Shown here: piece after piece, positions 1 to 64,000 of the stretch
Position numbering within the stretch: the first letter of the stretch is position 1
How the letters are laid out: each line of letters begins with the position of its first letter
Assembly: GCA_045591285.1 (NCBI GenBank)
Contig: JAZNSP010000012.1
Coordinates: 4,718 to 68,717 of the forward strand
DNA: 64,000 bases
Source: Acutalibacteraceae bacterium
Lineage (GTDB): Bacteria > Bacillota > Clostridia > Oscillospirales > Acutalibacteraceae
Direction: 5' to 3'
Made by a program: the position numbers and the translations under genes
Notes under the pieces: model-generated
What the model was told of the DNA's origin: nothing
The model's input: the letters and a program-made list of their open reading frames with translations, nothing else
The model's database searches: none

Positions 1-1
1 T

Positions 2-91
2 TTGGGCGGCGGTCTTATAATGCCGCTGTGGGAAGAGCTTAATAACGCACGGTTGAAAAAAGAGATAAAAAAGCTGAAGGAAAAGATGTGA
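2..91 (+). CDS. 3' end of an upstream gene (partial, product unknown)
   Basis: Frame is open from the window edge to TGA at 89-91 (...PLWEELNNARLKKEIKKLKEKM*). Confidence 0.3.
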   Translation: MGGGLIMPLWEELNNARLKKEIKKLKEKM

Positions 92-95
92 TTTA

Positions 96-827
96 ATGAA
101 TATAGGCGAGCTTGTAACCGTTAAGACTATAGAAAATAAAAATGCCTTTGAAGAAAGGCATACTCCGTACAGTGCAGAAATACGGCTGTTTTCTTGTGTT
201 CAGCAGGGTGATATTGATTCTCTCATAGCACAGCTTAAAAATCTTGATTCTATCATCGTTATGGGGCGAATGTCTGATGATGAGCTTATGCAGTATAAGT
301 ATATGGCAGTCAGTACAGTTACTCTTGCAACCAGATATGCCATTCAGGGCGGACTTAACGAAGCAAAGGCCTATGAATTTTCAGACAGAGTAATTAATAC
401 AATTGATAAGCTTACAGATAAAAACGAAATATTTATGTGTCTGGGAATTGAAATTATCAAGCTGACTGAAGCTGTGAAAAAGAATAAAAATCAGCCTGAA
501 TTTTCTCCCCACATACGAAATTGCATAAAATATATAAATGAAAATCTTTCTCAGAAGCTGAGCGTATCTTCCGTTGCAGCTCACTGCGGAATTTCAGCCG
601 ATTATTTATCACAGATATTCAAGAAAGAAATGGATGAAAATCTCAGCACCTATATTTTAAGACAGAAGCTTGAAAAAGCAAAAACCAAGCTTATTGACGG
701 AATTTCCTCAAAAGAGATATGTGTTGAGCTTGGATTTTCCTCACAGGCATATTTTGTAACGGTGTTTAAAAAATATTATAAGATGTCCCCGTCTGAATAT
801 ATCAAAATAACAAGAAGTAATTATTGA
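96..827 (+). CDS. AraC-family transcriptional regulator
   Basis: 243-aa ORF. C-terminal double HTH of AraC type (IRNCIKYINENLSQKLSVSSVAAHCGISADYLSQIFKK...GFSSQAYFVTVFKKYYKMSPSEY). Confidence 0.85.
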   Translation: MNIGELVTVKTIENKNAFEERHTPYSAEIRLFSCVQQGDIDSLIAQLKNLDSIIVMGRMSDDELMQYKYMAVSTVTLATRYAIQGGLNEAKAYEFSDRVINTIDKLTDKNEIFMCLGIEIIKLTEAVKKNKNQPEFSPHIRNCIKYINENLSQKLSVSSVAAHCGISADYLSQIFKKEMDENLSTYILRQKLEKAKTKLIDGISSKEICVELGFSSQAYFVTVFKKYYKMSPSEYIKITRSNY

Positions 828-910
828 AGTTTTTGAGAGAATGTAAATATATGTATTACAAGAAATAAAATCACAGAACTTGACAGCAAAAGCTTAATAC
901 AATGTTTTAA

Positions 911-958
911 CCCCCATTGAGATTGCAGATTTCTGCTTTCCCAAGGGGGCTTTTTTTA
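911..958 (+). terminator. Rho-independent terminator candidate
   Basis: CCCCCATTG...CCAAGGGGG stem followed by a T7 run, between convergent genes. Confidence 0.5.
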
Positions 959-1861
959 TTCAATAGGTATCCATATTTCAATTGTTCTTCCGGTATAGCC
1001 GCCTGTAATTCCCCAATGATAAACAGCAAGTTCGGGAGCGTTGACTATCTGATATTTATCATTTGACAGCCACTCGGTTGCAATTTGTTTACGGATATCA
1101 AAGTATTTCGGAATAGGCATTTTTGTTTTTTCGGTTTCAAAAATAAGATAAGTTTGTTCGGGAATAACAATTTCTTCAAAGCCGAACTTATCCATAAAAT
1201 CAATTCCCGTAACTTTGCTGTTGTAGAGATTTTCGCGTTCATAAGCGTCTGTTGTTACAGAAATATAAAAATCATATCCGTCATCATCAAAATCTGAAAG
1301 CACGCAATAATCTGACATTTTGTCGTTAGCCATACCTTTGAGCATCCACTGATGTGCTCTTGTGGTTTTGAAAAAATCACCCTCCTGATGCTGTCTTGCT
1401 TCATCATAAGGAGTTCCGCTGAAGCGTTTTTTATAGCCTAAAAGTGTCAGTGCAGGTTTTGTTTCAATCCGATAATTCATAGTAGTGCCGCCTTCCAAAG
1501 AAAATTTCAGCACAAGACGGGAAAAGGATTTGAGATTACTGCCGTTATTTCGGGCTTGTGACGGCAATATACCGTGAAACTTCTGAAATGCTTTTGTGAA
1601 GCTGTCAGGACTTTCATAACCGTATTTTAATGCAACATCAATTACTTTTGCGTTGGTGGTTGTAAGCTCTCTGCCGGCAAGAGAAAGTCTTCGGTTACGG
1701 ATATATTCGCCCAAAGTGAAGCCGCAAAGAATACTGAACACTCTCTGAAAATGATAGCTTGAAGAATAGCACTGCTTTGCAACATCCTCATAGTCAATCG
1801 TTTCGGTGAGATTATCTTCAATATAATCGATCGCCCGCTCTATTCCTGTGATCCAATCCAT
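956..1861 (-). CDS. AraC-family regulator with C-terminal GyrI-like effector-binding domain
   Basis: 301-aa ORF. N-terminal AraC HTH pair (YSSSYHFQRVFSILCGFTLGEYIRNRRL...GYESPDSFTKAFQKFHGILPSQ) and a ~150-aa beta-rich C-terminal half typical of the GyrI-like/SOUL fold. Confidence 0.8.
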   Translation of the reverse strand: MDWITGIERAIDYIEDNLTETIDYEDVAKQCYSSSYHFQRVFSILCGFTLGEYIRNRRLSLAGRELTTTNAKVIDVALKYGYESPDSFTKAFQKFHGILPSQARNNGSNLKSFSRLVLKFSLEGGTTMNYRIETKPALTLLGYKKRFSGTPYDEARQHQEGDFFKTTRAHQWMLKGMANDKMSDYCVLSDFDDDGYDFYISVTTDAYERENLYNSKVTGIDFMDKFGFEEIVIPEQTYLIFETEKTKMPIPKYFDIRKQIATEWLSNDKYQIVNAPELAVYHWGITGGYTGRTIEIWIPIE

Positions 1862-1951
1862 TGTTATCCCTCCTTGTCTGTCTTGATTTTAACAGAAGGC
1901 TGAAAAGATTTCCCGACATTACGTGTTAAGTGTTGTCGGGAATTTATTGAT

Positions 1952-2410
1952 TTATTTAATTTCGTATTTCCATTCACCGTCTATTTTGTTGTGATAATAG
2001 AAAAATTCACTTTTATTATCATCAAGAAAAACATCAAGCATATCAATCATATCACGTGCAAGCTCAGCTTTTTTGAATTTTTCCAAATCCATCCAAAATA
2101 CTTCACCTTCGTCTGATGATTTTAATTCACCCTCGAACTTATTTGTTTTATAAAACAAAACTATGTATCTGACATCTTCTGAATGAGGCCATTGCTTGAC
2201 ACCGCAAAACTGTGGACAGGAAATTGTAAGCCCTGTTTCTTCTTTCACTTCTCTGATAACTGCATCGGTAAATGATTCGTGCTTTTCAACGTGTCCGCCG
2301 GGGAATGTGAGCCCTTTCCAATTCTTGTTTAATCTATCCTGAACAAGAACCTTATTTCCATCATAAACCATACACATATTAGTTAATATTACTTTTTCTG
2401 ACTCAGCCAT
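1952..2410 (-). CDS. NUDIX hydrolase
   Basis: Nudix box GGHVEKHESFTDAVIREVKEETGL (GX5EX7REUXEEXGU). Confidence 0.85.
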   Translation of the reverse strand: MAESEKVILTNMCMVYDGNKVLVQDRLNKNWKGLTFPGGHVEKHESFTDAVIREVKEETGLTISCPQFCGVKQWPHSEDVRYIVLFYKTNKFEGELKSSDEGEVFWMDLEKFKKAELARDMIDMLDVFLDDNKSEFFYYHNKIDGEWKYEIK

Positions 2411-2443
2411 AATAAAATAACCTCAAAAATTAATTGATAATAA

Positions 2444-3016
2444 TTATTTGCTGTTTATATACCATTCAAGAAACTCTTCAATATACCGTCTGCAAGGTGT
2501 AATTACATTTATATCTATCATCGGATTATTCTTTGCGAAATCGTTTAATGCATTTTGCAGATTGTTTTTTGATTTCATATAATCTTCAACAATATATTCA
2601 GTGTCAAATCCTGCCTTATTCAATAAAACAGCAGACACGACACCTGTTCGGTCTTTTCCCGCATTACAAAAATAAAGGACATTTGATTTTGTATCTGATA
2701 AAAATTCAATTAACTTATCAAACGGAGAATCAACCATACCAATATATGACTTTGATACGTCATCCGTTGATGACGGTATTTTATCGCCTCCTGTAATCGG
2801 AAAACAGTGATAAGAAAATCTTTTATCGCTAATTAAAGGACATTCTTTCTTTGCTCTTTCAGTATATGTGCGAAGGTCAACAATTGTAAGGATATTATTT
2901 GAAAGTAACCATAACTTTTCTTTTTCTGATATCATAACCGGAATATCACTGCGAATAAATTTCAGACTGTTATCAAATATAGGTCTGGTATTCAAAGTAT
3001 TTTCAAAAATACACAC
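2444..3016 (-). CDS. Protein-tyrosine/dual-specificity phosphatase-like protein
   Basis: CX5R P-loop CNAGKDRTG within a 190-aa ORF. Confidence 0.75.
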   Translation of the reverse strand: MCIFENTLNTRPIFDNSLKFIRSDIPVMISEKEKLWLLSNNILTIVDLRTYTERAKKECPLISDKRFSYHCFPITGGDKIPSSTDDVSKSYIGMVDSPFDKLIEFLSDTKSNVLYFCNAGKDRTGVVSAVLLNKAGFDTEYIVEDYMKSKNNLQNALNDFAKNNPMIDINVITPCRRYIEEFLEWYINSK

Positions 3017-3352
3017 GGCATGTTCACCTCACAATCTGATTTTGTGATAATTATATCATTTCATCTCAGACAATTCAATAAGCTGTAAAAGGTATCATTT
3101 TAGTAGCTGCTCGGAATTGTGATTACGTATGATCCCAGACGGTGAAAGACTCAGGGGATTATTGCATAATTTATCAGTATATGTTAGTATTAAATGTAAG
3201 AAATTTCTGTTTTGTGCTCAGGGGAAAACGGACAGAAAGGAAACGGTTATAAACGTTTCAGAGCCTGATGTTATAAATGACGGTGTAAATTGCTTTTGAC
3301 AGTGCGCGAAACAAAAATATGTATTGGCTCAGATTATTCAGAGGAGAAAAAA

Positions 3353-3909
3353 ATGTTAATTGATATTACGCTGAAAATAACACCTGAAATGCTTAAAAAT
3401 GCTCAGGAAAATGAAAAAAAGAGCTTGCAGGGCATCTCGGCACGCATTTTGACGTTATGAATAAAGAATTTCCTTTGGAATATACCGAAAGAAAAGGAAT
3501 TATTTTTGACGTCAGCAGAGTTTCCGACAGGGATATAGATTTATGTGATATAAATCTAAATAAAATTGAAAAGGATATGTTCGTTGCTTTTTACAGCGGT
3601 TATTCAGAAAAAAAGGAATACGGAAGTGAAGGTTATTTTTCTGAGCATCCTCAGCTGTCCGATGATTTGATAGAAGCACTTTTAGAAAAGGAGATTTCTG
3701 TTATCGGCATTGATTTTGCAGGGGTAAGGCGAGGAAAAGAGCATACACCGAAAGATCAGCATTGTGCCGACAGAGGAGTATTTATTGTGGAAAATCTCTA
3801 TAACCTGAAAGAGCTGTTAAATACGGAAAAGAGCTTTATTATAGCCACATACCCTATGAATTGCGTTGGGATAAGCGGATTACCCTGCCGTGTAATTGCA
3901 AAAATATAA
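3353..3909 (+). pseudogene. Cyclase-family (kynurenine-formamidase-like) gene with a -1 frameshift in an A7 run
   Basis: The ATG at 3353 has an RBS (GAGGAG) and its frame stops at 3456. The listed ORF 3457-3909 continues upstream in its own frame as ...ELAGHLGTHFDV, which is the HxGTHxD cyclase motif. Adding one A to the run at 3414-3420 fuses the two frames. Confidence 0.7.
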
Positions 3910-3960
3910 AAGCTTATTTAAGTGTGTTGAAAAATTTATTAAAAATGGGGGCGGCGAAAA

Positions 3961-5445
3961 ATGTCAGAACTGCATAAAGAAAAAATATTGACTGAAATTG
4001 ATAAGGTTATTAAAAACGGAAAATATAAGGATAACTGGCAGAGTCTTATGAACCGTAAAACACCTGATTGGTACTATAACGGAAAGTTCGGAATTTTTAT
4101 TCATTGGGGTGTTTATTCTGTTCCTGCCGTCTGTAACGAATGGTATCCGAGAAGTATGTATATCAAGGACAGCTACGAGTATAAATATCATATTGAGCAT
4201 TTCGGCAATCACAAGGAGTTCGGATATAAGGATTTTATTCCTATGTTCAGGGCGGAAAAGTTTGATGCTTACGAATGGGCGGAAGCCTTCAGAAAATCAG
4301 GCGCAAAATTTGTTATGCCTGCCGCAGAGCATCACGACGGCTTTGCTATGTATGATACGGTGCTTAACCGTTGGAATGCGAAGAATATGGGCCCCAAAAG
4401 AGATGTGATAGGTGAGCTTAAAGCGGCAATTGAAGATGAAGATATGGTCTTTTGCTTATCAAACCACCGTGCAGAGCATTATTTCTTTATGAACGGCGGC
4501 AGAAGATTTGAAAGTGACGTAAATGATCCCGAATATGAAGATTTTTACGGCCCTGCAGTTGATTCTGACGAGCTGCTTGATGATAATATGACTCCTTCAA
4601 CCGAATCAGTTGACGGTGAAGAGCCAAGCGAGGAATGGCTTACGGATTGGCTTTGCAGAGTTTGCGAAATGATTGATAAATATCAGCCTAAGATCGTTTT
4701 CTTTGATTGGTGGGTGCAAAACAGTGCATTCAAGCCATATCTTAAAAAATTTGCCGCTTACTACTATAACCGTGCTGAAGAATGGGGCGAAGAGGTAACG
4801 ATCAATTATAAGCATAATGCTTTTGCACCAGGTGTGGCAACTCTTGACGTTGAAAGAGGAGCGCTGGGCGGTATATCTCCGTTTCCGTGGCAGACAGACA
4901 CGGCTATAGGTAAAAAATCGTGGGGCTACAGAAAAGACAACGAATATAAAACTACCTATGAGGTGGCAACAACTCTTATTGACGTGGTAAGTAAAAACGG
5001 TATGCTTCTTCTTAATATAGGCCCTAAGTCTGACGGCACGATACCCCACGAAGAGTTGCAGGTGTTAAGGGAAATGGGTGAATGGCTCAGGGTAAACGGT
5101 GAGGGCATATACGGAACTACCCCTTGGCTTATGTATATGGAAGGTGAAGCAAAGGTTTCAGTGGGCGCATTTTCCGAGGGTGACGTGGCTTATACCGAGA
5201 AGGATTTTCGTTTTACCTATAAAAACGGTTCGGTTTACGCCTTTTGGATGAAGCCTTCAGAAAATAAAAACGTAACGATAAAATCTCTTGCCGCAGGCTT
5301 CAGAGGAAATCTTGTTGAAAGAGTAAGTGTTCTTGGCTGCAATAGTGAGCTGCAGTTCAATGCCGACGGCGAAGGACTTCATATTACTCTTAATGAAGCA
5401 CTCTCAGGCACTCTTCCCGTTTGCTATAAGATAGAATTGGCATAA
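3961..5445 (+). CDS. Alpha-L-fucosidase (GH29)
   Basis: 494 aa. GKFGIFIHWGVYSVPA and PAAEHHDGFAMYDT motifs typical of GH29. Confidence 0.85.
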   Translation: MSELHKEKILTEIDKVIKNGKYKDNWQSLMNRKTPDWYYNGKFGIFIHWGVYSVPAVCNEWYPRSMYIKDSYEYKYHIEHFGNHKEFGYKDFIPMFRAEKFDAYEWAEAFRKSGAKFVMPAAEHHDGFAMYDTVLNRWNAKNMGPKRDVIGELKAAIEDEDMVFCLSNHRAEHYFFMNGGRRFESDVNDPEYEDFYGPAVDSDELLDDNMTPSTESVDGEEPSEEWLTDWLCRVCEMIDKYQPKIVFFDWWVQNSAFKPYLKKFAAYYYNRAEEWGEEVTINYKHNAFAPGVATLDVERGALGGISPFPWQTDTAIGKKSWGYRKDNEYKTTYEVATTLIDVVSKNGMLLLNIGPKSDGTIPHEELQVLREMGEWLRVNGEGIYGTTPWLMYMEGEAKVSVGAFSEGDVAYTEKDFRFTYKNGSVYAFWMKPSENKNVTIKSLAAGFRGNLVERVSVLGCNSELQFNADGEGLHITLNEALSGTLPVCYKIELA

Positions 5446-5612
5446 CAATTATACTGATAAAGCTGTAAACTCTGATGAAATGATATTACCGCTCTCATTT
5501 TTACGGGGGCGGTTAATCTATTTTTTGTAGAATACAATCAATTCAGCGGTTATTGAAATTAATAAAAGCCTTTTGTATAGTATTGATATAAAATACCGGG
5601 AGGAATGATGAT

Positions 5613-6404
5613 ATGAAGCTATTGATCGGAGAAAATATCAGAAGAAACCGTCTTGATAGAGGTCTTACACAAGAAGAGGTAGCCTTGCATCTTGGGATAT
5701 CTGCACAATCCGTCAGCAAATGGGAACGGGGTGACGGTTATCCCGATATCGAAATGCTCCCTTCAATTGCAAATTATTTTAATGTAAGTGTTGATGAGCT
5801 TTTAGGAACAAGTGATATTCAGAAGACGGAAAATTATAACAGAATTAACGGTATCTGGGCAGATAACAACAAAAGCGGCTTTCATAAGGAAAACGTTGAT
5901 ATTATGAAAGAAGCACTGAAGATATTTCCTAACGATGCACTTTTACTCGTTCAGCTTTCAACCTCTCTTGAAAAGCTTGACGGTACGGAAGAGGAAAAAA
6001 GAGAATACTTAAAGGAGTCAATAGCAGTTCAGGAGCAGATAATAAGATATTGTGAGGACTCTGAGGTGCGGGGTGCCACTCTTTATAATATCTGCTTTGG
6101 CTATTGGAAATTGGGTGAGAGGGAAAAGGCGGTTGAACAGGCTGAAAAGCTCCCTAACCTTTATAAATCGAGAGAAAATGCTCTTGTGTATTTTTTAACA
6201 GGCGAAGAAAAACAAAAAATTGCAAAAGAAGCTCTCACTCCGCTTATATGGGGAATTACACATCATCTGTCAGCACTTGCCGAAACAGAAAATAATAACG
6301 GGTATCTGAAAAAGGCTGTTAAGATTATTGATATCTTATTTGAAAATTCAAAAGATGAGTTTATACAGAAAATGTATAATAGCCTTACTGACAGATTAAA
6401 ATAA
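5613..6404 (+). CDS. XRE-family HTH regulator with C-terminal helical/TPR-like domain
   Basis: N-terminal HTH_3 (LTQEEVALHLGISAQSVSKWERGDGYPDIEML) followed by a helical repeat C-terminus. Confidence 0.8.
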   Translation: MKLLIGENIRRNRLDRGLTQEEVALHLGISAQSVSKWERGDGYPDIEMLPSIANYFNVSVDELLGTSDIQKTENYNRINGIWADNNKSGFHKENVDIMKEALKIFPNDALLLVQLSTSLEKLDGTEEEKREYLKESIAVQEQIIRYCEDSEVRGATLYNICFGYWKLGEREKAVEQAEKLPNLYKSRENALVYFLTGEEKQKIAKEALTPLIWGITHHLSALAETENNNGYLKKAVKIIDILFENSKDEFIQKMYNSLTDRLK

Positions 6405-6456
6405 AAGCAGAAAAAGAGTTACTGCAAAAATATATGCCAATTAATATACCCCCCTG

Positions 6457-6485
6457 TTGACAATATACCCCAGGGGGTATATTAT
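6457..6485 (+). promoter_or_regulatory. Sigma-A-type promoter with embedded CsoR-type operator palindrome
   Basis: TTGACA (6457-6462), 17 nt, TATTAT (6480-6485). The palindrome TATACCCC-ag-GGGGTATA at 6464-6481 lies between -35 and -10. A half-site-like ATATACCCCCC lies at 6445-6455. Confidence 0.55.
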
Positions 6486-6506
6486 TTTTTCAGGAGGGGA
6501 TTGACG

Positions 6507-6803
6507 GTGGATAATAATTGCTGTAACAAGAAAACCAAGAGAAGCCCTGAAGAAAAAAAGCTGATAATCAACAGACTGAACAGAATAAGCGGTCAGATCA
6601 ATGGAATAAATAAAATGATCGAAGAGGATGCATATTGCAACGACGTTTTAATTCAGCTGTCTGCCGTTAAAAATTCTGTAAAAAGCTTATCGGCGCATAT
6701 TCTGGAAAATCATTTATACACGTGTATAACCAATGATCTGGAAAACGGCGATTTAGACTCTCTTGATGAGCTTATAAGCTTATTCAAAAGATTTAATCAG
6801 TAA
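6507..6803 (+). CDS. csoR: CsoR-family metal-sensing transcriptional repressor
   Basis: About 98 aa. Residues match the C...H-x3-C (x-C-H-C) fingerprint: YCND ... ENHLYTC. GTG at 6507 is 9 nt after AGGAGG; the track start at 6501 (TTG) abuts the RBS. Confidence 0.75.
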   Translation: MDNNCCNKKTKRSPEEKKLIINRLNRISGQINGINKMIEEDAYCNDVLIQLSAVKNSVKSLSAHILENHLYTCITNDLENGDLDSLDELISLFKRFNQ

Positions 6804-6817
6804 AAGGAGGTGTCAAT

Positions 6818-6967
6818 ATGGATAAGATCGTGCTTTGCGAAAAATGCGGTGCAATGGTTAAGGTATTAATTGATTGCAAGTGTGAAAACTGCGGTATTAA
6901 GTGCTGCGGCGAAACCATGAAAGAAATTTCAGAGGAAGAAGCAAAGAAGTTATTAGAAAACAAATAA
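6818..6967 (+). CDS. Small Cys-rich (desulforedoxin/zinc-ribbon-like) protein, 49 aa
   Basis: Absent from the ORF track (<60 aa). ATG is 7 nt after AAGGAGG. MDKIVLCEKCGAMVKVLIDCKCENCGIKCCGETMKEISEEEAKKLLENK, with CxxC...CxCxxCxxxCC. Followed by a terminator. Confidence 0.55.
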   Translation: MDKIVLCEKCGAMVKVLIDCKCENCGIKCCGETMKEISEEEAKKLLENK

Positions 6968-7043
6968 CTCAGAAGACGGAAAATTTTTTGTAAAATAAGG
7001 CTTGTTTTATAAAGACCTTATAAAAGCTTAATAATTTTCAGAA

Positions 7044-7071
7044 AAGAACTGTTCCGGCAGTTCTTTTTTTC
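7044..7071 (+). terminator. Rho-independent terminator
   Basis: AAGAACTG-ttccgg-CAGTTCTT followed by a T-run. Confidence 0.65.
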
Positions 7072-7073
7072 TA

Positions 7074-7104
7074 TTGACTCTAACCTTAACTTCAGGTTTA
7101 TACT
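7074..7104 (+). promoter_or_regulatory. MerR-type promoter with 19-bp spacer and operator dyad
   Basis: TTGACT (7074-7079), 19-nt spacer containing AACCT-taacttc-AGGTT, TATACT (7099-7104). It lies directly upstream of the MerR gene. Confidence 0.5.
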
Positions 7105-7147
7105 ATGTGCATAAGGTACCTTAGATTTTATAAAGGAGAATAAATCT

Positions 7148-8392
7148 ATGAAAATCGGAGAGTTTGCGAAAATGTGCGGAACAAAAATTTCTGTTCTCAG
7201 GCATTATGACAGAGAAAAGCTGCTTGAACCTCAATATACGGATAAGTTTTCGGGTTACAGATATTATACCTCTGAACAAATTCTTACTTTTCACAGAATT
7301 AACGCATTGAAAAAGGCAGGGTTCTCCTTACACGAAATAAGAGAAATTATTTCCGAAGGAAAATCAAGCAAAGAAATTGAAGCGATTTTCTCCCAGAAGG
7401 AAAGGGAATTTCTTTATGCACTTAAAAATCTGAAGGAGGCAAGACTGATGATGACAAGATTAGATATTTCTTTTAGTAATAATACCGCAGTTATAAGGTG
7501 CGGTGCTGACGACAGTTTTATTGATTTATGCACTGTTGCCGAAGCTGAGATTAGGGCGGCAGATTATCAGAGGATATCACAGTATAAATTAAATGACGGT
7601 AAAATAAGCTGTCAGGTTATAAAATTAGGTGATGAAGCCGCACAGCCAAAGCAGGAACTGCCGTTTGTGAATGATGAAAGCGTTATAGGAAAATGGGAGG
7701 TAAAGGGTGTTTTTGCCGTAAGAGAAGATTATGCGGAAAATATATTCTGCGATAATTCGGGCTTCTACGGCGGCAGTGTGAAATATCTTTATTTTCTTCC
7801 TGAGGGTGAGGAATATTGGGGCTACAGCTGGACAAAAGGATATTTTATCAGCAATTCTTATCTGTCAGGCTCTGCATATAATGAATATGAAATTGAAGAA
7901 AAAGCAGACGGAACATATATGCTCATAACCCTGAGAGAAGAAGAGTTCAGCCGCGGCGGAGAGCCTTTATATCTGTCTTTGAAGAAAACAGACAGTAACA
8001 GATATTCTGCTATGAGTATTGCAAAAAAAGATGATATAGATAAACCCTTTATAAATGATGAAAGAATAATCGGTAAATGGAAGGCTCATTCATTCTTATG
8101 CAATAAGTCTGAGTTTCCGCAGGAAGAAGAGTCTATAGAGGATTTATACTTCAAGGAGCTGGAATTCTTCCCTGAAGGCAGCTGCAGATGTGTTTATGCA
8201 GATGCTGTTTTTGAAGGTGACGATACTGTGACATGGACAAAAGATTATCTGCTCCGAAAATGGAATTGGTCTGCCTGCTTTTATGAAATCAGAAATGTTG
8301 ACGGAACAGATTATCTTATAATCGAATGGAAAAGCGGCGACTGGCGTTACGGCGGCTTTGATACCAATTATTATGTGTTTGTAAGAGCATAA
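7148..8392 (+). CDS. MerR-family regulator with large C-terminal internally duplicated domain
   Basis: N-terminal MerR HTH (MKIGEFAKMCGTKISVLRHYDREKLLEP...GYRYYTSEQ). The C-terminus has two repeats beginning NDESVIGKWEVKG and NDERIIGKWKAHS. Confidence 0.85.
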   Translation: MKIGEFAKMCGTKISVLRHYDREKLLEPQYTDKFSGYRYYTSEQILTFHRINALKKAGFSLHEIREIISEGKSSKEIEAIFSQKEREFLYALKNLKEARLMMTRLDISFSNNTAVIRCGADDSFIDLCTVAEAEIRAADYQRISQYKLNDGKISCQVIKLGDEAAQPKQELPFVNDESVIGKWEVKGVFAVREDYAENIFCDNSGFYGGSVKYLYFLPEGEEYWGYSWTKGYFISNSYLSGSAYNEYEIEEKADGTYMLITLREEEFSRGGEPLYLSLKKTDSNRYSAMSIAKKDDIDKPFINDERIIGKWKAHSFLCNKSEFPQEEESIEDLYFKELEFFPEGSCRCVYADAVFEGDDTVTWTKDYLLRKWNWSACFYEIRNVDGTDYLIIEWKSGDWRYGGFDTNYYVFVRA

Positions 8393-8396
8393 TAGA

Positions 8397-8442
8397 AAAC
8401 AAGGGGTAGTTTTTATGCTATCCCTTGTTTCTGTCTTTTTTG
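8397..8442 (+). terminator. Rho-independent terminator
   Basis: AAACAAGGGG...CCCTTGTTT stem followed by a T-rich tract. Confidence 0.6.
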
Positions 8443-8476
8443 TTTGATTGAGAAGCAAAAAACTGATTTTTTTGTC

Positions 8477-8545
8477 AAAAGGTGCAAATAATCCCTCGAA
8501 AAACCTCGAAAAAGGTGCAAATTACTTGTTAAAAAAGGTGCAAAT
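8477..8545 (+). repeat. Three direct copies of AAAAGGTGCAAAT (putative operator/iteron-like sites)
   Basis: Exact 13-mers at 8477-8489, 8510-8522 and 8533-8545. CCTCGAAAAA also occurs twice between copies 1 and 2. Confidence 0.5.
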
Positions 8546-8688
8546 AAGTTTTTTTGAACAATAAAAAAAACAAAATCATATATAATATCCCCCTTTTGCA
8601 TTTTTCAAAATTGATATGTATGGGGTTGATAAACGGTTAGAAATTTCTTATAATTAAAGCTGTAAAAAATAGATTGGTATGAAAAATA

Positions 8689-9048
8689 ATGAAAAATGTG
8701 TTTGCTGTAAGAAAGCTTCTTGTGGCTGTTATGGGGTTTGTGCTGATTTTGTATTTTTTGTGTAAAACCACAAGCCATAAGATAATATTCGTTCCGTTTT
8801 TATTCTGTAGCTTCACCTCTGCAGGAAAATACCTTGGTGTGATACTTAATAAAATAAGAGCTGCTGAGATTTTTGATAAGCTGTTCAAGGTAAGCTTTTT
8901 TGTGTTCTGGTTCGGTTTTCTTATTTTTGCTGCCTTTATTTCAATTCGTGACAAGAATTACAGTATGCTGATATTTACTCTGCCCTTCTTTGCGGCAGGA
9001 ATATATTTTGTTGTAAAAAAATTCAGAAAAAAGGTAAAGGAATATTGA
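8689..9048 (+). CDS. Small integral membrane protein (3-4 TM)
   Basis: 119-aa hydrophobic ORF, translationally abutted to the next gene. Confidence 0.5.
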   Translation: MKNVFAVRKLLVAVMGFVLILYFLCKTTSHKIIFVPFLFCSFTSAGKYLGVILNKIRAAEIFDKLFKVSFFVFWFGFLIFAAFISIRDKNYSMLIFTLPFFAAGIYFVVKKFRKKVKEY

Positions 9049-9049
9049 T

Positions 9050-9544
9050 GTGAAAAGAATATTTGTAACAATTTTATCCTTGATTTTTGTTTTTAGCTTT
9101 ATGTCTTGCTCCTTTGATAAAAATGATACGGAAAATAATAACGAAATAAAAAATGAGGTTGACGGTATGACATTATTGGATAGTTTGAAGAATAGTATTT
9201 CAGATGACAGCACAGTTGATGATGTTATAACTGCATTTGCCGAAATGTGTAAAACACCTGTGGAAGAAGACCTTTTGCTGTTTGAATGCGGAGTTTTCGG
9301 ATTTTCCGGTGAAAAAAACTTTTTGTTTGATATTGTAAGACAATATCCCGACGGCGAAGGTGAATATTATCAGCTTCGTGTAAGTCTGTCTTTTACACCC
9401 GATGAAGAAAACCGATCAATGTATAATACAGTGTGGTGTGATACTGCAGACGAATTAGTTGAAGAGATAATTAATTCTCCTGCGTATATTTATGCAAAAA
9501 ATCATGAGATTAAAGCTATAGATATAGGAATTTCTCAGACATAA
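9050..9544 (+). CDS. Putative lipoprotein
   Basis: GTG start. Signal peptide with a lipobox-like SFMSC (MKRIFVTILSLIFVFSFMSCSFD). Confidence 0.6.
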   Translation: MKRIFVTILSLIFVFSFMSCSFDKNDTENNNEIKNEVDGMTLLDSLKNSISDDSTVDDVITAFAEMCKTPVEEDLLLFECGVFGFSGEKNFLFDIVRQYPDGEGEYYQLRVSLSFTPDEENRSMYNTVWCDTADELVEEIINSPAYIYAKNHEIKAIDIGISQT

Positions 9545-9587
9545 CATATTGTTAAGCAGGTATATCGGTTTTTTACTTACCTAAAAA

Positions 9588-9626
9588 AAGCTTCAGACAG
9601 AAAATTTTTTGTCTGAAGCTTTTTAT
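9588..9626 (+). terminator. Rho-independent terminator
   Basis: AAGCTTCAGAC...GTCTGAAGCTT 11-bp stem followed by TTTT. Confidence 0.7.
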
Positions 9627-9775
9627 ACAAAGTAAAGTATAATTAATTATATAAAGGTCTGTATAATTATTTGCAAAAAGCTTAATTTTATGGTATAATT
9701 ACAGATAATAATTTATATTGTATCAGTATAGAAGAAACTGTTCATATTAAAAATATCTTAAACAGGAGTTTATTA

Positions 9776-11296
9776 ATGAGGCATATTTTCGCATCCATAA
9801 AAGAATCATTAGTATCGGTTTTGCCGATTGCAATTATAGTTCTTATTCTTTCAGTCACCATTGTACCTATTTCGGCAGGAGTTCTTGTTCTGTTTTTATT
9901 CGGAACGATTATGTTAATTCTCGGAATGAGCTTTTTTACTGTGGGCTCAGGAATGTCAATGGAGCCTTTAGGTGACGGTATCGGTAAGTCACTAAACAAA
10001 AAAAGCAAAATTTTTATTCCTTTGATAATTTGTTTTGTTCTCGGTTTTCTTATTACTGTTTCGGAGCCTGATTTGCAGGTTCTTGCTGAGCAGGTGCCTA
10101 CCATTCCCAATTCAATGCTTATTAACTGTGTGGGTGTAGGTGTGGGAATTTTCCTCAGTATTACGTTAATCAGAAACAGAAAAGATATTCCTTTGAGAAA
10201 ACTACTCTGGGTTTTCTATATACTTATTATCGCATTGGCATTTTTTGCTCCTGACGAATTTATTCCTACTGCCTTTGACTCAGGCGGTGTTACGACGGGA
10301 CCTATTACGGTGCCCTTTATAATGGCTCTCGGTGCAGGTCTTGCTTCAAGTAAAAAAGGTAAGCTTACAGGTGAGCACAGCTTCGGTCTTGTTGCCCTTT
10401 GCAGTATAGGACCTATACTGTCGGTGCTTTTATTAAGCATTTTCTATAAGCCGACGGCAGCAACAACAGTTTACGAAATTACTGATGTTTTTACAACGAC
10501 AGAAGCCTTCAGTCACTTTACCCATGCTTTACCCATATATGCAAAAGAAGTTGCTACGGCTTTCATTCCCATTGTGATTCTTTTTGCGGCATTCCAGCTT
10601 ATAACAAGAAGATATCATATCCACAACATTTTTAAGATGTCGGTGGGATTTGTATATACTTATATAGGTCTGGTTCTGTTCTTAACCGGTGCCAATGTAG
10701 GCTTTATGCCTGCAGGCCGTCTTATCGGTGCAAAGATTGCAGAAGGTGAACTGAGTCTTTTGCTTATTCCCATCGGTATGCTTATGGGATACTTTGTTGT
10801 ATCTGCCGAGCCTGCAGTTCATTCACTTAAAAGACAGGTCAGTGAAATTACAAAGGGTGCAATATCACAGAAGTCAGTTGCTGTTGCTCTTTCAATAGGT
10901 GTTTCTGTTTCGGTGGGAATTTCAATGCTGAGAGTTCTTACGGGTATTCCTATTTTACCGTTTTTGATTGCAGGATATTTAGTTTCTTTGGTTATCAGCT
11001 TCTTTGTTCCGAATATCTATACGGGTATTGCCTTTGACTCAGGCGGAGTTGCAAGCGGACCTATGACATCAACATTTATGCTTCCTTTTGCCATGGGTGC
11101 ATGTGAAGCAATTGGCGGTAATGTAATGACTGATGCATTCGGAATTGTTGCTATGATTGCTATGGCACCGCTTATTACAATTCAGATTCTCGGTCTTCAT
11201 GAAAGAAGCAAGCGTGCGAGAAAAATCAAGCGGCTCCATGTTGAAATCAGCATGATAGATGACGATATTTTATTCTTTGACGAGGTGAACGGATAA
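9776..11296 (+). CDS. DUF1538-family polytopic membrane protein (internally duplicated)
   Basis: 506 aa with many TM segments. The motif AFDSGGVTTGPITVPF recurs as AFDSGGVASGPMTSTF in the second half. Confidence 0.65.
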   Translation: MRHIFASIKESLVSVLPIAIIVLILSVTIVPISAGVLVLFLFGTIMLILGMSFFTVGSGMSMEPLGDGIGKSLNKKSKIFIPLIICFVLGFLITVSEPDLQVLAEQVPTIPNSMLINCVGVGVGIFLSITLIRNRKDIPLRKLLWVFYILIIALAFFAPDEFIPTAFDSGGVTTGPITVPFIMALGAGLASSKKGKLTGEHSFGLVALCSIGPILSVLLLSIFYKPTAATTVYEITDVFTTTEAFSHFTHALPIYAKEVATAFIPIVILFAAFQLITRRYHIHNIFKMSVGFVYTYIGLVLFLTGANVGFMPAGRLIGAKIAEGELSLLLIPIGMLMGYFVVSAEPAVHSLKRQVSEITKGAISQKSVAVALSIGVSVSVGISMLRVLTGIPILPFLIAGYLVSLVISFFVPNIYTGIAFDSGGVASGPMTSTFMLPFAMGACEAIGGNVMTDAFGIVAMIAMAPLITIQILGLHERSKRARKIKRLHVEISMIDDDILFFDEVNG

Positions 11297-11965
11297 ATGG
11301 ACAAAAAAGTTATGATGCTTTTATCAATTGTTGAACGTGATAAGGGCAATAAGCTTGTTAAAGAATTAAAAAAATCGGATATAAGAGTAAATTTTCAGAC
11401 TGTCGGCTTTGGTACCGCACCTACTGAAATGATGGATATATTCGGACTCGGCACAAACGATAAGGACATTGTAATAAGTCTTGGTGCAGAAGTTAAGGTC
11501 AAGGAAATGATGTCCAATTTCGGAACAACCTTTGAAAGCCACTCAAAATACGGCGGTCTTATGATAATTCTTGATTTGGCAGCCGCAGGCAGAATTCTTA
11601 CGGAGATTTTACATTTTGAGATTATTAAAAATACTGAAGAGGGTAAAGATAATATGAAAAATGAGCATCACAATAATCTTATTGTCATATCAGTAAACGA
11701 AGGTTATTCCGATAACGTTATGCAGGTTGCAAGAAAAGCGGGAGCAACGGGCGGAACGTTTATCAAGGGCAGACTTGCCGATACTGAGCAGTTTTCTGAG
11801 CTTCAGGGTGTTAAGGCAGATGAAGACCGTGAAATTCTTCTTATTCTTGCACCTCTTGCGGCAAGCAGGCAGATTATGGCAGACGTAAATAAGGAATTCG
11901 GACTTACCTCTCAGGCAAACGGAATTGTATTTGCAATTCCCACAGAAAAAGCATATAAAATATAA
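11297..11965 (+). CDS. Tandem P-II-like signal-transduction protein
   Basis: ATG follows the upstream stop directly (TAAATG). Two ~100-aa halves show a P-II-like pattern. The pairing with a DUF1538 gene is a recognised arrangement. Confidence 0.5.
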   Translation: MDKKVMMLLSIVERDKGNKLVKELKKSDIRVNFQTVGFGTAPTEMMDIFGLGTNDKDIVISLGAEVKVKEMMSNFGTTFESHSKYGGLMIILDLAAAGRILTEILHFEIIKNTEEGKDNMKNEHHNNLIVISVNEGYSDNVMQVARKAGATGGTFIKGRLADTEQFSELQGVKADEDREILLILAPLAASRQIMADVNKEFGLTSQANGIVFAIPTEKAYKI

Positions 11966-11970
11966 CAAAA

Positions 11971-12021
11971 CCCCCGACGGCAGCTGAAAATTTTATCAGA
12001 TGCAGTCGGGGAAGTTTTTTT
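11971..12021. terminator. Terminator hairpin between convergent genes
   Basis: CCCCGAC...GTCGGGG stem followed by a T7 run. Confidence 0.55.
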
Positions 12022-12037
12022 CAAAGGCAGAAAATTT

Positions 12038-12453
12038 TTATTTTATATTATATCTGTTGCAGTAATTAACAACTATATTCTTAAAATGCTCGTGTCTGAA
12101 ATTGTTTTTTACGTCGCTTACGTCAATATAGAAGCCTGACATCAGATTTTGAATTATGGCTTCCGCTAAGAAGGCTTCAAATATATAGTCATCAGAGAAG
12201 GCTTCTTCAATATCTGTGTTAAGGTCAGTATTTATTCCCTTGATTGCCGCACGGTAAATCAGGTTTTCCTTACCTAAAAATTCACCTGCATTTTTAAGAC
12301 AGACTAAGCCCTTTTTTATATCCGAAACGGTTATTTTCCCTTTGTATTCTACGGTCTTTTCGTTTCCCGTTAAAATAAAATCTATTGTTGTTTCAAAAAT
12401 TTTTGCAAGGTTGGGAAGAAGGGTGATGTCGGGTAAGGCTTCTCCCGTTTCCC
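12038..12453 (-). pseudogene. 3' fragment (137 codons) of an XRE-family gene split by the mobile element
   Basis: Translates ...ETGEALPDITLLPNLAKIFETTIDFILTGNEKTVEYKGKITVSDIKKGL...NFRHEHFKNIVVNYCNRYNIK*, collinear with residues ~40-175 of the paralogue 32434-32961. There is no start codon, and homology ends at 12453. Confidence 0.85.
12443..12453. repeat. attL junction core (TCCC-G-TTTCCC)
   Basis: Imperfect direct repeat of 28583-28594. Host homology ends here, and the element arm GTACTTAAAGAT follows. Confidence 0.7.
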
Positions 12454-12520
12454 GTACTTAAAGATATTGGTTATGTATGAGTGCCTACGCCTACTTGCAT
12501 AGGCACTCATATCTTTGTTT

Positions 12521-13430
12521 TTACTCAATTTTGCCGATTAAGCGGTAGTAGATGTCAATATTTTGCTCACGCATACCGTCCACGGTGGTTGCTTCGTGAA
12601 TAACGATCTTTTCAATCAGCGTATTCAGAAGCTCCGCTGTCAGTTCGGTGGGGTTGGTATACTGTTTGAGAAGTGAAATCCAAGTCTCCGCATCGACAGT
12701 TGTTTGCTTTTCAGATTCAAGCTCGGCAGACAGCCTTTCAATCTTCTCGGTAAGCTCCTGCTGCTCGGTCTGATATTTCTGAGACATCATGTTGAAGTTG
12801 TACTCCGTGATACGACCATCCGACCAGTCCTCATACAGCTTCGCAAACTTGCGGTCAACCTCAGTTCTGCGCTTTTCGGCTCTTGTAAGCTCTGCGCTCT
12901 GCCTTTTGGCATTGGCGGCAAGCTCCTGTTCGCTTCCTTTCAGCAGCCGATGCAGAAGTTCCTTTTCATCCAACTGCGCCTGTCTCCACAACTCCTGTAT
13001 TCTTGTCAGAACATAGTGGTAGAGGTAGTCATATCGGATGTAGTGGGCAGAACATTGTTTCACCCCCTGTCCGTATTGACTGCAAGTGTAATGGCTGTAA
13101 GGCTTGCTGTTCTGTCTGTTCGTACCGAAGCGCATCGACCATCCGCAGTCCACACACTTCACCAGACCGGAGAAGATCTGCGTGGTAGCGTCCTTTTGCT
13201 GTCTGCGGCGGCTGGCGATCTGTTCCTGCACCTGTTCAAAGACTTTCTTGGAGATAATGGCTTCGTGGGTGTTCTCCACTCGGAACCATTCCTCCTGCGG
13301 CTTGCGTATCTTTTTCTTGTTCTTGTAGGAAATGTTTGTCTGTTTGTTGTGTACGCTGTTGCCGATATAGGTTTCGTCTTTTAAGATGCTCTTGACCTGT
13401 GCCAGCGTCCATGCGTAGGACTTTTCTTCC
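12521..13430 (-). pseudogene. Large serine recombinase, C-terminal part (recombinase domain, zinc ribbon, coiled coil), separated by the IS
   Basis: The frame is open up to 13430 and reads EEKSYAWTLAQVKSILKDETYIGNSVHNKQ...VKCVDCGWSMRF...CSAHYIRYDYL... plus a coiled coil. Confidence 0.85.
13426..13430. repeat. Target-site duplication CTTCC (left)
   Basis: Identical 5-mer at 14946-14950, flanking the IS ends. Confidence 0.75.
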
Positions 13431-14945
13431 TGTCAAGGGGGACATGGTTTACAGATTGTCCGAGCACATGGTTTACAACTTTCGTACAAAAAGTTGTTCC
13501 TAGATTTGGAGCCTGAGGTAAGGAAGCCACACCCTTTAGGGTGCTTGCTCTTGATAGGTTCTGAAAGAAATGCAACACTATTTTCCCGATGACGAAACAG
13601 AATTTTTAGTTCCTGAGTTCTTCGCCATCGGTAATTGTTAATTGCATTTCTTTCACGGTTCTGTCAAGAGTGGCGGCTCTTTTCTTGGATCTCCTGTTAT
13701 CAGGTATGCCCTTTTGAATTCATAAGCCCGTTTGTCGAGATTTAATTTTCCGATAATAAATTGCCTGTAATAAAGATTGATACATCCGTTTGTTGATGAT
13801 TCTCTGATTGCAATTTCTTTCCCGGCGAAGGCTTCGCTTAAGTAGTACGAACGTCCTTTATATGAAAAATATCCTGTCGATTTTACTTTATGGGGGGTAC
13901 AATTTTCAGGATATTCCCATTTGCGGATTTTGGTGCTATATTCGGTATTGCTTTTTATGTAATGCTTTGACGGTGTATCTAAATTCAATGAATGATGTGG
14001 TCTTTTGTTATTGAAAAAATCACGGTATTCATTGAATTTGCGTTCTGCATCAGTAAAATCATCAATCTTTGTGTATTTCAATAATTCTCTTTTCATTGAA
14101 CCGTTAAAACTTTCTTCTTTCCCCTGTGTCTGTGGGTGAAGTATTCTTCCGTGTAATGTCAGTATTCCCAAATCCATAAACCATACTTCAAACATGGAAT
14201 AGCCAAGACCTTGTGATGATCCCCAAGGGTGACCGTTATCACACAAAAACGAAAATGGTAAGCCAAATTCATAAAAGATGTCTTCCATAACAGGTTTTAC
14301 TGTTGCAAATCTGACATTCGGCAATGGTCTGCAACATAAATTAAATCTTGTGCAGTCATCCAAAATATTCAAAGGAAAGCATCTTTGTTTGTTTTGCAGC
14401 AGAAAATCACCTTTGAAATCAGCTTGCCACATCTCATTCGGGTAAGCTTTTTGAAACCGCTTATATGGTGTGGCAGCAAGGCTTGCTTCTCTGGTAATCA
14501 AACCGTTTCTTTTGAAAATTTCATTGATTGTGCTTGAGCAAGGAATATTCACATATCCTTCATCCTGTAACATACGATGAATTTTTACGGCACCGATAGC
14601 AGGATATTTTTTGCGGTAGTCCACAATGAAATGTTCCATTTCTACAGAAGTCTTGTTTGCGGTTTTGAACGGAGCTCTGCTTTTGTCCGACAAATCATCT
14701 TCTTGCAAAAATCGCTTTATCCATTTATCTCCTGTCGGACGGCTTATTCCATATTCTCGACACAATTCAGATTTGCTTTTTTCTTTGGATAACACTCGTT
14801 TTACAAATTCTTCTCGCATTTGTTCTACACTCTTTTCTTTCCAAGGCATACACATCTCCCTCTCGATGTTTTTTGCCTTTATTTTATCAAAAAAGTGTAA
14901 ACTATGTCCTCGGACATTTTGTAAACTATGTTATCACACTACACA
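13431..14945 (-). mobile_element. IS481-family-like insertion sequence (1515 bp)
   Basis: Ends are TGT...ACA. Imperfect ~36-bp terminal inverted repeats: ACATGGTTTACAGATTGTCCGAGCACATGGTTTACA versus the reverse complement ACATAGTTTACAAAATGTCCGAGGACATAGTTTACA. Single transposase ORF. G+C is lower than the surrounding element. Confidence 0.85.
13653..14855 (-). CDS. DDE transposase (HTH + rve integrase core), IS481-like
   Basis: 400 aa. N-terminal HTH (ELCREYGISRPTGDKWIKRF) and an rve core (MWQADFKGD..., LCDNGHPW, ...QGKEESFNGSMKRE). Confidence 0.85.
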   Translation of the reverse strand: MCMPWKEKSVEQMREEFVKRVLSKEKSKSELCREYGISRPTGDKWIKRFLQEDDLSDKSRAPFKTANKTSVEMEHFIVDYRKKYPAIGAVKIHRMLQDEGYVNIPCSSTINEIFKRNGLITREASLAATPYKRFQKAYPNEMWQADFKGDFLLQNKQRCFPLNILDDCTRFNLCCRPLPNVRFATVKPVMEDIFYEFGLPFSFLCDNGHPWGSSQGLGYSMFEVWFMDLGILTLHGRILHPQTQGKEESFNGSMKRELLKYTKIDDFTDAERKFNEYRDFFNNKRPHHSLNLDTPSKHYIKSNTEYSTKIRKWEYPENCTPHKVKSTGYFSYKGRSYYLSEAFAGKEIAIRESSTNGCINLYYRQFIIGKLNLDKRAYEFKRAYLITGDPRKEPPLLTEP

Positions 14946-15645
14946 CTTCCGGCTGTCCTTCGTAGATATGAGCAAATGTCCCATATCGCTGATAGTTCAG
15001 CCATCCGGCGGTAGGAACGTGTTCATCTACCAATACTCTTGCGATCTTGGCAGCACCCGCCCCATGATAGGCAAGGTCAAAGATTTTCTCGATAATCCAG
15101 CGTGTCTCCACATCAATCACAATGGCGTTCTTGATTTCGGGATGTCGGACATACCCAAGGGGCGCATAGGCAAAGGTGCGTTCTCCTGCGGCAAACTTTG
15201 CATGAAGTGCGGTCTTGACCTTGCGGCTGGTGTCCTTGGCAAACCATTCGTTGAACAGATTCTTGAAAGGAACGAAATCGGACAAGCCTTTCTTGGTGTC
15301 CTCGTTCTCGGATACGGCGATATATCGCACTTGCTTCTCCGGGAACTCGTATTCCAGATAGTAGCCGACCATGATGTGGTCACGTCCGAAGCGGCTGAGG
15401 TCTTTGGTCACGATGCAGTTTACTCGTCCTGCATCTACATCTGCCATCATTCGCTTGAAATTGGGTCTTTCAAACGTAGTGCCACTCCATCCGTCGTCGA
15501 TGTACTCGCCAACCACATGAAGCTCCTGTTCCTTTGCGAACTGCTGTAAAATGGTACGCTGGGTCTCGATGGAAACGCTGTCGCCATAATTCTCGTCATC
15601 ACGACTCAGTCTCATATATAGTGCTGTATTGTACGGTTGTTTCAT
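14946..15645 (-). pseudogene. Large serine recombinase, N-terminal catalytic part, separated by the IS
   Basis: ALYMRLSRDDENYGDSVSIETQ (catalytic Ser motif) ...VTKDLSRFGRD... The authentic sequence ends ...AHIYEGQPE and then reads into the IS. Removing the IS and one TSD copy gives a 1605-nt, 534-aa ORF. Confidence 0.85.
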
Positions 15646-15670
15646 TAAAAATCCTCCTGTTCGTGAAACA

Positions 15671-15719
15671 ACCCACGCTTACAATACTTTCCTATGATAC
15701 ATTATACCATAAGCGTGGG
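15671..15719. promoter_or_regulatory. Inverted repeat CCCACGCTTA/TAAGCGTGGG overlapping the recombinase promoter region
   Basis: Arms at 15672-15681 and 15710-15719. On the minus strand, TGGTATAAT (extended -10) lies between them, upstream of the recombinase RBS. The 19-mer at 15671-15689 recurs at 28534-28552 on the minus strand. Confidence 0.45.
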
Positions 15720-15758
15720 CTGTGATTCAATTCGATTCTGTGAACAATTTTCTGAATT

Positions 15759-16052
15759 TTATGCGGACACGGTATTTCCTGCGGCGAAGCGGACAAGGTT
15801 TAGAATTAGCTCGTCCATGGTCTGTCCGTCGGGCGAGAAGAACTCCGTTACCTTGGTGCGGGTATTGCCGTTATAGTAGTAAAGCGTACCGTCAAGCTCG
15901 GTTCCGTAATAACCTCGTTCCTTGTTTGCGATAAATCGTTCCTCCCATTCTTTTTCCCACTTTTTGATTACCGCTGCAGGTGGATCAAAGATCATATCAA
16001 AACAGGCGCAAAGGTCGATGGGTTCGTATGCGGTGGTGATTTCGTTGATCAT
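15759..16052 (-). CDS. Hypothetical small protein (element backbone)
   Basis: 97-aa ORF in the same orientation and composition as its neighbours, 11 nt downstream of the relaxase stop. No domain recognised. Confidence 0.5.
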   Translation of the reverse strand: MINEITTAYEPIDLCACFDMIFDPPAAVIKKWEKEWEERFIANKERGYYGTELDGTLYYYNGNTRTKVTEFFSPDGQTMDELILNLVRFAAGNTVSA

Positions 16053-16063
16053 TCAATTCTTCC

Positions 16064-17548
16064 TTATCGTTCATTCTGATGGTGACGGTTTTTGTTCTGT
16101 TCCGAAAGCTGCTGTCTTTCGTTGTCGGCACTTCTGACCGCCAGCGTGACTTGACGCAGATTGCGTACATCATCACGCAGAGCTTCCATTTCTGTTTGCA
16201 TGGAGGCGTACTCAGCTTCCAATGCGGCAGCGTCTTTTCTCCATTTTGTCAGCGGCAGCTTGCCGTCATGGAAATGCGGTTTCAGCTTGCGCTCGGCGGC
16301 GTAATATTTGCGAAGCTCGCTTTCGTGTTCTTCCTTAAATTTGTCTTTTTTACCCTTGAACTTGATGCGATACCATTCATCGTAAATGGGTTTGGTATCG
16401 GCATAATTCTGTGCCTGCCGCAGAAGCTCGGCTGTCTCTTTCATCTTGGCTTCAACGGCTTTGCAGGCGGCAGATCGTGCGTCCAACTTCTCCTGCTGTG
16501 CAGATACCCTTGCTTCCAGATCGGCAACGGTACGCAGATTGTTCTCGCTGATATAATTCACAAGCTGGCTCATGTTTTTGAGATTCCCCACCTTGCCATA
16601 GACGCTCCATGCACCGGCGTTGCGCTTGCTGTAGTAATCGGTGATGATCTCTGCAAGGGTGGATTCCTTCGGTGCTTTCAGCTCACGGTTGATCTCACGG
16701 ATGGCGGCGAACAGTTCACTCAGCATGGCAGCGATATTCTTTCTCATGCTGTTGATGCGGCGAATCCATCGGTTCATATCGCCCTTGTCGGTGCGGATGC
16801 CTTTTGCTTCCATGGCTCGGACGGTCACGCCCTCATGGACGGTGGGAACTTGGTCGATACCCTGTCGCTCATAGCTGCGGTGGTCGATCCGGCAGCTCAA
16901 GTCCTTTTCCTCAAACTTCTGATTGCACAGATCAGCCCATGCTTGCCGCCAATGCTCTAAGGTGTCGGGACTGCCCCAGTCGGTGGTAGGGACGGCATTG
17001 AATACATAGTTTCCTGCTTCGTCCCGGATGCGCTCACCGTTTTCGTCAAGAAGATATTCTCGCCGCTGCTTGTTGCCCCATCTGCCGTGTTCGTCCAGAG
17101 GACGGATGGGACACATGACATGGAAATGGGGATTGGAAATGCCGCCGTCCTCCTTGTCGGGTGCGTGAACGGCAAAGTCCACCACCATGCCACGGCTCAC
17201 AAACTGCTCCAATAAAAATTGCCTTGCAAGTTCGATGTTCTCCTGCATGGAAAACTCGTTCTGCAAAGCAATGTCGAAGCTGTATGCAAGCTGCGCTTTC
17301 TTACCTCGTTCCGCTTTCTCCACTTCGTTCCATAAGGTTTCCCGATCAGAGAAAGAGGGTGGGGCATGGGGTGGCAGCAGGATTTCCGAACAGATCACGC
17401 CGCCCTTTTTGGTGTAGTCGCTGTCCTCACCGTAGTATTCGCTGTGCAGCTTTTCGCCGGAGCGATAGGCGGCAGATGCAATGGCGGATTGTCCTGCGCT
17501 GCGCTTGATTTGTGTCACATGGAAATGATATAGTGCGATACTCAACAC
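16064..17548 (-). CDS. MobA/MobL-family (MOBQ-type) relaxase
   Basis: The N-terminus YHFHVTQIKRSAGQSAIASAAYRSGEKL carries the catalytic Tyr region. HAPDKEDGGISNPHFHVM is the His-rich metal motif. Long coiled-coil C-terminus. GTG start overlaps the upstream gene's stop. Confidence 0.9.
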   Translation of the reverse strand: MLSIALYHFHVTQIKRSAGQSAIASAAYRSGEKLHSEYYGEDSDYTKKGGVICSEILLPPHAPPSFSDRETLWNEVEKAERGKKAQLAYSFDIALQNEFSMQENIELARQFLLEQFVSRGMVVDFAVHAPDKEDGGISNPHFHVMCPIRPLDEHGRWGNKQRREYLLDENGERIRDEAGNYVFNAVPTTDWGSPDTLEHWRQAWADLCNQKFEEKDLSCRIDHRSYERQGIDQVPTVHEGVTVRAMEAKGIRTDKGDMNRWIRRINSMRKNIAAMLSELFAAIREINRELKAPKESTLAEIITDYYSKRNAGAWSVYGKVGNLKNMSQLVNYISENNLRTVADLEARVSAQQEKLDARSAACKAVEAKMKETAELLRQAQNYADTKPIYDEWYRIKFKGKKDKFKEEHESELRKYYAAERKLKPHFHDGKLPLTKWRKDAAALEAEYASMQTEMEALRDDVRNLRQVTLAVRSADNERQQLSEQNKNRHHQNER

Positions 17549-17859
17549 CTCTCTTTCTGTTCTGCCCGGTTGTGTTCGTTGACCGCTTCCATAAGCAACC
17601 CCTTGACCTCCGGGACGGCAAGAGCTTTTTCTGTAAAAGCATAAAACTCGGTTTCGGTCAAAACCTTTGTCAGCGGTGCGATACTTTCAATGGCTGCGCC
17701 ACGGGTGATAAGGTGGTGTGCCCGCTTGCGCCGATCTCCTTTTTCATAGTAGGTGATACGGTTCTCAATCTGCTGTTTTTTGTGTTGGAGCTGTGAGAGC
17801 TTGCGTTCATTTTCCGCTTTCTCGGCTTCCAGTTCGGGGATGGTTTTCTGTTTTGCCAT
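17542..17859 (-). CDS. DUF3847-like relaxosome accessory protein (MobC-like position)
   Basis: 105 aa, coiled-coil N-terminus, immediately upstream of and overlapping the relaxase gene. Confidence 0.65.
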   Translation of the reverse strand: MAKQKTIPELEAEKAENERKLSQLQHKKQQIENRITYYEKGDRRKRAHHLITRGAAIESIAPLTKVLTETEFYAFTEKALAVPEVKGLLMEAVNEHNRAEQKERC

Positions 17860-17890
17860 AGTGCATGACCTCCTTTTTGATATGGGGATA

Positions 17891-17926
17891 TAAAAAGACC
17901 GCCTACCGAAATTTGGTAAACGGTCT
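17891..17926 (-). terminator. Rho-independent terminator of the protease gene
   Basis: The minus strand reads AGACCGTTTACC-aaatttc-GGTAGGCGGTCT followed by TTTTT. Confidence 0.6.
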
Positions 17927-17939
17927 ATGTAAGGAATCT

Positions 17940-18785
17940 TTATTTTGAACTACTCGATTCTATCAACTCGAATAATTCGACTGCTTTTTTTATTTTTACA
18001 ACGTACCCAAGATTCATCATAGTTTCCATTTCAGCGACAGGAACCGCCGAAGTAGGAATATCTTTTATAATAATTTTTCCATCAACAGAAATAGTTGGTC
18101 CGGCATAAAGAACCCCTAAAAGAGAATATGAAGCACTAACTCCAAGACGTAATCCATTATCAGTTGTTTCTTTTTCAAGGCCAGTTTTTCTCAAAAAGAT
18201 AGGGGAGCCACTTGATCCCGGAAAACACGCTGCGTCAATGAGGAAAATCGGTTCTCCGTCATAATCAAGCTTTATGTTTGTTGCTGTGATACCCTTTCTG
18301 ACAACGGGTTTACAGTTATAATCATCCATGATCCCATTAGGATAACCAATCATAATGATATCCTCAATAGCGGTAAGGGAATCATAATCTTCTGGTCTAA
18401 GCAGCATTTCTTTCCCAATGCATCTATAGTACGGTTTCTTGCCTTGTTTTTGCAATTCTTCCATCTCAGAATTTATAAAAACAAAACAAATGTCAATGTC
18501 AGAATCTGGATGATAAAAACAGTTTTTTTGTAAGTCAGGGAGAGTAATTGTGAGGTGATCAGTATCTGCAGGATTGCCGTTTCCATCATCAGAAACTAAT
18601 TTAATCGTTGCAGTTGAATATCCAGAAACAACATGCTTGTTTGTCACCAACGCAAGATAATTCCCGTTTGATTTACTCTCGTAAAGCATGAAAAAGCCTG
18701 TTCCAGATGCGGCTTCAGTTGCATTTGAGCAAATAATTCGTGCGGTTGAATATACCAACTGATCGGCAATGCTATCTTTTATCAT
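17940..18785 (-). CDS. Stand-alone trypsin-like (S1/Trypsin_2-type) serine protease, no signal peptide
   Basis: Triad contexts VTNKHVV (His), DSDIDICF (Asp) and FPGSSGSPIF (Ser). The ATG at 18785 is 7 nt after GGAGG. The longer track ORF (to 18920) runs into the oriT region. Confidence 0.8.
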   Translation of the reverse strand: MIKDSIADQLVYSTARIICSNATEAASGTGFFMLYESKSNGNYLALVTNKHVVSGYSTATIKLVSDDGNGNPADTDHLTITLPDLQKNCFYHPDSDIDICFVFINSEMEELQKQGKKPYYRCIGKEMLLRPEDYDSLTAIEDIIMIGYPNGIMDDYNCKPVVRKGITATNIKLDYDGEPIFLIDAACFPGSSGSPIFLRKTGLEKETTDNGLRLGVSASYSLLGVLYAGPTISVDGKIIIKDIPTSAVPVAEMETMMNLGYVVKIKKAVELFELIESSSSK

Positions 18786-18810
18786 CAGTAATCCTCCTAT
18801 GAGTTTTATG

Positions 18811-18968
18811 TGTGGGATAGCCGCAAAGCGGCGCAAGGGGTGTAACCCCTTGTTTGGAACAAAGTGACGCAAAACAGACAGGACTTCTATCGTCCGGGAT
18901 GTCTGCCTCGCAGAGCGCACATACAGGGCTTGCCCCTGTATAGAAGTGCGCCCTTTGTTCCAAAGGGA
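18811..18968 (+). other. Candidate oriT (MOBQ-type): multi-hairpin GC-rich region with nick-core motif
   Basis: Hairpins: GCCGC-aaa-GCGGC (18820-18832), AAGGGG-tgtaa-CCCCTT (18835-18851), CAGAC..GGAC/GTCC..GTCTG (18875-18905), GCGCAC+ATACAGGG/CCCTGTAT+GTGCGC (18915-18951) and CCCTTTG-ttc-CAAAGGG (18951-18967). AAGTGCGCCCT lies at 18944-18954, just 3' of the ATACAGGG/CCCTGTAT repeat. Confidence 0.65.
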
Positions 18969-19796
18969 TTATTCTGCTGGGATCTCCATTCCTGGCCAAT
19001 AGTTAGCCAATTCGGGAACTTGGTGTTTAACCGCCCATATAGTTTGAATAGCAATACAAAGGACTGGTGTGATGACATCGGTTATTGGGGCGTTTGCCAT
19101 TTCAACGACAGGAGAATGACCTATATCAATATGAGCCCCTCTTTTATCAGATAGGTGTTTAAGGAAATTGTACATACTGAGATCGTAATATCCAATTTTC
19201 TTCAGCATCGAGAAAATAATAGCGTTTTTCTGCGTATCAGTTGCATCTACTCTTGTATGGATTGTTGACATAGACCCTTGATACATTACATCTTTCTTTT
19301 CAAACAACGGTTCAAATATAAGTTTGTCGGCTTTTTTTAATTTGTTCAGTATGTTTTCATACACAAATTCTGGAAGCATATCGGGCAAGTCAGAAACAGT
19401 TTTATCAAACCAAGCTATATTCTGTGCAAGCCATTGTTCAACAGAAATCCATTTATCTTGTGTGGCAATCGTCAGATTAGGACGAATCATCTTCATCTTA
19501 TTATCTAACTCAATCGCCGTTCCAGTTAGAGGTGACAATTTCAAATCTGGTGCCACCTTTAACAAAACCGAATTCTGCTCACATAGCAATTTTCGAAGGG
19601 GCATTACCAATATTCGGTCGAGCATTGGTAGGTATTCTTTCCCCAATTCATCCAGTTGCGTTAAGCACAACCGAATAATATCAAACTCCGTTTCGATTTC
19701 TTTAATCATTCCTTTTCTTCCTAAATTGAATTCCATAACAAAGGATAGTTCTGGATTCATGTTGATTCTATTTGCATTTTGATCCATGGTACTCAT
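18969..19796 (-). CDS. Hypothetical 275-aa protein (mostly helical, no recognised domain)
   Basis: ORF with RBS AAGGAGA 7 nt upstream. It has its own upstream terminator and intergenic region, and G+C is low relative to the element backbone. Confidence 0.6.
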   Translation of the reverse strand: MSTMDQNANRINMNPELSFVMEFNLGRKGMIKEIETEFDIIRLCLTQLDELGKEYLPMLDRILVMPLRKLLCEQNSVLLKVAPDLKLSPLTGTAIELDNKMKMIRPNLTIATQDKWISVEQWLAQNIAWFDKTVSDLPDMLPEFVYENILNKLKKADKLIFEPLFEKKDVMYQGSMSTIHTRVDATDTQKNAIIFSMLKKIGYYDLSMYNFLKHLSDKRGAHIDIGHSPVVEMANAPITDVITPVLCIAIQTIWAVKHQVPELANYWPGMEIPAE

Positions 19797-19849
19797 CTAT
19801 ATTCTCCTTGTATTTTCATCTACAAAATAAGTTGGTGGTAAAATATAAT

Positions 19850-19872
19850 AAAGGCGACCAAAGCCGCCTTTA
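19850..19872 (-). terminator. Terminator hairpin after the four-gene operon
   Basis: AAGGCGaCC-aaa-GcCGCCTT with a T-rich tail on the minus strand. Confidence 0.5.
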
Positions 19873-19901
19873 TTATACCATATTTTTGTGAATTTTTCAA
19901 T

Positions 19902-21311
19902 TTATCGATCCTTGGTCAATTCAGTTTCAATATGACTTTTTTCATTTTTAAGCATATTGATTCTATCCAAGAGAGGTTGACGCTCTGATTCTATAGCCGC
20001 TACCCTTGCTGCTACATCATCTTGAATAGATTTTTTCTGACGCTTAATTGTTACATCAACGCTTTCAATCTGTGTCTGTAAAGAATCAATTTGTACCTGT
20101 AATGCTTTTTTCTGTTTTCCGGCAAACAACCCAAGTTTTGATTTTTCCGCAGTTAAATCATTCTGTTGTTTTTTTAACTCAGCCAACTGACTTTCCGCAG
20201 GAAGTCGCTGTGAAAGATCTTTCTTAATTTCTTCAATCCTTGCCATAAACGAAGCATCTTGACTCGTGAGCGTTCTAAGTTCAGCGTCAATAGCAGTTAA
20301 CCGAGTTTCATATTGCTGTTTTTCAGCTATATGTTCGCTCCAATATTGATCTCTGCGTTCTTTCTTTTTCTGCTGAACAATTTCATCCTTATATCGATGA
20401 ACCCGTTGGTTTATTGCTCTATCAGCATCCAGACATTTTTGATAGTTGATTTTTGTTGCCTCAAGACTATTAAAAGCTTTTGTATCTAATCTGGCAATGA
20501 CACTATATTCGCTGGTGGGTTTCTTGAACGAAGGATTATATTTGCGCACTTCAAAAATCATATTATCATAAACTCTGAGATAAGGTTGCTTATCTGGCGC
20601 AGACAATCCCGAATATATCAAATCATCCTGAGAGTAATTAGTCCATATTTGAGCATAACTACACACTGCTTCACAAGCAGAACAATATAATTCACCGACA
20701 CTCTCAATAAGCGAAGCCGATTCACTTTTAATCACAACATCCATATAACTCTCTATGTATGTGATTACTTTTGAGCCAACTTCTCTGTAGTTATAAATAA
20801 TATCGCTGTTACTTTGATAAAAATCAGTAATATCCAAATATCGTTCTTGAACTTTATCAAACCATGCAGCCATTAACCTTGTCAAATCTACTATAAAGAC
20901 TTCCTTGACTTTTTGTGATATTTCAGTTGGAATGTACGGGACAGATTGTTGATATGCCGCAACCGCCTCTCCTATACGAGGTCTTGCTAAAGTTGTTTCC
21001 CATCCTTGGCACATTCCTTTATAGAAAATGCTCTGATAATCAGTGGGATTGATTTCCAAGACCTTCAAAAAATACTGATATGCTTCTTTTGTATTTCCTG
21101 CATTGTAGGCATTGATAGCCATGTCTTTGTATGTTGCTTCTTTGTCAGAATTATCAACTTTGACAGTACCCTCAACTTGCACAACACCTTCGACCATCAT
21201 TTTTTTAGCTTCTTCAACAGAGTATTTACAACCACAGGTTTGGCATACAAATACGCCATCTTGCTTTAACAAGTCGGTGCTTCCACACATTTCACAAGTT
21301 AATTGTTTCAT
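19902..21311 (-). CDS. Zinc-ribbon / TPR-like / long coiled-coil protein (469 aa)
   Basis: N-terminal CEMCGS-x14-CQTCGC ribbon. TPR-like AINAYNAGNTKEAYQYFLKVLEINPTDYQ. The C-terminal ~170 aa is heptad-rich (QQYETRLTAIDAELRTL...LQVQIDSLQTQIESV...). Confidence 0.7.
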   Translation of the reverse strand: MKQLTCEMCGSTDLLKQDGVFVCQTCGCKYSVEEAKKMMVEGVVQVEGTVKVDNSDKEATYKDMAINAYNAGNTKEAYQYFLKVLEINPTDYQSIFYKGMCQGWETTLARPRIGEAVAAYQQSVPYIPTEISQKVKEVFIVDLTRLMAAWFDKVQERYLDITDFYQSNSDIIYNYREVGSKVITYIESYMDVVIKSESASLIESVGELYCSACEAVCSYAQIWTNYSQDDLIYSGLSAPDKQPYLRVYDNMIFEVRKYNPSFKKPTSEYSVIARLDTKAFNSLEATKINYQKCLDADRAINQRVHRYKDEIVQQKKKERRDQYWSEHIAEKQQYETRLTAIDAELRTLTSQDASFMARIEEIKKDLSQRLPAESQLAELKKQQNDLTAEKSKLGLFAGKQKKALQVQIDSLQTQIESVDVTIKRQKKSIQDDVAARVAAIESERQPLLDRINMLKNEKSHIETELTKDR

Positions 21312-21328
21312 CTATCTACTCTCCTACG

Positions 21329-22009
21329 CTATTTCAAAATTTTGCATTTTTTATTTCGCTCATCCAAAAGCGAATTAAGTTCGGTTATGATCTCCAACTT
21401 ACATGAAGTGGTTTTTAATTCTGCAGCCTTGATGGAGATTATGTTTTCCAAATCCGCTAACTGTTCGTTGCTCATAGGATCGGAATAACGGATTTTTTCA
21501 GCGAGCTGTGTAAGTGCCGTTTTTACGGCGGCATCACTTTCGTTATCTGCCAACAATTCAATATCGGCTTGCAGTTCTCGGATATAGAAAACCTTCTTCT
21601 GTACCTTTGCTTCAACTCGCTCAATTTCATTGCGCCCTGCATCGGCAGAGATCATGCACACCGCAGAAACACCGGCGATAACGGAGCAAACCACGATTGC
21701 ACTCCACGCAGGGAGTGTCGGCACGAACATGAACACGGCAAATGCAATTACTTGAATGACCGCATATACAATTCCAATGTGTACAACCGGAAAACCAAGG
21801 AACTTGCTTTTCAGCGTTTCCTCTTTACCAAGTGCAGTTTTCCAAATGCCGATCTGCACTGCAAATGCAGCAGCGGTGAACACATAAGCAATCCAGAATG
21901 TTGCTGTCTTTATCGTCGGAACAGCAAAAGCGATAATGCTGACCAGCGCAAATAAAATCCCAAGGATTACATATCCTTTTGCTTTCTTCTTCAATATGTT
22001 CACCTCCAT
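21329..22009 (-). CDS. 4-TM membrane protein with cytoplasmic helical tail (226 aa)
   Basis: Four hydrophobic helices in the first ~125 aa, then a charged helical domain. It overlaps the upstream stop by 10 nt. An alternative TTG start at 21994 lies 8 nt after GGAGG. Confidence 0.65.
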   Translation of the reverse strand: MEVNILKKKAKGYVILGILFALVSIIAFAVPTIKTATFWIAYVFTAAAFAVQIGIWKTALGKEETLKSKFLGFPVVHIGIVYAVIQVIAFAVFMFVPTLPAWSAIVVCSVIAGVSAVCMISADAGRNEIERVEAKVQKKVFYIRELQADIELLADNESDAAVKTALTQLAEKIRYSDPMSNEQLADLENIISIKAAELKTTSCKLEIITELNSLLDERNKKCKILK

Positions 22010-23091
22010 GACTTATCTTGATACGGTGTATTTTCAACACCCGTGTTTTGGAGGTATCCCACCATTTTGTCCAATGCACTCTGACATACTTTTTTGAACC
22101 AACAAGTTTCGCCAAACCACTGAACAAGGGTCGGACTGATTGCATAATAAATTCGGATAAATGCTCTGCCATACCAAGTAGCAGCAAGAGTATTATCACG
22201 GAAACGGCGTAAAGTCCACACTTCCGGACAATCATAAGAGCCATATACGCAAGTTGCGACATAACAACCACCACTACTCTGCTGCGTTGTAGATGACACA
22301 GCATTGTAAGAAGGGTCGTATTTTTGAATTTTCATAGCGTACTCGTTAATAATTTGCTGTCCCTGTTGCTTGTTCGGTAATTGACGATTACAATCCTGAT
22401 GAATTTCAACGCCTTGCTTCCATGCTTTTACACAAACATCGGTAAGTTGTCCAAACAAGTGGGGGAATCGTTGCTCGATTTTGTCGCCAACCATATAGCT
22501 GATTGTAGCAATGGTCAAACAGGTCATAGCAACTGATTTCAAATGGGAGGGAAGCTCTGTAATGGATACATTGACACCGTCAGGACTCAACACAAAATTG
22601 TGGAAACTTCCAACCAATGACATACAAGAATCAGCTACATCTTTCAGTGCAGCGATTTTTTCAGATTCTCCATTTTCTTTTTCGTCAATCATATCGAATA
22701 CAGTATCCAGACAAATTACGATTGATTGAGCAGCTTCTTGTACCTCATATTTGTGTGCCTCAGCTGCCTTATAATAAGTGCAGTAGAAGAACGCTTCCCA
22801 ACTCGACGGATCTTCGCTTAAAATCATATTATAGTATTTTGCGGCTTCGGAAACATTGCTGTTTTTTCTGAATCGACGGGCTGTTTGATATAGGTTATCA
22901 AGATTCGGTCCAGCAACATTAACAGTTGCGCCGTAAAATACATTATTATTGGTAATATTTGTCTGGTAATTATTGATTACCTTCTCTGTGATAAAAGTAG
23001 TACCACAACTTTCGCAGATACCGGCTTCTTTCGTGTCGTCAACTTGAATATTTGCACCGCATTGTGTGCATTTAGCAGGGATTAAAGCCAT
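22000..23091 (-). CDS. Zinc-ribbon protein with TPR-like region and C-terminal Cys-rich GCYVATCVYGS...LRRFRD module (363 aa)
   Basis: N-terminal CTQCGA-x14-CESCG ribbon. AAKYYNMILSEDPSSWEAFFY is TPR-like and paralogous to the N-terminus of 19902-21311. C-terminal GCYVATCVYGSYDCPEVWTLRRFRDNTL. Confidence 0.7.
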   Translation of the reverse strand: MALIPAKCTQCGANIQVDDTKEAGICESCGTTFITEKVINNYQTNITNNNVFYGATVNVAGPNLDNLYQTARRFRKNSNVSEAAKYYNMILSEDPSSWEAFFYCTYYKAAEAHKYEVQEAAQSIVICLDTVFDMIDEKENGESEKIAALKDVADSCMSLVGSFHNFVLSPDGVNVSITELPSHLKSVAMTCLTIATISYMVGDKIEQRFPHLFGQLTDVCVKAWKQGVEIHQDCNRQLPNKQQGQQIINEYAMKIQKYDPSYNAVSSTTQQSSGGCYVATCVYGSYDCPEVWTLRRFRDNTLAATWYGRAFIRIYYAISPTLVQWFGETCWFKKVCQSALDKMVGYLQNTGVENTPYQDKSWR

Positions 23092-23106
23092 AATAGAATA
23101 CCTCTC

Positions 23107-24276
23107 TTATCTCTTAGTTCCACACTTCGGACAGAATTTACCGGGCTTGATGAACTTGAAACCGCATTTTACGCAAGTGTCAGACGGTGCTTGTACTGCG
23201 CCACATTCATCACAGAAAGCTGCTCCCGGTGTCAGCTCTGCTCCACATTGGTCGCAGAATTTGTTTGCAGCAGTTTGGGGCTGAACAGCACCCATACCTG
23301 CAAAGGCATCCGAAACAACACCACCGACCATGCCGCCAACAGTACCACCAACGCCTGCCATCATACCCAAGCCAATTCCCATATTAGAGAACTGTCCGGC
23401 AGCTTCATTACGAGCTGCATCCTGCGCCACATCAAAGCCACGCTCCTGCTGATAGGTGTAGCCTTCCTGCATACGCTTGGTAGCCTGTGCCTGCGAATCA
23501 ATGACAACCTTTTGTGCTTCGGTCTGTGCATGAATCACATCGGTCTGCTGACGAAGTTTTGCTTCGGCAATATCGGCGTACTGACGGAAATGCAGTTCCT
23601 TAAATTTTTCATACTGCGAATCACCGTCCGGCTTGACGATGGTGGTAACATAAAAGCGTTTCAGATCTACGCCGTAGTCCAGAAAATCGGGAATCAAGCG
23701 CTCCTTAATATCCGCAGAGAAAGTTTCCAGGCTTTCATCAATTTCAAAAATATTGATGGCATTGGCTCGCATAGTCTGTGCGATATAGGTTTTCACTTTT
23801 GCCATCAATATACTGCGGAAATAGGTTGTAAGTTGCTGACGATCCAGCACACGTTCCGTACCAACCAATTTCACAAGCAACTTACGGGAATCATCCACGC
23901 TGAGTGACATTTCGCCGCTTGCACCAATGGACAGAGGGAACTTATAGGTAGGCTCTACATACTGAACTTTGCTGTCTGTCCCCCAGCGGATTGCCATCTG
24001 TTCAGTCTTATTGATAAAATAGACCTCACAATGGAATGGTGTTTCTCCACCTGTGGGAATGTTGATCAATCTGCGCAGGATAGGAATGTTCTGAGTCTCC
24101 AGGATGTGTCTGCCCGGACCGAACAAATCCAACGCCTGACCATTTAGAAAAAGGATAGCTTCCTGCGATTCATGCACAATCAGTTGCGTGGTTGTATTAA
24201 AATCTTCGCAAGGATGCTTCCATATGAAGGTACTATTGTCGCCTTCATACTTGATGATGTCGGCAATATTTGCCAT
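23107..24276 (-). CDS. SPFH/Band-7-like protein with Gly-rich linker and two C-terminal zinc ribbons (YdjI/COG4260-like)
   Basis: The ATG at 24276 follows GGAGGCGGAG. The N-terminus IIKYEGDNSTFIWKHP...LIVHESQEAILFLNG resembles the YdjI-type SPFH family. GMGIGLGMMAGVGGTVGGMVGG linker. Ribbons CDQCG-x10-CDECG and CVKCG-x10-CPKCG. Confidence 0.75.
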   Translation of the reverse strand: MANIADIIKYEGDNSTFIWKHPCEDFNTTTQLIVHESQEAILFLNGQALDLFGPGRHILETQNIPILRRLINIPTGGETPFHCEVYFINKTEQMAIRWGTDSKVQYVEPTYKFPLSIGASGEMSLSVDDSRKLLVKLVGTERVLDRQQLTTYFRSILMAKVKTYIAQTMRANAINIFEIDESLETFSADIKERLIPDFLDYGVDLKRFYVTTIVKPDGDSQYEKFKELHFRQYADIAEAKLRQQTDVIHAQTEAQKVVIDSQAQATKRMQEGYTYQQERGFDVAQDAARNEAAGQFSNMGIGLGMMAGVGGTVGGMVGGVVSDAFAGMGAVQPQTAANKFCDQCGAELTPGAAFCDECGAVQAPSDTCVKCGFKFIKPGKFCPKCGTKR

Positions 24277-24413
24277 AACTCCGCCTCCTTCGATTTTTTT
24301 ATTGTGTACCTTTGCAAAATACAGAAAAGTTACAATTATCGTTGAAAATGTTCGACTCAACACCTTGAAAAATCATGCATTTTGTGGTAAACTATCATGA
24401 GGTATAATTTAAT

Positions 24414-24452
24414 GCCCTAATTTGTAAAAGTACACCTTTACAAATTTAGGGC
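24414..24452. repeat. 15/16-bp inverted repeat between the resolvase gene and the SPFH operon
   Basis: GCCCTAATTTGTAAA-agtacacc-TTTACAAATTTAGGGC. Confidence 0.5.
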
Positions 24453-24461
24453 ACGATTTGT

Positions 24462-25088
<627 letters not shown>

Positions 25089-25121
25089 TCATAGGCATTC
25101 ACCCCTTTGATGTCTTATATT

Positions 25122-25409
25122 TTACAGCGTTCCAATGCCGTTCTTTTTCGCCCACTCACTTGCCGCCTGTCTCCGTTCCTCACTGTACGGAGCAGTCAAA
25201 CGGAAGCTCAATCTGCCTTTCTCAATCTCAAAGGTCAGCCCGCCTTGTTCATCATCGTCGATCTGGCGACAGCACTGCGGATGCTCTTTCGCAAATGCAG
25301 TTAGTCGATTTTTCAGATCGGTATTGTGAGTCTGCACTTCGATCATGCTCCCGTACTCGTCAAAATAGATTGCTGTGGTCTTTTCTTTCTTGGTAAGTCC
25401 TGTTCTCAT
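25122..25409 (-). CDS. Hypothetical small protein (element backbone)
   Basis: 95-aa ORF with RBS AGGAGG and backbone-like composition. Confidence 0.5.
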   Translation of the reverse strand: MRTGLTKKEKTTAIYFDEYGSMIEVQTHNTDLKNRLTAFAKEHPQCCRQIDDDEQGGLTFEIEKGRLSFRLTAPYSEERRQAASEWAKKNGIGTL

Positions 25410-25557
25410 AAAACCTCCTGTTTTTCATAAATTTTTCTCAGCTCTTGAATTGGAAAAGTGATGCGATTTTCCGATAGAAACACTATAAACGATGCGGAGG
25501 ATGTTTCGTCTCACGCTATCGGCTGATTTGTCATTTTTCCGGCTCTTGACCGTGTTT

Positions 25558-25758
25558 TCACGCTTTTCGGTTTGTGCGGCTTCTCAGCCATTCCACAAGC
25601 TCATTTTTCATTACCAGCTTGCGTCCACCGATCCGCAAGGTTGGAAAATCCGGGTCATTCAAAAGGTTGTACGCACCCGCTTTGGAAATCTGCAATGCTT
25701 TGGCAAGCTGCTTTGCATCCATCACATCGGGCATGGTTTCAAACGGTTCTCTGCTCAT
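25558..25758 (-). CDS. Excisionase-type/MerR-like HTH DNA-binding protein
   Basis: 66 aa. MDAKQLAKALQISKAGAYNLLNDPDFPTLRIGGRKLVMKNELVEWL matches the HTH_17/Xis pattern. Confidence 0.75.
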   Translation of the reverse strand: MSREPFETMPDVMDAKQLAKALQISKAGAYNLLNDPDFPTLRIGGRKLVMKNELVEWLRSRTNRKA

Positions 25759-25778
25759 AAAATCCTCCTTTCGGGCAT

Positions 25779-25811
25779 CAAAAAAGCAGCCACGATTTTT
25801 TGTAGCTGCTC
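25779..25811 (-). terminator. Rho-independent terminator of the 190-aa orphan gene
   Basis: The minus strand reads AGCAGC-tacaaaaaatcgtg-GCTGCT followed by TTTTTT. Confidence 0.6.
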
Positions 25812-25833
25812 TTACAAACTAATGTTGTTCTTT

Positions 25834-26406
25834 TTAGGTTCCTGATGATTCAAAATCAGGTAATGCTTTTCCATTGGCACACAGAATTACTCCCGGATAT
25901 TCGCTATTGAAATAATCGCACTCTATACTTAATGACATCATAGTGGAACCAAGCATACTCTGCATTAAGTACAACTCCATAACCATAAGTGCGGCTAATG
26001 CACTGACAGCATTATTAAGCGTTGCAAGGTTGAATTTCCAAAATGTTTGATGCTTAATGTTGCTATAGTCATCCCACCAGGAAATGCCTACAACTCGCTT
26101 TTTTCCGTCAGCAGGATCTGTGACAACTTTCCAATTTTCAAGAGGTCGTAGCGTTTGGTAATCTGAGGTAATTTCTGTTTCACCAATGTGGGGATACTTT
26201 TGAAGTATCGTTTCTGTGATCTTTCTGATATTTGCATTTTGGATATTGAAATTACTATCAATGCTCAAGCAAATTGCTTTGCAGATATTCTCAAACTCCA
26301 TTGCAGACAGCAGAATGATCTGTTGAAATTCAAAAGAATTTACGCTGGCGTTATTTAGCTCATTATTATCAGAACTGTGATCAACAAATTGTCTTGTGTT
26401 GTCCAA
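25834..26406 (-). CDS. Hypothetical 190-aa protein (low-GC moron; possible HEPN-like fold, speculative)
   Basis: ORF with its own terminator and clearly lower G+C than its neighbours. Helical, with the motifs FENICKAICL and ISWWDDYSNIKHQTFW. Confidence 0.5.
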   Translation of the reverse strand: MDNTRQFVDHSSDNNELNNASVNSFEFQQIILLSAMEFENICKAICLSIDSNFNIQNANIRKITETILQKYPHIGETEITSDYQTLRPLENWKVVTDPADGKKRVVGISWWDDYSNIKHQTFWKFNLATLNNAVSALAALMVMELYLMQSMLGSTMMSLSIECDYFNSEYPGVILCANGKALPDFESSGT

Positions 26407-26475
26407 ACGCTTACAAAGAGAACAAAAGTAGTTCCAATAGTGTTTTTACTTCTTTTTCGGACATTGCCATATCTG

Positions 26476-27429
26476 TCATTCTCCCTTTCTTCCTACGTGT
26501 TTATCTAAAAAGCTGCCATATTCCCCGGACACATAATCCTCATACGCACCGGCGATCTTTTCAATGTGTTTACTGACGGCACTCGGTGTCTTGAAGCCAA
26601 CAGCGGCAGCGATCTCTTTAAGAGAACAGCCATCCATGCGCATCCGCAAGATTTGCTTATCCTGTTCGGTGAGTTTTCGCTCGAACTGCTCAATACCGAT
26701 TTTCTGCAGCACCTTGGTTTCGAACTCTGCTGCCGGGTTGGGAATGTCAAACAGCATTTCACCGTCGATCATAGCCCCGGTTTCTGCAATTTCCTCGATG
26801 GACAGATGCTTGTGATTGCGGTCATGATACCAAGAACGGTTGAAGTCCCGTTTATGAACGCTGGAGCCGCTGTAATCATCGGGGTTGCGGTTATTCCAGA
26901 ACTCGTCAATCATCGGCTGCCAGTTTTCCTCGGCAACGATCATATCGGTCAGATTGCCGATCAAATTGCTGAACTGCTGATAGGCAAGCCAAGGATGCTC
27001 ATCATCTCTATCCATCAGAAACAGACGTTGGAAGCTCCAATCCATTTCCGTCTCAAACTTTTTGCGGAAATGCTTGATGATCTCATAGGACAGCCGCCAC
27101 AGAGGAAAATCACCGGAATAGTTTTTCCAATCACCGGGAATGTCCTTGTATGTGCCATCCTTATTCGGCACTTGGAAGAATTGCCACGCAGACCACGCAA
27201 AGCAGTCCCACACCAACAATAGGAACATATCGTTCTTGATAACTTCCATACTGTCGGGGTCGTCAAGCAATCCGTAGATGTTTCTCGGCAAGGACAGGGC
27301 GGGTGGATATTTTTCAACAAGCTCTCTCGGCAGAGCATAGAACAGCGTCAGCCATGAAAGATTGCTTCCTTGCGGAATTTCGACAATGCCATCGGGTACG
27401 ATGGCGAAAAAGCTGTAGCGCAGACTCAT
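26476..27429 (-). CDS. Sigma-70 region-4-like / LuxR-type HTH protein (element regulator)
   Basis: C-terminal LTEQDKQILRMRMDGCSLKEIAAAVGFKTPSAVSKHIEKI. The ATG at 27429 is 9 nt after GGGAG; the longer track ORF has no RBS. Confidence 0.65.
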   Translation of the reverse strand: MSLRYSFFAIVPDGIVEIPQGSNLSWLTLFYALPRELVEKYPPALSLPRNIYGLLDDPDSMEVIKNDMFLLLVWDCFAWSAWQFFQVPNKDGTYKDIPGDWKNYSGDFPLWRLSYEIIKHFRKKFETEMDWSFQRLFLMDRDDEHPWLAYQQFSNLIGNLTDMIVAEENWQPMIDEFWNNRNPDDYSGSSVHKRDFNRSWYHDRNHKHLSIEEIAETGAMIDGEMLFDIPNPAAEFETKVLQKIGIEQFERKLTEQDKQILRMRMDGCSLKEIAAAVGFKTPSAVSKHIEKIAGAYEDYVSGEYGSFLDKHVGRKGE

Positions 27430-27620
27430 GTGGTTCATCTCCCTTCGGTGTAATTGATTGTGAAAAACATCATTTTGATGTTTTTCAATCATGTTACGGT
27501 TATTGTAAGTTCCCGATTTGGGTACTTGCCTAACTGTAACACTATATTCGTTACGATTGTTGCAAGTGGTCAGCGTGACCACTTGGCTTATCTGTAACAC
27601 TTTTCTAATTTTCGTTACGC

Positions 27621-27992
27621 TTACGCCAAGGTGTCAACTTGGCACTTTTCATTATCCGTAACGCTATCTCTGTATGCTTTCTGTCGGCAGGCATTGCAGC
27701 AGAACTTGGCATCCGACCTCTTAGGCGTAAAAGCATTGCCGCAGGTCTGGCAGGTGCGGTCTTTGCGTTCTTGCTCACGCCGCCATTTCAGTTCCTTTTG
27801 GTACCCATGATTACCGCACAGAGAATACAGACAATATTTCTTTGTTTTGATGGTAGTGTAGAATACTCTGCCGCATCCTTTACAACGAAACCTGCGGACA
27901 TGGAGATGAGTATCCTTACCCAACATCCTTTTCTCATAGTGTTCCTTTAGGTAATCCTGGTTCTCGTATTCCCATTTGCTGTGATTTATCAT
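27621..27992 (-). CDS. Cys-rich zinc-ribbon protein (123 aa)
   Basis: Three CxxC-type pairs (CKGCG, CQTCG, CCNAC). Basic. RBS GGAGGA. Confidence 0.6.
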   Translation of the reverse strand: MINHSKWEYENQDYLKEHYEKRMLGKDTHLHVRRFRCKGCGRVFYTTIKTKKYCLYSLCGNHGYQKELKWRREQERKDRTCQTCGNAFTPKRSDAKFCCNACRQKAYRDSVTDNEKCQVDTLA

Positions 27993-28257
27993 TTACACAT
28001 CCTCCGTATTGCGAAAATATAGAGGAGTTTTCATACCCCTCTATAACAGAGGGCATGAGAAGGCTCGTTTTTTTCCAATCTTTCAAAAATTTTTTGAAAT
28101 TTTTCAGATTTTTACGATTAACATCGGAATCGAAGCGAAAGGAACGATATTGTATTTATTATACAGGAAATTTGTGAATAAATCTATTGTTTCTAAAGAG
28201 GGCAAAAAAAGAAGCGGTATCCGAATCATAGCAGACTCGGATACCGCTTCAAGCGAA

Positions 28258-28503
28258 TCAATCAAGCGGCTTATATTCAGTAACCGCTTTTAGGTAGGCT
28301 TCGGGATCACCGTTCAGTACGAGATCGGCATAGGCAATAGGGTCATTATAGATGAGATAGTCAAGCTCCGACCGCTGATACATATTGTCGGCAACCTCAT
28401 TCTCAACAGCAATGGTATCAATCGCAATCATGCTCCCATCGGTGAATTTCAGTTCTACACAGCAGTTATCGAAGTTATATTCGCAGGAAATCAGCTTTTT
28501 CAT
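28258..28503 (-). CDS. Hypothetical small protein, first gene at the right end of the element
   Basis: The ATG at 28503 is 8 nt after GGAGG. MKKLISCEYNFDNCCVELKF... Confidence 0.55.
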   Translation of the reverse strand: MKKLISCEYNFDNCCVELKFTDGSMIAIDTIAVENEVADNMYQRSELDYLIYNDPIAYADLVLNGDPEAYLKAVTEYKPLD

Positions 28504-28533
28504 AGGGTTTACCTCCAAAATTGTATTGTTTGG

Positions 28534-28552
28534 AAGTAATGTAAGCGTGGGT
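28534..28552 (-). promoter_or_regulatory. Second copy of the 19-nt motif ACCCACGCTTACAWTACTT
   Basis: The minus strand reads ACCCACGCTTACATTACTT, an 18/19 match to 15671-15689 (plus strand). It lies ~30 nt upstream of the first backbone gene. Confidence 0.4.
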
Positions 28553-28568
28553 TTTTAGTGTGGTATCT

Positions 28569-28706
28569 TTAAGTTTGGGAAATCCCTCTTTCCCATTTGC
28601 TTACAGCCTGAAAGGAAACTCCCAGTCTTTCACCTAAGTCACTTTGTGTAAGTCCTTTTTCTTTTCTTAAAGAAGCAATATGCTCACCGATTTTTTCTGT
28701 ATTCAT
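28569..28706 (-). pseudogene. 5' fragment (HTH) of the XRE-family gene split by the mobile element
   Basis: MNTEKIGEHIASLRKEKGLTQSDLGERLGVSFQAVSKWE, then reads into the element (RGISQT*). It aligns with the N-terminus of 32434-32961. Confidence 0.85.
28583..28594. repeat. attR junction core (TCCC-TC-TTTCCC)
   Basis: Imperfect direct repeat of 12443-12453. Host XRE homology resumes at ATTTGCTTACAGCC. Confidence 0.7.
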
Positions 28707-28882
28707 TGTTTTCTCTCCTTTTTTCTTTCAGATATATTTTATCAGGTGAAGCACAAAAAGGAAATAACCTTAAAGTAGAGATTTTTTCGGTATAACTCAA
28801 CTGAATAATGCCGGAAAATTGATTTTATTACAGTAAGAGATTATAATAGCTTATGAGGAATAAATTTCGGGAGGTCGGAATT

Positions 28883-29095
28883 ATGGATATTCTGAAATTC
28901 AATTTAAATGGCGAAGGAAATAAATTTAAAATTCTCAATGCAACAAACGGCGGGCCATGGCATAAAAGACACGCCGACGATCAGTTCAGAAGTAATTTCG
29001 AGGATTATAAGGCGGCAAGATTTACTTACACAAGAAATCACGATTCTGCGGTATGCGGAATTTATAAACAAGGCACCTGCAAGAACTCTGCTTGA
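28883..29095 (+). pseudogene. Truncated 5' copy of the GH39-like gene (paralogue of 33137-34447)
   Basis: MDILKFNLNGEGNKFKILNATNGGPWHKRHADDQFRSNFEDYKAARFTYTRNHDSAVCGIY matches the first 61 codons of 33137-34447. Homology stops near 29065, with a stop at 29095. Confidence 0.75.
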
Positions 29096-29340
29096 ATTTC
29101 TTAAGTATTCCCCCCGGAAGATATTTTTCAGATATATCCACCCCCATTTTTGTTGCGGCATGTACAGAGGATACACTTGCACCTGCGGAAAAAACAGTAA
29201 GTCTTGCAAAAAATGCAAAAAAATCTGTCTGCAAAAGATATAACTGCGGTCATTTTGAGGTTTACTCAAACGAATATTTTGAGGAAGCTATGTATGTGAG
29301 GGTAACTGCTCACATTTTCAGATTATTAACAGCTTTATAG
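29092..29340 (+). pseudogene. Probable C-terminal remnant of an alpha/beta-hydrolase gene
   Basis: ...STPIFVAACTEDTLAPAEKTVSLAKNAKKSVCKRYNCGHFEVYSNEYFEEAM resembles an alpha/beta-hydrolase C-terminus (acid and His regions). No N-terminal part is present. Confidence 0.4.
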
Positions 29341-30278
29341 GAATTAATCCCGAAAATAAGGATAAGCGTTGTGTTTCTCTGACCGCTGATGCTATTCATA
29401 TTGTTAATACCAACGGTTGCTTTAACATTTCAGGCTGTGATATCAGCTCAATGGGTGATGACTGCATTAACGTTCATGACGGACTCGGATATGTTTCCGA
29501 AGTAAATGATAATACTCTTACGCTGATAGCTTCTGCTATGAGGCTTGAAGCAGGTGACATTCTCGCATTTAAAAATGATAAGTTTGAAAATACCGAACTG
29601 ACTGCAAAAATTGTTTCCGTAAAGGCTCTTGAAGGCATAACCAATGAGGTCATTGTTGAAAATCTGCCCGAAAGCATTACTCAGGGCTGGACGGCATATA
29701 ATACCGCTTGTGACAGCAGCAACTACGTTATTTCAGATAACTATTTCCATGAAAATCGGGCAAGGGGTGTGCTTCTTCAGTCCTCAGGCGGACTTTGTGA
29801 AAATAACCGCTTCTATAAAACAATGGCACAGGCTGTGAAGGTTGTTATGGATATCGTACCTTCCTTATGGCAGGAGGGAACAGGTGTTGATAACCTTGTT
29901 ATCCGTAATAACACATTTGAAAAATGCAACTACAGTGACTGGGGCAGTGTAATTGAAATAGGAACTAATATTGCAGGTAATACCGCAGAGACGGCTGTTT
30001 TTACGAATATTGAAATTTCTGCCAATTCATTTAAGGATATCCCCTCAACGCTTTTAAGAGCAGACAACGTAAACGGCTTTGTTTTTTCTGAAAATACAAT
30101 TGATACAGGGGATTTCTTTGACGAAAATTCAGTTCAGGGTGTGCTTGAATTCGGTAAATATTGCTCCAATATAACCTATTCAGATAATAATTTTGTAAAC
30201 AGCGGATTTTTAAGAAGCAATGAAATTGCAAAAGCAGACAGCGTTTATGTCTGGGCTCAGATTAATTCACAGCTTTGA
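29341..30278 (+). pseudogene. 5'-truncated right-handed beta-helix (pectin-lyase-fold) gene
   Basis: The frame is open from the stop at 29338-29340 and reads ...LTADAIHIVNTNGCFNISGCDISSMGDDCINVHDG... before the first Met. No N-terminus or signal peptide. Confidence 0.55.
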
Positions 30279-30312
30279 GAGAAGGTTTGTAAAAGCTTTT
30301 GCTGAAAAAATA

Positions 30313-30352
30313 CTACCCGAAAAAGAGCGTTAACCTCTCTTTTTCGGGTAGC
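30313..30352. terminator. Terminator hairpin
   Basis: TACCCGAAAAAGAG-cgttaacct-CTCTTTTTCGGGTA. Confidence 0.5.
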
Positions 30353-30442
30353 TTTGTCTTATATCTATACAACCCTGCTCATTATGTGCTTATCTTTTAT
30401 TTGAAGAAAATGCATCATTATGTGTGTCGGTGCATGAATAAG

Positions 30443-30847
30443 CTAATTAACCGATTTCAACTGCACCAGAGTAAAAATACAAACGGACATATTTACGAAT
30501 GTAGTATAAATTATGTATATGTCAGCAATGAATTTATGGTTTGCCGCAATAGGTAATAATAAAATTTCCGCAAATATCAGCAGGGTAAAGGTTAAAAACA
30601 CTTTTTTGCTTGGATTGTTTCTGCTTAGCAGTAAAACACAGACTGTCAAAAACAGTGTTATAAACCAAAAGAGAAAGACAAGCCATTGTTCACTTGCATG
30701 AATGTTTGGTATAAAAACAATTTGAGATAACCATTTTGGCGGATAAAAACCAACAAACATAAATGTAGATATAAGTGTTGATATTGATAACAAAATATAC
30801 ATAATGCCTTTTTTCATATTTACACCGCCGTTAATGTTAGTCCGCAA
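30443..30847 (-). CDS. Small membrane protein (4 TM)
   Basis: Hydrophobic 134-aa ORF. The likely start is the internal MKKGIMYILL. It overlaps the upstream gene's end. Confidence 0.5.
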   Translation of the reverse strand: MRTNINGGVNMKKGIMYILLSISTLISTFMFVGFYPPKWLSQIVFIPNIHASEQWLVFLFWFITLFLTVCVLLLSRNNPSKKVFLTFTLLIFAEILLLPIAANHKFIADIYIIYTTFVNMSVCIFTLVQLKSVN

Positions 30848-31692
30848 TCAAGAGCAAACATATAAAGAACCGCAGATGTCATTTGCGCTGCATAGTTAGT
30901 TAGAGTGTTAGCTGTTGCGCTCCAAGCGTCTTTGTTTAAACTGTTTTTTACATCATCATAATACCTTGTTGAAACCGAAGCTACTATTGGAACTAAATCA
31001 GATGCATCATAAGCCTGAGAATACACATAAAAACTATCTGGTGTTGAATTGAAATCTCCCAAGTATGTTTCTATATTTTCATCACAAAAGGCTTCGTATT
31101 GACTATGAGCAAGCGTAAGTGCAAATTTAGTATGATGTGGGATGGTTATATCTTGTATATAATGCAGAGCTCTTCCCAAATGTGCTGCTGCTTCGCTAGA
31201 ATTTCCACTATTTTGCGCTGTTACAGCTTTATTATAGTATTCTACGAATCTTTCTGCAGCGGAAGTTCCACCATATAATCCTTTACCTGTTGATACTAAG
31301 TAAAAATGATCTGCATTACTAATTGTAAAAGATTCATCAGATGTTTGATCAGGTGCTAACGAATAAAGTGCTATTATTAGTGAGAGCATTAAGCCATCTG
31401 AGCTTGTAGCCCAAAAACCTTTATCTGAAACAAATGCGGCAAGGCCGGCAGTAGTAATATCAGAATGAGTAGGATCATCTTCACCTGATTTGTATCTTGC
31501 ATTTGTATTATTATTCCACGTGTAGCAATTATCAACCAAATCAATTTGTTCTTCATATGTAAGCTGTAAAAAATCTTCAAGAGTCATATTGATAGGTATA
31601 TCTATTTGTGATTGCTCAACAGCATAAGTTGGCGTTACAAAACAACATCCTGCAATTAAGATAGACATTATAATTGATAAAAATTTTTTCAT
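30820..31692 (-). CDS. Zinc-dependent phospholipase C-like lipoprotein
   Basis: Lipobox LIAGC. HSDITTAG, NADHFY and LGRALHYIQDITIPHH match the metal-ligand motifs of the Zn-PLC/alpha-toxin N-domain family. No PLAT domain. Confidence 0.65.
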   Translation of the reverse strand: MKKFLSIIMSILIAGCCFVTPTYAVEQSQIDIPINMTLEDFLQLTYEEQIDLVDNCYTWNNNTNARYKSGEDDPTHSDITTAGLAAFVSDKGFWATSSDGLMLSLIIALYSLAPDQTSDESFTISNADHFYLVSTGKGLYGGTSAAERFVEYYNKAVTAQNSGNSSEAAAHLGRALHYIQDITIPHHTKFALTLAHSQYEAFCDENIETYLGDFNSTPDSFYVYSQAYDASDLVPIVASVSTRYYDDVKNSLNKDAWSATANTLTNYAAQMTSAVLYMFALDCGLTLTAV

Positions 31693-32244
31693 ATTATAAA
31701 TCTCCTTTTGATATTTTTAATTAGTAATGTTATTATTAAAAATTTATATTCCACATTGGTATCACCTTAGCCTTTTTGTTGAATGGTTTTATTAACTATT
31801 ATAATTTAAGTGTTTGCCTATACAAATTATTAAAACAAATATAAATTGCGTACAAGGTTATTATGATCATTTTTTTATTTAATAAATTTATTTACATTTC
31901 TGTTTTTCTTCTAATATAATTATAACATATTATTTTTGCTGTTGGATATACTTTTTTGTCGTAATTACCTTCATTTTTGCATTTTTTATTCTTCGGCTAT
32001 GAGAAAATATGATGTCTTCAGAATGAAATTGAAAGGGTAAGCAGATAAATGAAAATAAAAAAACGGTAAGCTGTGTTACAAAAGTGTATATACATTTTGA
32101 ATAATTGTATGGTATAATTGTTCAGGAAAACAGAAAAATTATAATAAAATTGACTCTACCGTGGGTTTACTCTCCTCACTAAACCAATGGTATGTGTTTT
32201 TTATGTTGAATAGCGGTTACACTGTAACTGAAGGGAGGCTGACT

Positions 32245-32538
32245 ATGGACCAGATTAAAATCGGAAGGTTTATTGCCCTGTGCAGAAAAAAATCAGGCTT
32301 AACACAAATGCAGCTGGCAGAAAGGCTGGGTATTACAGATAAGGCAATATCAAAATGGGAAACAGGCAAATATCAAAATAAAACTATAAAAACAACGGCG
32401 GACGGCTTCTTTTATCGAAGACGTCCGCTGATTTCATATTATAGAGTATTTTTTACAGTAATCACAGACAATTTTTCTGAAATGCTCATGTCTGAAATTA
32501 TTTTTTACATCACTGATATCCACATAGAAGCCTGCTGA
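32245..32538 (+). pseudogene. XRE-family HTH remnant (domain intact to SKWETGK, then non-homologous read-through)
   Basis: RBS GGGAGG. MDQIKIGRFIALCRKKSGLTQMQLAERLGITDKAISKWETGK. The frame then crosses a terminator hairpin (GCGGACG...CGTCCGC) and overlaps the convergent gene. Confidence 0.45.
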
Positions 32539-32961
32539 TAGATTCTGTATTATAGCCTCCGCAAGAAAGGCTTCAAAGATATAATCATCATTGAAGGCTT
32601 TTTCAATGTCAGTGTTCAGCTCTGTGTTTATTCCGCCTATAGCCGCACGGTAAATAAGATTTTCAGTCCCTAAATATTCACCTGCATTTTTAAGACAGTT
32701 AAGCCCTTCTTTCATATCGGAAACGGTGATTTTCCCTTTATAATGTGTAATCTTTTCGCTTCCCGTGAGAATGAAATCAATTGTTGTTTCAAGTATTTTT
32801 GCAATATCGGGTAAGAGAGTGATATCAGGTAAGGCTTCTCCTCGCTCCCATTTGCTGACAGCCTGAAATGATACACCCAGTCTTTCACCGAGCTCACTTT
32901 GTGTAAGTCCTTTTTCTTTTCTCAAAGAAGCAATCTGCTCTCCGACCTTTTTTAAGTCCAT
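32434..32961 (-). CDS. XRE-family HTH protein (intact paralogue of the interrupted gene)
   Basis: 175 aa from the ATG 6 nt after AGGAGG. LTQSELGERLGVSFQAVSKWERGEALPDITLL. Confidence 0.85.
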   Translation of the reverse strand: MDLKKVGEQIASLRKEKGLTQSELGERLGVSFQAVSKWERGEALPDITLLPDIAKILETTIDFILTGSEKITHYKGKITVSDMKEGLNCLKNAGEYLGTENLIYRAAIGGINTELNTDIEKAFNDDYIFEAFLAEAIIQNLSAGFYVDISDVKNNFRHEHFRKIVCDYCKKYSII

Positions 32962-33136
32962 ATGCATCCTCCTATCTTACTTGTATTTTAATATATCTAT
33001 AAGAAAAATGAAATAATCTGATAATTGAAGTTTTTTTGCCTGAATTCAACTGTATAATAAAATTTATGCGAATTGATTTTATATCAGACAGCCGCTATAA
33101 TAATTATTGAAGGAATAAAATTCAGGAGGTCAGGAT

Positions 33137-34447
33137 ATGGATATCTTAAAATTTGATCTGAATGCTTCAGGCTCGGAGTTTAAAATTCTCAATGCAACAA
33201 ACGGCGGGCCGTGGCACAAAAGACATGCTGACGATCAGTACCGCAGTAATTTTGCTGATTATAAGGCGGCAAGATTTACCTATACGAGAAATCATGATTC
33301 CGCAGTATGCGGAATTTACGGCGGTCCCTACAGTCATGATATTACCTGTATTTTCCCTTGTTTTGATAAAGACCCCGAAGACAAGGCTTCCTATGATTTT
33401 CCATGCACAGACGAAAGCATTTTAGTCAGCCTTGAAGCAGGTGCCGAAACCTTTTTCAGACTCGGTCAGACAATTGAGCATCAGATAAAAAAGCACGGCA
33501 CTGTTCCGCCAGAGGATTTCAATAAGTGGGCTGTTATATGTGAGCATATTATCCGCCATTATAATGAAGGCTGGGCAGACGGCTTTGAGCTTGGCATAAA
33601 ATACTGGGAAATATGGAATGAACCCGACCTTGACAGTGACGACAGCAAAAATAAGCGTACATGGGGCGGCACAAAGGCACAGTTTTTTGATTTATATGAA
33701 GTAGCTTCAAAGCACCTTAAGGAAAAATTCCCACATATAAAAATAGGCGGTCCTGCACTTGCGTGGGATGAACAGTGGGCTGAGGATTTTTTAAGGGAAA
33801 TGAAAAAGAGAAACGCTCCTCTTGATTTCTTCTCATGGCATATCTATTGCACGGAGCCTTCAGGAATAACCGAAAGAGCCGAAAGAATGAAGACACTTCT
33901 CAATAAATACGGCTATGAAAACACCGAAAGCATACTCAATGAATGGAATTATGTGAAGGGCTGGACGGATGAATATATTTATTCTCTTAAAACTATCCAC
34001 GGAATAAAGGGCGCTTCCTTTACTGCCGCCTGTATGTGTGCTTCACAGCATGCTCCCGTTGATATGCTTATGTATTATGATACAAGACCTTCGGTTTTCA
34101 ACGGTGTTTTTGATTTTTACACCTATGAAAAATTAAAGGGATATTATCCTTTTTACTGGTACGGCTTGTTTTACGACTGCAAAAAGGAAATCCCGTCACA
34201 GAACAGCATTGAAAACATATATTCTCTTTGCGGAGTTGATAATGAGGGCAAAACAATAACTCTTCTTACATACTACAGCGACGATGACATGAAGGAAAAC
34301 AAGAAAATTTCCGTTGATCTTGGTAAATGCGGTAAGTATGAAATAAGAAGAGTTGATAGTGAGTGTAACGGTGAAGTTACTGAAATTACGGATAAGCTCA
34401 CATTTGATATGGAGCTTTTCAGTATAATACTTATCAGGGAAAAATAA
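33137..34447 (+). CDS. Clan GH-A glycoside hydrolase (GH39-like)
   Basis: 436 aa. KYWEIWNEPD acid/base motif and LNEWN nucleophile-region motif. Confidence 0.65.
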   Translation: MDILKFDLNASGSEFKILNATNGGPWHKRHADDQYRSNFADYKAARFTYTRNHDSAVCGIYGGPYSHDITCIFPCFDKDPEDKASYDFPCTDESILVSLEAGAETFFRLGQTIEHQIKKHGTVPPEDFNKWAVICEHIIRHYNEGWADGFELGIKYWEIWNEPDLDSDDSKNKRTWGGTKAQFFDLYEVASKHLKEKFPHIKIGGPALAWDEQWAEDFLREMKKRNAPLDFFSWHIYCTEPSGITERAERMKTLLNKYGYENTESILNEWNYVKGWTDEYIYSLKTIHGIKGASFTAACMCASQHAPVDMLMYYDTRPSVFNGVFDFYTYEKLKGYYPFYWYGLFYDCKKEIPSQNSIENIYSLCGVDNEGKTITLLTYYSDDDMKENKKISVDLGKCGKYEIRRVDSECNGEVTEITDKLTFDMELFSIILIREK

Positions 34448-34456
34448 ATGTAATAA

Positions 34457-35446
34457 TTATTTATCCTGCGGATAGACTATCCCCGTCATTTTTCTGATTG
34501 TGTCCATCTGCTTAGTGATGTATAAGGTTTCTTCATGTGTAATAACGGGACTTTCCTGCAAGCCGTCCTTTATACATCGGCAGAAGTGAGAAATCTGTTC
34601 CTCAAATCCGTTTCCTTTGTAGGGGACGGATATTTTTTCATGTCTTCCGTCATTGAAGAAAAGCTCAATTTCCTGCGGAGCGTAAAATCTTTTGAGATAA
34701 GCATAGCCTTTTGTTCCGTAAACGAAGCCTTCATTGGGCTTTCTTAAAAGTATTGCGCTTGAAATATCTGCAATTTTTTCCTCTTTGTATTTAAGAAGCA
34801 CACAGGTGTGGCTGTCCACACCATTATATACCGTTGAAAATGCTTTGATATCCTCAACATTCTTTCCGAGATACCATTTTGCAAAATTAAGTCCGTAAAC
34901 ACCTACGTCAAGAAGTGAGCCGCCGCCGTTTTCAACATTAAAAACATGGTGATCCATTTCGTCTTCATCCATTGTGTAGCAGAATTTTCCTTCAACACCG
35001 AGAATATCGCCAAGCACCCCCTCTTTTACGAGAGAGAGCATTTTTTCCGTTCCCGGAACAAGTCTTGCCCACATAGCCTCCATAAGAAGCACATTGTTTT
35101 CCTTTGCACATGAAAACATTTTTTCTGCTTCAAAGGTGTTCACAGCCATAGGCTTTTCACATATTACATGTTTTTTGTTTCTCATCATAAGCAAGGAGCA
35201 GTCGATATGAAGTGAATGGGGTACTGCGATATATGCCGCATCAATAGCATCGGACTGTGCCATTTTTTCATAGCTGTCAAAATACACGGGTATAGAGAAT
35301 TCACGGGCAAATTTTTCTCCGTTTTCCTTTGTTCTTGATGCTACGGCAGAAAGCTCGGCTTCGGGAACATTTTTTATAGCTTCTGCAAATCTGTGAGCAA
35401 TAGTTCCTGTGCCGACAATACCAATTCTGATTTTTTCAGTGTTCAT
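34457..35446 (-). CDS. Gfo/Idh/MocA-family oxidoreductase
   Basis: N-terminal Rossmann motif IRIGIVGTGTIAHRF, plus EKP motif VICEKPMA. Confidence 0.85.
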   Translation of the reverse strand: MNTEKIRIGIVGTGTIAHRFAEAIKNVPEAELSAVASRTKENGEKFAREFSIPVYFDSYEKMAQSDAIDAAYIAVPHSLHIDCSLLMMRNKKHVICEKPMAVNTFEAEKMFSCAKENNVLLMEAMWARLVPGTEKMLSLVKEGVLGDILGVEGKFCYTMDEDEMDHHVFNVENGGGSLLDVGVYGLNFAKWYLGKNVEDIKAFSTVYNGVDSHTCVLLKYKEEKIADISSAILLRKPNEGFVYGTKGYAYLKRFYAPQEIELFFNDGRHEKISVPYKGNGFEEQISHFCRCIKDGLQESPVITHEETLYITKQMDTIRKMTGIVYPQDK

Positions 35447-35633
35447 ATGAAAACTCCTTAAAAGAATAATGTTAATTTATTCTATCATATAAAAAAAGCA
35501 ATAACAAGCCGTGTAAAAGTGAAAAATACTTTGATGATACGAATAGTATCACCGTTGCAAACAGAGATTTCTTTACTTTTTCGGTTTTCTTTTGTATTTT
35601 GTTTTTGTCATATAAAAAGAAAGGACGATCACA

Positions 35634-36290
35634 ATGAAAACAAAGGAAAACAGATTATTGATAAGGGGACTTTTACTGATTTTAATTTTTGCGGTATGGA
35701 CAGTGCTTATTATGACGGTGGATGTGAAGCCTATCGGGCAGAACGGAACAGATGTAGGTTTTTCGGTGCTTAATACATGGTTTCATAAACTTACGGGTGT
35801 CAATATGATGCTTTATAATATCACCGATTGGCTTGGGCTTGTGCCTGTTTTTATATGTATGGGCTTTGCAGGCTTCGGATTTTTTCAGCTTATAAAAAGA
35901 AAAAGCCTTTTGAGAGTTGACTATGATATAATATTACTCGGAATATATTTTATTACCGTTATTTTCTTTTATCTTATTTTTGAAGAATTTCCGATAAATT
36001 ACCGCCCCATTCTGATAGAAGGGCGTATGGAGGCTTCATATCCCTCTTCAACCACTCTTCTTGTGCTTAGTGTTATGCCCGTGTTTTCTTTTCAGGCGGA
36101 GATAAGAATTAAAAATGAGGCAGTAAAAAAGCTTATCAGAATTTTTGTAATTATCTTTTCGTTATTTATGGTAACGGGAAGACTTGTTTCGGGCGTTCAT
36201 TGGCTGACGGATATCATAGGCTCTTTATTTATAAGTGCGGGACTTTATTTTATATATAATTCCCTTGCCTTAAGAGTCAGAAAAAAATAA
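35634..36290 (+). CDS. PAP2-family membrane phosphatase
   Basis: YPSSTT and SGVHWLTD motifs in a multi-TM protein. Confidence 0.75.
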   Translation: MKTKENRLLIRGLLLILIFAVWTVLIMTVDVKPIGQNGTDVGFSVLNTWFHKLTGVNMMLYNITDWLGLVPVFICMGFAGFGFFQLIKRKSLLRVDYDIILLGIYFITVIFFYLIFEEFPINYRPILIEGRMEASYPSSTTLLVLSVMPVFSFQAEIRIKNEAVKKLIRIFVIIFSLFMVTGRLVSGVHWLTDIIGSLFISAGLYFIYNSLALRVRKK

Positions 36291-36305
36291 AAGGGGGAAG
36301 GCTTT

Positions 36306-36914
36306 TTGGAATTTCATGAAAAGCTTTATTCTTTAAGAAAAAGCAGAGGACTCACGCAAGAGGAGCTTGGAGAAGCTCTGTTTGTATCAAGAGCTGCTGT
36401 TTCAAAATGGGAGCAGGGCAGAGGCTATCCTTCTGTGGAGTCATTAAGGGATATATCAGATTATTTTTCCGTATCAATTGATGACCTTCTTTCAGGGGAA
36501 AAGCTTCTTTTTATAGCGGAGAAGGAAAATAAATCAAAAATCCGCAGTCTTACGGAGCTTCTTTTCGGGATTACGGATTTAATGTCATTTCTTCTCATAG
36601 TTTTACCACTATATCCTCACAGAGAAGGGGATTTTGTGTATAGTGTAAATCTTATGGGGTATCTGCAGATAGCCTCACATTTTCGTGTAGTGTATCTTGT
36701 TTTATTTTCACTTCTTATACTTTTCGGTGTCATTAAGCTTTTACTTGTGCAGACAGACAAAGAAAAACCGCTGAAGATACTTTCGGAAATTTCCTTTATC
36801 GTAAATATTCTGACGGTAATATTTCTGTCCCTCACAAAAGAAACCTATGCACTCATAATGGCATTTTTATTGCTGATAATAAAAGCGGTATTGATAATAA
36901 AGTCAGAAAAATAA
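36306..36914 (+). CDS. XRE-family HTH protein with C-terminal TM domain
   Basis: LTQEELGEALFVSRAAVSKWEQGRGYPSVESL followed by 3-4 TM helices. Non-ATG start. Confidence 0.75.
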   Translation: MEFHEKLYSLRKSRGLTQEELGEALFVSRAAVSKWEQGRGYPSVESLRDISDYFSVSIDDLLSGEKLLFIAEKENKSKIRSLTELLFGITDLMSFLLIVLPLYPHREGDFVYSVNLMGYLQIASHFRVVYLVLFSLLILFGVIKLLLVQTDKEKPLKILSEISFIVNILTVIFLSLTKETYALIMAFLLLIIKAVLIIKSEK

Positions 36915-37005
36915 CCGATAAGGCACAATTTTTTGTTTTCTGCTTTCAAAAATGAAAAATTTTTCATTTTTTGAAAGTGATATTCTCAAAAAACAATATT
37001 CAGAT

Positions 37006-37048
37006 GTAAAAAGAGGTAATGCAGTTTTCCTTTCTGCATTACCTCTTA
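37006..37048 (-). terminator. Rho-independent terminator
   Basis: AAGAGGTAATGCAG...CTGCATTACCTCTT 14-bp stem. Confidence 0.6.
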
Positions 37049-37054
37049 AGTTTA

Positions 37055-38482
37055 TTATTTCAGCTGTTCGGAAATTTTCTTTCCTAAGTTCCGCATTTCA
37101 ATTACTATATCACCGTCGGGGATAAAGTAACAATTTTTCTTTGTAAGTATTTTATATTCCAGCTGTCTTAATGCCATGATAACAAGTCCGCCCACAAATC
37201 CGCTTATGATTATTATGAAGAAGAGGGGAAGGCGGCATGTGAGGAAATCTCCTGAACGAAGGGGAAGGGTGAAGCTCATGAAGATTTCACCACGCTTAAA
37301 AAGTTCGGAGAAGGTATATTCAACCGCACCGTAGGTGTATTCACCTGTCATGTAATTGGGAAGAGAGCCGTCTGTGTAGGCAGTGTTCACAATTCCGAAA
37401 AGGGCAGTAATAACCGCACCGAAGGCGGAGCCTGCCATGAAGCCGGGGATATAAGTAAAGGGACTTCTCATGGCAAGGGGCATTGAGGGAGCCACTGTCA
37501 GCTTTATGTTTTCAAAGAATGCATTTATGGGGCCTGTGGTGGCTAAATTGAAATCGTTTGTGTCCGTAACGCCGCCCTTTTTGAATATCTTACAGCAAAG
37601 CACACCGAAAAATGCAGTCCATGCAACAGAAATGAAGCAGACGGAATAAATTGTGATAAGCTGTGCATCTCCTGTTGCGAAATATGAGGCGGTTGCAACG
37701 GAAAAAGCGGAAAGGGAAAGAGGGCCTATAAGGTCAGAGCCTACCATAAGACCCATTATAAGTGCTGTGAGAATAACATCGGAAGAAGAAAGCTCTGTAA
37801 GGAAATTGCCGAGAGTAGTTGCAAGAGCATTGAAGGGAACTTCAATACCGTATTTTATAAGCATGAATGTGGTTGCCGCACTTGCAACGGGAATAATGAG
37901 AACAAGCACGATAAGGTCAACGCCTTCGATGACTTCAAGACCCTTGAGAGTATCGGGAATAAGGCTTATTTTCTTCCTGAGCTTTGTGATAATACCGTCT
38001 ATGCCGTGTCCGATTTTTACCTTAAGGTTTGTCCAGCCGGCATATAAAAGCTTTATGAGAAGTGAAAGTATAACAGCCATTATAAGATAGCCCATATAAC
38101 CTATTGCAGTAGCGTTTGCATAACCTGAAGGGGTTGAGAAAAAGGCGGGATACATATTTACGGCATCAGCGGAGGCTTCCGTAAAATGACAGAAATAAAC
38201 TGCAAGAGAAAGGGAAGGTGCAATTGCTGGAATTCCTGCTATGAGATAAGAAAGGACAAGAGAAAGGGCAATAAAGAAAAAGTCTGTTGCCCAGAAAAGA
38301 ATGAACCATAAGGTAGGCTCGTTTTCTGCACCCGTAAGTCCGAAAATATGATAAGTGCTGAAAAGATTTTGTATTACGAAGAAAAATCCTGCACCCAATG
38401 CGCCGAAGAGCTGAACTATGAACATTATAGCCGTTGCTCTGTAAATTTTTTCTTTTGTGTCAAGATAAAGCTTTTTAATCAT
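37055..38482 (-). CDS. Polytopic membrane protein (putative transporter, family uncertain)
   Basis: 475 aa with more than 10 hydrophobic helices. Confidence 0.5.
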   Translation of the reverse strand: MIKKLYLDTKEKIYRATAIMFIVQLFGALGAGFFFVIQNLFSTYHIFGLTGAENEPTLWFILFWATDFFFIALSLVLSYLIAGIPAIAPSLSLAVYFCHFTEASADAVNMYPAFFSTPSGYANATAIGYMGYLIMAVILSLLIKLLYAGWTNLKVKIGHGIDGIITKLRKKISLIPDTLKGLEVIEGVDLIVLVLIIPVASAATTFMLIKYGIEVPFNALATTLGNFLTELSSSDVILTALIMGLMVGSDLIGPLSLSAFSVATASYFATGDAQLITIYSVCFISVAWTAFFGVLCCKIFKKGGVTDTNDFNLATTGPINAFFENIKLTVAPSMPLAMRSPFTYIPGFMAGSAFGAVITALFGIVNTAYTDGSLPNYMTGEYTYGAVEYTFSELFKRGEIFMSFTLPLRSGDFLTCRLPLFFIIIISGFVGGLVIMALRQLEYKILTKKNCYFIPDGDIVIEMRNLGKKISEQLK

Positions 38483-38661
38483 AAAATCTCTCCTTTGCTG
38501 ATTTAATTATATTAAATCAGAAGAATAAAAGCAATAAAAAAGTGTTTAGCAGCCTTATTTGCGTGAACAAATTCATTGAATTGTCGGCGTGCTTATGTTA
38601 ATATAGGGGAAATGAAAAGCAAGGAATAAATATAGAAAAAATAAATAAGGACAGTGGGAAA

Positions 38662-39345
38662 ATGAAGGATAAGAAAAAGACCATTATAATTATAATAACG
38701 GGAATTTTAATACTCATAGCGGGAATTTATTGCAAACAGCAGTTTTTCCTTATGATACCTCTTTTTATATCGCTGTTTGTTATGGCGTTTCAGTCAGAAG
38801 CCAACAGAATAGGTGCACTTATGGGGGCAATAAATTCTCTCATATATACGGCGGCTTATATTTATATGGGTGTATATGCATCTGCCGCATCGGCATTTCT
38901 TTTCAGCTTCCCCATACAGCTTATGACGTTTTTTTCCTGGAAGAAAAAAGCATATAAAAATACAGCCATATTCAAGAGCATGACTAAGAAAATGCGGATT
39001 ATTCTGTCCTCTCTGCTGATACTTATCTGGATTGCTATGTTTTTCCTTTTTAAGAGCCTTGACTATGAATATGCTCTTCTTGACAGCCTTACCTTCCTTT
39101 TAGGCTTCGTAACACCTGTGCTTACAATGCTTGCTTACATTGAATATACGTACCTCTGGATAATTCAGGCTGTCGTGGGAATTCTTCTGAGTGTTCAGAT
39201 GACAGTAGTGGATTACCGTCAGCTTACGTATCTCATTTACTCCGTATATTGCTGTTACTGTGTAATCCTTGCATTTATTTCCGTAAGAAAATTCTATAAG
39301 GAACAGCAGGAAACGGCTGTTATGTTGGATGACGTTAGAAATTGA
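38662..39345 (+). CDS. Membrane protein, possibly PnuC-like nicotinamide riboside transporter
   Basis: 227 aa, 7-8 TM, size and topology PnuC-like. The family call is weak. Confidence 0.35.
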   Translation: MKDKKKTIIIIITGILILIAGIYCKQQFFLMIPLFISLFVMAFQSEANRIGALMGAINSLIYTAAYIYMGVYASAASAFLFSFPIQLMTFFSWKKKAYKNTAIFKSMTKKMRIILSSLLILIWIAMFFLFKSLDYEYALLDSLTFLLGFVTPVLTMLAYIEYTYLWIIQAVVGILLSVQMTVVDYRQLTYLIYSVYCCYCVILAFISVRKFYKEQQETAVMLDDVRN

Positions 39346-39454
39346 GATAAAGTTTTGAGAAAAGGTCTGTGTTGACTGCATAAAGATATTTATGATAGAA
39401 TTAATATGAGAGTATATTTTTTGTATTATAGGTTTTTAATCAAGGTGATAAAAT

Positions 39455-40540
39455 ATGACATATTCACAACGAATAGAAAATATAATTGCAAACATAAGTA
39501 CAACTTTGGTAGATTTTTCCGGGCCAAGAAACAGAGCAAGTGCTCCAACACAGGTTTCATCAGAATTTTTGACAAATAAAGAACAGGGAGATTGGGCAGA
39601 GGCTACACTGTTGAATGCTGTTAATGAAAATTCCGAAAATTATGTTGCTGTGAAATATGGTAGAGATGATGATATTATCGCAGGTGAAGATGGATTTAAA
39701 GAGTTTTATGAAGCTTATCAAAATGAACTAGATGAAATAGGTAAACGACCGGATATTCTTATTTTTGAAAAAAAGGATTTTCCGTTTGATGTCTTAAATA
39801 TAAGTAATTTTTCAAATGAAGTTTTAGATGAAATTGTTCCTAAGGCTAAATGCGGAATAGAGGTTAGATCAAGTGCATTTTTGATTGATAAATATGAATC
39901 CTATATGAATGATAAACAAAATCGATTGGTTTGTGAAGCTTTGGCATTAAGAAAACAGATTTTAACTAACTATGGGATTTTGTTGAAAGAAAAAGAAGAA
40001 GAACTATATAAAATAATTCAATCTGTGTCATCGGAAAATTTACATGTTATAAGTTTTAAAGCTCCTGTTTGGAGAGCTACATCTGAACTTTCGGAATTGT
40101 CGTTGCTTTTGAGAAATTTATATAAGATAATATCTGAAATAAATAAACGAACTTATTTAAGCATTACACCTAAAGTTGAAGATTTGAAGGTTGTTTATAA
40201 TTGGATAAGAAAGTATAATGTACCCCATTTTTATGTCCAAGTGTTTTTTGATAAGGCTTATGGTATATCATTTGAGAAAATTTTGACACTTATCGGAAAT
40301 CCTGCTTTAGAAGGTAAAAAATATTTTATTGAGGCAGATATAAAAAATCAAAATAAAACAACAATAAAAATTAAGGCAAAAGAAGAAGATAACATATTAG
40401 AAAATGTTTGTATTCCGGAACATTACAGTGAAATGAAAGAACTTGGTAGAGGTCGCTTGTTGTTTTTTGTAAAGTTCAAGGACAGTTTATCAGTTTTGAG
40501 TAGAGATGCTTTTAAAAAACTTTTTGGGTTTGAATTATGA
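39455..40540 (+). CDS. Putative type II restriction endonuclease
   Basis: 361 aa. Its stop overlaps the methyltransferase start (ATGA). Possible PD-(D/E)xK elements (RPDILIF ... CGIEVRSS). Very low G+C. Confidence 0.5.
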   Translation: MTYSQRIENIIANISTTLVDFSGPRNRASAPTQVSSEFLTNKEQGDWAEATLLNAVNENSENYVAVKYGRDDDIIAGEDGFKEFYEAYQNELDEIGKRPDILIFEKKDFPFDVLNISNFSNEVLDEIVPKAKCGIEVRSSAFLIDKYESYMNDKQNRLVCEALALRKQILTNYGILLKEKEEELYKIIQSVSSENLHVISFKAPVWRATSELSELSLLLRNLYKIISEINKRTYLSITPKVEDLKVVYNWIRKYNVPHFYVQVFFDKAYGISFEKILTLIGNPALEGKKYFIEADIKNQNKTTIKIKAKEEDNILENVCIPEHYSEMKELGRGRLLFFVKFKDSLSVLSRDAFKKLFGFEL

Positions 40541-42024
40541 AAGAAAAGAAAAAAGAATTAGGCCAATTTTTTACAGAACAGAATATTGCTGATTTTATGG
40601 CAAAATTGGTTGTAACTGAAAATACAAAAACAGTTTTAGATCCTTGTGTAGGACCAGGGATTTTATTGAAGTGTATAAATGAGAGAAAATATAACGATAT
40701 TAAATATACTGCATTTGAAATAGACAATGAAATGATTTCAATTTTCAGAAGTAAAAATAAATTTGAAGTTGATTTGTTTGAGTGCGATTATTTAATGAGT
40801 AACATAGACCAAAAGTTTGATTCAATTATATGCAACCCGCCTTATAACAAATTTCAGTCAGTTGAGAGCAGAAAAAAATATATTTCGTTATTCGAAGAAA
40901 AATACGGAATAAAAATGAGTGGATATTGTAATCAGTGTGTATATTTTTTGATCAAAAGTTTAAACGAATTAAAAGCTACAGGTAAATGCGCTTTTATAAT
41001 GCCGTATGAGTTTTTTAATTCCGGATATGGCGTTGCTGTCAAAAAGTTTTTATTAGAGGACAAACGCATTAAAACAGTTTTCAAGTTTAGCAACAAAATA
41101 AAATTGTTTTCAGATGCTATTACCACATCTTGTGTTTTGTTTTTTGATGGAACTGAACATGATAAAGTAAATTTTGTTACGATATCAGAGTTAAGTGAGA
41201 TTGAGAATGAAAACTTTAATAATTCCATAGAATATTCTTTTTATGATTTGAAGCCCGAAGAAAAATGGAATACATATTTTAAAAATTCAAAATCAGATTA
41301 TAAAAATTTGATAATGTTTAAAGATATTGCAAAAGTAAAGCGAGGTATTGCAACCGGAAATAATAAGTATTTTTGTTTGTCTGCAAGTGACTTGGAAAGG
41401 TATGGAATAAGTCAAAATGCTCGGGTAAGATGTGTTTCGAAATCCGCTGATGTCAATACTTTGATTTTTACGGAAAGTGATTATGATGCATTAGAGAAAT
41501 TGGATAAAAAAAGTTATTTATTTGATGGATGTGCAGCAAGCACTACTTCTGATTTTGACTATATTAAACATGGTGAACAAATAAAAGTTGACAGCAGTTA
41601 TTTGAATAGCCATAGATCACCTTGGTATTCATTAGAAAACCGTGAAATTGCTCCAATTTGGATATCTGTATTCAGCCGCGGTAAACTAAAAATTATCAGA
41701 AATGAAACGAACACCAAAAATCTGACCACTTTTCACGGTATTTATCTGAATGTACAAAATGAAAATCTCATAAATGTTTTTTTCTGCTATCTGTTGACTC
41801 CTATATGTCAGCAAATACTGTATGAGAATAAGCGTGAATACGGAAACGGATTGGACAAATTTGAACCGAATGATTTAAATGAAGCAAAGGTCTTAGATAT
41901 ATTTGTAGTTCAAAAGGAAGATATTGATAAGATTTTGGGAATTTACAGAGAACTTAAAGGAAATAGATACTCATATAGCAAAATAGAAGAGTTAAACTTT
42001 ATTTTTTCGAAATATATATGTTAA
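40537..42024 (+). CDS. N6-adenine DNA methyltransferase (gamma-class, Eco57I/TaqI-like)
   Basis: Motif I VLDPCVGPGILL precedes motif IV ICNPPYNKF. N-terminal GQFFTEQNIADFM. Confidence 0.85.
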   Translation: MKEKKKELGQFFTEQNIADFMAKLVVTENTKTVLDPCVGPGILLKCINERKYNDIKYTAFEIDNEMISIFRSKNKFEVDLFECDYLMSNIDQKFDSIICNPPYNKFQSVESRKKYISLFEEKYGIKMSGYCNQCVYFLIKSLNELKATGKCAFIMPYEFFNSGYGVAVKKFLLEDKRIKTVFKFSNKIKLFSDAITTSCVLFFDGTEHDKVNFVTISELSEIENENFNNSIEYSFYDLKPEEKWNTYFKNSKSDYKNLIMFKDIAKVKRGIATGNNKYFCLSASDLERYGISQNARVRCVSKSADVNTLIFTESDYDALEKLDKKSYLFDGCAASTTSDFDYIKHGEQIKVDSSYLNSHRSPWYSLENREIAPIWISVFSRGKLKIIRNETNTKNLTTFHGIYLNVQNENLINVFFCYLLTPICQQILYENKREYGNGLDKFEPNDLNEAKVLDIFVVQKEDIDKILGIYRELKGNRYSYSKIEELNFIFSKYIC

Positions 42025-42073
42025 GGAGAGGATTGTATTTTGCAATCCTTTCTTTTTTTGTTGCATAACCCTA

Positions 42074-42102
42074 TTGACAAAGGGGATGGGCTTTGTTATA
42101 TT
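42074..42102 (+). promoter_or_regulatory. Sigma-A-type promoter for the PadR operon
   Basis: TTGACA (42074-42079), 17 nt, TATATT (42097-42102). Confidence 0.45.
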
Positions 42103-42150
42103 ATGCATAGGTGCTCTATGCATCGAAACTCTATGTATAGGAGGATGAGT

Positions 42151-42495
42151 ATGAATATAAAAAAAGAGCTTACAAAGGGAAGCAGTGCTTTGCTTGTTTT
42201 GTCGGTGCTTGAAAAGGAAGACCTTTACGGTTATATGATTATAAAAAGAATTTCCGAGAGAAGCGAAAACGTTTTTTCCTTCAAGGAAGGCACCCTATAT
42301 CCCATTCTTCATAATTTTGAAGCCAACGGTTACGTAAAATCCTATACCGTTGATACAGATGCGAGAAAAAGAAAGTATTATAAGCTTACCAATAAGGGCA
42401 AGAAGGTGCTTGAAGAAAGCCGCGAGGAATGGAAGGTTTATACTACTGCGGTAAGAAAGGTGATCGACGTAAATCCTGCCGTTTCCTTAGTATGA
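42151..42495 (+). CDS. PadR-family transcriptional regulator
   Basis: LLVLSVLEKEDLYGYMIIKRISERSENVFSFKEGTLYPILHNFEANGYV. The ATG is 6 nt after AGGAGG. Confidence 0.85.
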   Translation: MNIKKELTKGSSALLVLSVLEKEDLYGYMIIKRISERSENVFSFKEGTLYPILHNFEANGYVKSYTVDTDARKRKYYKLTNKGKKVLEESREEWKVYTTAVRKVIDVNPAVSLV

Positions 42496-42510
42496 TAAGG
42501 GGGTGGTGTT

Positions 42511-43995
42511 GTGAGCAGAATAACAGAATTTGTTGACTCATTCATTCCCGATAACCTACCGAAAAGCAGAAAGGCTGTTCTCAAATCAGAGCTTACAAAT
42601 CATATTTTAGATAAAGCGGAATACTATATGGAAATAGGCTTTTCCGAAAACGACAGCACAGAAAAGGCTATAGAGGATTTCGGCTCTGATAAAGAAATGA
42701 AGAATTTCATTTTAGGTGAATTCGAGGAGCTTTATGCAGAAAGAGATATTCTCGGTGTATTGGCATTCGTTTTTATATGGGTTATGAATATTCTCTGTTA
42801 TCCTCTTGATTTATGGGTAACAAGTGCCGATTTTCACAGAGATACAGATCCTCCGAGTGCATTCTGCAGCTTTATGATGATATTTCTGGTTCTTGTGATA
42901 ATTACGGTTGCCAGAATAAAAAAATACAGAAAAACGCTGATTGCCGTTGCAATTGCAAATATAACTGTAGCGGCTCTGATTTTAATAAGCTTCTATACAC
43001 AGATGGCATCTTATGCCGTTGGTGAAAACGTAATTTATCTTATTGACCGCTTCACTCCGTTTTATATGGGAGAAGCCATAATTTACGGTTCTTACGGAAT
43101 TGTGACAATGGCTGTATGGTACGCCTTTCTGCTTGTTCCTGCACTGTACTCAATTATCACTGCAATAAGGATTAAAAAGGGCAGTGCAAAGAAAGTAGAA
43201 AACAGCAGAAAAAAAGTTGGTATTTTTACAATTGTCTATTTTATCGCTGTGATAATTACCTGCGTTTTACAGCCAACGGCTCATAAGTATATTGATGATT
43301 ATCCTGTGTGGTTTACCGAGTTTTGCCAGCCTGTAACCGACGGACTTCGGGAGGCTTACGGAGAAATTGGTATCGGTGCAGATTTAAGCACGGTATCAGA
43401 TAAGCTTCAGTTAAAGGGTTATATCAGCGTTGAGGAATATATTGACACACTTGATAAGCTGACAAAAAAGCAGTTTGTTAATGAAATTGACGTTTTCAGC
43501 TTCATAGAGGGTTATTCAATATGGTTCAATCCTGAAGCGAGAGGTAAAAAAGGCTTTATCGGTATAAAAGAAGAAGACGGAATTGTTACGGGTGTCGCTG
43601 TGGGAAATCTCAACTCATTTATGTATGAGTATTCGGGAAGAAGCTACAGCTTCGGATATTATGATGATAATCAGTATGATATGGATGAATTTTATGAGTC
43701 CTTTGAAAATATAAAAATAGGGGACTCACACAATTCTGTAATGGAGATTTTCGGTAGTAAGCTTGGAAAAATCTATACCGAAAGAATTTTTTATGAAAAT
43801 GATAAGCTGAAGCACTATTACAGAATTTATGCCAAAGGAATTGTCCGACCTGAAGAAAAGCATTATCTTTATCAGGAGGATCACTGCTATATAGAGCTTC
43901 AGTTTTCCGATTATTCGCTTGAAAAGGGAATACTTTATATAGAACAGTACGAAAAGAACGGCGAGCAGTCACTTGAAAAGCGTTTTGTTAAATAA
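42511..43995 (+). CDS. PadR-associated membrane protein (N-terminal DUF1700-like prefix, 5-6 TM, extracytoplasmic C-domain)
   Basis: GTG start after GGGGG. The N-terminal helical segment KAVLKSELTNHILDKAEYYMEIGFSENDSTEKAIEDFGS is typical of PadR partners. Confidence 0.55.
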   Translation: MSRITEFVDSFIPDNLPKSRKAVLKSELTNHILDKAEYYMEIGFSENDSTEKAIEDFGSDKEMKNFILGEFEELYAERDILGVLAFVFIWVMNILCYPLDLWVTSADFHRDTDPPSAFCSFMMIFLVLVIITVARIKKYRKTLIAVAIANITVAALILISFYTQMASYAVGENVIYLIDRFTPFYMGEAIIYGSYGIVTMAVWYAFLLVPALYSIITAIRIKKGSAKKVENSRKKVGIFTIVYFIAVIITCVLQPTAHKYIDDYPVWFTEFCQPVTDGLREAYGEIGIGADLSTVSDKLQLKGYISVEEYIDTLDKLTKKQFVNEIDVFSFIEGYSIWFNPEARGKKGFIGIKEEDGIVTGVAVGNLNSFMYEYSGRSYSFGYYDDNQYDMDEFYESFENIKIGDSHNSVMEIFGSKLGKIYTERIFYENDKLKHYYRIYAKGIVRPEEKHYLYQEDHCYIELQFSDYSLEKGILYIEQYEKNGEQSLEKRFVK

Positions 43996-44026
43996 TCTTC
44001 TGAATTAATACAGAATAAAGCAAAAA

Positions 44027-44066
44027 TTCCTCCTTCACAAAATTTTTTGTGAGGGAGGAAAAATTT
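44027..44066. terminator. Bidirectional terminator
   Basis: TTCCTCCTTCACAAAA-tt-TTTTGTGAGGGAGGAA. Confidence 0.7.
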
Positions 44067-44068
44067 TA

Positions 44069-45196
44069 TTATTCCGTAAAGCTTTTCTTTATTGCTTCAA
44101 GGTAGCCGTAGCCGTAAAGGTCATCGGGCTGTAAGTAGCTTGTTTCAGTCCATTCGTTCCAGCTGTTTACTGTAATGAGAGGAGCTTTTGTCGTGCCCTT
44201 TTCAAGCAATTCGTCAGTAAGTGCTTTTATCTTATCGCAGGCAATACCGAAGTTTTCAGGGGTATTGTTAAGAGCAACACCCTTCATAAAATTATAAAAT
44301 CTTACGTTATTATCCCAGCCCACAGAGATGTTGGGATAGAAAGGAATGCTCAGCTTTTCAGAGGATTTTTTGTGGTGAATTATATATTTATCCGTGCTGT
44401 CCTTAAAATCCTCATCAAGAGGCACACAGCTCCACCAGTTATAATTGGTAACGGAGTCGGCACCTAAGATATCATAGACCTCATAAGAGGTTTTTGCATA
44501 ACAGGGATCGTCTTTATTGAGCCAATCCAGAACTCTTTCACCCCAGTCAACGAACTGAAGGTGAAGTCCCTTAAAGCCTGCCTTTACGGTTTTTTCTCTG
44601 AACCTTTCAATTCCCTTTCTGCACTCTTCAACAGTGCCGAAGGAGCGAATGAAATTATCCATATCAAAAATCATATAAACAGGACAGCCGTCTATCATAT
44701 AATAATTTTTACGGCTGAAATATTTTTCAATGGTTCTGTCACAGATACTGTCAAAAATATCGGGGGTTACCGTGCCGTTCCAGATTACTGTTGAAAGGTC
44801 ACTGTCTGAATTTCTCTTATCCCATAAATGTGTTGCGTGATGATTTGCCCACATAAGAAAGAATTTCATTTCCTCATTGTTTTTTGCTTTAAGAAAGCCG
44901 TCGTTAAGACAGTTTTCAAGAAACGGGCGGTTATCATACCAGTACCAGTCATAAATAAATACGTTTACACCATGAGAAACAGCGCAGTCGATCTGCATTT
45001 CCATAATGCGGCTGTCTGCCTCGTTAACATATCCCCATAAGGGCTTTCTCGGCCATCGGCAGCCCTCATAGCCTCTGTCCGTCATAGCTTTTACGGTCTG
45101 CCATTCACCGTAGCCTTCGGGCCAGAAAATTTTTGTGCGAGGCTCATCACCTGTATATGAGGGCCATATAAAAGCGGCAATATCATATTTACTCAT
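44069..45196 (-). CDS. GH99-like / WbsX-like domain protein
   Basis: The pattern GYGEWQTV...GYVNEADSRIMEMQIDCAVSHGVNVFIYDWYWY resembles the WbsX/GH99-like family signature. Confidence 0.5.
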   Translation of the reverse strand: MSKYDIAAFIWPSYTGDEPRTKIFWPEGYGEWQTVKAMTDRGYEGCRWPRKPLWGYVNEADSRIMEMQIDCAVSHGVNVFIYDWYWYDNRPFLENCLNDGFLKAKNNEEMKFFLMWANHHATHLWDKRNSDSDLSTVIWNGTVTPDIFDSICDRTIEKYFSRKNYYMIDGCPVYMIFDMDNFIRSFGTVEECRKGIERFREKTVKAGFKGLHLQFVDWGERVLDWLNKDDPCYAKTSYEVYDILGADSVTNYNWWSCVPLDEDFKDSTDKYIIHHKKSSEKLSIPFYPNISVGWDNNVRFYNFMKGVALNNTPENFGIACDKIKALTDELLEKGTTKAPLITVNSWNEWTETSYLQPDDLYGYGYLEAIKKSFTE

Positions 45197-45226
45197 AGTA
45201 TTCTCCTCTTTAGATATTTGTTTTGT

Positions 45227-46147
45227 TTACTGATAAATTCTTACGTAGTCGATAACAAATTCTGTTCTGAAGCTTTCCTTGTCGAAGCCTTCAAATTCTT
45301 CAATACCGGGAATTTCAAGAGAAACAATAACCTCTTCCTCAACCTGAGAAACGCCGTTACCGAAGGAAGAACGGATAGATTCAACTCCGTTTACGTAGAA
45401 AATATACTCTTCATCTGTCCATTTAAGACCGTAGGTATTATATTCCTCGGTTATGTTATTACCCTTGAATTTTCCCATCATACAGGACTGATAGCCTTCT
45501 TCAACGCCGTCAACACCTGCACAGTGAATTGCGTGGGTAACACAGAATTTATCCTTGTTGTTATAACAGCTTGATTCAAAAATATCAATTTCGGCACCGC
45601 CTATACCGCCCTTTGACTCAGAGGCGGTGTAAGGAGCAGATGCCTGAATCCAGAATGCAGACCAGAAGGCGTCTGAATCATTTACCTTACATCTTATTTC
45701 AAAATAACCCTTTTCATATCTCTCTTTAAGTCTTATTGCGGCGGCATACCAGCCGTCACCGAAGCTACCGTTTTCAACGTATTCACCGGCAATAATGAGA
45801 TTGCCGTCCTTTACGGATACCTGACTTGAAGCGTTGAAGCCGCCCCGTCTTTCACCTTCCGCACGGTGCTCCCACACATCAAGGTTAAGAGAATCACCTT
45901 CAAACTCGTCTTCAAAAACAAGCTCGTAGCCTGTAAGGTCAAGTGTTTCCCCGTCGGGTGTGAGAGGAGAACCGAAAATAAGCATAAGTATAATTTCACC
46001 TATTGCAACAATTTTTGCAAGAACTGCCTTAAAGGAAAAATCGCTGAAAAGATGCTTTATATAGTCAAACATTTTTTCAACTGCCCAGATCTCTCTGAAG
46101 CTGAGATGTAACGCTTCATAAATTCTTTCCATAAAAAAACCTCCCAA
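45227..46147 (-). CDS. GH16 beta-glucanase-like protein with N-terminal membrane anchor
   Basis: Catalytic GGAEIDIFES (ExDxxE). Confidence 0.8.
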   Translation of the reverse strand: MGGFFMERIYEALHLSFREIWAVEKMFDYIKHLFSDFSFKAVLAKIVAIGEIILMLIFGSPLTPDGETLDLTGYELVFEDEFEGDSLNLDVWEHRAEGERRGGFNASSQVSVKDGNLIIAGEYVENGSFGDGWYAAAIRLKERYEKGYFEIRCKVNDSDAFWSAFWIQASAPYTASESKGGIGGAEIDIFESSCYNNKDKFCVTHAIHCAGVDGVEEGYQSCMMGKFKGNNITEEYNTYGLKWTDEEYIFYVNGVESIRSSFGNGVSQVEEEVIVSLEIPGIEEFEGFDKESFRTEFVIDYVRIYQ

Positions 46148-46239
46148 GTGTTTGATTTTATTCTATATTCTGATAAGGTGTTTGTCAACTCCCTGTGCTT
46201 GACTTATATCTGAAGCTGACATATAATTGAAAAAAGGCA

Positions 46240-47004
46240 GTGATGAATATGAAATACACAAAAAAACCCGAAATGATACTTTTTGACGTGGGCGGCACAC
46301 TTTTTGACGACGGAAAATGCAGCTTTTACGACGGCTTTTCTGCTCTGAGAAAATATGCTCTTGATCCTGAAATAACTGATGATGATACTCTTTTTTCATT
46401 ATGTAAGGAATATATGAATGAAATAGGTGAAGATCATTATTCAGAAAGCAAAGTAAAGCTTGATATGCCTCTTTCTTCTATGCTGAAATACGTTACAATG
46501 AATGCAGGACTTCATTTTGATATAGATATAACCCTGCAGGAAGAAATTTTTGACCGTTTCAATTCCTCAAGAAGTCTTTCAGATGGAATAACCGAGCTTT
46601 TGACGTTATTGAAAAGGTTAGGTATCAGAACGGCGGTTATAAGTAACAATGCTATGAGCGGAGAAGGGCTTTCTCTTGCAATTAAAAGATGGCTTCCCGA
46701 AGCAGAGTTTGAGTTTTGTCTTACTTCTGCCGATATTCTTTTAACAAAGCCTCATAAATCACTTTTTCTCACCGCTTCTTCTTATGCCGAAGTAAAGGCT
46801 TCGGATTGCTGGTACTGCGGTGACTCATTCGTGCCCGATGTCTGCGGTGCAAATAACAGCGGTATGAGCCCTATTCTTATAGATAAAAAATCTGAGAAGC
46901 CACTTTGTATAAGAAACGACGGCAGCGAAGAGTATATGACCGTAAACAGCTGGAGGGCATTAACAGAATATTTAGAAAATGCCTTCGGAAAGGATCTATT
47001 ATGA
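46240..47004 (+). CDS. HAD-superfamily hydrolase
   Basis: MILFDVGGTLFDD (motif I variant), VISNN (motif II), and YCGDSFVPDVCGA (motif IV). The start may be 46249. Confidence 0.7.
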   Translation: MMNMKYTKKPEMILFDVGGTLFDDGKCSFYDGFSALRKYALDPEITDDDTLFSLCKEYMNEIGEDHYSESKVKLDMPLSSMLKYVTMNAGLHFDIDITLQEEIFDRFNSSRSLSDGITELLTLLKRLGIRTAVISNNAMSGEGLSLAIKRWLPEAEFEFCLTSADILLTKPHKSLFLTASSYAEVKASDCWYCGDSFVPDVCGANNSGMSPILIDKKSEKPLCIRNDGSEEYMTVNSWRALTEYLENAFGKDLL

Positions 47005-47663
47005 AAAAAATGTTATCTGCTTCAATAATGTGTGCAGACCTTCTCAATATGGAAAAATCAGTAAAGCTTCTTGAGGAAGCAGGAATTGATTACCTTCACG
47101 TGGATATTATGGACGGAAAGTTCGTCCCGAATATCACTCTGGGCTTTGACCTTATAAACGCCATAAAGAAAATTACGGATATTCCTCTTGACGTTCACAT
47201 GATGGTAAATGAGCCTTCAAAGTTTATTGACCTTATGAACCTTAGGGAAAACGACATTCTCTGTGTTCATTATGAGTCAGAAATGCATATTGCAAGAGCT
47301 TTGGAAAAAATCAGAGCTAAAGGTGTAAAGACAGGTCTTGCAATTAATCCCTCTACCTCGGTTGAAGCCTTTAGATATCTCAGTGAGCTTACTGATATGG
47401 CTCTTGTTATGACGGTAAATCCCGGCTTTGCAGGGCAGAAAATAATTCCTAATGCCGAAAGAAAGGTAAAGGATACAAGACTTCTTTTAGATTCTCTTGG
47501 CTGTGCTCACGTGCCTATTGAGGTTGACGGAAATATAAGTCTTGAAAACGGCAGAAAGACAAGTGCCGCAGGGGCAGATATATTTGTGCTCGGTACAAGC
47601 GCCCTTTTCCTCAGGGATAAGAAAATGAGTGAAGCGGCAGAGTATTTCAGAGCAGTATTATAA
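47001..47663 (+). CDS. rpe: Ribulose-phosphate 3-epimerase
   Basis: HVDIMDGKFVPNITLG and MTVNPGFAGQK motifs. The ATG overlaps the HAD stop (ATGA). Confidence 0.85.
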   Translation: MKKMLSASIMCADLLNMEKSVKLLEEAGIDYLHVDIMDGKFVPNITLGFDLINAIKKITDIPLDVHMMVNEPSKFIDLMNLRENDILCVHYESEMHIARALEKIRAKGVKTGLAINPSTSVEAFRYLSELTDMALVMTVNPGFAGQKIIPNAERKVKDTRLLLDSLGCAHVPIEVDGNISLENGRKTSAAGADIFVLGTSALFLRDKKMSEAAEYFRAVL

Positions 47664-47681
47664 GTATTTAAGGAGAAAATT

Positions 47682-48599
47682 ATGTATTCCGATATAAGAG
47701 CTGCTGTTATGGGCAGTATAAATATGGATATTATTCTTAAAGCTGAAAGAATTCCCGATGTTGGTGAAAACGTTCTCGGCAGTGAATATTCCTATGCCTT
47801 CGGCGGTAAGGGCGCAAATCAGGCAACAGGCGTTTCAAGACTGGGAGCCGTAACAAAAATGATAGGCTGTGTGGGAAATGACGATAACGGCAGAAGTCTT
47901 CTTCAGAATCTCAGAAATAATAATATTGACGTTTCCTCTGTTTCCACAGACGGAAGCTCCACGGGACTTGCCGCCATTTTAATCGACAAAGACGGCAGAA
48001 ACAGAATTATTGTTTACGAGGGTGCAAATTCTGAAATTCAGCCTGAAAAAGCGGCTTCAGCGGTAACTGATGACCTTGATATTCTCCTCGTTCAGTTTGA
48101 AACAAGGGAAGAGGCTGTTATCGCCTGTGTGAATGAAGCCATAAAAAAAGGGATAATGACCGTTGTTGACTGCGGTCCTGCAAAAAACTTCTGTCTTGAA
48201 AAAATGCAGGGTGTTACGGTTATTTCTCCTAATGAAAATGAAACAGAGGCGCTTACGGGAATTTTCCCCGACAGCGAAGAAAATATCAGAAGGGCTTCGG
48301 AAATTCTCTTTGAAAGAAGCAGACCGAAGTACGTTGTTCTGAAACTGGGTGAAAGAGGTGCCGGTATCTACGACGGAAAAGAGCTTACTCTTATGCCCTC
48401 ATATCCCGCAGAAGTGGTTGATACGACCGCCGCAGGTGACAGCTTTACCGCCGCACTTGCTCTTGAATACAAAAAAAGCGGAGATATCAAAAAGGCCTGT
48501 ATAAACGGAAATATTGCAGGAAGTATTGCCGTAAGCCGTGTGGGTGCTGACCGTTCAATGCCTACTGCCGAGGAAATAAAAAGCTTCGTAATAAAATAA
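47682..48599 (+). CDS. rbsK: Ribokinase (PfkB family)
   Basis: FGGKGANQA and DTTAAGDSF motifs. Confidence 0.85.
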   Translation: MYSDIRAAVMGSINMDIILKAERIPDVGENVLGSEYSYAFGGKGANQATGVSRLGAVTKMIGCVGNDDNGRSLLQNLRNNNIDVSSVSTDGSSTGLAAILIDKDGRNRIIVYEGANSEIQPEKAASAVTDDLDILLVQFETREEAVIACVNEAIKKGIMTVVDCGPAKNFCLEKMQGVTVISPNENETEALTGIFPDSEENIRRASEILFERSRPKYVVLKLGERGAGIYDGKELTLMPSYPAEVVDTTAAGDSFTAALALEYKKSGDIKKACINGNIAGSIAVSRVGADRSMPTAEEIKSFVIK

Positions 48600-48607
48600 A
48601 CAGAAAG

Positions 48608-48645
48608 AAGGACAAAACCGAAAAAACGGTCTTGTCCTCCTTTTA
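48608..48645. terminator. Bidirectional terminator
   Basis: GGACAA-aACCGaaaaaaCGGTc-TTGTCC nested stem. Confidence 0.6.
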
Positions 48646-49809
48646 ATGTGAGCATTTTTTCAGTGCCGTTTCATTGGCAATAAACACGCCTATGCAAAGT
48701 GCCATAAGCACAAAGGGAGTTATGGAAAACGTTGTGGCAGATGCCGTAAAGCCGTAAATCAGCTGAACGAAAAAGCCTATGCCGTAAGCACCGCCCATGT
48801 GATAACCCGTAAGGTCGGCTGAATAGGTTTTTCCGAAGCGTTCGGGAACACAGTGGAGAATTGAAGGGAATATGGGGCCGAAGCCGAAGCCTATAAGTAA
48901 GAAGCCTAAAAGTGAGAATTTTCCCAAGGGTAAGGCAAAAATTATAATTCCGATAAAGGCTGAGATAATTCCGCTTTTTATGAGAATTTTATTGGAAAGT
49001 CTGAAGGAAACAAAGCCTGCAACAATTCTTCCCAGCATTATGCCGCCGTAATAAAGAGAAACCCACTTTGCCGCTTCGTCGGGAGCGATAATGAAGGTAT
49101 TTACGGCATACGTTGCACCCCAGGTGCCTAAGGTAAATTCCATTCCGCAATAAAGTCCCATTGAGAGAATGGAAGGAATTACCCCCTTGATTCTCAGAAG
49201 GTCAAAAAGCCTTGCAGAAGCTGTTTCAGTGGGCGAGGCTTCTGTTACGTTCATTCTTTTTTCCGTCTTTTCCCATTTTTTAAGGGATAAGAGAATTATA
49301 AACATAATTGAAAACTGCAAGAGTGCCACTACTCTGTAGCCGCCGCGCCAGGATGAGCCTTCATTTCCGAGAAACTGTGACATAATAAGAGGACTTATGG
49401 TGACTCCAAGTCCCCAACAGCAGTGAAGCCAGTTCATGTGCCTTGCTTCATAGTGAAGGGAAATGAAATTGTTGAGCCCCGTATCAATAGCACCTGCACC
49501 GTAGCCGAGAATTACGGAAAAAAACATCATAACAATGATATTCGGAGAAAAGCTCATACCCAGAAGTGCAACGGCGGTAAGAAGGGTTGAGAATAAGGTT
49601 ACCTTTGCCGTGCCGAATTTTCTCAGCATCTTTCCTGCAATAAAGCTGACACCGCCCGTGCATACGCCTGTGATAATACTGTAAAAGGAAGCAAAGCTTT
49701 CAGGCATATTGAATTCTGTGTGAACAACAGGCCACGCTACACCGAAAAGAGAGTCGGGAAGACCTAATGAAACAAAAACTATGTATATAACCAAAAGTAA
49801 AGCAGACAT
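48643..49809 (-). CDS. MFS transporter
   Basis: 388 aa with 12 predicted TM helices. Confidence 0.8.
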   Translation of the reverse strand: MSALLLVIYIVFVSLGLPDSLFGVAWPVVHTEFNMPESFASFYSIITGVCTGGVSFIAGKMLRKFGTAKVTLFSTLLTAVALLGMSFSPNIIVMMFFSVILGYGAGAIDTGLNNFISLHYEARHMNWLHCCWGLGVTISPLIMSQFLGNEGSSWRGGYRVVALLQFSIMFIILLSLKKWEKTEKRMNVTEASPTETASARLFDLLRIKGVIPSILSMGLYCGMEFTLGTWGATYAVNTFIIAPDEAAKWVSLYYGGIMLGRIVAGFVSFRLSNKILIKSGIISAFIGIIIFALPLGKFSLLGFLLIGFGFGPIFPSILHCVPERFGKTYSADLTGYHMGGAYGIGFFVQLIYGFTASATTFSITPFVLMALCIGVFIANETALKKCSH

Positions 49810-49987
49810 TATTTACTCCAATATAAAAATTTTCTCTATTATAATTATTTTTTCCGATATTTTCAATACTGATATTTTTTTATATAAAAAGGAAAATATT
49901 GTAAAAATATGAAGAATGTTGACATAAAGTTGTTTTATAAATATAATATATGGGAATAAGGATAAGAATTTTACGGAGGGAAGAATT

Positions 49988-51394
49988 ATGAAGAAGATCA
50001 GAAACTCAGTGTTTTCTTTTATGGCTTTATGTCTTGTTATAATTTTTTCTCTTTGTATGATTTCAGTATCCTTCGCAACTGAAGCCGAGGATAATTCAGG
50101 TCATGTCACGGAAGAAGCTTCAACGTCGGAGCCGACAACGGAAGAAAATTCTTCCGAAGAAGTGTCAACTGAGGAAGAAACTACGGTCCGTGAATATAAA
50201 CCTCTTCCCGATACCGTATATAATCTCGGTGATGTGGATTTCAGCGGTAAGATTAATTCCGCGGATGCACGAATGGTGCTGAGATATTCCGTTAACCTTG
50301 AAGAGTTTAATGAGGAGCAGATAAATTACGCTGATTATATAGGCGACGGCACAATAAGAGCGAACGATGCAAGAATGATTTTGCGTACTGCCGTTGAGCT
50401 TGAAGCACTCAGAGGAGTGAATGAAAAGCTTGATAAAAATCCGCCTTCTCAGGAAGAGCTTAAAGAGCAGTGGCTGAAATTTTTCCCTGAGTCTGTTTCC
50501 AGAGAAGAATTAAGTGCAGACATTAACTGGCTTGTTAATGACGTAGGTGTAAGAAACTGGTGGAATAACAACAGAAATTATGCCGCTGACCTTATTTATG
50601 ATATTCTTCTTGCCTATGGCTTTACCGAAGATAACTGTAAGAAGCTTGATTTCACAAAGGGTGAGCTTCTCGGAAGAAACGTTATGGCGGTAATTCCCAC
50701 AGCAAAGGAAAATCCCGATATTATTGTTGTTTCTGCCCATTATGATACGGTTCTTTCCACTGCAGGTGCGGTGGACAATTCATCAGGTGCGGTAAGTCTT
50801 TTACAGCTTGCGAAGCTCTTTGTTACAAAGGGACAGGATTTCGGTGTTGAAATGCGTTTTATTTTCTTTGCAGGTGAGGAGCAGGGCTATTACGGTGCTT
50901 ATGCTTACGTGAATTCTCTTTCCGAGGAAGAAAAGGCGCGTCATAAAATCGTATTCAATATGGATATGACGGGAAAGCCAAATAACAGTTATGCGCCGGA
51001 CAGAAAATACTATATAGCCGTTTCAACGGAGCCTATTTCAACTCAGGGTTATTATGCCCCTGAGGCTCAGAGCAATATAGGAAGTGATGCACTTGATGCG
51101 GCAAGAAAACAGCTTGGAAGCCTTGGTGCCAGCGGTTATTATTCTCCCATAAGAGCAGGACTTCACGATATTGTTCCCTTCAGGAAAGCGGGTATGCCTG
51201 CACTTACTTTATCCTGGCGACAGTACGATAAGGACAGAAGCAGCGGTGCCGATTACGGACTCGCTTCACCTTCACTTATACATACCACCTCAGATAATCT
51301 CAGCAATTTTGATTATGACTCCCACTATAACACAACAAGACTTGCATCCCTTGCAGTAGCAAAGCTTGTAAGTGCATATATTGAAAAATTCTGA
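49988..51394 (+). CDS. Dockerin-containing M28-family peptidase
   Basis: Signal peptide. Two dockerin repeats (GDVDFSGKINSADARMVLR, YIGDGTIRANDARMILR). M28 motifs VVSAHYDTV, DNSSGAV, FAGEEQGYYGA and FNMDMTG. Confidence 0.8.
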   Translation: MKKIRNSVFSFMALCLVIIFSLCMISVSFATEAEDNSGHVTEEASTSEPTTEENSSEEVSTEEETTVREYKPLPDTVYNLGDVDFSGKINSADARMVLRYSVNLEEFNEEQINYADYIGDGTIRANDARMILRTAVELEALRGVNEKLDKNPPSQEELKEQWLKFFPESVSREELSADINWLVNDVGVRNWWNNNRNYAADLIYDILLAYGFTEDNCKKLDFTKGELLGRNVMAVIPTAKENPDIIVVSAHYDTVLSTAGAVDNSSGAVSLLQLAKLFVTKGQDFGVEMRFIFFAGEEQGYYGAYAYVNSLSEEEKARHKIVFNMDMTGKPNNSYAPDRKYYIAVSTEPISTQGYYAPEAQSNIGSDALDAARKQLGSLGASGYYSPIRAGLHDIVPFRKAGMPALTLSWRQYDKDRSSGADYGLASPSLIHTTSDNLSNFDYDSHYNTTRLASLAVAKLVSAYIEKF

Positions 51395-51401
51395 TAAACA
51401 A

Positions 51402-51440
51402 AAAAGATAAAAGCACGTGTTGTCTTTTATCTTTTTTTCA
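51402..51440 (+). terminator. Rho-independent terminator
   Basis: AAAGATAAAAG...CTTTTATCTTT followed by a T-run. Confidence 0.7.
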
Positions 51441-51559
51441 TTTTTGCATTAAGTATAGAAAATTTTATATTCTTATGGTATAATTTTACTGTGAGTTCCC
51501 TTTCAGAGTACAGTAATTATTATAAAAGCATAAAATAAAATACGAAGGAGAGGTAAAAT

Positions 51560-51940
51560 ATGTATATTGATAATACGGCTTTTATGAAAAAGAAGATGCT
51601 CGGAAAAGCAAAAAAAGCTTGCTGTGCTTTAGCCTCAGTCTTATTAAGTCTTTACGTTGTAATCGGATTTTTCGGCGGATTTAATCTCAAATGTCCCACC
51701 TTCAAGAGTTGGTATCTGAAGGATTTTTATCATCAGGAAATTGACAATATACAAGAAGTCTGCGGCAGACAATTAGCCGAAAATGAACGTTTCCAGATAC
51801 AGATTAACCTTAATATTGACAGAGAAAATGATAAACATATAACCACAAAATACGTGAATACGGACGGTGAAGATGTCAATATCCAATGTGAAATGGGTTG
51901 GTTCTGGGGAGATAATTATACTTGGTCAATAGTAGATTGA
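51560..51940 (+). CDS. Hypothetical membrane-anchored protein
   Basis: 126-aa ORF with RBS GGAGAGG and one N-terminal TM helix. Confidence 0.45.
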   Translation: MYIDNTAFMKKKMLGKAKKACCALASVLLSLYVVIGFFGGFNLKCPTFKSWYLKDFYHQEIDNIQEVCGRQLAENERFQIQINLNIDRENDKHITTKYVNTDGEDVNIQCEMGWFWGDNYTWSIVD

Positions 51941-51977
51941 ACAGAATATAAGGAGTCTGCAAATGCAGACTCCTTAT

Positions 51978-52715
51978 TTACAGTGATCTTATTTCATTCT
52001 TGTATTTTCTTATGAATGCCGCATTGATTTCGTCGCCGCCGTCAACGTTACTGCTTGAAAATACCTCAGGCATAATTCCGTCTTTAAGCATTGTTTCTAT
52101 ACAGCCGCAGACAATGGCGTTGAGAATTGCAGCACCTGCTGATGTGGACGTAGGCGCCGCATTTCTTCCTATTGCTTCAAAGTGAATACTTGCATCTCCG
52201 ATACAGCCCATATTATCGAGAACAATATCTGCAATTTCAAAAAGTCTTTTACCGCTTTTGTGGCGGGATGCGCCTGAAGAGGAGTGTCTGATATTTGTAA
52301 GGGCAATTACCGTAAGTCCCTTTTCCTTTGCAAGTGTTGCCATATCAACACAGACACCGTTTCTGCCTGAATTTGAAATAATTACAATTACGTCTCCCTT
52401 TTTCATAGAGTAGCTGTCAAAAATTATTTCGGCATAGCCTTCAAGTCTTTCGATTTCTGTGCTCTTTGAAGCAGACTCATGAAGCATAAGTGCTGTTTCA
52501 AGAACAGGCTGAATGGTTACAAGACCGCCTGCACGGTAGAAAAGCTCCTCAGCAAGCATGTGGGAGTGTCCAGTGCCGAAAAGGAAAATCTTGTTTCCGT
52601 TTTTAAGAGCCCCGGCAAAGCTTTCTGCACTCTTTTCAATAGAGGGCATCTGGGTTTCTATAATATCATTGAGAACCTTGTTGAGATTATTAAGGTATTC
52701 AAGAGGCTTATTCAT
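51978..52715 (-). CDS. SIS-domain protein (UPF0309-like)
   Basis: KIFLFGTGHSHMLAEELFYRAGGL and VIVIISNSGRN motifs. Confidence 0.7.
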   Translation of the reverse strand: MNKPLEYLNNLNKVLNDIIETQMPSIEKSAESFAGALKNGNKIFLFGTGHSHMLAEELFYRAGGLVTIQPVLETALMLHESASKSTEIERLEGYAEIIFDSYSMKKGDVIVIISNSGRNGVCVDMATLAKEKGLTVIALTNIRHSSSGASRHKSGKRLFEIADIVLDNMGCIGDASIHFEAIGRNAAPTSTSAGAAILNAIVCGCIETMLKDGIMPEVFSSSNVDGGDEINAAFIRKYKNEIRSL

Positions 52716-52824
52716 TTTTATCTTCTCCCTTACAGAAAGTTTCTTCAGTTATTTTATCACAAGTTTTTTATGCTGTAAAGAAAGAAAAAGCTCCGAAGAG
52801 ATCTTTCTTCAGAGCTTCTTTTGC

Positions 52825-53727
52825 TTATTTGTACTGATATACTCTTACGTAGTCAACTATAAATTCAGCAGTATCACCGGGCTCCATGCTCATTTCGCCT
52901 GTGCCGTGACGGTCTGCGTGTGCAACACCGTTTTCTCCTGCAACCTCACATGAAACGAGAAGCCATTCGGGATTCTGGCTTACGCCGCCTTCACTTGTAC
53001 GGCAGGTTTCAACGCCGTTGATGTAGAAAATATATTCGTTTTCATTCCATTCACAGCCGTAAGTATTATATTCCTCGTAAGGATTTTCAGCATAGTATTT
53101 GCCGAGTCCTACACCTACGTGTGCATCACCGTAGCCGTCATAGATAATACCTGTCTGAACACAGTCGCCGAAGCCCCAGGTTTCATCCTTATAGAACATT
53201 GACTCGAAAATATCAACCTCTGTTCCGTCCTGACCTGAGCCGTCTTCCTTGACAACTCCGCCGTTCATCATCCAGAATGCAGACCACATACCTGTTGACT
53301 TGGGAAGAATACAACGGATTTCAAAATAACCGTACTTGAATTCCTGAAGATCCTGAGTTGAGATACAGGCTGTGTACCAGCCTTCCTTATAATCCTTGAA
53401 GTTGATCTTGTCGCCCCATTTATCAAGATATCTGTTTTCAAGAGGTTCTGCAAAATATTCGGTTTTGATTGTGAGGTTACCGTCTGCAACGCTTACCATA
53501 TCTTCGTGCCAGAAGCCGCCTTTTCTTTCGGTTACCCACCATTCTGTCTGCCAGTTTTTTCTGTTAAGCTCCGTTCCGTCAAATTCATCAGCCCATACAA
53601 GCTCAAATCTTTCTTCAAGCTCTAAGTCCTGTCCTGCAGGTGTTGCGGGAAGACCTATCTGATTGGGAAGTGCGGGGGAAATAAACATAAGTAATGCTAC
53701 AAGAGTTCTGAAAAATGCTCTTAACAT
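52825..53727 (-). CDS. GH16 beta-glucanase-like protein
   Basis: Catalytic DGTEVDIFES, with an N-terminal signal/anchor. Paralogous to 45227-46147. Confidence 0.8.
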   Translation of the reverse strand: MLRAFFRTLVALLMFISPALPNQIGLPATPAGQDLELEERFELVWADEFDGTELNRKNWQTEWWVTERKGGFWHEDMVSVADGNLTIKTEYFAEPLENRYLDKWGDKINFKDYKEGWYTACISTQDLQEFKYGYFEIRCILPKSTGMWSAFWMMNGGVVKEDGSGQDGTEVDIFESMFYKDETWGFGDCVQTGIIYDGYGDAHVGVGLGKYYAENPYEEYNTYGCEWNENEYIFYINGVETCRTSEGGVSQNPEWLLVSCEVAGENGVAHADRHGTGEMSMEPGDTAEFIVDYVRVYQYK

Positions 53728-53869
53728 AATAAATAATTCTCCTTATTGGTTTATTTAAGTATAGCAAATATAAATACATTATGTCAATGCAGTATTTTAT
53801 TATTGACATATCCTTTTTCGCAAAATAGAATATAAGTATAATACATAAAAAAGAAAAAGAGGGAATTGT

Positions 53870-56002
53870 ATGCTGTTTAACAGAATATTTGCATTTTTTA
53901 CTGCAATTTTTACGAGCCTTACTTTGCTTACAAGCTTCGGTGAAAAAATCGAAGGGATTTTTTCTGAGCCTGTAAGTGTAGAAAAAACATATTTTGATGA
54001 AGGTGAATTTTCTATGGAAAAATATGACCTTATTGTAGCTCCTTACGGAAATGACAGTAATGACGGTACGCTTTCCTCTCCTCTTGCAACAATCGAAGGT
54101 GCAAAGAGGGTTCTTAACACCTATAATGAAAAGGGTATTGCCGAAAGGGTTACCGTATGGTTCAAGGGCGGTACTTATGTGTTTGAAAATGCTGTGGAAT
54201 TTAATGAAAATGATTTTTCAGATGTTCTCTTCAGAAGTATTCCCGGAGAAGAGGTAGTTTTCTCAGGCTCAAGAGAAATTTCTCAGTGGGAAGAGGGCAG
54301 TATAAACGGAATTGACTGTCTTGTTGCAAGGGTTGATACAAGTGAAAATTATTTCCGTTCTCTTTTTAAGGGTGAAGAAAGACTTTCCAACAGCGTATGG
54401 CCCAAGGAGGGTGTGTTTACCGTAAAGGATGCACTTCTCAGTGATGCACTTCTTCCCGACAGTGAGTATTTTCAGCTTCACGCCGCTTTCTATGCAAACA
54501 AAAATGAAATTATGAATTTCACAAATGTTCAGGATGTTAACGTTCGTATTATGCATAAGTGGTGTGACGATATACTTCCTCTTTATTCTGCCGATGCATC
54601 AAGCGGAAGAGTGGTTTTAAGAAAAGCTGCCGCTATGACAATAGCAGAAGAGGATAATTACGTATATGAAAACGTAAAGGAAGCATTAAGTCTTCCGGGT
54701 GAATGGTATCTTGACAGAAGCGAAGGACTTTTATATTACATTCCCCGAGAGAATGAAACTGCAGAAAATCTTGTCCTCAATGCACCTGTTACAGACAGTA
54801 TTCTGAATATCAATAATACCTCTGACATATCATTTCAGGGTATAAAATTTATTGATACCGACTGGGAATTTGTTTCAAGCACCCTGAGAATCTGGAAAGC
54901 AGATGAAAATCATCCCCTTTATAAATTGCTTGATTATCTCCCCACTCATCCTCAGGCGGCTTATGAGGTTCCTGCGGCAATTACCGTAAGCAGCTCTCAG
55001 AACGTCAATTTTACCGACTGTGTTTTCAGAAGCATTTCAAATACAGCGCTTATGTTCAGAGGAAACACGGAAAGCTGTTCCGTTGATGCCTGTCTTTTTG
55101 ATGAAATAGGCGGTAATGCTGTTTTTATAAACGGCACGTACAGTATTCCTGCTACTCTCAGGGGAATAAACGTAACAAACTGTGAAATTAATGAATACGG
55201 CAGAATTTACAATCATTCAATAGGTGTTCTTCTCTGTCACGCCTCTGACTGTATAATTAATAACAATGAAATTCACGACGGCTGGTACACTGCCATTTCT
55301 GTAGGCTGGGTATGGGGATATTCGGAAAATCCCACGGATAATATTCAGGTTAAGGATAATCTCATTTACAATATAGGCAACGGCTGGCTTTCCGATATGG
55401 GCGGAATTTATACTCTGGGTATTCAGCCGAATACCGTGCTTTCAGGTAATGTTATCTATAATGTAGGCTGTTACGGCGGTGAACAGGGCTACGGCGGCTG
55501 GGGTATTTACCTCGACGAAGGCTCAAGTGATATTCTTGTTGAAAACAATCTCGTTTATGACTGTTCGTCACAGTGCTTCCATCAGCACTACGGTAAGGAT
55601 AATATTATAAGGAATAATATTTTTGCCTTCGGCACGGAGGGTGCTATGAGAATTACAAGAAATGAAGAGCACAATTCTCTTTATTTTGAAAACAACATTC
55701 TCGTTACCTCCGATGCTCCTATGTATAAGGAAACAACTGAAAAGGATTGGTTTATTGATAATAACAATCTTTATTTTGACTATGAAAGAAAGCTTGTTTT
55801 CTCAGGTGCATCTATGTCTGTACTTGACAGAGTTGGTATTCCCGGTATGGTTGCAAGAGGTTATTATAACAATGCTGTTTTCAAGGATCCCCTCTTCCGT
55901 GATGCTAATAACCGTGACTTCACTCTTGCTGAAAACTCTCCTGCACTTGAAACAGGCTTCGTTCCTTTCTCATATAATGCAGGAACAAACTATAAATTCT
56001 GA
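53870..56002 (+). CDS. Right-handed parallel beta-helix repeat protein (putative polysaccharide lyase/hydrolase)
   Basis: 710 aa with an N-terminal anchor. Repeated N-x-I/V-x-x-N/D turns (NNNEIHDGWYTAIS, VKDNLIYNIGNGW, LSGNVIYNVG, VENNLVYDCS). Confidence 0.65.
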   Translation: MLFNRIFAFFTAIFTSLTLLTSFGEKIEGIFSEPVSVEKTYFDEGEFSMEKYDLIVAPYGNDSNDGTLSSPLATIEGAKRVLNTYNEKGIAERVTVWFKGGTYVFENAVEFNENDFSDVLFRSIPGEEVVFSGSREISQWEEGSINGIDCLVARVDTSENYFRSLFKGEERLSNSVWPKEGVFTVKDALLSDALLPDSEYFQLHAAFYANKNEIMNFTNVQDVNVRIMHKWCDDILPLYSADASSGRVVLRKAAAMTIAEEDNYVYENVKEALSLPGEWYLDRSEGLLYYIPRENETAENLVLNAPVTDSILNINNTSDISFQGIKFIDTDWEFVSSTLRIWKADENHPLYKLLDYLPTHPQAAYEVPAAITVSSSQNVNFTDCVFRSISNTALMFRGNTESCSVDACLFDEIGGNAVFINGTYSIPATLRGINVTNCEINEYGRIYNHSIGVLLCHASDCIINNNEIHDGWYTAISVGWVWGYSENPTDNIQVKDNLIYNIGNGWLSDMGGIYTLGIQPNTVLSGNVIYNVGCYGGEQGYGGWGIYLDEGSSDILVENNLVYDCSSQCFHQHYGKDNIIRNNIFAFGTEGAMRITRNEEHNSLYFENNILVTSDAPMYKETTEKDWFIDNNNLYFDYERKLVFSGASMSVLDRVGIPGMVARGYYNNAVFKDPLFRDANNRDFTLAENSPALETGFVPFSYNAGTNYKF

Positions 56003-56020
56003 TAAAGATTACGGTGTGTT

Positions 56021-56539
56021 ATGAATTATTATATTGCTCAGCTTTGCGGCATTCTTGTTACCCTCGGCGTAATTGTTACGCTGCAGCTTAAAAAGAAGAA
56101 GCAGATGCTTATTATTTCCGTTGTGATAAATATTTTAGGCGGACTTAATATTCTTTTACTTGACTCCTTCGGAGCAGGTGTTATCGTAAATATGGTTGCT
56201 GTTTTACAGCTTCTGGTATCCTTGTGGCACGAAAAGAAAAACACCGACGTAAGCCTTCCCGAAAAAATAATTTTCCTTGTGCTTTACGTTGCAGGCGGTC
56301 TTATGGGAATTAACTCATATCTTGATATCCTTTCTATTGTTGCAGCAGTTTTCTATATGCTTGCTATGCTTCAGAAGAAGGAGCAGAGAATAAGACTGTT
56401 TTTACTGGGAAATATGATTACGTGGACAGTTTATCACACAATCTTAGGTTCAACGGTAATTTTTGCACAGCTTGCAGGTATTATTTCATCTGTAATTGCT
56501 CTTATAAGATACAGAAAAAAAGAAACTGATATAAAATAA
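56021..56539 (+). CDS. Small inner-membrane protein (YgjV-like, tentative)
   Basis: 172 aa, 5-6 TM helices, two-half architecture. Confidence 0.4.
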   Translation: MNYYIAQLCGILVTLGVIVTLQLKKKKQMLIISVVINILGGLNILLLDSFGAGVIVNMVAVLQLLVSLWHEKKNTDVSLPEKIIFLVLYVAGGLMGINSYLDILSIVAAVFYMLAMLQKKEQRIRLFLLGNMITWTVYHTILGSTVIFAQLAGIISSVIALIRYRKKETDIK

Positions 56540-56559
56540 ATTTCAAGGAGTAGTGTTTT

Positions 56560-57345
56560 ATGTTCCAGATCAATAATTTCACAAGTAATGATGATGTAAG
56601 AGTTGTTGACAGCTTAGGTCCCTTTACCGTTATTGAATATATAAGAGATGTAAGTGTCACACCTTCAACAGCGATGACTGCATATTTCTGCAATCAGATG
56701 AACGTGCGTAAAAGACAGGTTATCTGTGAGCTCGCAAAATCCTCAGGTATCGTCTGTCAGGCAGGTGCTATGCAGTGGACGGTCGGAAACGTCAATGCCA
56801 CAACGGGTATCAAGGGTGTAGGCGACCTCTTAGGTAAGGCTGTGAGAGGTAAGGCTACAGGTGAAAGTGCCATTAAGCCTGAATACAAGGGTGACGGTAT
56901 ATTGGTGCTTGAGCCTACTTATAAGCATATTATTCTTCTTGATGCTGCCCAGTGGAACAGCTCTCTCGTTCTTGATGACGGACTTTTCCTTGCCTGTGAT
57001 GCTTCTTTACAGCACAAGGCAGTTATGCGTTCTAATTTTTCATCTGCAGTTGCAGGCGGCGAAGGACTTTTCAATCTCAGCATAAACGGCAAGGGTATAT
57101 GTGCCATTGAGTCAAGATGCCCTAAAGAAGAGCTTATTGAAGTGGTTTTACAGGACGACGTTCTCAAGGTTGACGGCAATTTTGCTATTGCGTGGAGTAA
57201 TTCTCTTAACTTTACTGTTGAACGCTCAGGCAAAACCCTTATCGGTTCAGCCGCTTCGGGTGAAGGTCTTGTAAACGTATATAGAGGAACAGGTAAGGTG
57301 CTTCTTGCCCCCGTCGATAAAACTCCCTTACGCTCAGGCATCTGA
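56560..57345 (+). CDS. AIM24-family (DUF124) protein
   Basis: Beta-rich 261 aa with a characteristic GGEGLF motif and a second GEGLV. Confidence 0.65.
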   Translation: MFQINNFTSNDDVRVVDSLGPFTVIEYIRDVSVTPSTAMTAYFCNQMNVRKRQVICELAKSSGIVCQAGAMQWTVGNVNATTGIKGVGDLLGKAVRGKATGESAIKPEYKGDGILVLEPTYKHIILLDAAQWNSSLVLDDGLFLACDASLQHKAVMRSNFSSAVAGGEGLFNLSINGKGICAIESRCPKEELIEVVLQDDVLKVDGNFAIAWSNSLNFTVERSGKTLIGSAASGEGLVNVYRGTGKVLLAPVDKTPLRSGI

Positions 57346-57370
57346 TATAAAAATATAATACGCAAATAAA

Positions 57371-57404
57371 AAAAGCTCGGTTCACTGTGAACTGAGCTTT
57401 TTTC
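57371..57404. terminator. Bidirectional terminator
   Basis: AAAAGCTCgGTTCAC-t-GTGAACtGAGCTTTT. Confidence 0.7.
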
Positions 57405-57428
57405 TCGTCATTCTCGTCATTCTCGTCA
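57402..57428. repeat. Three perfect tandem copies of TTCTCGTCA
   Basis: Copies at 57402-57410, 57411-57419 and 57420-57428. An inverted partial copy TGATGAGAATGAC lies at 57437-57449. Confidence 0.6.
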
Positions 57429-57464
57429 GAAGATGTGATGAGAATGACCGGAATGAGCTGAAAT

Positions 57465-58166
57465 TTATTTTGTTTCCATATTATTTTCAAGATGTGCTGT
57501 GGCATTTATGTAGTCGAAAATTATATCGCCGTACTGATTTGTGCCTTCTTTATAAAAAAGAATTCTTGTAATTCCTGTATTGGAAAAATTAATGTCGAAG
57601 GCAGGCACTTCCTTCAGTCCCATAAGATAGAAAATAATGTGGGTAATAAATGCGGCGTGGGAAACAACGCAGATTTTTTCAGCGTTTTTATGATGGCTTC
57701 TTAGATATTCTATTGTTGCCTTTGCTCTTTCAAAGTGTGAGATATCGTCATTTTTTGACGAATAGCACATAAGAGGAGTATCTTCAGGAAGATCGGGTGC
57801 CAATAAGGCATAGGGATTTATTTCACGTATCTCCTCCCACGAAGCACCCTTATATTCCTCACTCATACCGTTTTCAGTCAGCAGAGGAAGAAGCCTTAAA
57901 GGCTTTTTATCTTTTTGCTTATTGATAACCTCTGTTGCGGTTCTCTCAGCTCTTAAAAGAGCACTTGAATAAAAGGCATCAAAGCTTATGTCTGAAAGAT
58001 ATTCACCGAGCCTTTGAGCCTGAGAAATTCCCAATGGGGTAAGAAGAGGATCTGCCATATCCTGAACGGTGGGAATTTCACGCACCCTTATACCTGCATT
58101 TCCGTTACTCTGAGCGTGGCGGATAAGATAAATTTCAAGTTCAAGCACATTTTTTTCAGTTTCCAT
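57465..58166 (-). CDS. Histidine phosphatase family protein (phosphoglycerate-mutase-like)
   Basis: N-terminal LIRHAQSNGN (RHG-type motif) and SHAAFI near the C-terminus. Confidence 0.8.
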   Translation of the reverse strand: METEKNVLELEIYLIRHAQSNGNAGIRVREIPTVQDMADPLLTPLGISQAQRLGEYLSDISFDAFYSSALLRAERTATEVINKQKDKKPLRLLPLLTENGMSEEYKGASWEEIREINPYALLAPDLPEDTPLMCYSSKNDDISHFERAKATIEYLRSHHKNAEKICVVSHAAFITHIIFYLMGLKEVPAFDINFSNTGITRILFYKEGTNQYGDIIFDYINATAHLENNMETK

Positions 58167-58183
58167 AATGTGAAATCCTTTAG

Positions 58184-60424
58184 TTATTTTCTTCCTATTT
58201 TATCAAAGGGAATGTCTTTGAATTCGGGAAGATTTTTATATACGGGTGAGCTGTCACTGAAGGTATAATCTCCGTTATCGGCATCGTTGAAAAGCGCTTT
58301 CATACGGAAAAGATTATAGCAATCATTATTTTCAAAAGTGCTGAATTTATAAACATTTTCATTGATGTCACCGAGAGCTCCCGAGCGGTCAACGACAACG
58401 TTGTTTTTCACTACGCTGTTTGCGGGATTGGGAACGAAATCAGGGTTATCGGCATCGGAGAAATTGTCGGAGAAATTCTTATACTGAGGGAAGGCATCGA
58501 GCCAAGCTTCCGTTTTATAGGGAGAACTTCTGAGTCCTGACCACATATCACCTGTATTTTCTGCAACGTGCTCATTGAACCAACCGCCGTTCAATGCACC
58601 GTCACGGGCTCTGTCGTCATATTTTATAGCCTGTTCACCTGCATTGACAATAAGATTGTTTTCAATGCAGTTATCTCTGCCGCCGCCTGCGTGAATTGCA
58701 TATTTGGGAATGTTGATAAGGACGTTTCCGTAAACCGTCTGTCCCGATAAAGCATCGTCAAGATAAATTCCGTCAGGCTTATGTCCGTCGGCGCCTATGG
58801 AGTGAATAAGGTTATATCTTATGACGTTGCCGTAGGATATCCAGCTTCTGCCGGCGTAAATTGCACCCGCATCGTCTGAAAGAAGGCAGACATTGTAAAT
58901 GAGGTTATATTCAAATACGTGCAGATTGCCGTCATAGGTCACGGCACCGTGAGGAGCGTTATACATTTCATTGTTTGAGCAGACATTTCCCACACCGCCG
59001 AAATCAACGGCATAGCGATAGGTCCTGTAAATTTCGCCCCAGTCGTGAATAATGTTATTTGTTACAAGATTATTGCCCTTGGTGAGTGTGGTCTTGTCAC
59101 CGCCCGTTACGGAAATTCCGCCGCCGCCCACATGAGCAATTTCATTATGGGAGAAGGTGTTGTTATTGCCGTTTGCAACAATAGCACCGTATGAAACATT
59201 GATAATTTTACAGTTTGTTACAGTGTTATTATTGCCGTAAATTTCAATTCCGTTGTGTCTGGAGCCTTTTACGGTCAGGCTGTCAAGAGTTACGTAATCT
59301 GCATTTACCGTAATTGCAGGGGAAAGTGAAAGAGAAAGATTATAGGTTGCCGTGTCCTTGTTTTCGGGAGCATAAACACAAAGAAGTCCCGTTTCTCTGT
59401 CAAGATACCATTCGCCTGCAGCAGTCAGCTCTTCAAGACAGTTATAGAAATAATACGGAGCATCCTCTTTTGTTCCGTAAAAGCTTCTGTATTTCGGAGA
59501 GAGTGTTTTTTCACTTTCACTGAATGAGCCTATAGGTGAAGAGCCGTCAGCCCAGTCATATTTCCAATAGCCGTACATCCATACGCTTTCCTTGTCCTGC
59601 CAGGAGGCAATTCTCTTTGCAAGGTCATCGGAAATGCGGTATTTATCTGTTGCAGGATCGCCGTTTGCATCGGGAGTGCTGATTTCAATGCCCGTCTGAA
59701 GAACCTCGCCTGTGTAAAGGTAGCCTTCATCGGGATAACGGGCAAGAGTCTGTCTTTTGTCATTTACGAAAAGCTCACTGTAAACGGGGCCTGTTGTGTC
59801 GCCCTGATAGTCACCTGCTGTGTTATAGGTTCCTATGGGATAAAGCCTTCCCCAGTCACTTGCAGTGAGGTTGTAGGGAGCTTTGGTCAGGTCAAGAACA
59901 AGCACGTTTTCGGCATCAATGCTAAGACGGTCTGCAATTTCGGGATAGCTGTCAGCCGTTGAAAAGTCCTTTGTGGAAAGAGCAATACCCGCATTTATAA
60001 CCGTTTCACCGTTGCCGTAGCCTATAAAAGCCACAGGACAGTTTTCGTCTGAATTGAGTCCGGACAGTGAAAGAGCATTAACTGAGTATTCACCTGTTTC
60101 AATGAGAACGGTTATTCCGTTTTTGTCGGTTTTATCGGTATTTCTTACTGCATCAACCGCTTTTTCAATTGTCAGGAAGGGAGAGCTCTTTGTGCCGGGG
60201 TTACTGTCGTCACCCTTAGTGCTGACGTAGAAGTCACCCGTAATTTCAGTTTTTTCCGTAGTCTGCCACTCACTTGTTACAGAGGGTGCGGCAACTGGAT
60301 AGCTTTCAAAGTATTTATCAAAGATATCTGCATCAAGAAAGGATGCATAGCCGAAGAAAAGTGTTGCAAAGGATGCGAGTATGCAAAGAAGAGGTCTGAA
60401 TAATTTTATAAAGATCTGAGGCAT
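58184..60424 (-). CDS. Right-handed beta-helix repeat protein (paralogue A)
   Basis: 746 aa with an N-terminal anchor. Collinear with 61608-63977 (TDKTDKNGI, ARYPD, WMYGYWKYDWAD, AGEWYLDRE, CSNNE..NAPHGA, LLSDDAGAIYAGRSW). Confidence 0.7.
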   Translation of the reverse strand: MPQIFIKLFRPLLCILASFATLFFGYASFLDADIFDKYFESYPVAAPSVTSEWQTTEKTEITGDFYVSTKGDDSNPGTKSSPFLTIEKAVDAVRNTDKTDKNGITVLIETGEYSVNALSLSGLNSDENCPVAFIGYGNGETVINAGIALSTKDFSTADSYPEIADRLSIDAENVLVLDLTKAPYNLTASDWGRLYPIGTYNTAGDYQGDTTGPVYSELFVNDKRQTLARYPDEGYLYTGEVLQTGIEISTPDANGDPATDKYRISDDLAKRIASWQDKESVWMYGYWKYDWADGSSPIGSFSESEKTLSPKYRSFYGTKEDAPYYFYNCLEELTAAGEWYLDRETGLLCVYAPENKDTATYNLSLSLSPAITVNADYVTLDSLTVKGSRHNGIEIYGNNNTVTNCKIINVSYGAIVANGNNNTFSHNEIAHVGGGGISVTGGDKTTLTKGNNLVTNNIIHDWGEIYRTYRYAVDFGGVGNVCSNNEMYNAPHGAVTYDGNLHVFEYNLIYNVCLLSDDAGAIYAGRSWISYGNVIRYNLIHSIGADGHKPDGIYLDDALSGQTVYGNVLINIPKYAIHAGGGRDNCIENNLIVNAGEQAIKYDDRARDGALNGGWFNEHVAENTGDMWSGLRSSPYKTEAWLDAFPQYKNFSDNFSDADNPDFVPNPANSVVKNNVVVDRSGALGDINENVYKFSTFENNDCYNLFRMKALFNDADNGDYTFSDSSPVYKNLPEFKDIPFDKIGRK

Positions 60425-60439
60425 TTCAGTTTCTCCGTT

Positions 60440-61594
60440 TTACCACTTGTTTTCTACGTATTCGCAGAATGCATACATATCCTTGATTTCAAGCTTTGTG
60501 CCGTCATCAAGAGTAACGTCACCGTTCCAGATACCGTGAACCTGGTGAGTGTGCATTCTTGCAAGATTACAGATATTTGTGTCTGAATGATGGTCGTAAT
60601 AGGGAGTCATTGTAAGATTAAATCTGCCGTCCTCTGAAATAAATTTCCAGTCATTCATGAATTTGTCGGGCTTGGGGAAGGTTTCAACGTCAACAGCACC
60701 GATTTTATGTGCCTTTCCGTCATAGAAGAGGCAGGTTTCCGTAGCATTTGATTCATCACCTATTGCCCAAGTGATTTCAAAGCCGAAGATGTGCTGCTTG
60801 CCGTCTTTATCCTTGAGATAGGTTGAGCCGTTACCCCAATACCATACCATTTCGTGAGGAGTATTTACTCTGCCCCAGTCAAGAGCACAGAAGGTATCGG
60901 TTTTCTTGAATTCATAAACAGTATTTCCGATCTTATAAGTTCCTTCACAGGGCATACAGTTCTGCTTTGTTGTCATAAAATATTTTTTCGGATTGTTTTC
61001 AAAGGGAAGAACTGTTGTTATGTTTTCAAGGTTTTCGGGTATATCCATTATGAAATTACATTCAATGAAGGAATTTTTATAGGGTTTTTTGAGATAAAGA
61101 AGTCTTTTGTTTTCCTTAGTATCAAAAATAACGTGAGTTGAGCCAACCTTTGCTTCAAAGTAGTTTGGCTCGTCACCCTTGGGGGGAAGCACGTATTTAC
61201 TTTCACCGCCGAGGAAGAAGGAGGTTGCATCTCCTAATTTTTTGCCGTTTTTAAGGTCAATGAGAACAGCGGAAACGTAACCGCCGATTGAAATGTTGGC
61301 AAAGGAAATCTGAACCATATAATTACGGTTGCCAAGCTGATAGAAATCCCATTCCTTTTTTCTCATTTTGGGTGCTGAAAGAGTTCTGTCGTAATCAAAT
61401 ACGTTATGTCTTGCCCAGCCCTTAGCAAGAAGGGTGCCGTCATAGTCGAGAAGTCTTGTTTTTTCCGTGTATTCCGTCTGCTTTGATTTTTCCTTCCACT
61501 GTGAAAAAGGTATATAGGTTCTTTCGCTCATAATATCAACTCCTGTATATTTATAACTTGATTTCAGTATATCAGTTTGTACGGTTTTTTTCAA
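60440..61594 (-). CDS. Beta-rich hypothetical protein (DUF2804-like, tentative)
   Basis: 384-aa ORF lying between the two beta-helix paralogues. Confidence 0.4.
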   Translation of the reverse strand: MKKTVQTDILKSSYKYTGVDIMSERTYIPFSQWKEKSKQTEYTEKTRLLDYDGTLLAKGWARHNVFDYDRTLSAPKMRKKEWDFYQLGNRNYMVQISFANISIGGYVSAVLIDLKNGKKLGDATSFFLGGESKYVLPPKGDEPNYFEAKVGSTHVIFDTKENKRLLYLKKPYKNSFIECNFIMDIPENLENITTVLPFENNPKKYFMTTKQNCMPCEGTYKIGNTVYEFKKTDTFCALDWGRVNTPHEMVWYWGNGSTYLKDKDGKQHIFGFEITWAIGDESNATETCLFYDGKAHKIGAVDVETFPKPDKFMNDWKFISEDGRFNLTMTPYYDHHSDTNICNLARMHTHQVHGIWNGDVTLDDGTKLEIKDMYAFCEYVENKW

Positions 61595-61607
61595 TGGCAG
61601 GGAAGAA

Positions 61608-63977
61608 TTATTTTCTGCCTATTTCCTCATAAGGAATTTCTTCAAAATCGGGTAAAGCCTCTTTTATAGCAGAAATATCCTTAAACTCGTAAATTCCGTT
61701 TTCTGCATTTGTGAAAATATCCTTCAATGCGCTTAATGAGTAAATGCCGTTTTCTGAAATATCACTGAAGCGGTCTGCTGCCTCACTTATATTTCCTATG
61801 GATTTATTTTTGTCAAAGATAAGATTTGAGGTTACCCTGCTGTTCGCGGGATTTACAACAAAATCAGGGCTGTCGGGAGCATTGAAATCATCAGAATACG
61901 TCTTATATTGCGGGAAGGCTTCCTGCCATAATTCACTCTGCCAGGGTGAATTATAAAGCGCTTGCCACATATCGCCGTCCTTCTTTGAGGAATGTGTGAA
62001 CCATCCGCCCTCAAGCGCTCCTTCACGTGCTCTTGCATCGTATGAAATGGGGTGCTCTCCGGCATTGATTATAATATTTCCCCATACCTCAAGATCTCTG
62101 CCGCCTCCAAGATGTATGCCGAGCTTAGGAATATTTATAAGTAAATTTCCGTAAACCTTCTGTCCTGAAAGAGCATCGTCAAGATAAATTCCGTCAGGAG
62201 AATGCTCTCCTGAGCCGATGTTATAAATGCAATTATAACGGATGGTGTTTCCGTACCATACCCAGCTTCTGCCTGCATAAATTGCACCTGCATCGTCGGA
62301 TAAAAGACATACGTCGTGAATGAGATTATATTCAATAATATGATTATTTCCCGAATAGGTTATGGCTTCGTGGGGAGAATTCATAATTTCATTGTGTGAG
62401 CAGATATTTCCCACACCGTTAAGGGTTACTGCAGGCTGATATGTAAGATAAATTTCTGACCAATCGTGAATAAAGTTATTATCCGCCTTGTTGTTTCCCG
62501 CAGTAAGTGTTTCGGTGTCACCGCCTGAGAGAATAATTCCGCCCTTACCCGTATGGGTGATGTCATTATTAAAGGCTAAATTATTTTCACCTGTCATAAT
62601 AAGTGCATTTCCTGCTACGTTCTTTATAAGACAGTGCTGAACGGTATTGTTGTTTCCCGTAAGGGTAATTCCGTCACCTCTTGTACCTTTAATCGTCAGA
62701 CCGTCGAAGGTGATAAATGAAGCATTTACATTGATTATAGGTTCAAGTGTAAGGGAAAGGTCAATTTCTGCTTCAGCTAAATTTTCGGGTACATAAAGAC
62801 ATAAAAGTCCGTTTTCTCTGTCAAGATACCATTCGCCTTCGGTTGTAAGCTCTTCAAGAACGTTATAAAAATAATACGGAGCATCAACCTTTGTTCCGTA
62901 CATAGAAACGAACTTAGGTGAAAGGGTTCTGTTTTCTCTGTCGAAGCTTCCTATAGGTGTAGATGCATCTGCCCAGTCATATTTCCAATAGCCGAACATC
63001 CAGACCTCGTCAATATTTTTCCACGATGCAATTCTCTCAGCAAGGTCTTTACCGATTTTATAAACGTCACTTTCGGGGTTTCTTATTTCGTGCCAGTTTT
63101 CAACCTTTGTAAGCGCACCGCCTGACTCATAACCAAGTCCTGTTGAAATGACCTCTTCTGTTTTAAGGAAGGTGTTATCGGGATATCTCGCTATAGTCTG
63201 TCTTTGGTCGTTTACAAATAATTCGCAGTATAAGGGACCTACGTAATCGCCGTCATAGTTTTTAGCCGTATTATATGAGCCTATCGTATATAGCTTACCC
63301 CAATCCTCTTCCGTAAGAGAATATGGCTCTTTTGTAAGGTCAAGGACATAGACATTATCCTTAACTTCCTCGTTAAGTCTTGATGCAATTTCGGGGTAAT
63401 CTGCCACGGAAGTGAAATCTGAGGGTGAAAGAGTAACACCGCCGTTAAGAACCACGTTGCCGTCAGCATAGTAAGTAACGGGACAGCTTTCAGTTCCCGA
63501 ATGCTCTTCGGTTAAAACGATGGAGCTTACACGGTATTCTCCCTCTTTTATGCAGACGTTAATTCCGTTCTTATCCGTTTTATCGGTGTTTTTTACCGCT
63601 TCCGCAGCCTTTTCTAAGCTTCTGAAGGGATTTTCCTCAGAGCCGTCATTATTGTCGTCGCCGTCGGGACTTACGTAAAAATCAAATTTCATATCACTGA
63701 TATCTCTTTCCTTTTCGGTGTAATTTTCCGCAAAAAGTATTCTCGGTGAGGCTACCTTATAGTCCTTATATACACCTTCAAAAATGTGGTCACCTGCAAA
63801 ATGAAGGGCAGAAAAGGTAAAAAGAAAAACAAACAGGAGCGAAAAAACTGATTTTACGGTTTTTGTGCTTTTCAGCTTTAATATTAAGGACAGTGTGACA
63901 ATGAGTGAGAAAATGAAAAGAACAGCCACAGTAATATCAATGGCAAGCACGTTCAGCATTTCCTTTCCGATTATCAC
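61608..63977 (-). CDS. Right-handed beta-helix repeat protein (paralogue B)
   Basis: 789 aa. The same motif order as 58184-60424, with a longer N-terminal TM region. Confidence 0.7.
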   Translation of the reverse strand: MIIGKEMLNVLAIDITVAVLFIFSLIVTLSLILKLKSTKTVKSVFSLLFVFLFTFSALHFAGDHIFEGVYKDYKVASPRILFAENYTEKERDISDMKFDFYVSPDGDDNNDGSEENPFRSLEKAAEAVKNTDKTDKNGINVCIKEGEYRVSSIVLTEEHSGTESCPVTYYADGNVVLNGGVTLSPSDFTSVADYPEIASRLNEEVKDNVYVLDLTKEPYSLTEEDWGKLYTIGSYNTAKNYDGDYVGPLYCELFVNDQRQTIARYPDNTFLKTEEVISTGLGYESGGALTKVENWHEIRNPESDVYKIGKDLAERIASWKNIDEVWMFGYWKYDWADASTPIGSFDRENRTLSPKFVSMYGTKVDAPYYFYNVLEELTTEGEWYLDRENGLLCLYVPENLAEAEIDLSLTLEPIINVNASFITFDGLTIKGTRGDGITLTGNNNTVQHCLIKNVAGNALIMTGENNLAFNNDITHTGKGGIILSGGDTETLTAGNNKADNNFIHDWSEIYLTYQPAVTLNGVGNICSHNEIMNSPHEAITYSGNNHIIEYNLIHDVCLLSDDAGAIYAGRSWVWYGNTIRYNCIYNIGSGEHSPDGIYLDDALSGQKVYGNLLINIPKLGIHLGGGRDLEVWGNIIINAGEHPISYDARAREGALEGGWFTHSSKKDGDMWQALYNSPWQSELWQEAFPQYKTYSDDFNAPDSPDFVVNPANSRVTSNLIFDKNKSIGNISEAADRFSDISENGIYSLSALKDIFTNAENGIYEFKDISAIKEALPDFEEIPYEEIGRK

Positions 63978-64000
63978 GTTGATATAAAATGAAAGTCCCC

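Follow-up and report, generated by a model that had tools for sequence, protein, structure and literature searches.

An XRE helix-turn-helix gene on the minus strand of the 64,000-nucleotide stretch analysed here (the window; Acutalibacteraceae bacterium, contig JAZNSP010000012.1) lies in two parts, at 28587-28706 and 12038-12445. The intervening block, 12446-28586, spans 16,141 bp, counting one copy of the crossover dinucleotide, and the element measures 14,621 bp when an insertion sequence and its duplication are subtracted. The features of the locus are as follows.

12038-12445, minus strand: split XRE gene, 3' part, from Gly40 to the stop codon; the crossover GG at 12444-12445 belongs to it
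12444-12445, minus strand: attR crossover dinucleotide, reading GG along the gene and CC on the plus strand, from junction comparison
12446-12465, minus strand: attP left arm (P), ATCTTTAAGTACGGGAAACG on the gene strand, kept in relatives with unrelated flanks
12466-12501, minus strand: hairpin with a 12-bp stem between the recombinase stop codon and the attR arm, also in relatives L005-L014
12521-13425, minus strand: large serine recombinase (LSR) gene, C-terminal part, with the end of the Recombinase domain, Zn_ribbon_recom and DUF4368 (Pfam, reconstruction)
13431-14945, minus strand: IS481-like insertion sequence, 1,515 bp, TGT...ACA ends, absent from all relatives
13653-14855, minus strand: IS481-like transposase ORF, 400 aa (Pfam, NCBIfam)
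14946-15645, minus strand: LSR gene, N-terminal part, with the Resolvase catalytic domain and Ser14 (Pfam, reconstruction)
15759-16052, minus strand: backbone gene, 97 aa; a 97-aa gene has the same position in relatives L014 and L016
16064-17548, minus strand: MobA/MobL relaxase (Pfam E 5.7e-91)
17542-17859, minus strand: DUF3847 protein, candidate relaxase accessory (Pfam E 3.4e-29), also preceding the relaxase in L016
17940-18920, minus strand: cargo, trypsin-like protease of candidate phage-defence family PDC-S45 (PADLOC E 3.6e-98; Pfam Trypsin_2)
18969-23091, minus strand: variable cargo, namely 275-aa, 469-aa TPR/coiled-coil, 226-aa membrane and 363-aa CFI-box-CTERM proteins, mostly missing from L016
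23107-24363, minus strand: SPFH/Band-7 protein with C-terminal zinc ribbons, backbone, common to L015 and L016
24462-25061, minus strand: small serine recombinase of resolvase/invertase type, 199 aa (Pfam Resolvase E 1.4e-31), kept in L015 and L016
26476-27600, minus strand: protein with a C-terminal sigma-70 region-4/LuxR-type HTH (weak matches)
28250-28211: strong terminator after the DUF6061 gene
28258-28503, minus strand: DUF6061 gene, the first of the element (Pfam E 3.2e-43)
28565-28584, minus strand: attP right arm (P'), GATTTCCCAAACTTAAAGAT on the gene strand, from junction comparison
28585-28586, minus strand: attL crossover dinucleotide, reading GG along the gene and CC on the plus strand, from junction comparison
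28587-28706, minus strand: split XRE gene, 5' part, from Met1 to Arg39 (sequence, rejoining)
32434-32961, minus strand: intact paralogous XRE gene, 175 aa, target motif unoccupied at 32825-32850

Rejoined, the two halves form an in-frame ORF of 528 nt and 175 aa; at present the 5' ORF runs on to ...WERGISQT-stop. The rejoined protein is 81% identical to the paralogue at 32437-32961 over 174 aa without a gap and about 84% identical to intact 175-aa homologues, and the 3' part aligns to residues 40-175 of both. Of the best 120 homologues listed, all with 100% coverage, 116 have a length of 175 aa. Similarly, the rejoined locus matches the paralogous region 32432-33318 as one 895-nt alignment (76.5%) with no gap at the junction. 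A sequence-only reading of this DNA had translated the 5' fragment at 28595-28706 on the minus strand as MNTEK...FQAVSK, joined it to 12038-12453 to give a 175-aa ORF and called the product collinear with the paralogue, all of which we confirmed; both fragments also map, with 100% coverage, onto single contiguous 175-aa homologues, on which that reading had staked itself. Searches of public data for the empty site and the circular junction were negative: there was no uninterrupted copy of exactly this XRE gene (best protein homologue 84% identical), an exact search for its empty attB gave 0 matches in 185,579 species genomes, and scans of public metagenomes for the circular junction gave 0, then 2 unrelated high-GC chance matches.

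The block encodes its own integrase and its own relaxase and is without coupling protein or mating-pore genes, which is the composition of an integrative mobilizable element (IME), and this upholds the earlier view of a 16.1-kb IME in an XRE gene. Pfam searches of all element ORFs of at least 85 aa gave 0 matches to T4SS-DNA_transf, TraG or VirB4, no phage structural genes (capsid, tail, terminase, portal) were found in the element, 50,697 phage records held no match to it, and the window shows no helper element. LSRs are frequent in prophages and in some conjugative elements, and the block could on that ground be taken for a prophage remnant or a self-transmissible conjugative element. Given that capsid, tail, terminase and portal matches are absent, as are matches in the phage records, that there is neither a coupling protein nor a type IV secretion ATPase, and that a 4.4-kb minimal relative (L014; 4,431 bp, both junctions present) consists only of DUF6061, a 135-aa protein, the relaxase, the 97-aa protein and the recombinase, we consider this extremely improbable.

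An LSR has an N-terminal resolvase catalytic domain with its nucleophilic serine, and combines a Recombinase domain, a zinc ribbon and a coiled coil in a single chain of about 450-700 aa. In the present sequence, this chain is broken by the insertion sequence, which is flanked by a 5-bp target duplication, GGAAG (13426-13430 and 14946-14950), and has imperfect inverted repeats of about 50 nt with 78% complementarity, both ends beginning TGT. TGT inverted repeats at the termini and a short target duplication are typical of the IS481 family, whose members encode one DDE (rve) transposase with an HTH at its N-terminus. The best NCBIfam match of the transposase is transpos_IS481, at 208.4 bits under a cut-off of 224, with IS3 next at 100 bits, and its Pfam domains are rve, rve_3 and HTH_28. 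Relative L014 is contiguous across the insertion site. Removal in silico of 13431-14945 and one GGAAG gives a 534-aa ORF with Resolvase, Recombinase (PF07508), Zn_ribbon_recom (PF13408) and DUF4368 (PF14287) domains in a single chain, 98-99% identical over its full length to unbroken proteins of 534 aa that have the same four Pfam domains. The Resolvase match (E 2e-19) is on 14926-15645, with the nucleophile Ser14 in YMRLSRDD; among solved structures, the catalytic domain of TnpX comes nearest (2mhc, E 4e-27), recombinase residues 7-117 aligning to TnpX residues 8-118. The extent given earlier for the 16.1-kb element holds, but the 1.5-kb insertion sequence that splits its recombinase gene had gone unnoticed.

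Since the recombinase gene is interrupted, this copy of the element is most likely not autonomous and probably cannot move by itself any longer. It could be argued that the recombinase functions despite the insertion sequence or that its two fragments complement each other, as both are otherwise intact, at 98-99% identity to functional-looking relatives, and the N-terminal fragment retains the catalytic domain. However, the insertion point (about codon 233) falls inside the Recombinase DNA-binding domain, the upstream fragment stops inside the insertion sequence after six foreign residues, the C-terminal ORF starts only at an internal GTG, and LSRs need their catalytic and DNA-binding domains in one chain, so continued autonomy seems very unlikely to us.

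The attP of an LSR is usually an imperfect palindrome of some 40-50 bp, centred on a 2-bp crossover that is itself not palindromic. The attP reconstructed here, ATCTTTAAGTACGGGAAACG-GG-GATTTCCCAAACTTAAAGAT, is an imperfect palindrome of 42 bp in which two 20-nt arms, symmetrical at 16 of 20 positions, surround a GG at the exact centre, and junction comparisons indicate that this central dinucleotide was shared with attB. The 18-nt arm ATCTTTAAGTNNGGGAAA has exactly two copies in the window, one per element end and inverted, against a chance expectation of 0.06 matches (two or more copies in 0 of 100 shuffles). Of the near-palindrome drawn in the sequence-only reading, the palindromic form stands and the two bases flanking the centre do not. 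The imperfect repeats that it had seen at the junctions, TCCCGTTTCCC at 12443-12453 and TCCCTCTTTCCC at 28583-28594, are present; its alignment of them contained an indel.

It had further held that only a crossover inside TTTCCC keeps the frame. Since CC (12444-12445/28585-28586) and TTTCCC (12448-12453/28589-28594) share the offset of 16,141, both keep it, and the joins 28587/12445 and 28595/12453 are both in frame. Strand exchange inside TTTCCC (GGGAAA on the gene strand) would thus give an in-frame join, would use the longest identical block at both junctions and would make the original gene read W-E-T-G. The junctions of related elements instead place the crossover at CC. At their attR, ...GGGAAACG-GG is constant and the bases beyond GG differ with each target; at their attL, GG(G/A)TTTCCC... 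is constant and the codon before GG, among the nine distinct left halves compared, is ACC, CGT, AGC, AAA, CGG, AAC, AGT, ACG or AGA. Between GGGAAA and GG stand two bases that are CG in the attR of close relatives, whatever the target, and that vary per target in the attL of near-identical elements, so they derive from the element on one side and from the target on the other. In addition, TTTCCC sits 3-8 bp off the symmetry centre of attP, and SKWETG, hence W-E-T-G, occurs in 0 of the 120 best homologues listed. Exchange inside TTTCCC is therefore very unlikely. This reading, which predicts GGGAAAGAGGGATTTCCC at the joint of an excised circle, is already contradicted. Read from these junctions, the crossover lies at the central GG, with which the Gly codon of W-E-R-G begins; a crossover there restores W-E-R-G as in the homologues listed, of which 118 of the best 120 have SKWER and 117 SKWERG. 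Similarity to the relatives' sequence ends at 12440-12447 and at 28595-28599, and excision of L014 in silico at GG likewise restores an in-frame XRE gene.

An identical DUF6061 protein occurs on 23 contigs with differing flanks, always just 3' of a 29-51-aa HTH_3 fragment and beside unrelated host genes, and near-identical backbones in other genomes have other flanks and the same junction architecture. Relatives in so many unrelated flanks point to past mobility of the element family; where a relative's recombinase is 94-96% identical, its relaxase is of the Mob_Pre family, to which that of Tn4451 belongs. The sequence-only reading had named, as evidence that would count against it, a recurrence of the block between other flanks without a common junction repeat; what we found is flanks that differ and, at every junction, the same XRE motif. 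In the relatives, each of the 44 distinct insertion sites falls within an XRE gene, at a W-E-x-G...P-D motif and in the same orientation and frame. The distinct attR flanks, 44 out of 44, give G-x3-P-(D)-... when translated in frame, and CC is invariant at +12/+13, a figure that applies to loci whose arm resembles that of this element, since attR was not recognised by the search pattern at 38 of 80 genome loci. The W-E-x-G-x3-P-D turn follows the recognition helix of XRE HTH domains and is near-universal among them. Junction comparison gives the target consensus TGGGAR-NNN-GG-N10-CC-N-GA, and conservation of the right half of attB may reflect constraint on the HTH protein rather than recombinase contacts.

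The recombinase belongs to the DUF4368 clade, which has been described as multi-targeting (PMC10083194) and includes TnpX, with its reported low integration specificity (PMC5704250), so that the element might be a low-specificity transposon of the Tn4451 type, in an XRE gene by coincidence. With 44 of 44 distinct sites of relatives in XRE genes at the same codon position, frame and orientation, we regard this as highly improbable, and a coincidental position is contradicted for this lineage. The attP left arm (CGGGAAACG-GG) resembles the left half of attB (TGGGAAAGA-GG, the W-E-R-G codons), and this resemblance would explain why the lineage is always found at this motif and in one orientation. 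We lean towards the view that the recombinase lineage has evolved to recognise the DNA coding for the XRE W-E-x-G-x3-P-D turn, the attP left arm mimicking those codons.

Based on these observations, we propose, with a probability of roughly 0.85, that the locus is an IME inserted by a TnpX-like LSR into an XRE gene at GG, whose recombinase gene was later broken by an IS481-like insertion. In this model, the element would have arrived by means of its MobA/MobL relaxase and a helper conjugative element, and its circular form would have carried the 42-bp attP suggested by the junction comparison. The 534-aa TnpX-like recombinase would then have joined attP with attB inside the XRE gene, with strand exchange at the central GG of both sites. 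Later, as the sequence itself records, an IS481-like sequence entered the recombinase gene, and the copy can probably no longer leave its site without a related recombinase working in trans.

In its mode of action the element resembles Tn4451, although it falls outside the Tn4451/Tn4453 family. In Tn4451 the tnpX gene comes first and the crossover dinucleotide is GA, whereas here the recombinase gene is last, adjoining the right end, and the crossover is GG. Furthermore, the relaxase here is MobA/MobL and that of Tn4451 Mob_Pre (TnpZ-type), the target here is a defined XRE coding motif in contrast to the low specificity of Tn4451, and antibiotic resistance cargo is absent here. What the element shares with Tn4451/Tn4453 of Clostridium perfringens and C. 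difficile is that they are IMEs of Clostridia moved by a single LSR of the DUF4368 clade, with the TnpX catalytic domain as the nearest solved structure, and that strand exchange over 2 bp between att sites, by way of a circular form, as described for TnpX (PMC5704250), is predicted here from the junctions. TnpX is not known to need a directionality factor (PMC5704250). The multi-targeting DUF4368 LSRs of Durrant et al., 2022 (PMC10083194) have the same domain architecture, and there too one recombinase cluster of at least 90% identity is associated with many target gene clusters; the difference is that here one conserved protein-coding motif explains the many targets. In the main text of that study the motifs are relaxed or AT-rich, with TT as their core, 'more complex' ones are left to the supplement, and helix-turn-helix genes are not mentioned (PMC10083194). 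Serine-recombinase elements that disrupt HTH-XRE regulator genes have also been reported in Streptococcus suis (PMC7168690) and for the C. difficile ICE Tn7740 and an associated IME (PMC12271512), reports that give the target gene only; the Tn7740 study found no discernible core motif (PMC12271512).

The element is of an ordinary kind, and its target preference is the instructive part. For this genome, an island with a candidate phage-defence gene knocked out a regulator and was then, probably, immobilised when an insertion sequence entered the gene of its own recombinase. The 42-bp attP, the GG crossover and the target consensus make up a directly testable specification for a recombinase lineage widespread in gut Clostridia, and annotation pipelines could use it to delimit such elements and to spot split XRE genes. 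It also offers a simple explanation for why some DUF4368 recombinases appear multi-targeting. If the motif-recognition reading is true, each element would find many landing sites in a genome and function in various families of Clostridia, it would always integrate in the direction of the target gene, DUF6061, as the first element gene, would come to lie directly behind the target's promoter, and part of what is called multi-targeting in DUF4368 recombinases would be the targeting of a protein-family motif.

Given that the segment at 28595-28706 (minus strand), which translates as MNTEKIGEHIASLRKEKGLTQSDLGERLGVSFQAVSK, joins 12038-12453 in frame into a 528-nt ORF of 175 aa, that the rejoined protein and the intact paralogue (32437-32961) are 81% identical in a gap-free alignment, and that its full-coverage homologues are mostly of the same length, both fragments belong to one XRE gene. 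Among 5.8 billion proteins searched, 1,445 relatives matched at E <= 1e-20. Identity reaches ~84%, at 100% coverage, in the best of them, and among the best 120 of the 1,445 the length is exactly 175 aa in 116. The sequence-only reading had proposed a split XRE gene whose halves rejoin in frame, and its collinearity with paralogue and homologues bears this out. Names on the homologues of the XRE gene and its flanking genes include Ruminococcaceae and Clostridia bacterium.

All credible genes of the intervening 12446-28586 lie on the minus strand, the strand of the split gene.

Genes of the element, in order from the 5' side of the split XRE gene, with the parts of the broken recombinase
28258-28503, minus: DUF6061, first gene, with a strong terminator after it
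minus, next: 123-aa zinc-ribbon protein
minus, next: 374-aa protein with a sigma-70 region-4-like HTH
minus, next: 190-aa protein and 95-aa protein
24462-25061, minus: small resolvase
minus, next: SPFH/zinc-ribbon protein
minus, between the SPFH/zinc-ribbon protein and DUF3847: cargo, its genes including a CFI-box-CTERM protein, a TPR/coiled-coil protein and a trypsin-like protease
17940-18920, minus: the trypsin-like protease, matched by PADLOC to PDC-S45, a candidate defence family, at E 3.6e-98
minus, after the cargo and before the relaxase: DUF3847
minus: MobA/MobL relaxase (E 5.7e-91)
minus, between relaxase and large serine recombinase: 97-aa protein
minus, last gene: large serine recombinase
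14926-15645: Resolvase domain, N-terminal part of the recombinase
13431-14945: insertion sequence, 1,515 bp, TGT...ACA ends, 50-nt imperfect terminal inverted repeats
12521-13279: Zn_ribbon_recom and DUF4368 domains, C-terminal part of the recombinase

Since it combines a recombinase and a relaxase, and no coupling protein, type IV secretion ATPase or phage structural gene was found in it, 12446-28586 is by gene content an integrative mobilizable element, and the earlier interpretation, a mobilizable element with a serine recombinase in an XRE gene, was right in kind. The element had no match in phage records, plasmid collections gave only weak partial matches to two Subdoligranulum plasmids and identified no named element, Rfam matched nothing in the whole window, and no helper element or second recombinase was found within the window. 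As the protease that matches PDC-S45 is absent from the related element at locus L016, acquisition of this cargo is specific to the window. A conserved hairpin (12466-12501; 12-bp stem, no T-run) separates the stop codon of the recombinase gene from the attR arm and is also present in the related loci L005-L014.

The sequence-only reading missed that an insertion sequence splits the recombinase gene. A 400-aa rve transposase ORF separates the Resolvase part from the Zn_ribbon_recom/DUF4368 part; its best score is to the IS481 family (208 bits, below the cut-off of 224), and the insertion sequence is flanked by the 5-bp direct repeat GGAAG. When the insertion sequence is deleted in silico together with one GGAAG, an ORF of 534 aa results; along its whole length it matches, at 98-99% identity, many intact 534-aa proteins that have all four Pfam domains. 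Because this ORF is restored, and because related elements are contiguous across the site, we conclude that the insertion sequence arrived later and that it most likely put the recombinase out of function. Among solved structures, the catalytic domain of TnpX from Tn4451 is the closest to this recombinase (E 4e-27).

On the gene strand, attL reads ...AAATGGGAAAGA-GG-GATTTCCCAAACTTAAAGAT and attR reads ATCTTTAAGTACGGGAAACG-GG-AGAAGCCTTACCCGAC..., so that attP is ATCTTTAAGTACGGGAAACG-GG-GATTTCCCAAACTTAAAGAT, with GG at its exact centre and arms symmetrical at 16 of 20 positions. In the 64 kb there are exactly two copies of the arm ATCTTTAAGTNNGGGAAA, one per element end and in inverted orientation (0.06 expected); the junction repeats and near-palindrome typed in the sequence-only reading are indeed present. 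In near-identical elements, the attL codon before GG depends on the target (ACC, CGT, AGC, AAA, CGG, AAC, AGT, ACG or AGA), whereas GG(G/A)TTTCCC... is constant; at attR, ...GGGAAACG-GG stays the same and what follows it varies with the target. As attL varies before GG and attR after it, the exchange is confined to GG, which is CC on the plus strand at 12444-12445 and 28585-28586. The joint of an excised circle formed at GG would read GGGAAACG-GG-GATTTCCC. The crossover had previously been put inside TTTCCC as the sole option that keeps the frame, a conclusion that followed from aligning the repeats with an indel. However, a join at CC is equally in frame, since both share the offset of 16,141, and the junctions point to GG.

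The attB reconstructed at GG, AAATGGGAAAGA-GG-AGAAGCC, encodes K-W-E-R-G-E-A. Among the best 120 of the 1,445 homologues, SKWER... is found in 118, of which 117 have SKWERG, and SKWETG in none. Joined at GG, the empty locus aligns to homologues without gaps, and against the paralogous region (32432-33318) it gives one match of 895 nt. The same holds for the minimal element of locus L014, which measures 4,431 bp, has both junctions and consists of DUF6061, a 135-aa protein, MobA/MobL, a 97-aa protein and the recombinase: its removal at GG brings an XRE gene back into frame. We hold the mechanism as given, a mobilizable element inserted at GG and later broken in its recombinase gene, to be highly probable (about 0.85).

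This gene's own empty attB was not recovered: an exact DNA search with two free bases gave 0 matches in species-representative genomes, and no intact orthologue of the rejoined protein is on record, the best homologue being 84% identical. Flanking proteins had no exact matches on record, and synteny gave no empty site because in L106, the nearest relative found (82% identity in the flanking protein), an XRE gene is missing at that position. The circular junction was likewise not found in metagenome contigs, where the full 42-nt attP pattern gave 0 matches. A relaxed 24-nt core gave two (L104 3918-3941 and L105 2451-2474; GCGGGAAACGGGGGTTTCCCAAAC), both intergenic, high-GC and without further similarity to the element, which we regard as unrelated chance palindromes.

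By the 895-nt match (12036-12445 plus 28587-29064 against 32432-33318, 76.5% identity), the split XRE gene, the intergenic stretch upstream of it and ~190 nt at the start of the divergent gene form an old segmental duplicate of the paralogous locus. A truncated helix-turn-helix ORF at 32245-32370 (plus strand; MDQIKIGRFIALCRKKSGLTQMQLAERLGITDKAISKWETGK...) stops just past the same W-E-x-G motif and then enters the convergent paralogue at its 3' end; we rejected it as the scar of a second element, no att-like sequence following the ORF. Beside the split gene, an ORF of 275 aa at 29451-30278 (plus strand) resembles, by sequence reading, the C-terminal part of a glycoside hydrolase 28 gene; in L106, a 443-aa Glyco_hydro_28 gene (6519-7850) directly follows the DUF1538/222-aa gene pair, and an XRE gene is lacking at this place. 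Rearrangement of the locus seems to have preceded the insertion of the element or to have been separate from it.

Proteins identical to the element's DUF6061 are recorded on 23 contigs. Wherever the listed places keep the upstream flank, a 29-51-aa HTH_3 gene fragment precedes DUF6061, and beyond it lie unrelated host genes (e.g. peptidase M3, MerR, GntR, DctP). In a scan limited to one genome per species, relatives were encoded at 422 loci; 80 of these loci, from Lachnospiraceae, Oscillospiraceae and other Clostridia, were kept. The L016 element (~11 kb) shares its backbone with the window at 87-95% identity and lacks most cargo. In L005-L013, recombinases 94-96% identical to the window's are paired with the same attR arm on another backbone (Mob_Pre relaxase, primase/D5-like, DUF6076, DUF4062), which indicates that the integration module has been exchanged between element families; the left ends of these relatives were not found with the pattern of P', the attP right arm. 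In L015 and L018 (7353, 9920), the attL junction occurs twice, ~2.5 kb apart, both times with an identical 45-nt piece of HTH fragment and followed by a DUF6061 gene, suggesting tandem accretion or partial duplication of elements.

The element is of an already known kind. Single-serine-recombinase mobilizable elements are established in Firmicutes, the most studied being Tn4451, which relies on 2-bp identity, passes through a circular intermediate and is not known to need a directionality factor (PMC5704250). Multi-targeting has been reported for the DUF4368 clade, in a paper whose main text does not mention helix-turn-helix targets (PMC10083194). Serine-recombinase elements lie within HTH-XRE regulator genes in S. 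suis (PMC7168690) and in C. difficile, where a motif was not discernible (PMC12271512). No mention of DUF6061 was found in the literature searched.

Counting loci whose arm resembles the window's (38 of the 80 genome loci gave no recognisable attR), 44 distinct attR flanks were recovered; all 44 read in frame as (W)-E-T-G-x-x-x-P, then mostly D, and continue as an XRE domain, with CC at +12/+13 invariant and GA at +15/+16 nearly so. All nine distinct attL flanks end in TGGGA(A/G)NNN-GG, and GGGAAA is common, in the same register, to the attP left arm (CGGGAAACG-GG) and the attB left half (TGGGAAAGA-GG). Part of the conservation in the attB right half may reflect protein constraint on the HTH domain. 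Two other XRE genes of the window carry the motif unoccupied (5721-5746 and 32825-32850), the former being a third XRE gene (5613-6404, plus strand, 263 aa) with the target intact as TGGGAACGGGG...CCCGA. We propose that the recombinase reads the W-E-x-G coding motif of XRE genes. Within the limited literature searched, such a codon-motif account of target range may be new; a recombinase reading this motif would account both for the orientation of the elements and for their many different target genes.

What the first reader, a model, noticed from the sequence alone, without database searches (positions are those of the whole stretch)
19902..24276. Tightly coupled four-gene membrane-associated cassette in the predicted leading region: best candidate for an undescribed system
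The minus-strand gene order is:
- an SPFH/Band-7-like protein with a Gly-rich linker and two CxxC-x10-CxxC ribbons (23107-24276);
- a zinc-ribbon/TPR-like protein ending in a Cys-rich GCYVATCVYGS...LRRFRD module (22000-23091);
- a 4-TM protein with a helical tail (21329-22009);
- a zinc-ribbon/TPR-like protein with a ~170-aa coiled coil (19902-21311).
Spacings between genes are 15 nt, a 10-nt overlap and 17 nt, followed by a terminator, so this is one operon. The two ribbon proteins share a paralogous N-terminal module (CxxC-x14-CxxC plus TPR-like). The first protein resembles the B. subtilis YdjI class, an SPFH protein of the pspA-ydjGHI envelope-stress operon. Here, however, there is no PspA, the partners differ and the cassette is cargo on a mobilizable element. 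All genes point toward the putative oriT, the orientation described for early-expressed leading-region genes of conjugative plasmids. The cassette could be a membrane-acting abortive-infection or defence module, an anti-defence or establishment module, or a portable envelope-stress kit.
Basis: partly seen in the sequence, partly recalled or inferred. Interest (0 to 1): 0.8.

Follow-up and report, generated by a model that had tools for sequence, protein, structure and literature searches.

The report
Phase-variable SPFH membrane gene cassette
The four genes are a real operon: a rare two-adaptor version of a widespread, undescribed three-part membrane module of gut bacteria, which an adjacent DNA invertase switches on and off by flipping a 120-bp promoter (off in this window); what the module does is still unknown.

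Summary
Four tightly packed minus-strand genes (19902-24276) form one operon: a YdjI-type SPFH protein, a zinc-ribbon/TPR/CFI-box protein, a 4-TM protein and a zinc-ribbon/TPR/coiled-coil protein.

Comparison with about 125 related loci shows the conserved unit has three genes: SPFH, 4-TM, and one zinc-ribbon/TPR adaptor whose C-terminal part is swapped between otherwise 90-96% identical cassettes. The window carries a recurrent two-adaptor variant.

The "resolvase" upstream (24462-25061) is a DNA invertase. The 120 bp between it and the SPFH gene (24310-24429, cores GTGTAC/GTACAC) is an invertible promoter. Metagenome contigs with identical flanks and an intact invertase carry it in both orientations. 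The window copy is OFF.

However, most cassettes elsewhere lie outside such elements.

No protein matches a known defence family and none has an enzymatic domain. Defence-type genes are frequent neighbours.

Best reading, at about 0.4: a costly, phase-variable membrane-acting defence or exclusion module. The main rival is an accessory envelope-stress module.

The parts
24462..25061 (-). Small serine recombinase acting as the DNA invertase of the switch (199 aa)
   Evidence: Pfam Resolvase 1.4e-31. PHROG 'DNA invertase' 3.2e-55. PDB relatives are Sin/Bin3, gamma-delta resolvase and Gin. It sits immediately upstream of SPFH in 15 of 83 surveyed loci. The exact protein occurs on 165 contigs.
24304..24435 (.). 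Invertible promoter switch. IR cores are GTGTAC (24430-24435) and GTACAC (24304-24309), both read on the minus strand, bounding a 120-bp invertible segment (24310-24429). In the window the internal promoter (TTGAAA-17-TAAACT with an upstream TG, + strand 24365-24393) points away from the operon, so the switch is OFF.
   Evidence: L109 versus L110: flanks 100% identical; inner 120 bp 27% identical as read and 98% identical when inverted; the invertase is intact in both. ON copies carry TTGAAA-17-TACAAT or TATAAT reading into SPFH. An IR pair with the GTGTAC/GTACAC core, 90-130 bp apart, is kept in divergent invertase-SPFH loci.
23107..24276 (-). P1: soluble YdjI/SamI-type SPFH protein with a Gly/Met-rich segment and a C-terminal double zinc ribbon
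   Evidence: Band_7_1 7.5e-36 and DZR 1.1e-8. It is 90-96% identical in many gut contigs. Its 90%-identity cluster has 941 members.
22000..23091 (-). P2: zinc ribbon, linker, TPR-like solenoid and CFI-box C-terminal helical domain (second adaptor; an insertion relative to the three-gene form)
   Evidence: NF041770 1.6e-21. AlphaFold pLDDT 82; Foldseek returns TPR hits only. More than 7000 relatives. Absent from L121, whose flanks are 91-96% identical.
21329..22009 (-). P3: 4-TM membrane protein with a cytoplasmic helical tail of about 100 aa; presumed membrane anchor or effector
   Evidence: Four hydrophobic segments. No Pfam, NCBIfam, PADLOC or PHROG family. More than 3100 relatives. Lies between SPFH and the adaptor in 48 loci.
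19902..21311 (-). P4: zinc ribbon, linker, TPR/SNAP-like solenoid and four long helices carrying the conserved YWxEH and LGxFxGKxKK motifs (swappable adaptor)
   Evidence: Alignment A1. AlphaFold pLDDT 88. Foldseek gives only TPR/SNAP hits, none at E<1e-3. In loci where P1 and P3 are 90-96% identical to the window's, the adaptor is only 28-36% identical.
19844..19877 (-). Intrinsic terminator after P4
   Evidence: 13-bp stem followed by a T-run.
18969..19796 (-). 275-aa ORF of unknown family in the variable slot between the adaptor gene and the oriT block; whether it belongs to the module is uncertain
   Evidence: No family hit. The equivalent slot holds unrelated small ORFs in L003, L092, L097 and L121. 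It has its own promoter-like site at 19900-19872.
18814..18973 (+). Conserved backbone block holding the predicted MOBQ-type oriT: IR at 18920-18943, then AAGTGCGCCCT at 18944-18954 on the + strand
   Evidence: Single match in the window, 0.03 expected by chance. Block conserved, with hairpins that vary while keeping their pairing, in L003, L006, L038, L092, L097 and L121. Consensus taken from PMC3832669 and PMC10333310.
16064..17548 (-). MobA/MobL relaxase of the carrier element (context)
   Evidence: PF03389 5.7e-91.
17940..18785 (-). Trypsin-like peptidase matching PADLOC candidate defence family PDC-S45 (neighbouring cargo; context)
   Evidence: PDC-S45 1.6e-97 over the full length. Trypsin_2 4.8e-9.

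Best explanation
The locus is a horizontally mobile, phase-variable membrane module.

Shown:
- A soluble YdjI-type SPFH protein, a 4-TM protein and one or two zinc-ribbon/TPR adaptors are co-transcribed.
- The SPFH and 4-TM genes form a conserved chassis. The C-terminal three quarters of the adaptor is exchanged by recombination between otherwise near-identical cassettes.
- Transcription depends on a 120-bp promoter segment that the adjacent serine invertase flips between GTGTAC/GTACAC inverted repeats. Both states exist in nature. The window is OFF, and lineages that lost the invertase are fixed ON.

Inferred:
- By analogy with B. subtilis YdjG/H-YdjI, the 4-TM protein anchors an oligomeric SPFH scaffold at the inner face of the membrane.
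- The conserved ribbon-plus-linker of the adaptors docks onto this chassis.
- The variable TPR, coiled-coil or CFI-box part recognises a changing ligand.

Most likely function: a costly membrane-acting defence or exclusion system against phages or other invading DNA. The adaptor would be the sensor, and the SPFH/4-TM complex would alter membrane integrity or block entry. Bet-hedging by promoter inversion would limit the cost.
For: - Operon anatomy.
- Co-occurrence: SPFH in 58 and the 4-TM gene in 48 of 83 loci seeded on P4.
- Chassis versus variable adaptor: P1 is 95-96% and P3 77-90% identical while the adaptor is 28-36% identical and of different length or type in L003, L038, L092-101. Breakpoints lie just after the ribbon-coding 170 nt and at the conserved downstream block.
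- Inverton. Most copies with an intact invertase are OFF (window, L097-101, L108, L110, L114, L116-118, L121, L123-125). ON copies are L109 and L111, plus L112, whose invertase gene is cut by the contig end.
- Conflict-type context: PDC-S45 next door in the window; a RES-domain protein in the same slot in L121; type III R-M plus Abi_C and AIPR/Z1/DUF4420 next to the locked-ON copies; AAA_14-DUF4143 (PDC-S01) in L097-101 and L001; a zinc-ribbon/TPR paralogue fused to TIR directly downstream in L001. LmuA, MADS, NERD and TIR hits appear among 148 immediate neighbours.
- Carriage on mobilizable transposons, a Tn916-type element and a Butyrivibrio plasmid.
- Anchoring logic taken from PMC8581546.
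Against: - No protein matches any PADLOC (2023) defence model or any PHROG.
- No nuclease, NTPase, protease or other enzymatic effector is present. Structure searches give only TPR or coiled-coil folds.
- Most immediate neighbours in the 80 GTDB loci are housekeeping or unknown genes, so defence enrichment is modest and was not formally tested.
- P4-type and P2-type adaptors also occur alone in core chromosomal contexts.
- The only experimentally studied relative of P1 acts in envelope stress, not defence.
- Promoter activity, invertase activity and protein contacts are all inferred from sequence.
Confidence: 0.4

Rival explanations
1. Accessory envelope-stress or membrane-homeostasis module. 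Like YdjGHI/SamGHI, it would assemble an SPFH scaffold at the membrane to stabilise it or signal damage from bile, antimicrobials or pH. The TPR/coiled-coil adaptors would take the place of PspA or recruit other repair factors. It would have no specific role in genetic conflict.
For: P1 has the domain architecture of YdjI: Band_7_1, a low-complexity segment and a C-terminal zinc finger (PMC8581546; PMC11237479). YdjI needs two membrane partners for localisation and affects membrane fluidity and stress signalling. All four proteins are scaffolding, membrane or helical proteins without enzymatic domains. Many cassettes and stand-alone adaptors sit among housekeeping genes.
Against: No PspA is present in the operon. 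A rough tblastn with E. coli PspA found none in the window or in 128 loci. The partners share no domain with YdjG (NTF2-like) or YdjH (TPM). Wholesale swapping of the adaptor on a 95%-identical chassis, a predominantly OFF phase switch, and defence-type neighbours are not expected for a plain stress kit.
Confidence: 0.3
2. Leading-region establishment or anti-defence module. The cassette would be expressed early in the recipient after mobilisation, to protect the incoming element or buffer conjugation-induced envelope stress.
For: The MOBQ oriT core lies on the + strand at 18944-18954 (consensus). The cassette therefore lies 1-5.4 kb 3' of the predicted nick, and the transferred strand is the template for all four genes. 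The synteny invertase-cassette-oriT block-Mob is kept in L003, L121-125.
Against: Only 4 of 83 surveyed loci have a relaxase nearby. The cassette also occurs in plain chromosomal sites, on a Tn916-type element and next to R-M systems. Expression is governed by a double-stranded invertible promoter that is usually OFF, not by a constitutive or single-strand promoter. There is no similarity to known anti-defence proteins. The nick position and transfer polarity are inferred from RSF1010-type systems, not tested.
Confidence: 0.1
3. Phase-variable modifier of cell-surface or membrane organisation serving host or niche adaptation (secretion, vesicles, adhesion, immune evasion), as for most gut invertons. 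Any effect on phages would be indirect.
For: Invertible promoters in gut bacteria classically control surface architecture (papers listed). Loss of SamI alters secretion, biofilm formation and motility in B. subtilis. The CFI-box and coiled-coil parts are highly conserved, non-enzymatic membrane-proximal modules.
Against: All proteins except the 4-TM protein are predicted to be cytoplasmic: they carry zinc ribbons and no signal peptides. Nothing in the operon is surface-exposed or a glycosyltransferase. There is no direct evidence.
Confidence: 0.15

Closest known systems
B. subtilis pspA-ydjGHI (samGHI) envelope-stress operon
   Same: P1 has the same architecture as YdjI/SamI: a soluble Band_7_1 SPFH domain, a low-complexity segment and a C-terminal zinc ribbon. 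Both are encoded with membrane proteins and a zinc-ribbon protein, and the SPFH protein presumably depends on them for membrane recruitment.
   Different: There is no PspA. P2 and P4 are single-ribbon TPR proteins rather than 2xZnR-NTF2-TM (YdjG). P3 is a 4-TM protein rather than a TPM-domain protein (YdjH). The gene order differs. The cassette is mobile, its adaptor is swapped between copies, and it is driven by an invertible promoter rather than sigma-W.
SPFH-NfeD operons (QmcA/YbbJ, YqiK/YqiJ, stomatin-STOPP)
   Same: An SPFH protein is encoded next to a small multi-pass membrane partner.
   Different: P3 has no NfeD/OB domain (no PF01957 hit). P1 lacks an N-terminal membrane anchor. NfeD operons have no zinc-ribbon/TPR component.
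Invertase-controlled invertible promoters (Hin/hix in Salmonella; gut invertons; C. difficile RecV switches such as cwpV)
   Same: A short promoter-bearing segment is flanked by inverted repeats next to a small serine recombinase, both orientations occur in natural populations, and the downstream operon is ON or OFF accordingly.
   Different: The regulated genes are a cytoplasmic/membrane SPFH module rather than flagellin, a capsule, fimbriae or a cell-wall protein. The GTGTAC core sites are, as far as the searched literature shows, undescribed. Enhancer or Fis dependence is unknown.
Membrane-acting abortive-infection or defence systems with a sensor and a TM effector (RexAB, Kiwa KwaAB, TM effectors of CBASS/Pycsar)
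   Same: A multi-pass membrane protein is encoded with soluble partners, without a nuclease. The loci are mobile, patchily distributed and sit near R-M and Abi genes, and a specificity-like component varies.
   Different: There is no sequence or profile similarity. An SPFH scaffold is not part of any listed system. No experimental evidence of protection exists.
Tn4451-like and other mobilizable transposons of Clostridia with a large serine recombinase (DUF4368) and a Mob relaxase
   Same: The carrier element has a terminal large serine recombinase, a MobA/MobL relaxase with a DUF3847 partner in relatives, an oriT, a small resolvase-like gene and a cargo slot.
   Different: The small recombinase here acts on a promoter switch. 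The cargo is the SPFH cassette plus defence-type genes rather than an antibiotic-resistance gene. The window copy has its integrase split by an IS.

Membership tests
YdjI/SamI-type SPFH protein (Pfam PF13421 Band_7_1, COG4260 class) | Band_7_1 SPFH domain above the gathering threshold | tested here: met
   124.2 bits against a cut-off of 24, E 7.5e-36.
YdjI/SamI-type SPFH protein (Pfam PF13421 Band_7_1, COG4260 class) | No membrane anchor of its own; a low-complexity segment and a C-terminal zinc finger | tested here: met
   DZR 1.1e-8 at aa 341-386. Gly/Met-rich segment at aa 300-330. No classical TM in a crude hydropathy scan. Description of YdjI from PMC8581546.
pspA-ydjGHI / samGHI system | PspA (ESCRT-III-like) encoded in the operon | tested here: not met
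   No PspA_IM30 hit for any of the four proteins at E<=0.1. A rough tblastn with E. coli PspA found nothing in the window or the loci.
pspA-ydjGHI / samGHI system | Partners are YdjG (two ZnR + NTF2-like + TM) and YdjH (TPM domain membrane protein) | tested here: not met
   No TPM or NTF2-like hits. P2 and P4 are single-ribbon TPR proteins and P3 is a 4-TM protein. Definitions from PMC11237479.
SPFH-NfeD pair | NfeD-family partner with a C-terminal OB domain | tested here: not met
   P3 has no NfeD hit in Pfam or NCBIfam.
CFI-box-CTERM domain proteins (NCBIfam NF041770) | C-terminal domain of about 70 aa with the Cys-[FY]-[IV]-A-T motif, scoring above the cut-off | tested here: met
   P2 aa 276-344: 75.9 bits against a cut-off of 40. 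Near-invariant across 33 relatives.
Known anti-phage defence systems (PADLOC-DB v2.0.0) | Profile match of at least one component to a listed system | tested here: not met
   Only chance-level coiled-coil or ribbon hits at E>=0.0046.
Invertible promoter (inverton) with a cognate serine invertase | Segment bounded by inverted repeats next to a serine recombinase gene | tested here: met
   GTGTAC...GTACAC cores 120 bp apart, directly downstream of the recombinase.
Invertible promoter (inverton) with a cognate serine invertase | Both orientations found between identical flanks in natural populations | tested here: met
   L109 and L111 (ON) versus L108, L110 and L117 (OFF). Flanks 100% identical; inner segment 98% identical only after inversion.
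Invertible promoter (inverton) with a cognate serine invertase | The segment carries the promoter of the downstream operon, and orientation sets expression | tested here: inconclusive
   Near-consensus -35/-10 inside, reading into SPFH in ON copies, with no room for another promoter between the right repeat and the RBS. No transcription data.
Invertible promoter (inverton) with a cognate serine invertase | The adjacent recombinase catalyses the inversion | not testable with these tools
   Only correlative evidence: copies whose invertase is lost or reduced to a remnant are all ON (L092-96, L119; probably L107 and L120).
MOBQ-type mobilizable element | MobA/MobL relaxase plus an oriT with an IR followed by TAAGTGCGCCCT | tested here: met
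   PF03389 5.7e-91. IR plus AAGTGCGCCCT at 18920-18954, unique in the window. Consensus.
Leading-region genes of conjugative or mobilizable DNA | Located just 3' of nic on the transferred strand, with that strand as the template | tested here: met
   Follows from the oriT strand and RSF1010-type polarity (established knowledge, not tested here). Cassette coordinates.
Leading-region genes of conjugative or mobilizable DNA | Early expression from single-strand promoters, or similarity to known establishment or anti-defence genes | not tested
   No Frpo-type search was done, and no family hit suggests such functions.

The most novel reading that the evidence does not exclude
A new class of anti-phage or anti-invader system, abundant in the gut microbiome. 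An SPFH cage with a 4-TM partner would be the membrane effector, interchangeable zinc-ribbon/TPR proteins the sensors, and the whole module would be kept mostly silent and switched on stochastically by a dedicated invertase. This would be the first defence role for a bacterial SPFH protein.
Probability: 0.3. Interest if true: 0.85.

Novelty: new variant of a known kind. Interest (0 to 1): 0.62.

Why it matters
Bacterial SPFH proteins are ubiquitous, but their functions remain poorly understood. This is a compact, very abundant SPFH module: thousands of relatives in gut and rumen metagenomes, and a single 90%-identity cluster with 941 members. It comes with natural ON, OFF and locked-ON alleles, an exchangeable partner that points to a recognition function, and a cultured plasmid-borne copy. 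Together these make its function directly testable.

If it proves to be a defence or exclusion system, it would add a membrane-scaffold mechanism to bacterial immunity. It would also add a non-surface target to the repertoire of gut invertons. If it proves to be a stress module, it would show that PspA-independent YdjI-type systems spread on mobile elements under phase control.

Tried and rejected
- DNA similarity of the cassette to sequenced plasmids and phages: none.
- tblastn with P3: one plasmid hit (Butyrivibrio pNP21) and no phage hit.
- Rfam and tRNA scans of the window: nothing.
- PADLOC and PHROG on the four proteins: nothing meaningful.
- Hope of a PspA/ESCRT-III-like or other informative fold in the P4 helices or the P2 CFI-box: Foldseek against the PDB gave only TPR, SNAP or designed-helix hits. 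A profile search against PDB sequences gave only TPR and generic coiled coils.
- P3 against PDB sequences: only non-significant matches to NavAb pore domains (E>=0.07), not used.
- Idea that the adaptor C-termini are a panel of enzymatic effectors: rejected. Apart from one TIR fusion, the 74 proteins scanned showed only TPR and ribbon families.
- Idea that the small recombinase mobilises the cassette as a unit: no flanking repeats were found around the cassette, whereas the intergenic switch explains the association.
- Viral contigs: only 8 relatives among 2.9 million contigs, so this is not a typical phage gene.
- Literature searches for SPFH with defence, for CFI-box, for PF13421, and for SPFH with invertible promoters: no description of this cassette.

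Full report
**1. Observation.**

- P1, 23107-24276, 389 aa. It starts at an ATG preceded by GGAGG.
- P2, 22000-23091, 363 aa.
- P3, 21329-22009, 226 aa.
- P4, 19902-21311, 469 aa.

The gaps are 15 nt, a 10-nt overlap and 17 nt. A 13-bp hairpin with a T-run follows P4 at 19844-19877.

Domain assignments:
- P1 is a Band_7_1 SPFH protein (7.5e-36). It has a Gly/Met-rich segment and a double zinc ribbon with two CxxC-x10-CxxC motifs.
- P2 ends in a CFI-box-CTERM domain (NF041770, 75.9 bits against a cut-off of 40).
- P3 has four hydrophobic segments plus a helical tail and belongs to no family.
- P4 has weak TPR matches.

AlphaFold models were built on family alignments.
- P4 (pLDDT 88): a three-stranded ribbon, a disordered linker, a TPR/SNAP-like solenoid (aa 55-256) and four long helices (aa 283-466).
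- P2 (pLDDT 82): the same ribbon, linker and solenoid, followed by a four-helix CFI-box.
- Foldseek against the PDB finds only TPR-type folds for both.

The P2/P4 N-terminal paralogy is real. The pairwise match is E 1e-4, and the two share one alignment with invariant Cys columns. One small correction: the ribbon spacer is 14 residues in P2 and 13 in P4.

**2. The real unit is three genes plus a switch.**

P4 has more than 3100 relatives, P3 more than 3100 and P2 more than 7000 in public protein data. I fetched 80 loci from GTDB species representatives through the P4 family, added three loci from contig look-ups, and clustered all ORFs.
- An SPFH gene lies just upstream of the zinc-ribbon/TPR gene in 58 loci.
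- A P3-type 4-TM gene lies between them in 48 loci. It comes in a long form of about 222 aa and a short form of about 140 aa.
- The next most frequent neighbour is a small serine recombinase immediately upstream of SPFH, in 15 loci.
- Everything else in the flanks is non-conserved.

Hosts are mostly gut and rumen Clostridia. Bacilli, Coriobacteriia, Bacteroidota and Lentisphaeria also occur.

The third gene is always ribbon, linker and TPR, but its C-terminal part varies. It can be a coiled coil with the YWxEH and LGxFxGKxKK motifs (P4-type), a CFI-box (P2-type), or other forms of 345-688 aa. Pfam sees only TPR and ribbon families in 74 such proteins. The one exception is a TIR fusion in L001.

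The variation is modular. Loci whose P1 is 95-96% and P3 77-90% identical to the window's carry adaptors that are only 28-36% identical, of different length and type (L003, L038, L092-101). At the DNA level, similarity stops about 170 nt into the adaptor gene. It resumes at a conserved block of about 160 nt downstream, at window 18814-18973.

The two-adaptor form in the window is a recurrent variant.
- L121-124 carry P3 and P4 at 96% nucleotide identity, with P2 cleanly absent.
- L125-127 carry the four-gene order with P2 at 90% identity or more.
- L001 carries a distant four-gene version on a Tn916-type element.
- P4-type and P2-type proteins also occur alone among housekeeping genes.

**3. 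The invertible promoter.**

The window was compared with L092, whose P1 is 96% identical. The 120 bp between the recombinase stop and the SPFH ribosome-binding site is present in L092 in the opposite orientation. The segment is bounded by GTGTAC (window 24430-24435) and GTACAC (24304-24309), both read on the minus strand, within longer imperfect inverted repeats.

Inside it is a sigma-70-type promoter.
- In ON copies it is TTGAAA-17-TATAAT or TTGAAA-17-TACAAT and reads into SPFH. Only about 30 nt lie between the right repeat and the RBS, which leaves no room for another promoter.
- In the window it is TTGAAA-17-TAAACT with an upstream TG. It sits on the + strand at 24365-24393 and points away from the operon.

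A scan of metagenome contigs with a 25-nt motif from the segment returned 14 loci. Among those with an intact recombinase (97-99% identical to the window's), both orientations occur.
- L109 and L111 are ON.
- L108, L110, L114 and L116-118 are OFF.
- L109 and L110 have 100% identical flanks. Their inner 120 bp is 27% identical as read and 98% identical after inversion.

Copies in which the recombinase is lost or reduced to a 3' remnant are all ON (L092-96, L119; probably L107 and L120).

Divergent recombinase-SPFH loci, with recombinases 54-83% identical, keep an inverted-repeat pair with the same GTGTAC/GTACAC core 90-130 bp apart. Promoter-like hexamers inside them face either way. L125 has the same switch, OFF.

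The recombinase matches the PHROG 'DNA invertase' family at 3e-55. Its relatives in the PDB are Sin/Bin3, gamma-delta resolvase and Gin.

In the OFF state, the left site extends to a perfect hairpin with 16-nt arms right after the recombinase stop codon. This may terminate read-through, but that is an inference. Most assembled copies with an intact invertase are OFF. That pattern suggests expression is costly.

**4. Carrier element and the 'leading region'.**

The cassette lies in an element of about 16 kb. Its approximate ends are inverted repeats at 12395-12466 and 28069-28582. Reading along the minus strand, its genes are:
- a sigma-like protein;
- an HTH_17/Xis-like protein;
- the invertase;
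- the cassette;
- a 275-aa ORF;
- a trypsin-like peptidase;
- a MobA/MobL relaxase;
- a large serine recombinase with DUF4368, split by an IS (rve, 13653-14855).

The same backbone is intact in L003 and L121-125.

The conserved 160-nt block contains, on the + strand, an inverted repeat (18920-18943) immediately followed by AAGTGCGCCCT (18944-18954). This is the only match in the window, with 0.03 expected by chance. It fits the MOBQ oriT consensus NWACCNNTAAGTGCGCCCTYNN (PMC3832669) and the Gram-positive variant (PMC10333310). The hairpins in the block vary between loci while keeping their pairing.

RSF1010-type polarity is established knowledge and was not tested here. Under it, the inverted repeat lies 5' of the nick and enters last, so the + strand is transferred starting at about 18952. 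The 275-aa ORF and then P4, P3, P2 and P1 enter first, and the transferred strand is the template for all of them. The relaxase gene enters last.

It does not generalise. Only 4 of 83 surveyed loci have a relaxase nearby. The close relatives L092-101 are chromosomal islands that retain the oriT block but have no Mob gene.

**5. Context bearing on function.**

No component matches PADLOC. Neighbours of close relatives, however, are often conflict genes:
- The window's peptidase matches candidate family PDC-S45 over its full length (1.6e-97).
- L121 has a RES-domain protein in that slot.
- The locked-ON copies sit next to a type III R-M system with Abi_C, and in L093 also next to AIPR/Z1/DUF4420.
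- L097-101 and L001 have AAA_14-DUF4143 (PDC-S01).
- L001 has a ribbon/TPR paralogue fused to TIR directly downstream.

Among 148 immediate neighbours in the GTDB loci, most are housekeeping or unknown genes. There are a few LmuA, MADS, NERD, TIR and PDC hits. This is a modest enrichment that I could not test formally.

Phage carriage is rare: 8 relatives among 2.9 million viral contigs and none in GenBank phages. A complete plasmid of a cultured strain, Butyrivibrio fibrisolvens D1 pNP21, carries the three-gene cassette next to YoeB/RelB, an ArdC-like gene and hsdS.

**6. Comparison with known systems.**

The only studied relative is B. subtilis YdjI/SamI. It is a soluble SPFH protein that needs the membrane proteins YdjG and YdjH to reach the membrane, and it recruits PspA (PMC8581546; bioRxiv 10.64898/2026.02.06.704340). 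P1 shares its architecture.

The system-level features are not met:
- no PspA;
- no TPM-domain YdjH;
- no NTF2-like YdjG.

The cassette is also not an SPFH-NfeD pair.

The switch is a textbook serine-invertase inverton, but with an unusual target. Full-text searches found no paper that links SPFH genes to invertons or describes this cassette.

**7. Verdict.**

Shown:
- the operon;
- the three-part conserved module with a swappable adaptor;
- natural inversion of the promoter segment;
- the mobilizable carrier, with the cassette on the leading side of a MOBQ-type oriT.

Inferred:
- P3 anchors an SPFH scaffold;
- the adaptors dock through their conserved ribbon and linker;
- the variable part recognises something that changes.

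The function is undecided. My estimates are:
- about 0.4 for a costly, phase-variable membrane-acting defence or exclusion module. The grounds are the variable partner, the mostly-OFF switch, carriage on mobile elements and conflict-type neighbours.
- about 0.3 for an accessory envelope-stress module;
- about 0.1 for a conjugative establishment role;
- about 0.15 for another membrane or surface adaptation.

I classify it as a new variant of a known kind (an SPFH operon with membrane partners). It is of clear interest because it is abundant, undescribed and comes with natural genetic switches that make it testable.

Noticed in passing
window 18814-18973 (oriT core 18920-18954, + strand): A conserved structured block of about 160 nt with a MOBQ-type oriT (an inverted repeat followed by AAGTGCGCCCT), a second hairpin that varies while keeping its pairing, and a terminator-like stem. 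It is retained even in chromosomal islands that have lost the relaxase (L092, L097).
   Followed up: partly
window 17940-18785 (-) and 18969-19796 (-): A trypsin-like peptidase matching PADLOC candidate defence family PDC-S45 (1.6e-97) and PHROG 7688. It is preceded by a 275-aa ORF with no family. Together they may be a separate two-gene defence candidate flanking the oriT.
   Followed up: partly
window 12521-15645 (-), IS at about 13400-14900: The element's large serine recombinase (Resolvase N-terminal part at 14926-15645; zinc-ribbon/DUF4368 C-terminal part at 12521-13279) is split by an IS with an rve-type transposase (13653-14855). This copy probably cannot excise on its own.
   Followed up: partly
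window 12395-12466 and 28069-28582; also 15667-15701 / 28522-28556: Imperfect inverted repeats (19-35 nt, 80-89% complementary) that may mark the ends of the mobilizable element of about 16 kb.
   Followed up: no
L001 11472-13889: A protein with the same N-terminal zinc ribbon and TPRs fused to a TIR_2 domain lies directly downstream of a four-gene cassette on a Tn916-type element. It is the only enzymatic, effector-like fusion seen in the adaptor family.
   Followed up: partly
L069-L072, L076: A Bacteroidota version of the cassette (SPFH 367 aa, 125-aa 4-TM protein, CFI-box adaptor 369 aa, plus two conserved downstream genes of 263 and 213 aa). BLAST statistics are identical across bins labelled Bacteroides muris, Muribaculaceae, Odoribacter and Saccharibacteria. 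This suggests very recent transfer or binning carry-over.
   Followed up: no
L128 (Butyrivibrio fibrisolvens D1 plasmid pNP21, NZ_CP146965.1) 6700-10053: A complete 20.5-kb plasmid of a cultured rumen strain carries the three-gene cassette without the GTGTAC switch, next to YoeB/RelB, an ArdC-like gene and hsdS. It is a possible experimental handle.
   Followed up: partly
L006, L018, L022, L037, L050, L056, L066, L067, L074 (between the 4-TM and adaptor genes): A recurrent small ORF of 77-90 aa (cluster c4) lies between the 4-TM gene and the adaptor gene in nine loci. It is absent from the window, and I did not check whether it is a real gene.
   Followed up: no
window 24410-24452: In the OFF orientation the left recombination site extends to a perfect hairpin with 16-nt arms right after the invertase stop codon. 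In ON copies only about 8 nt can pair. It may act as an orientation-dependent terminator.
   Followed up: no
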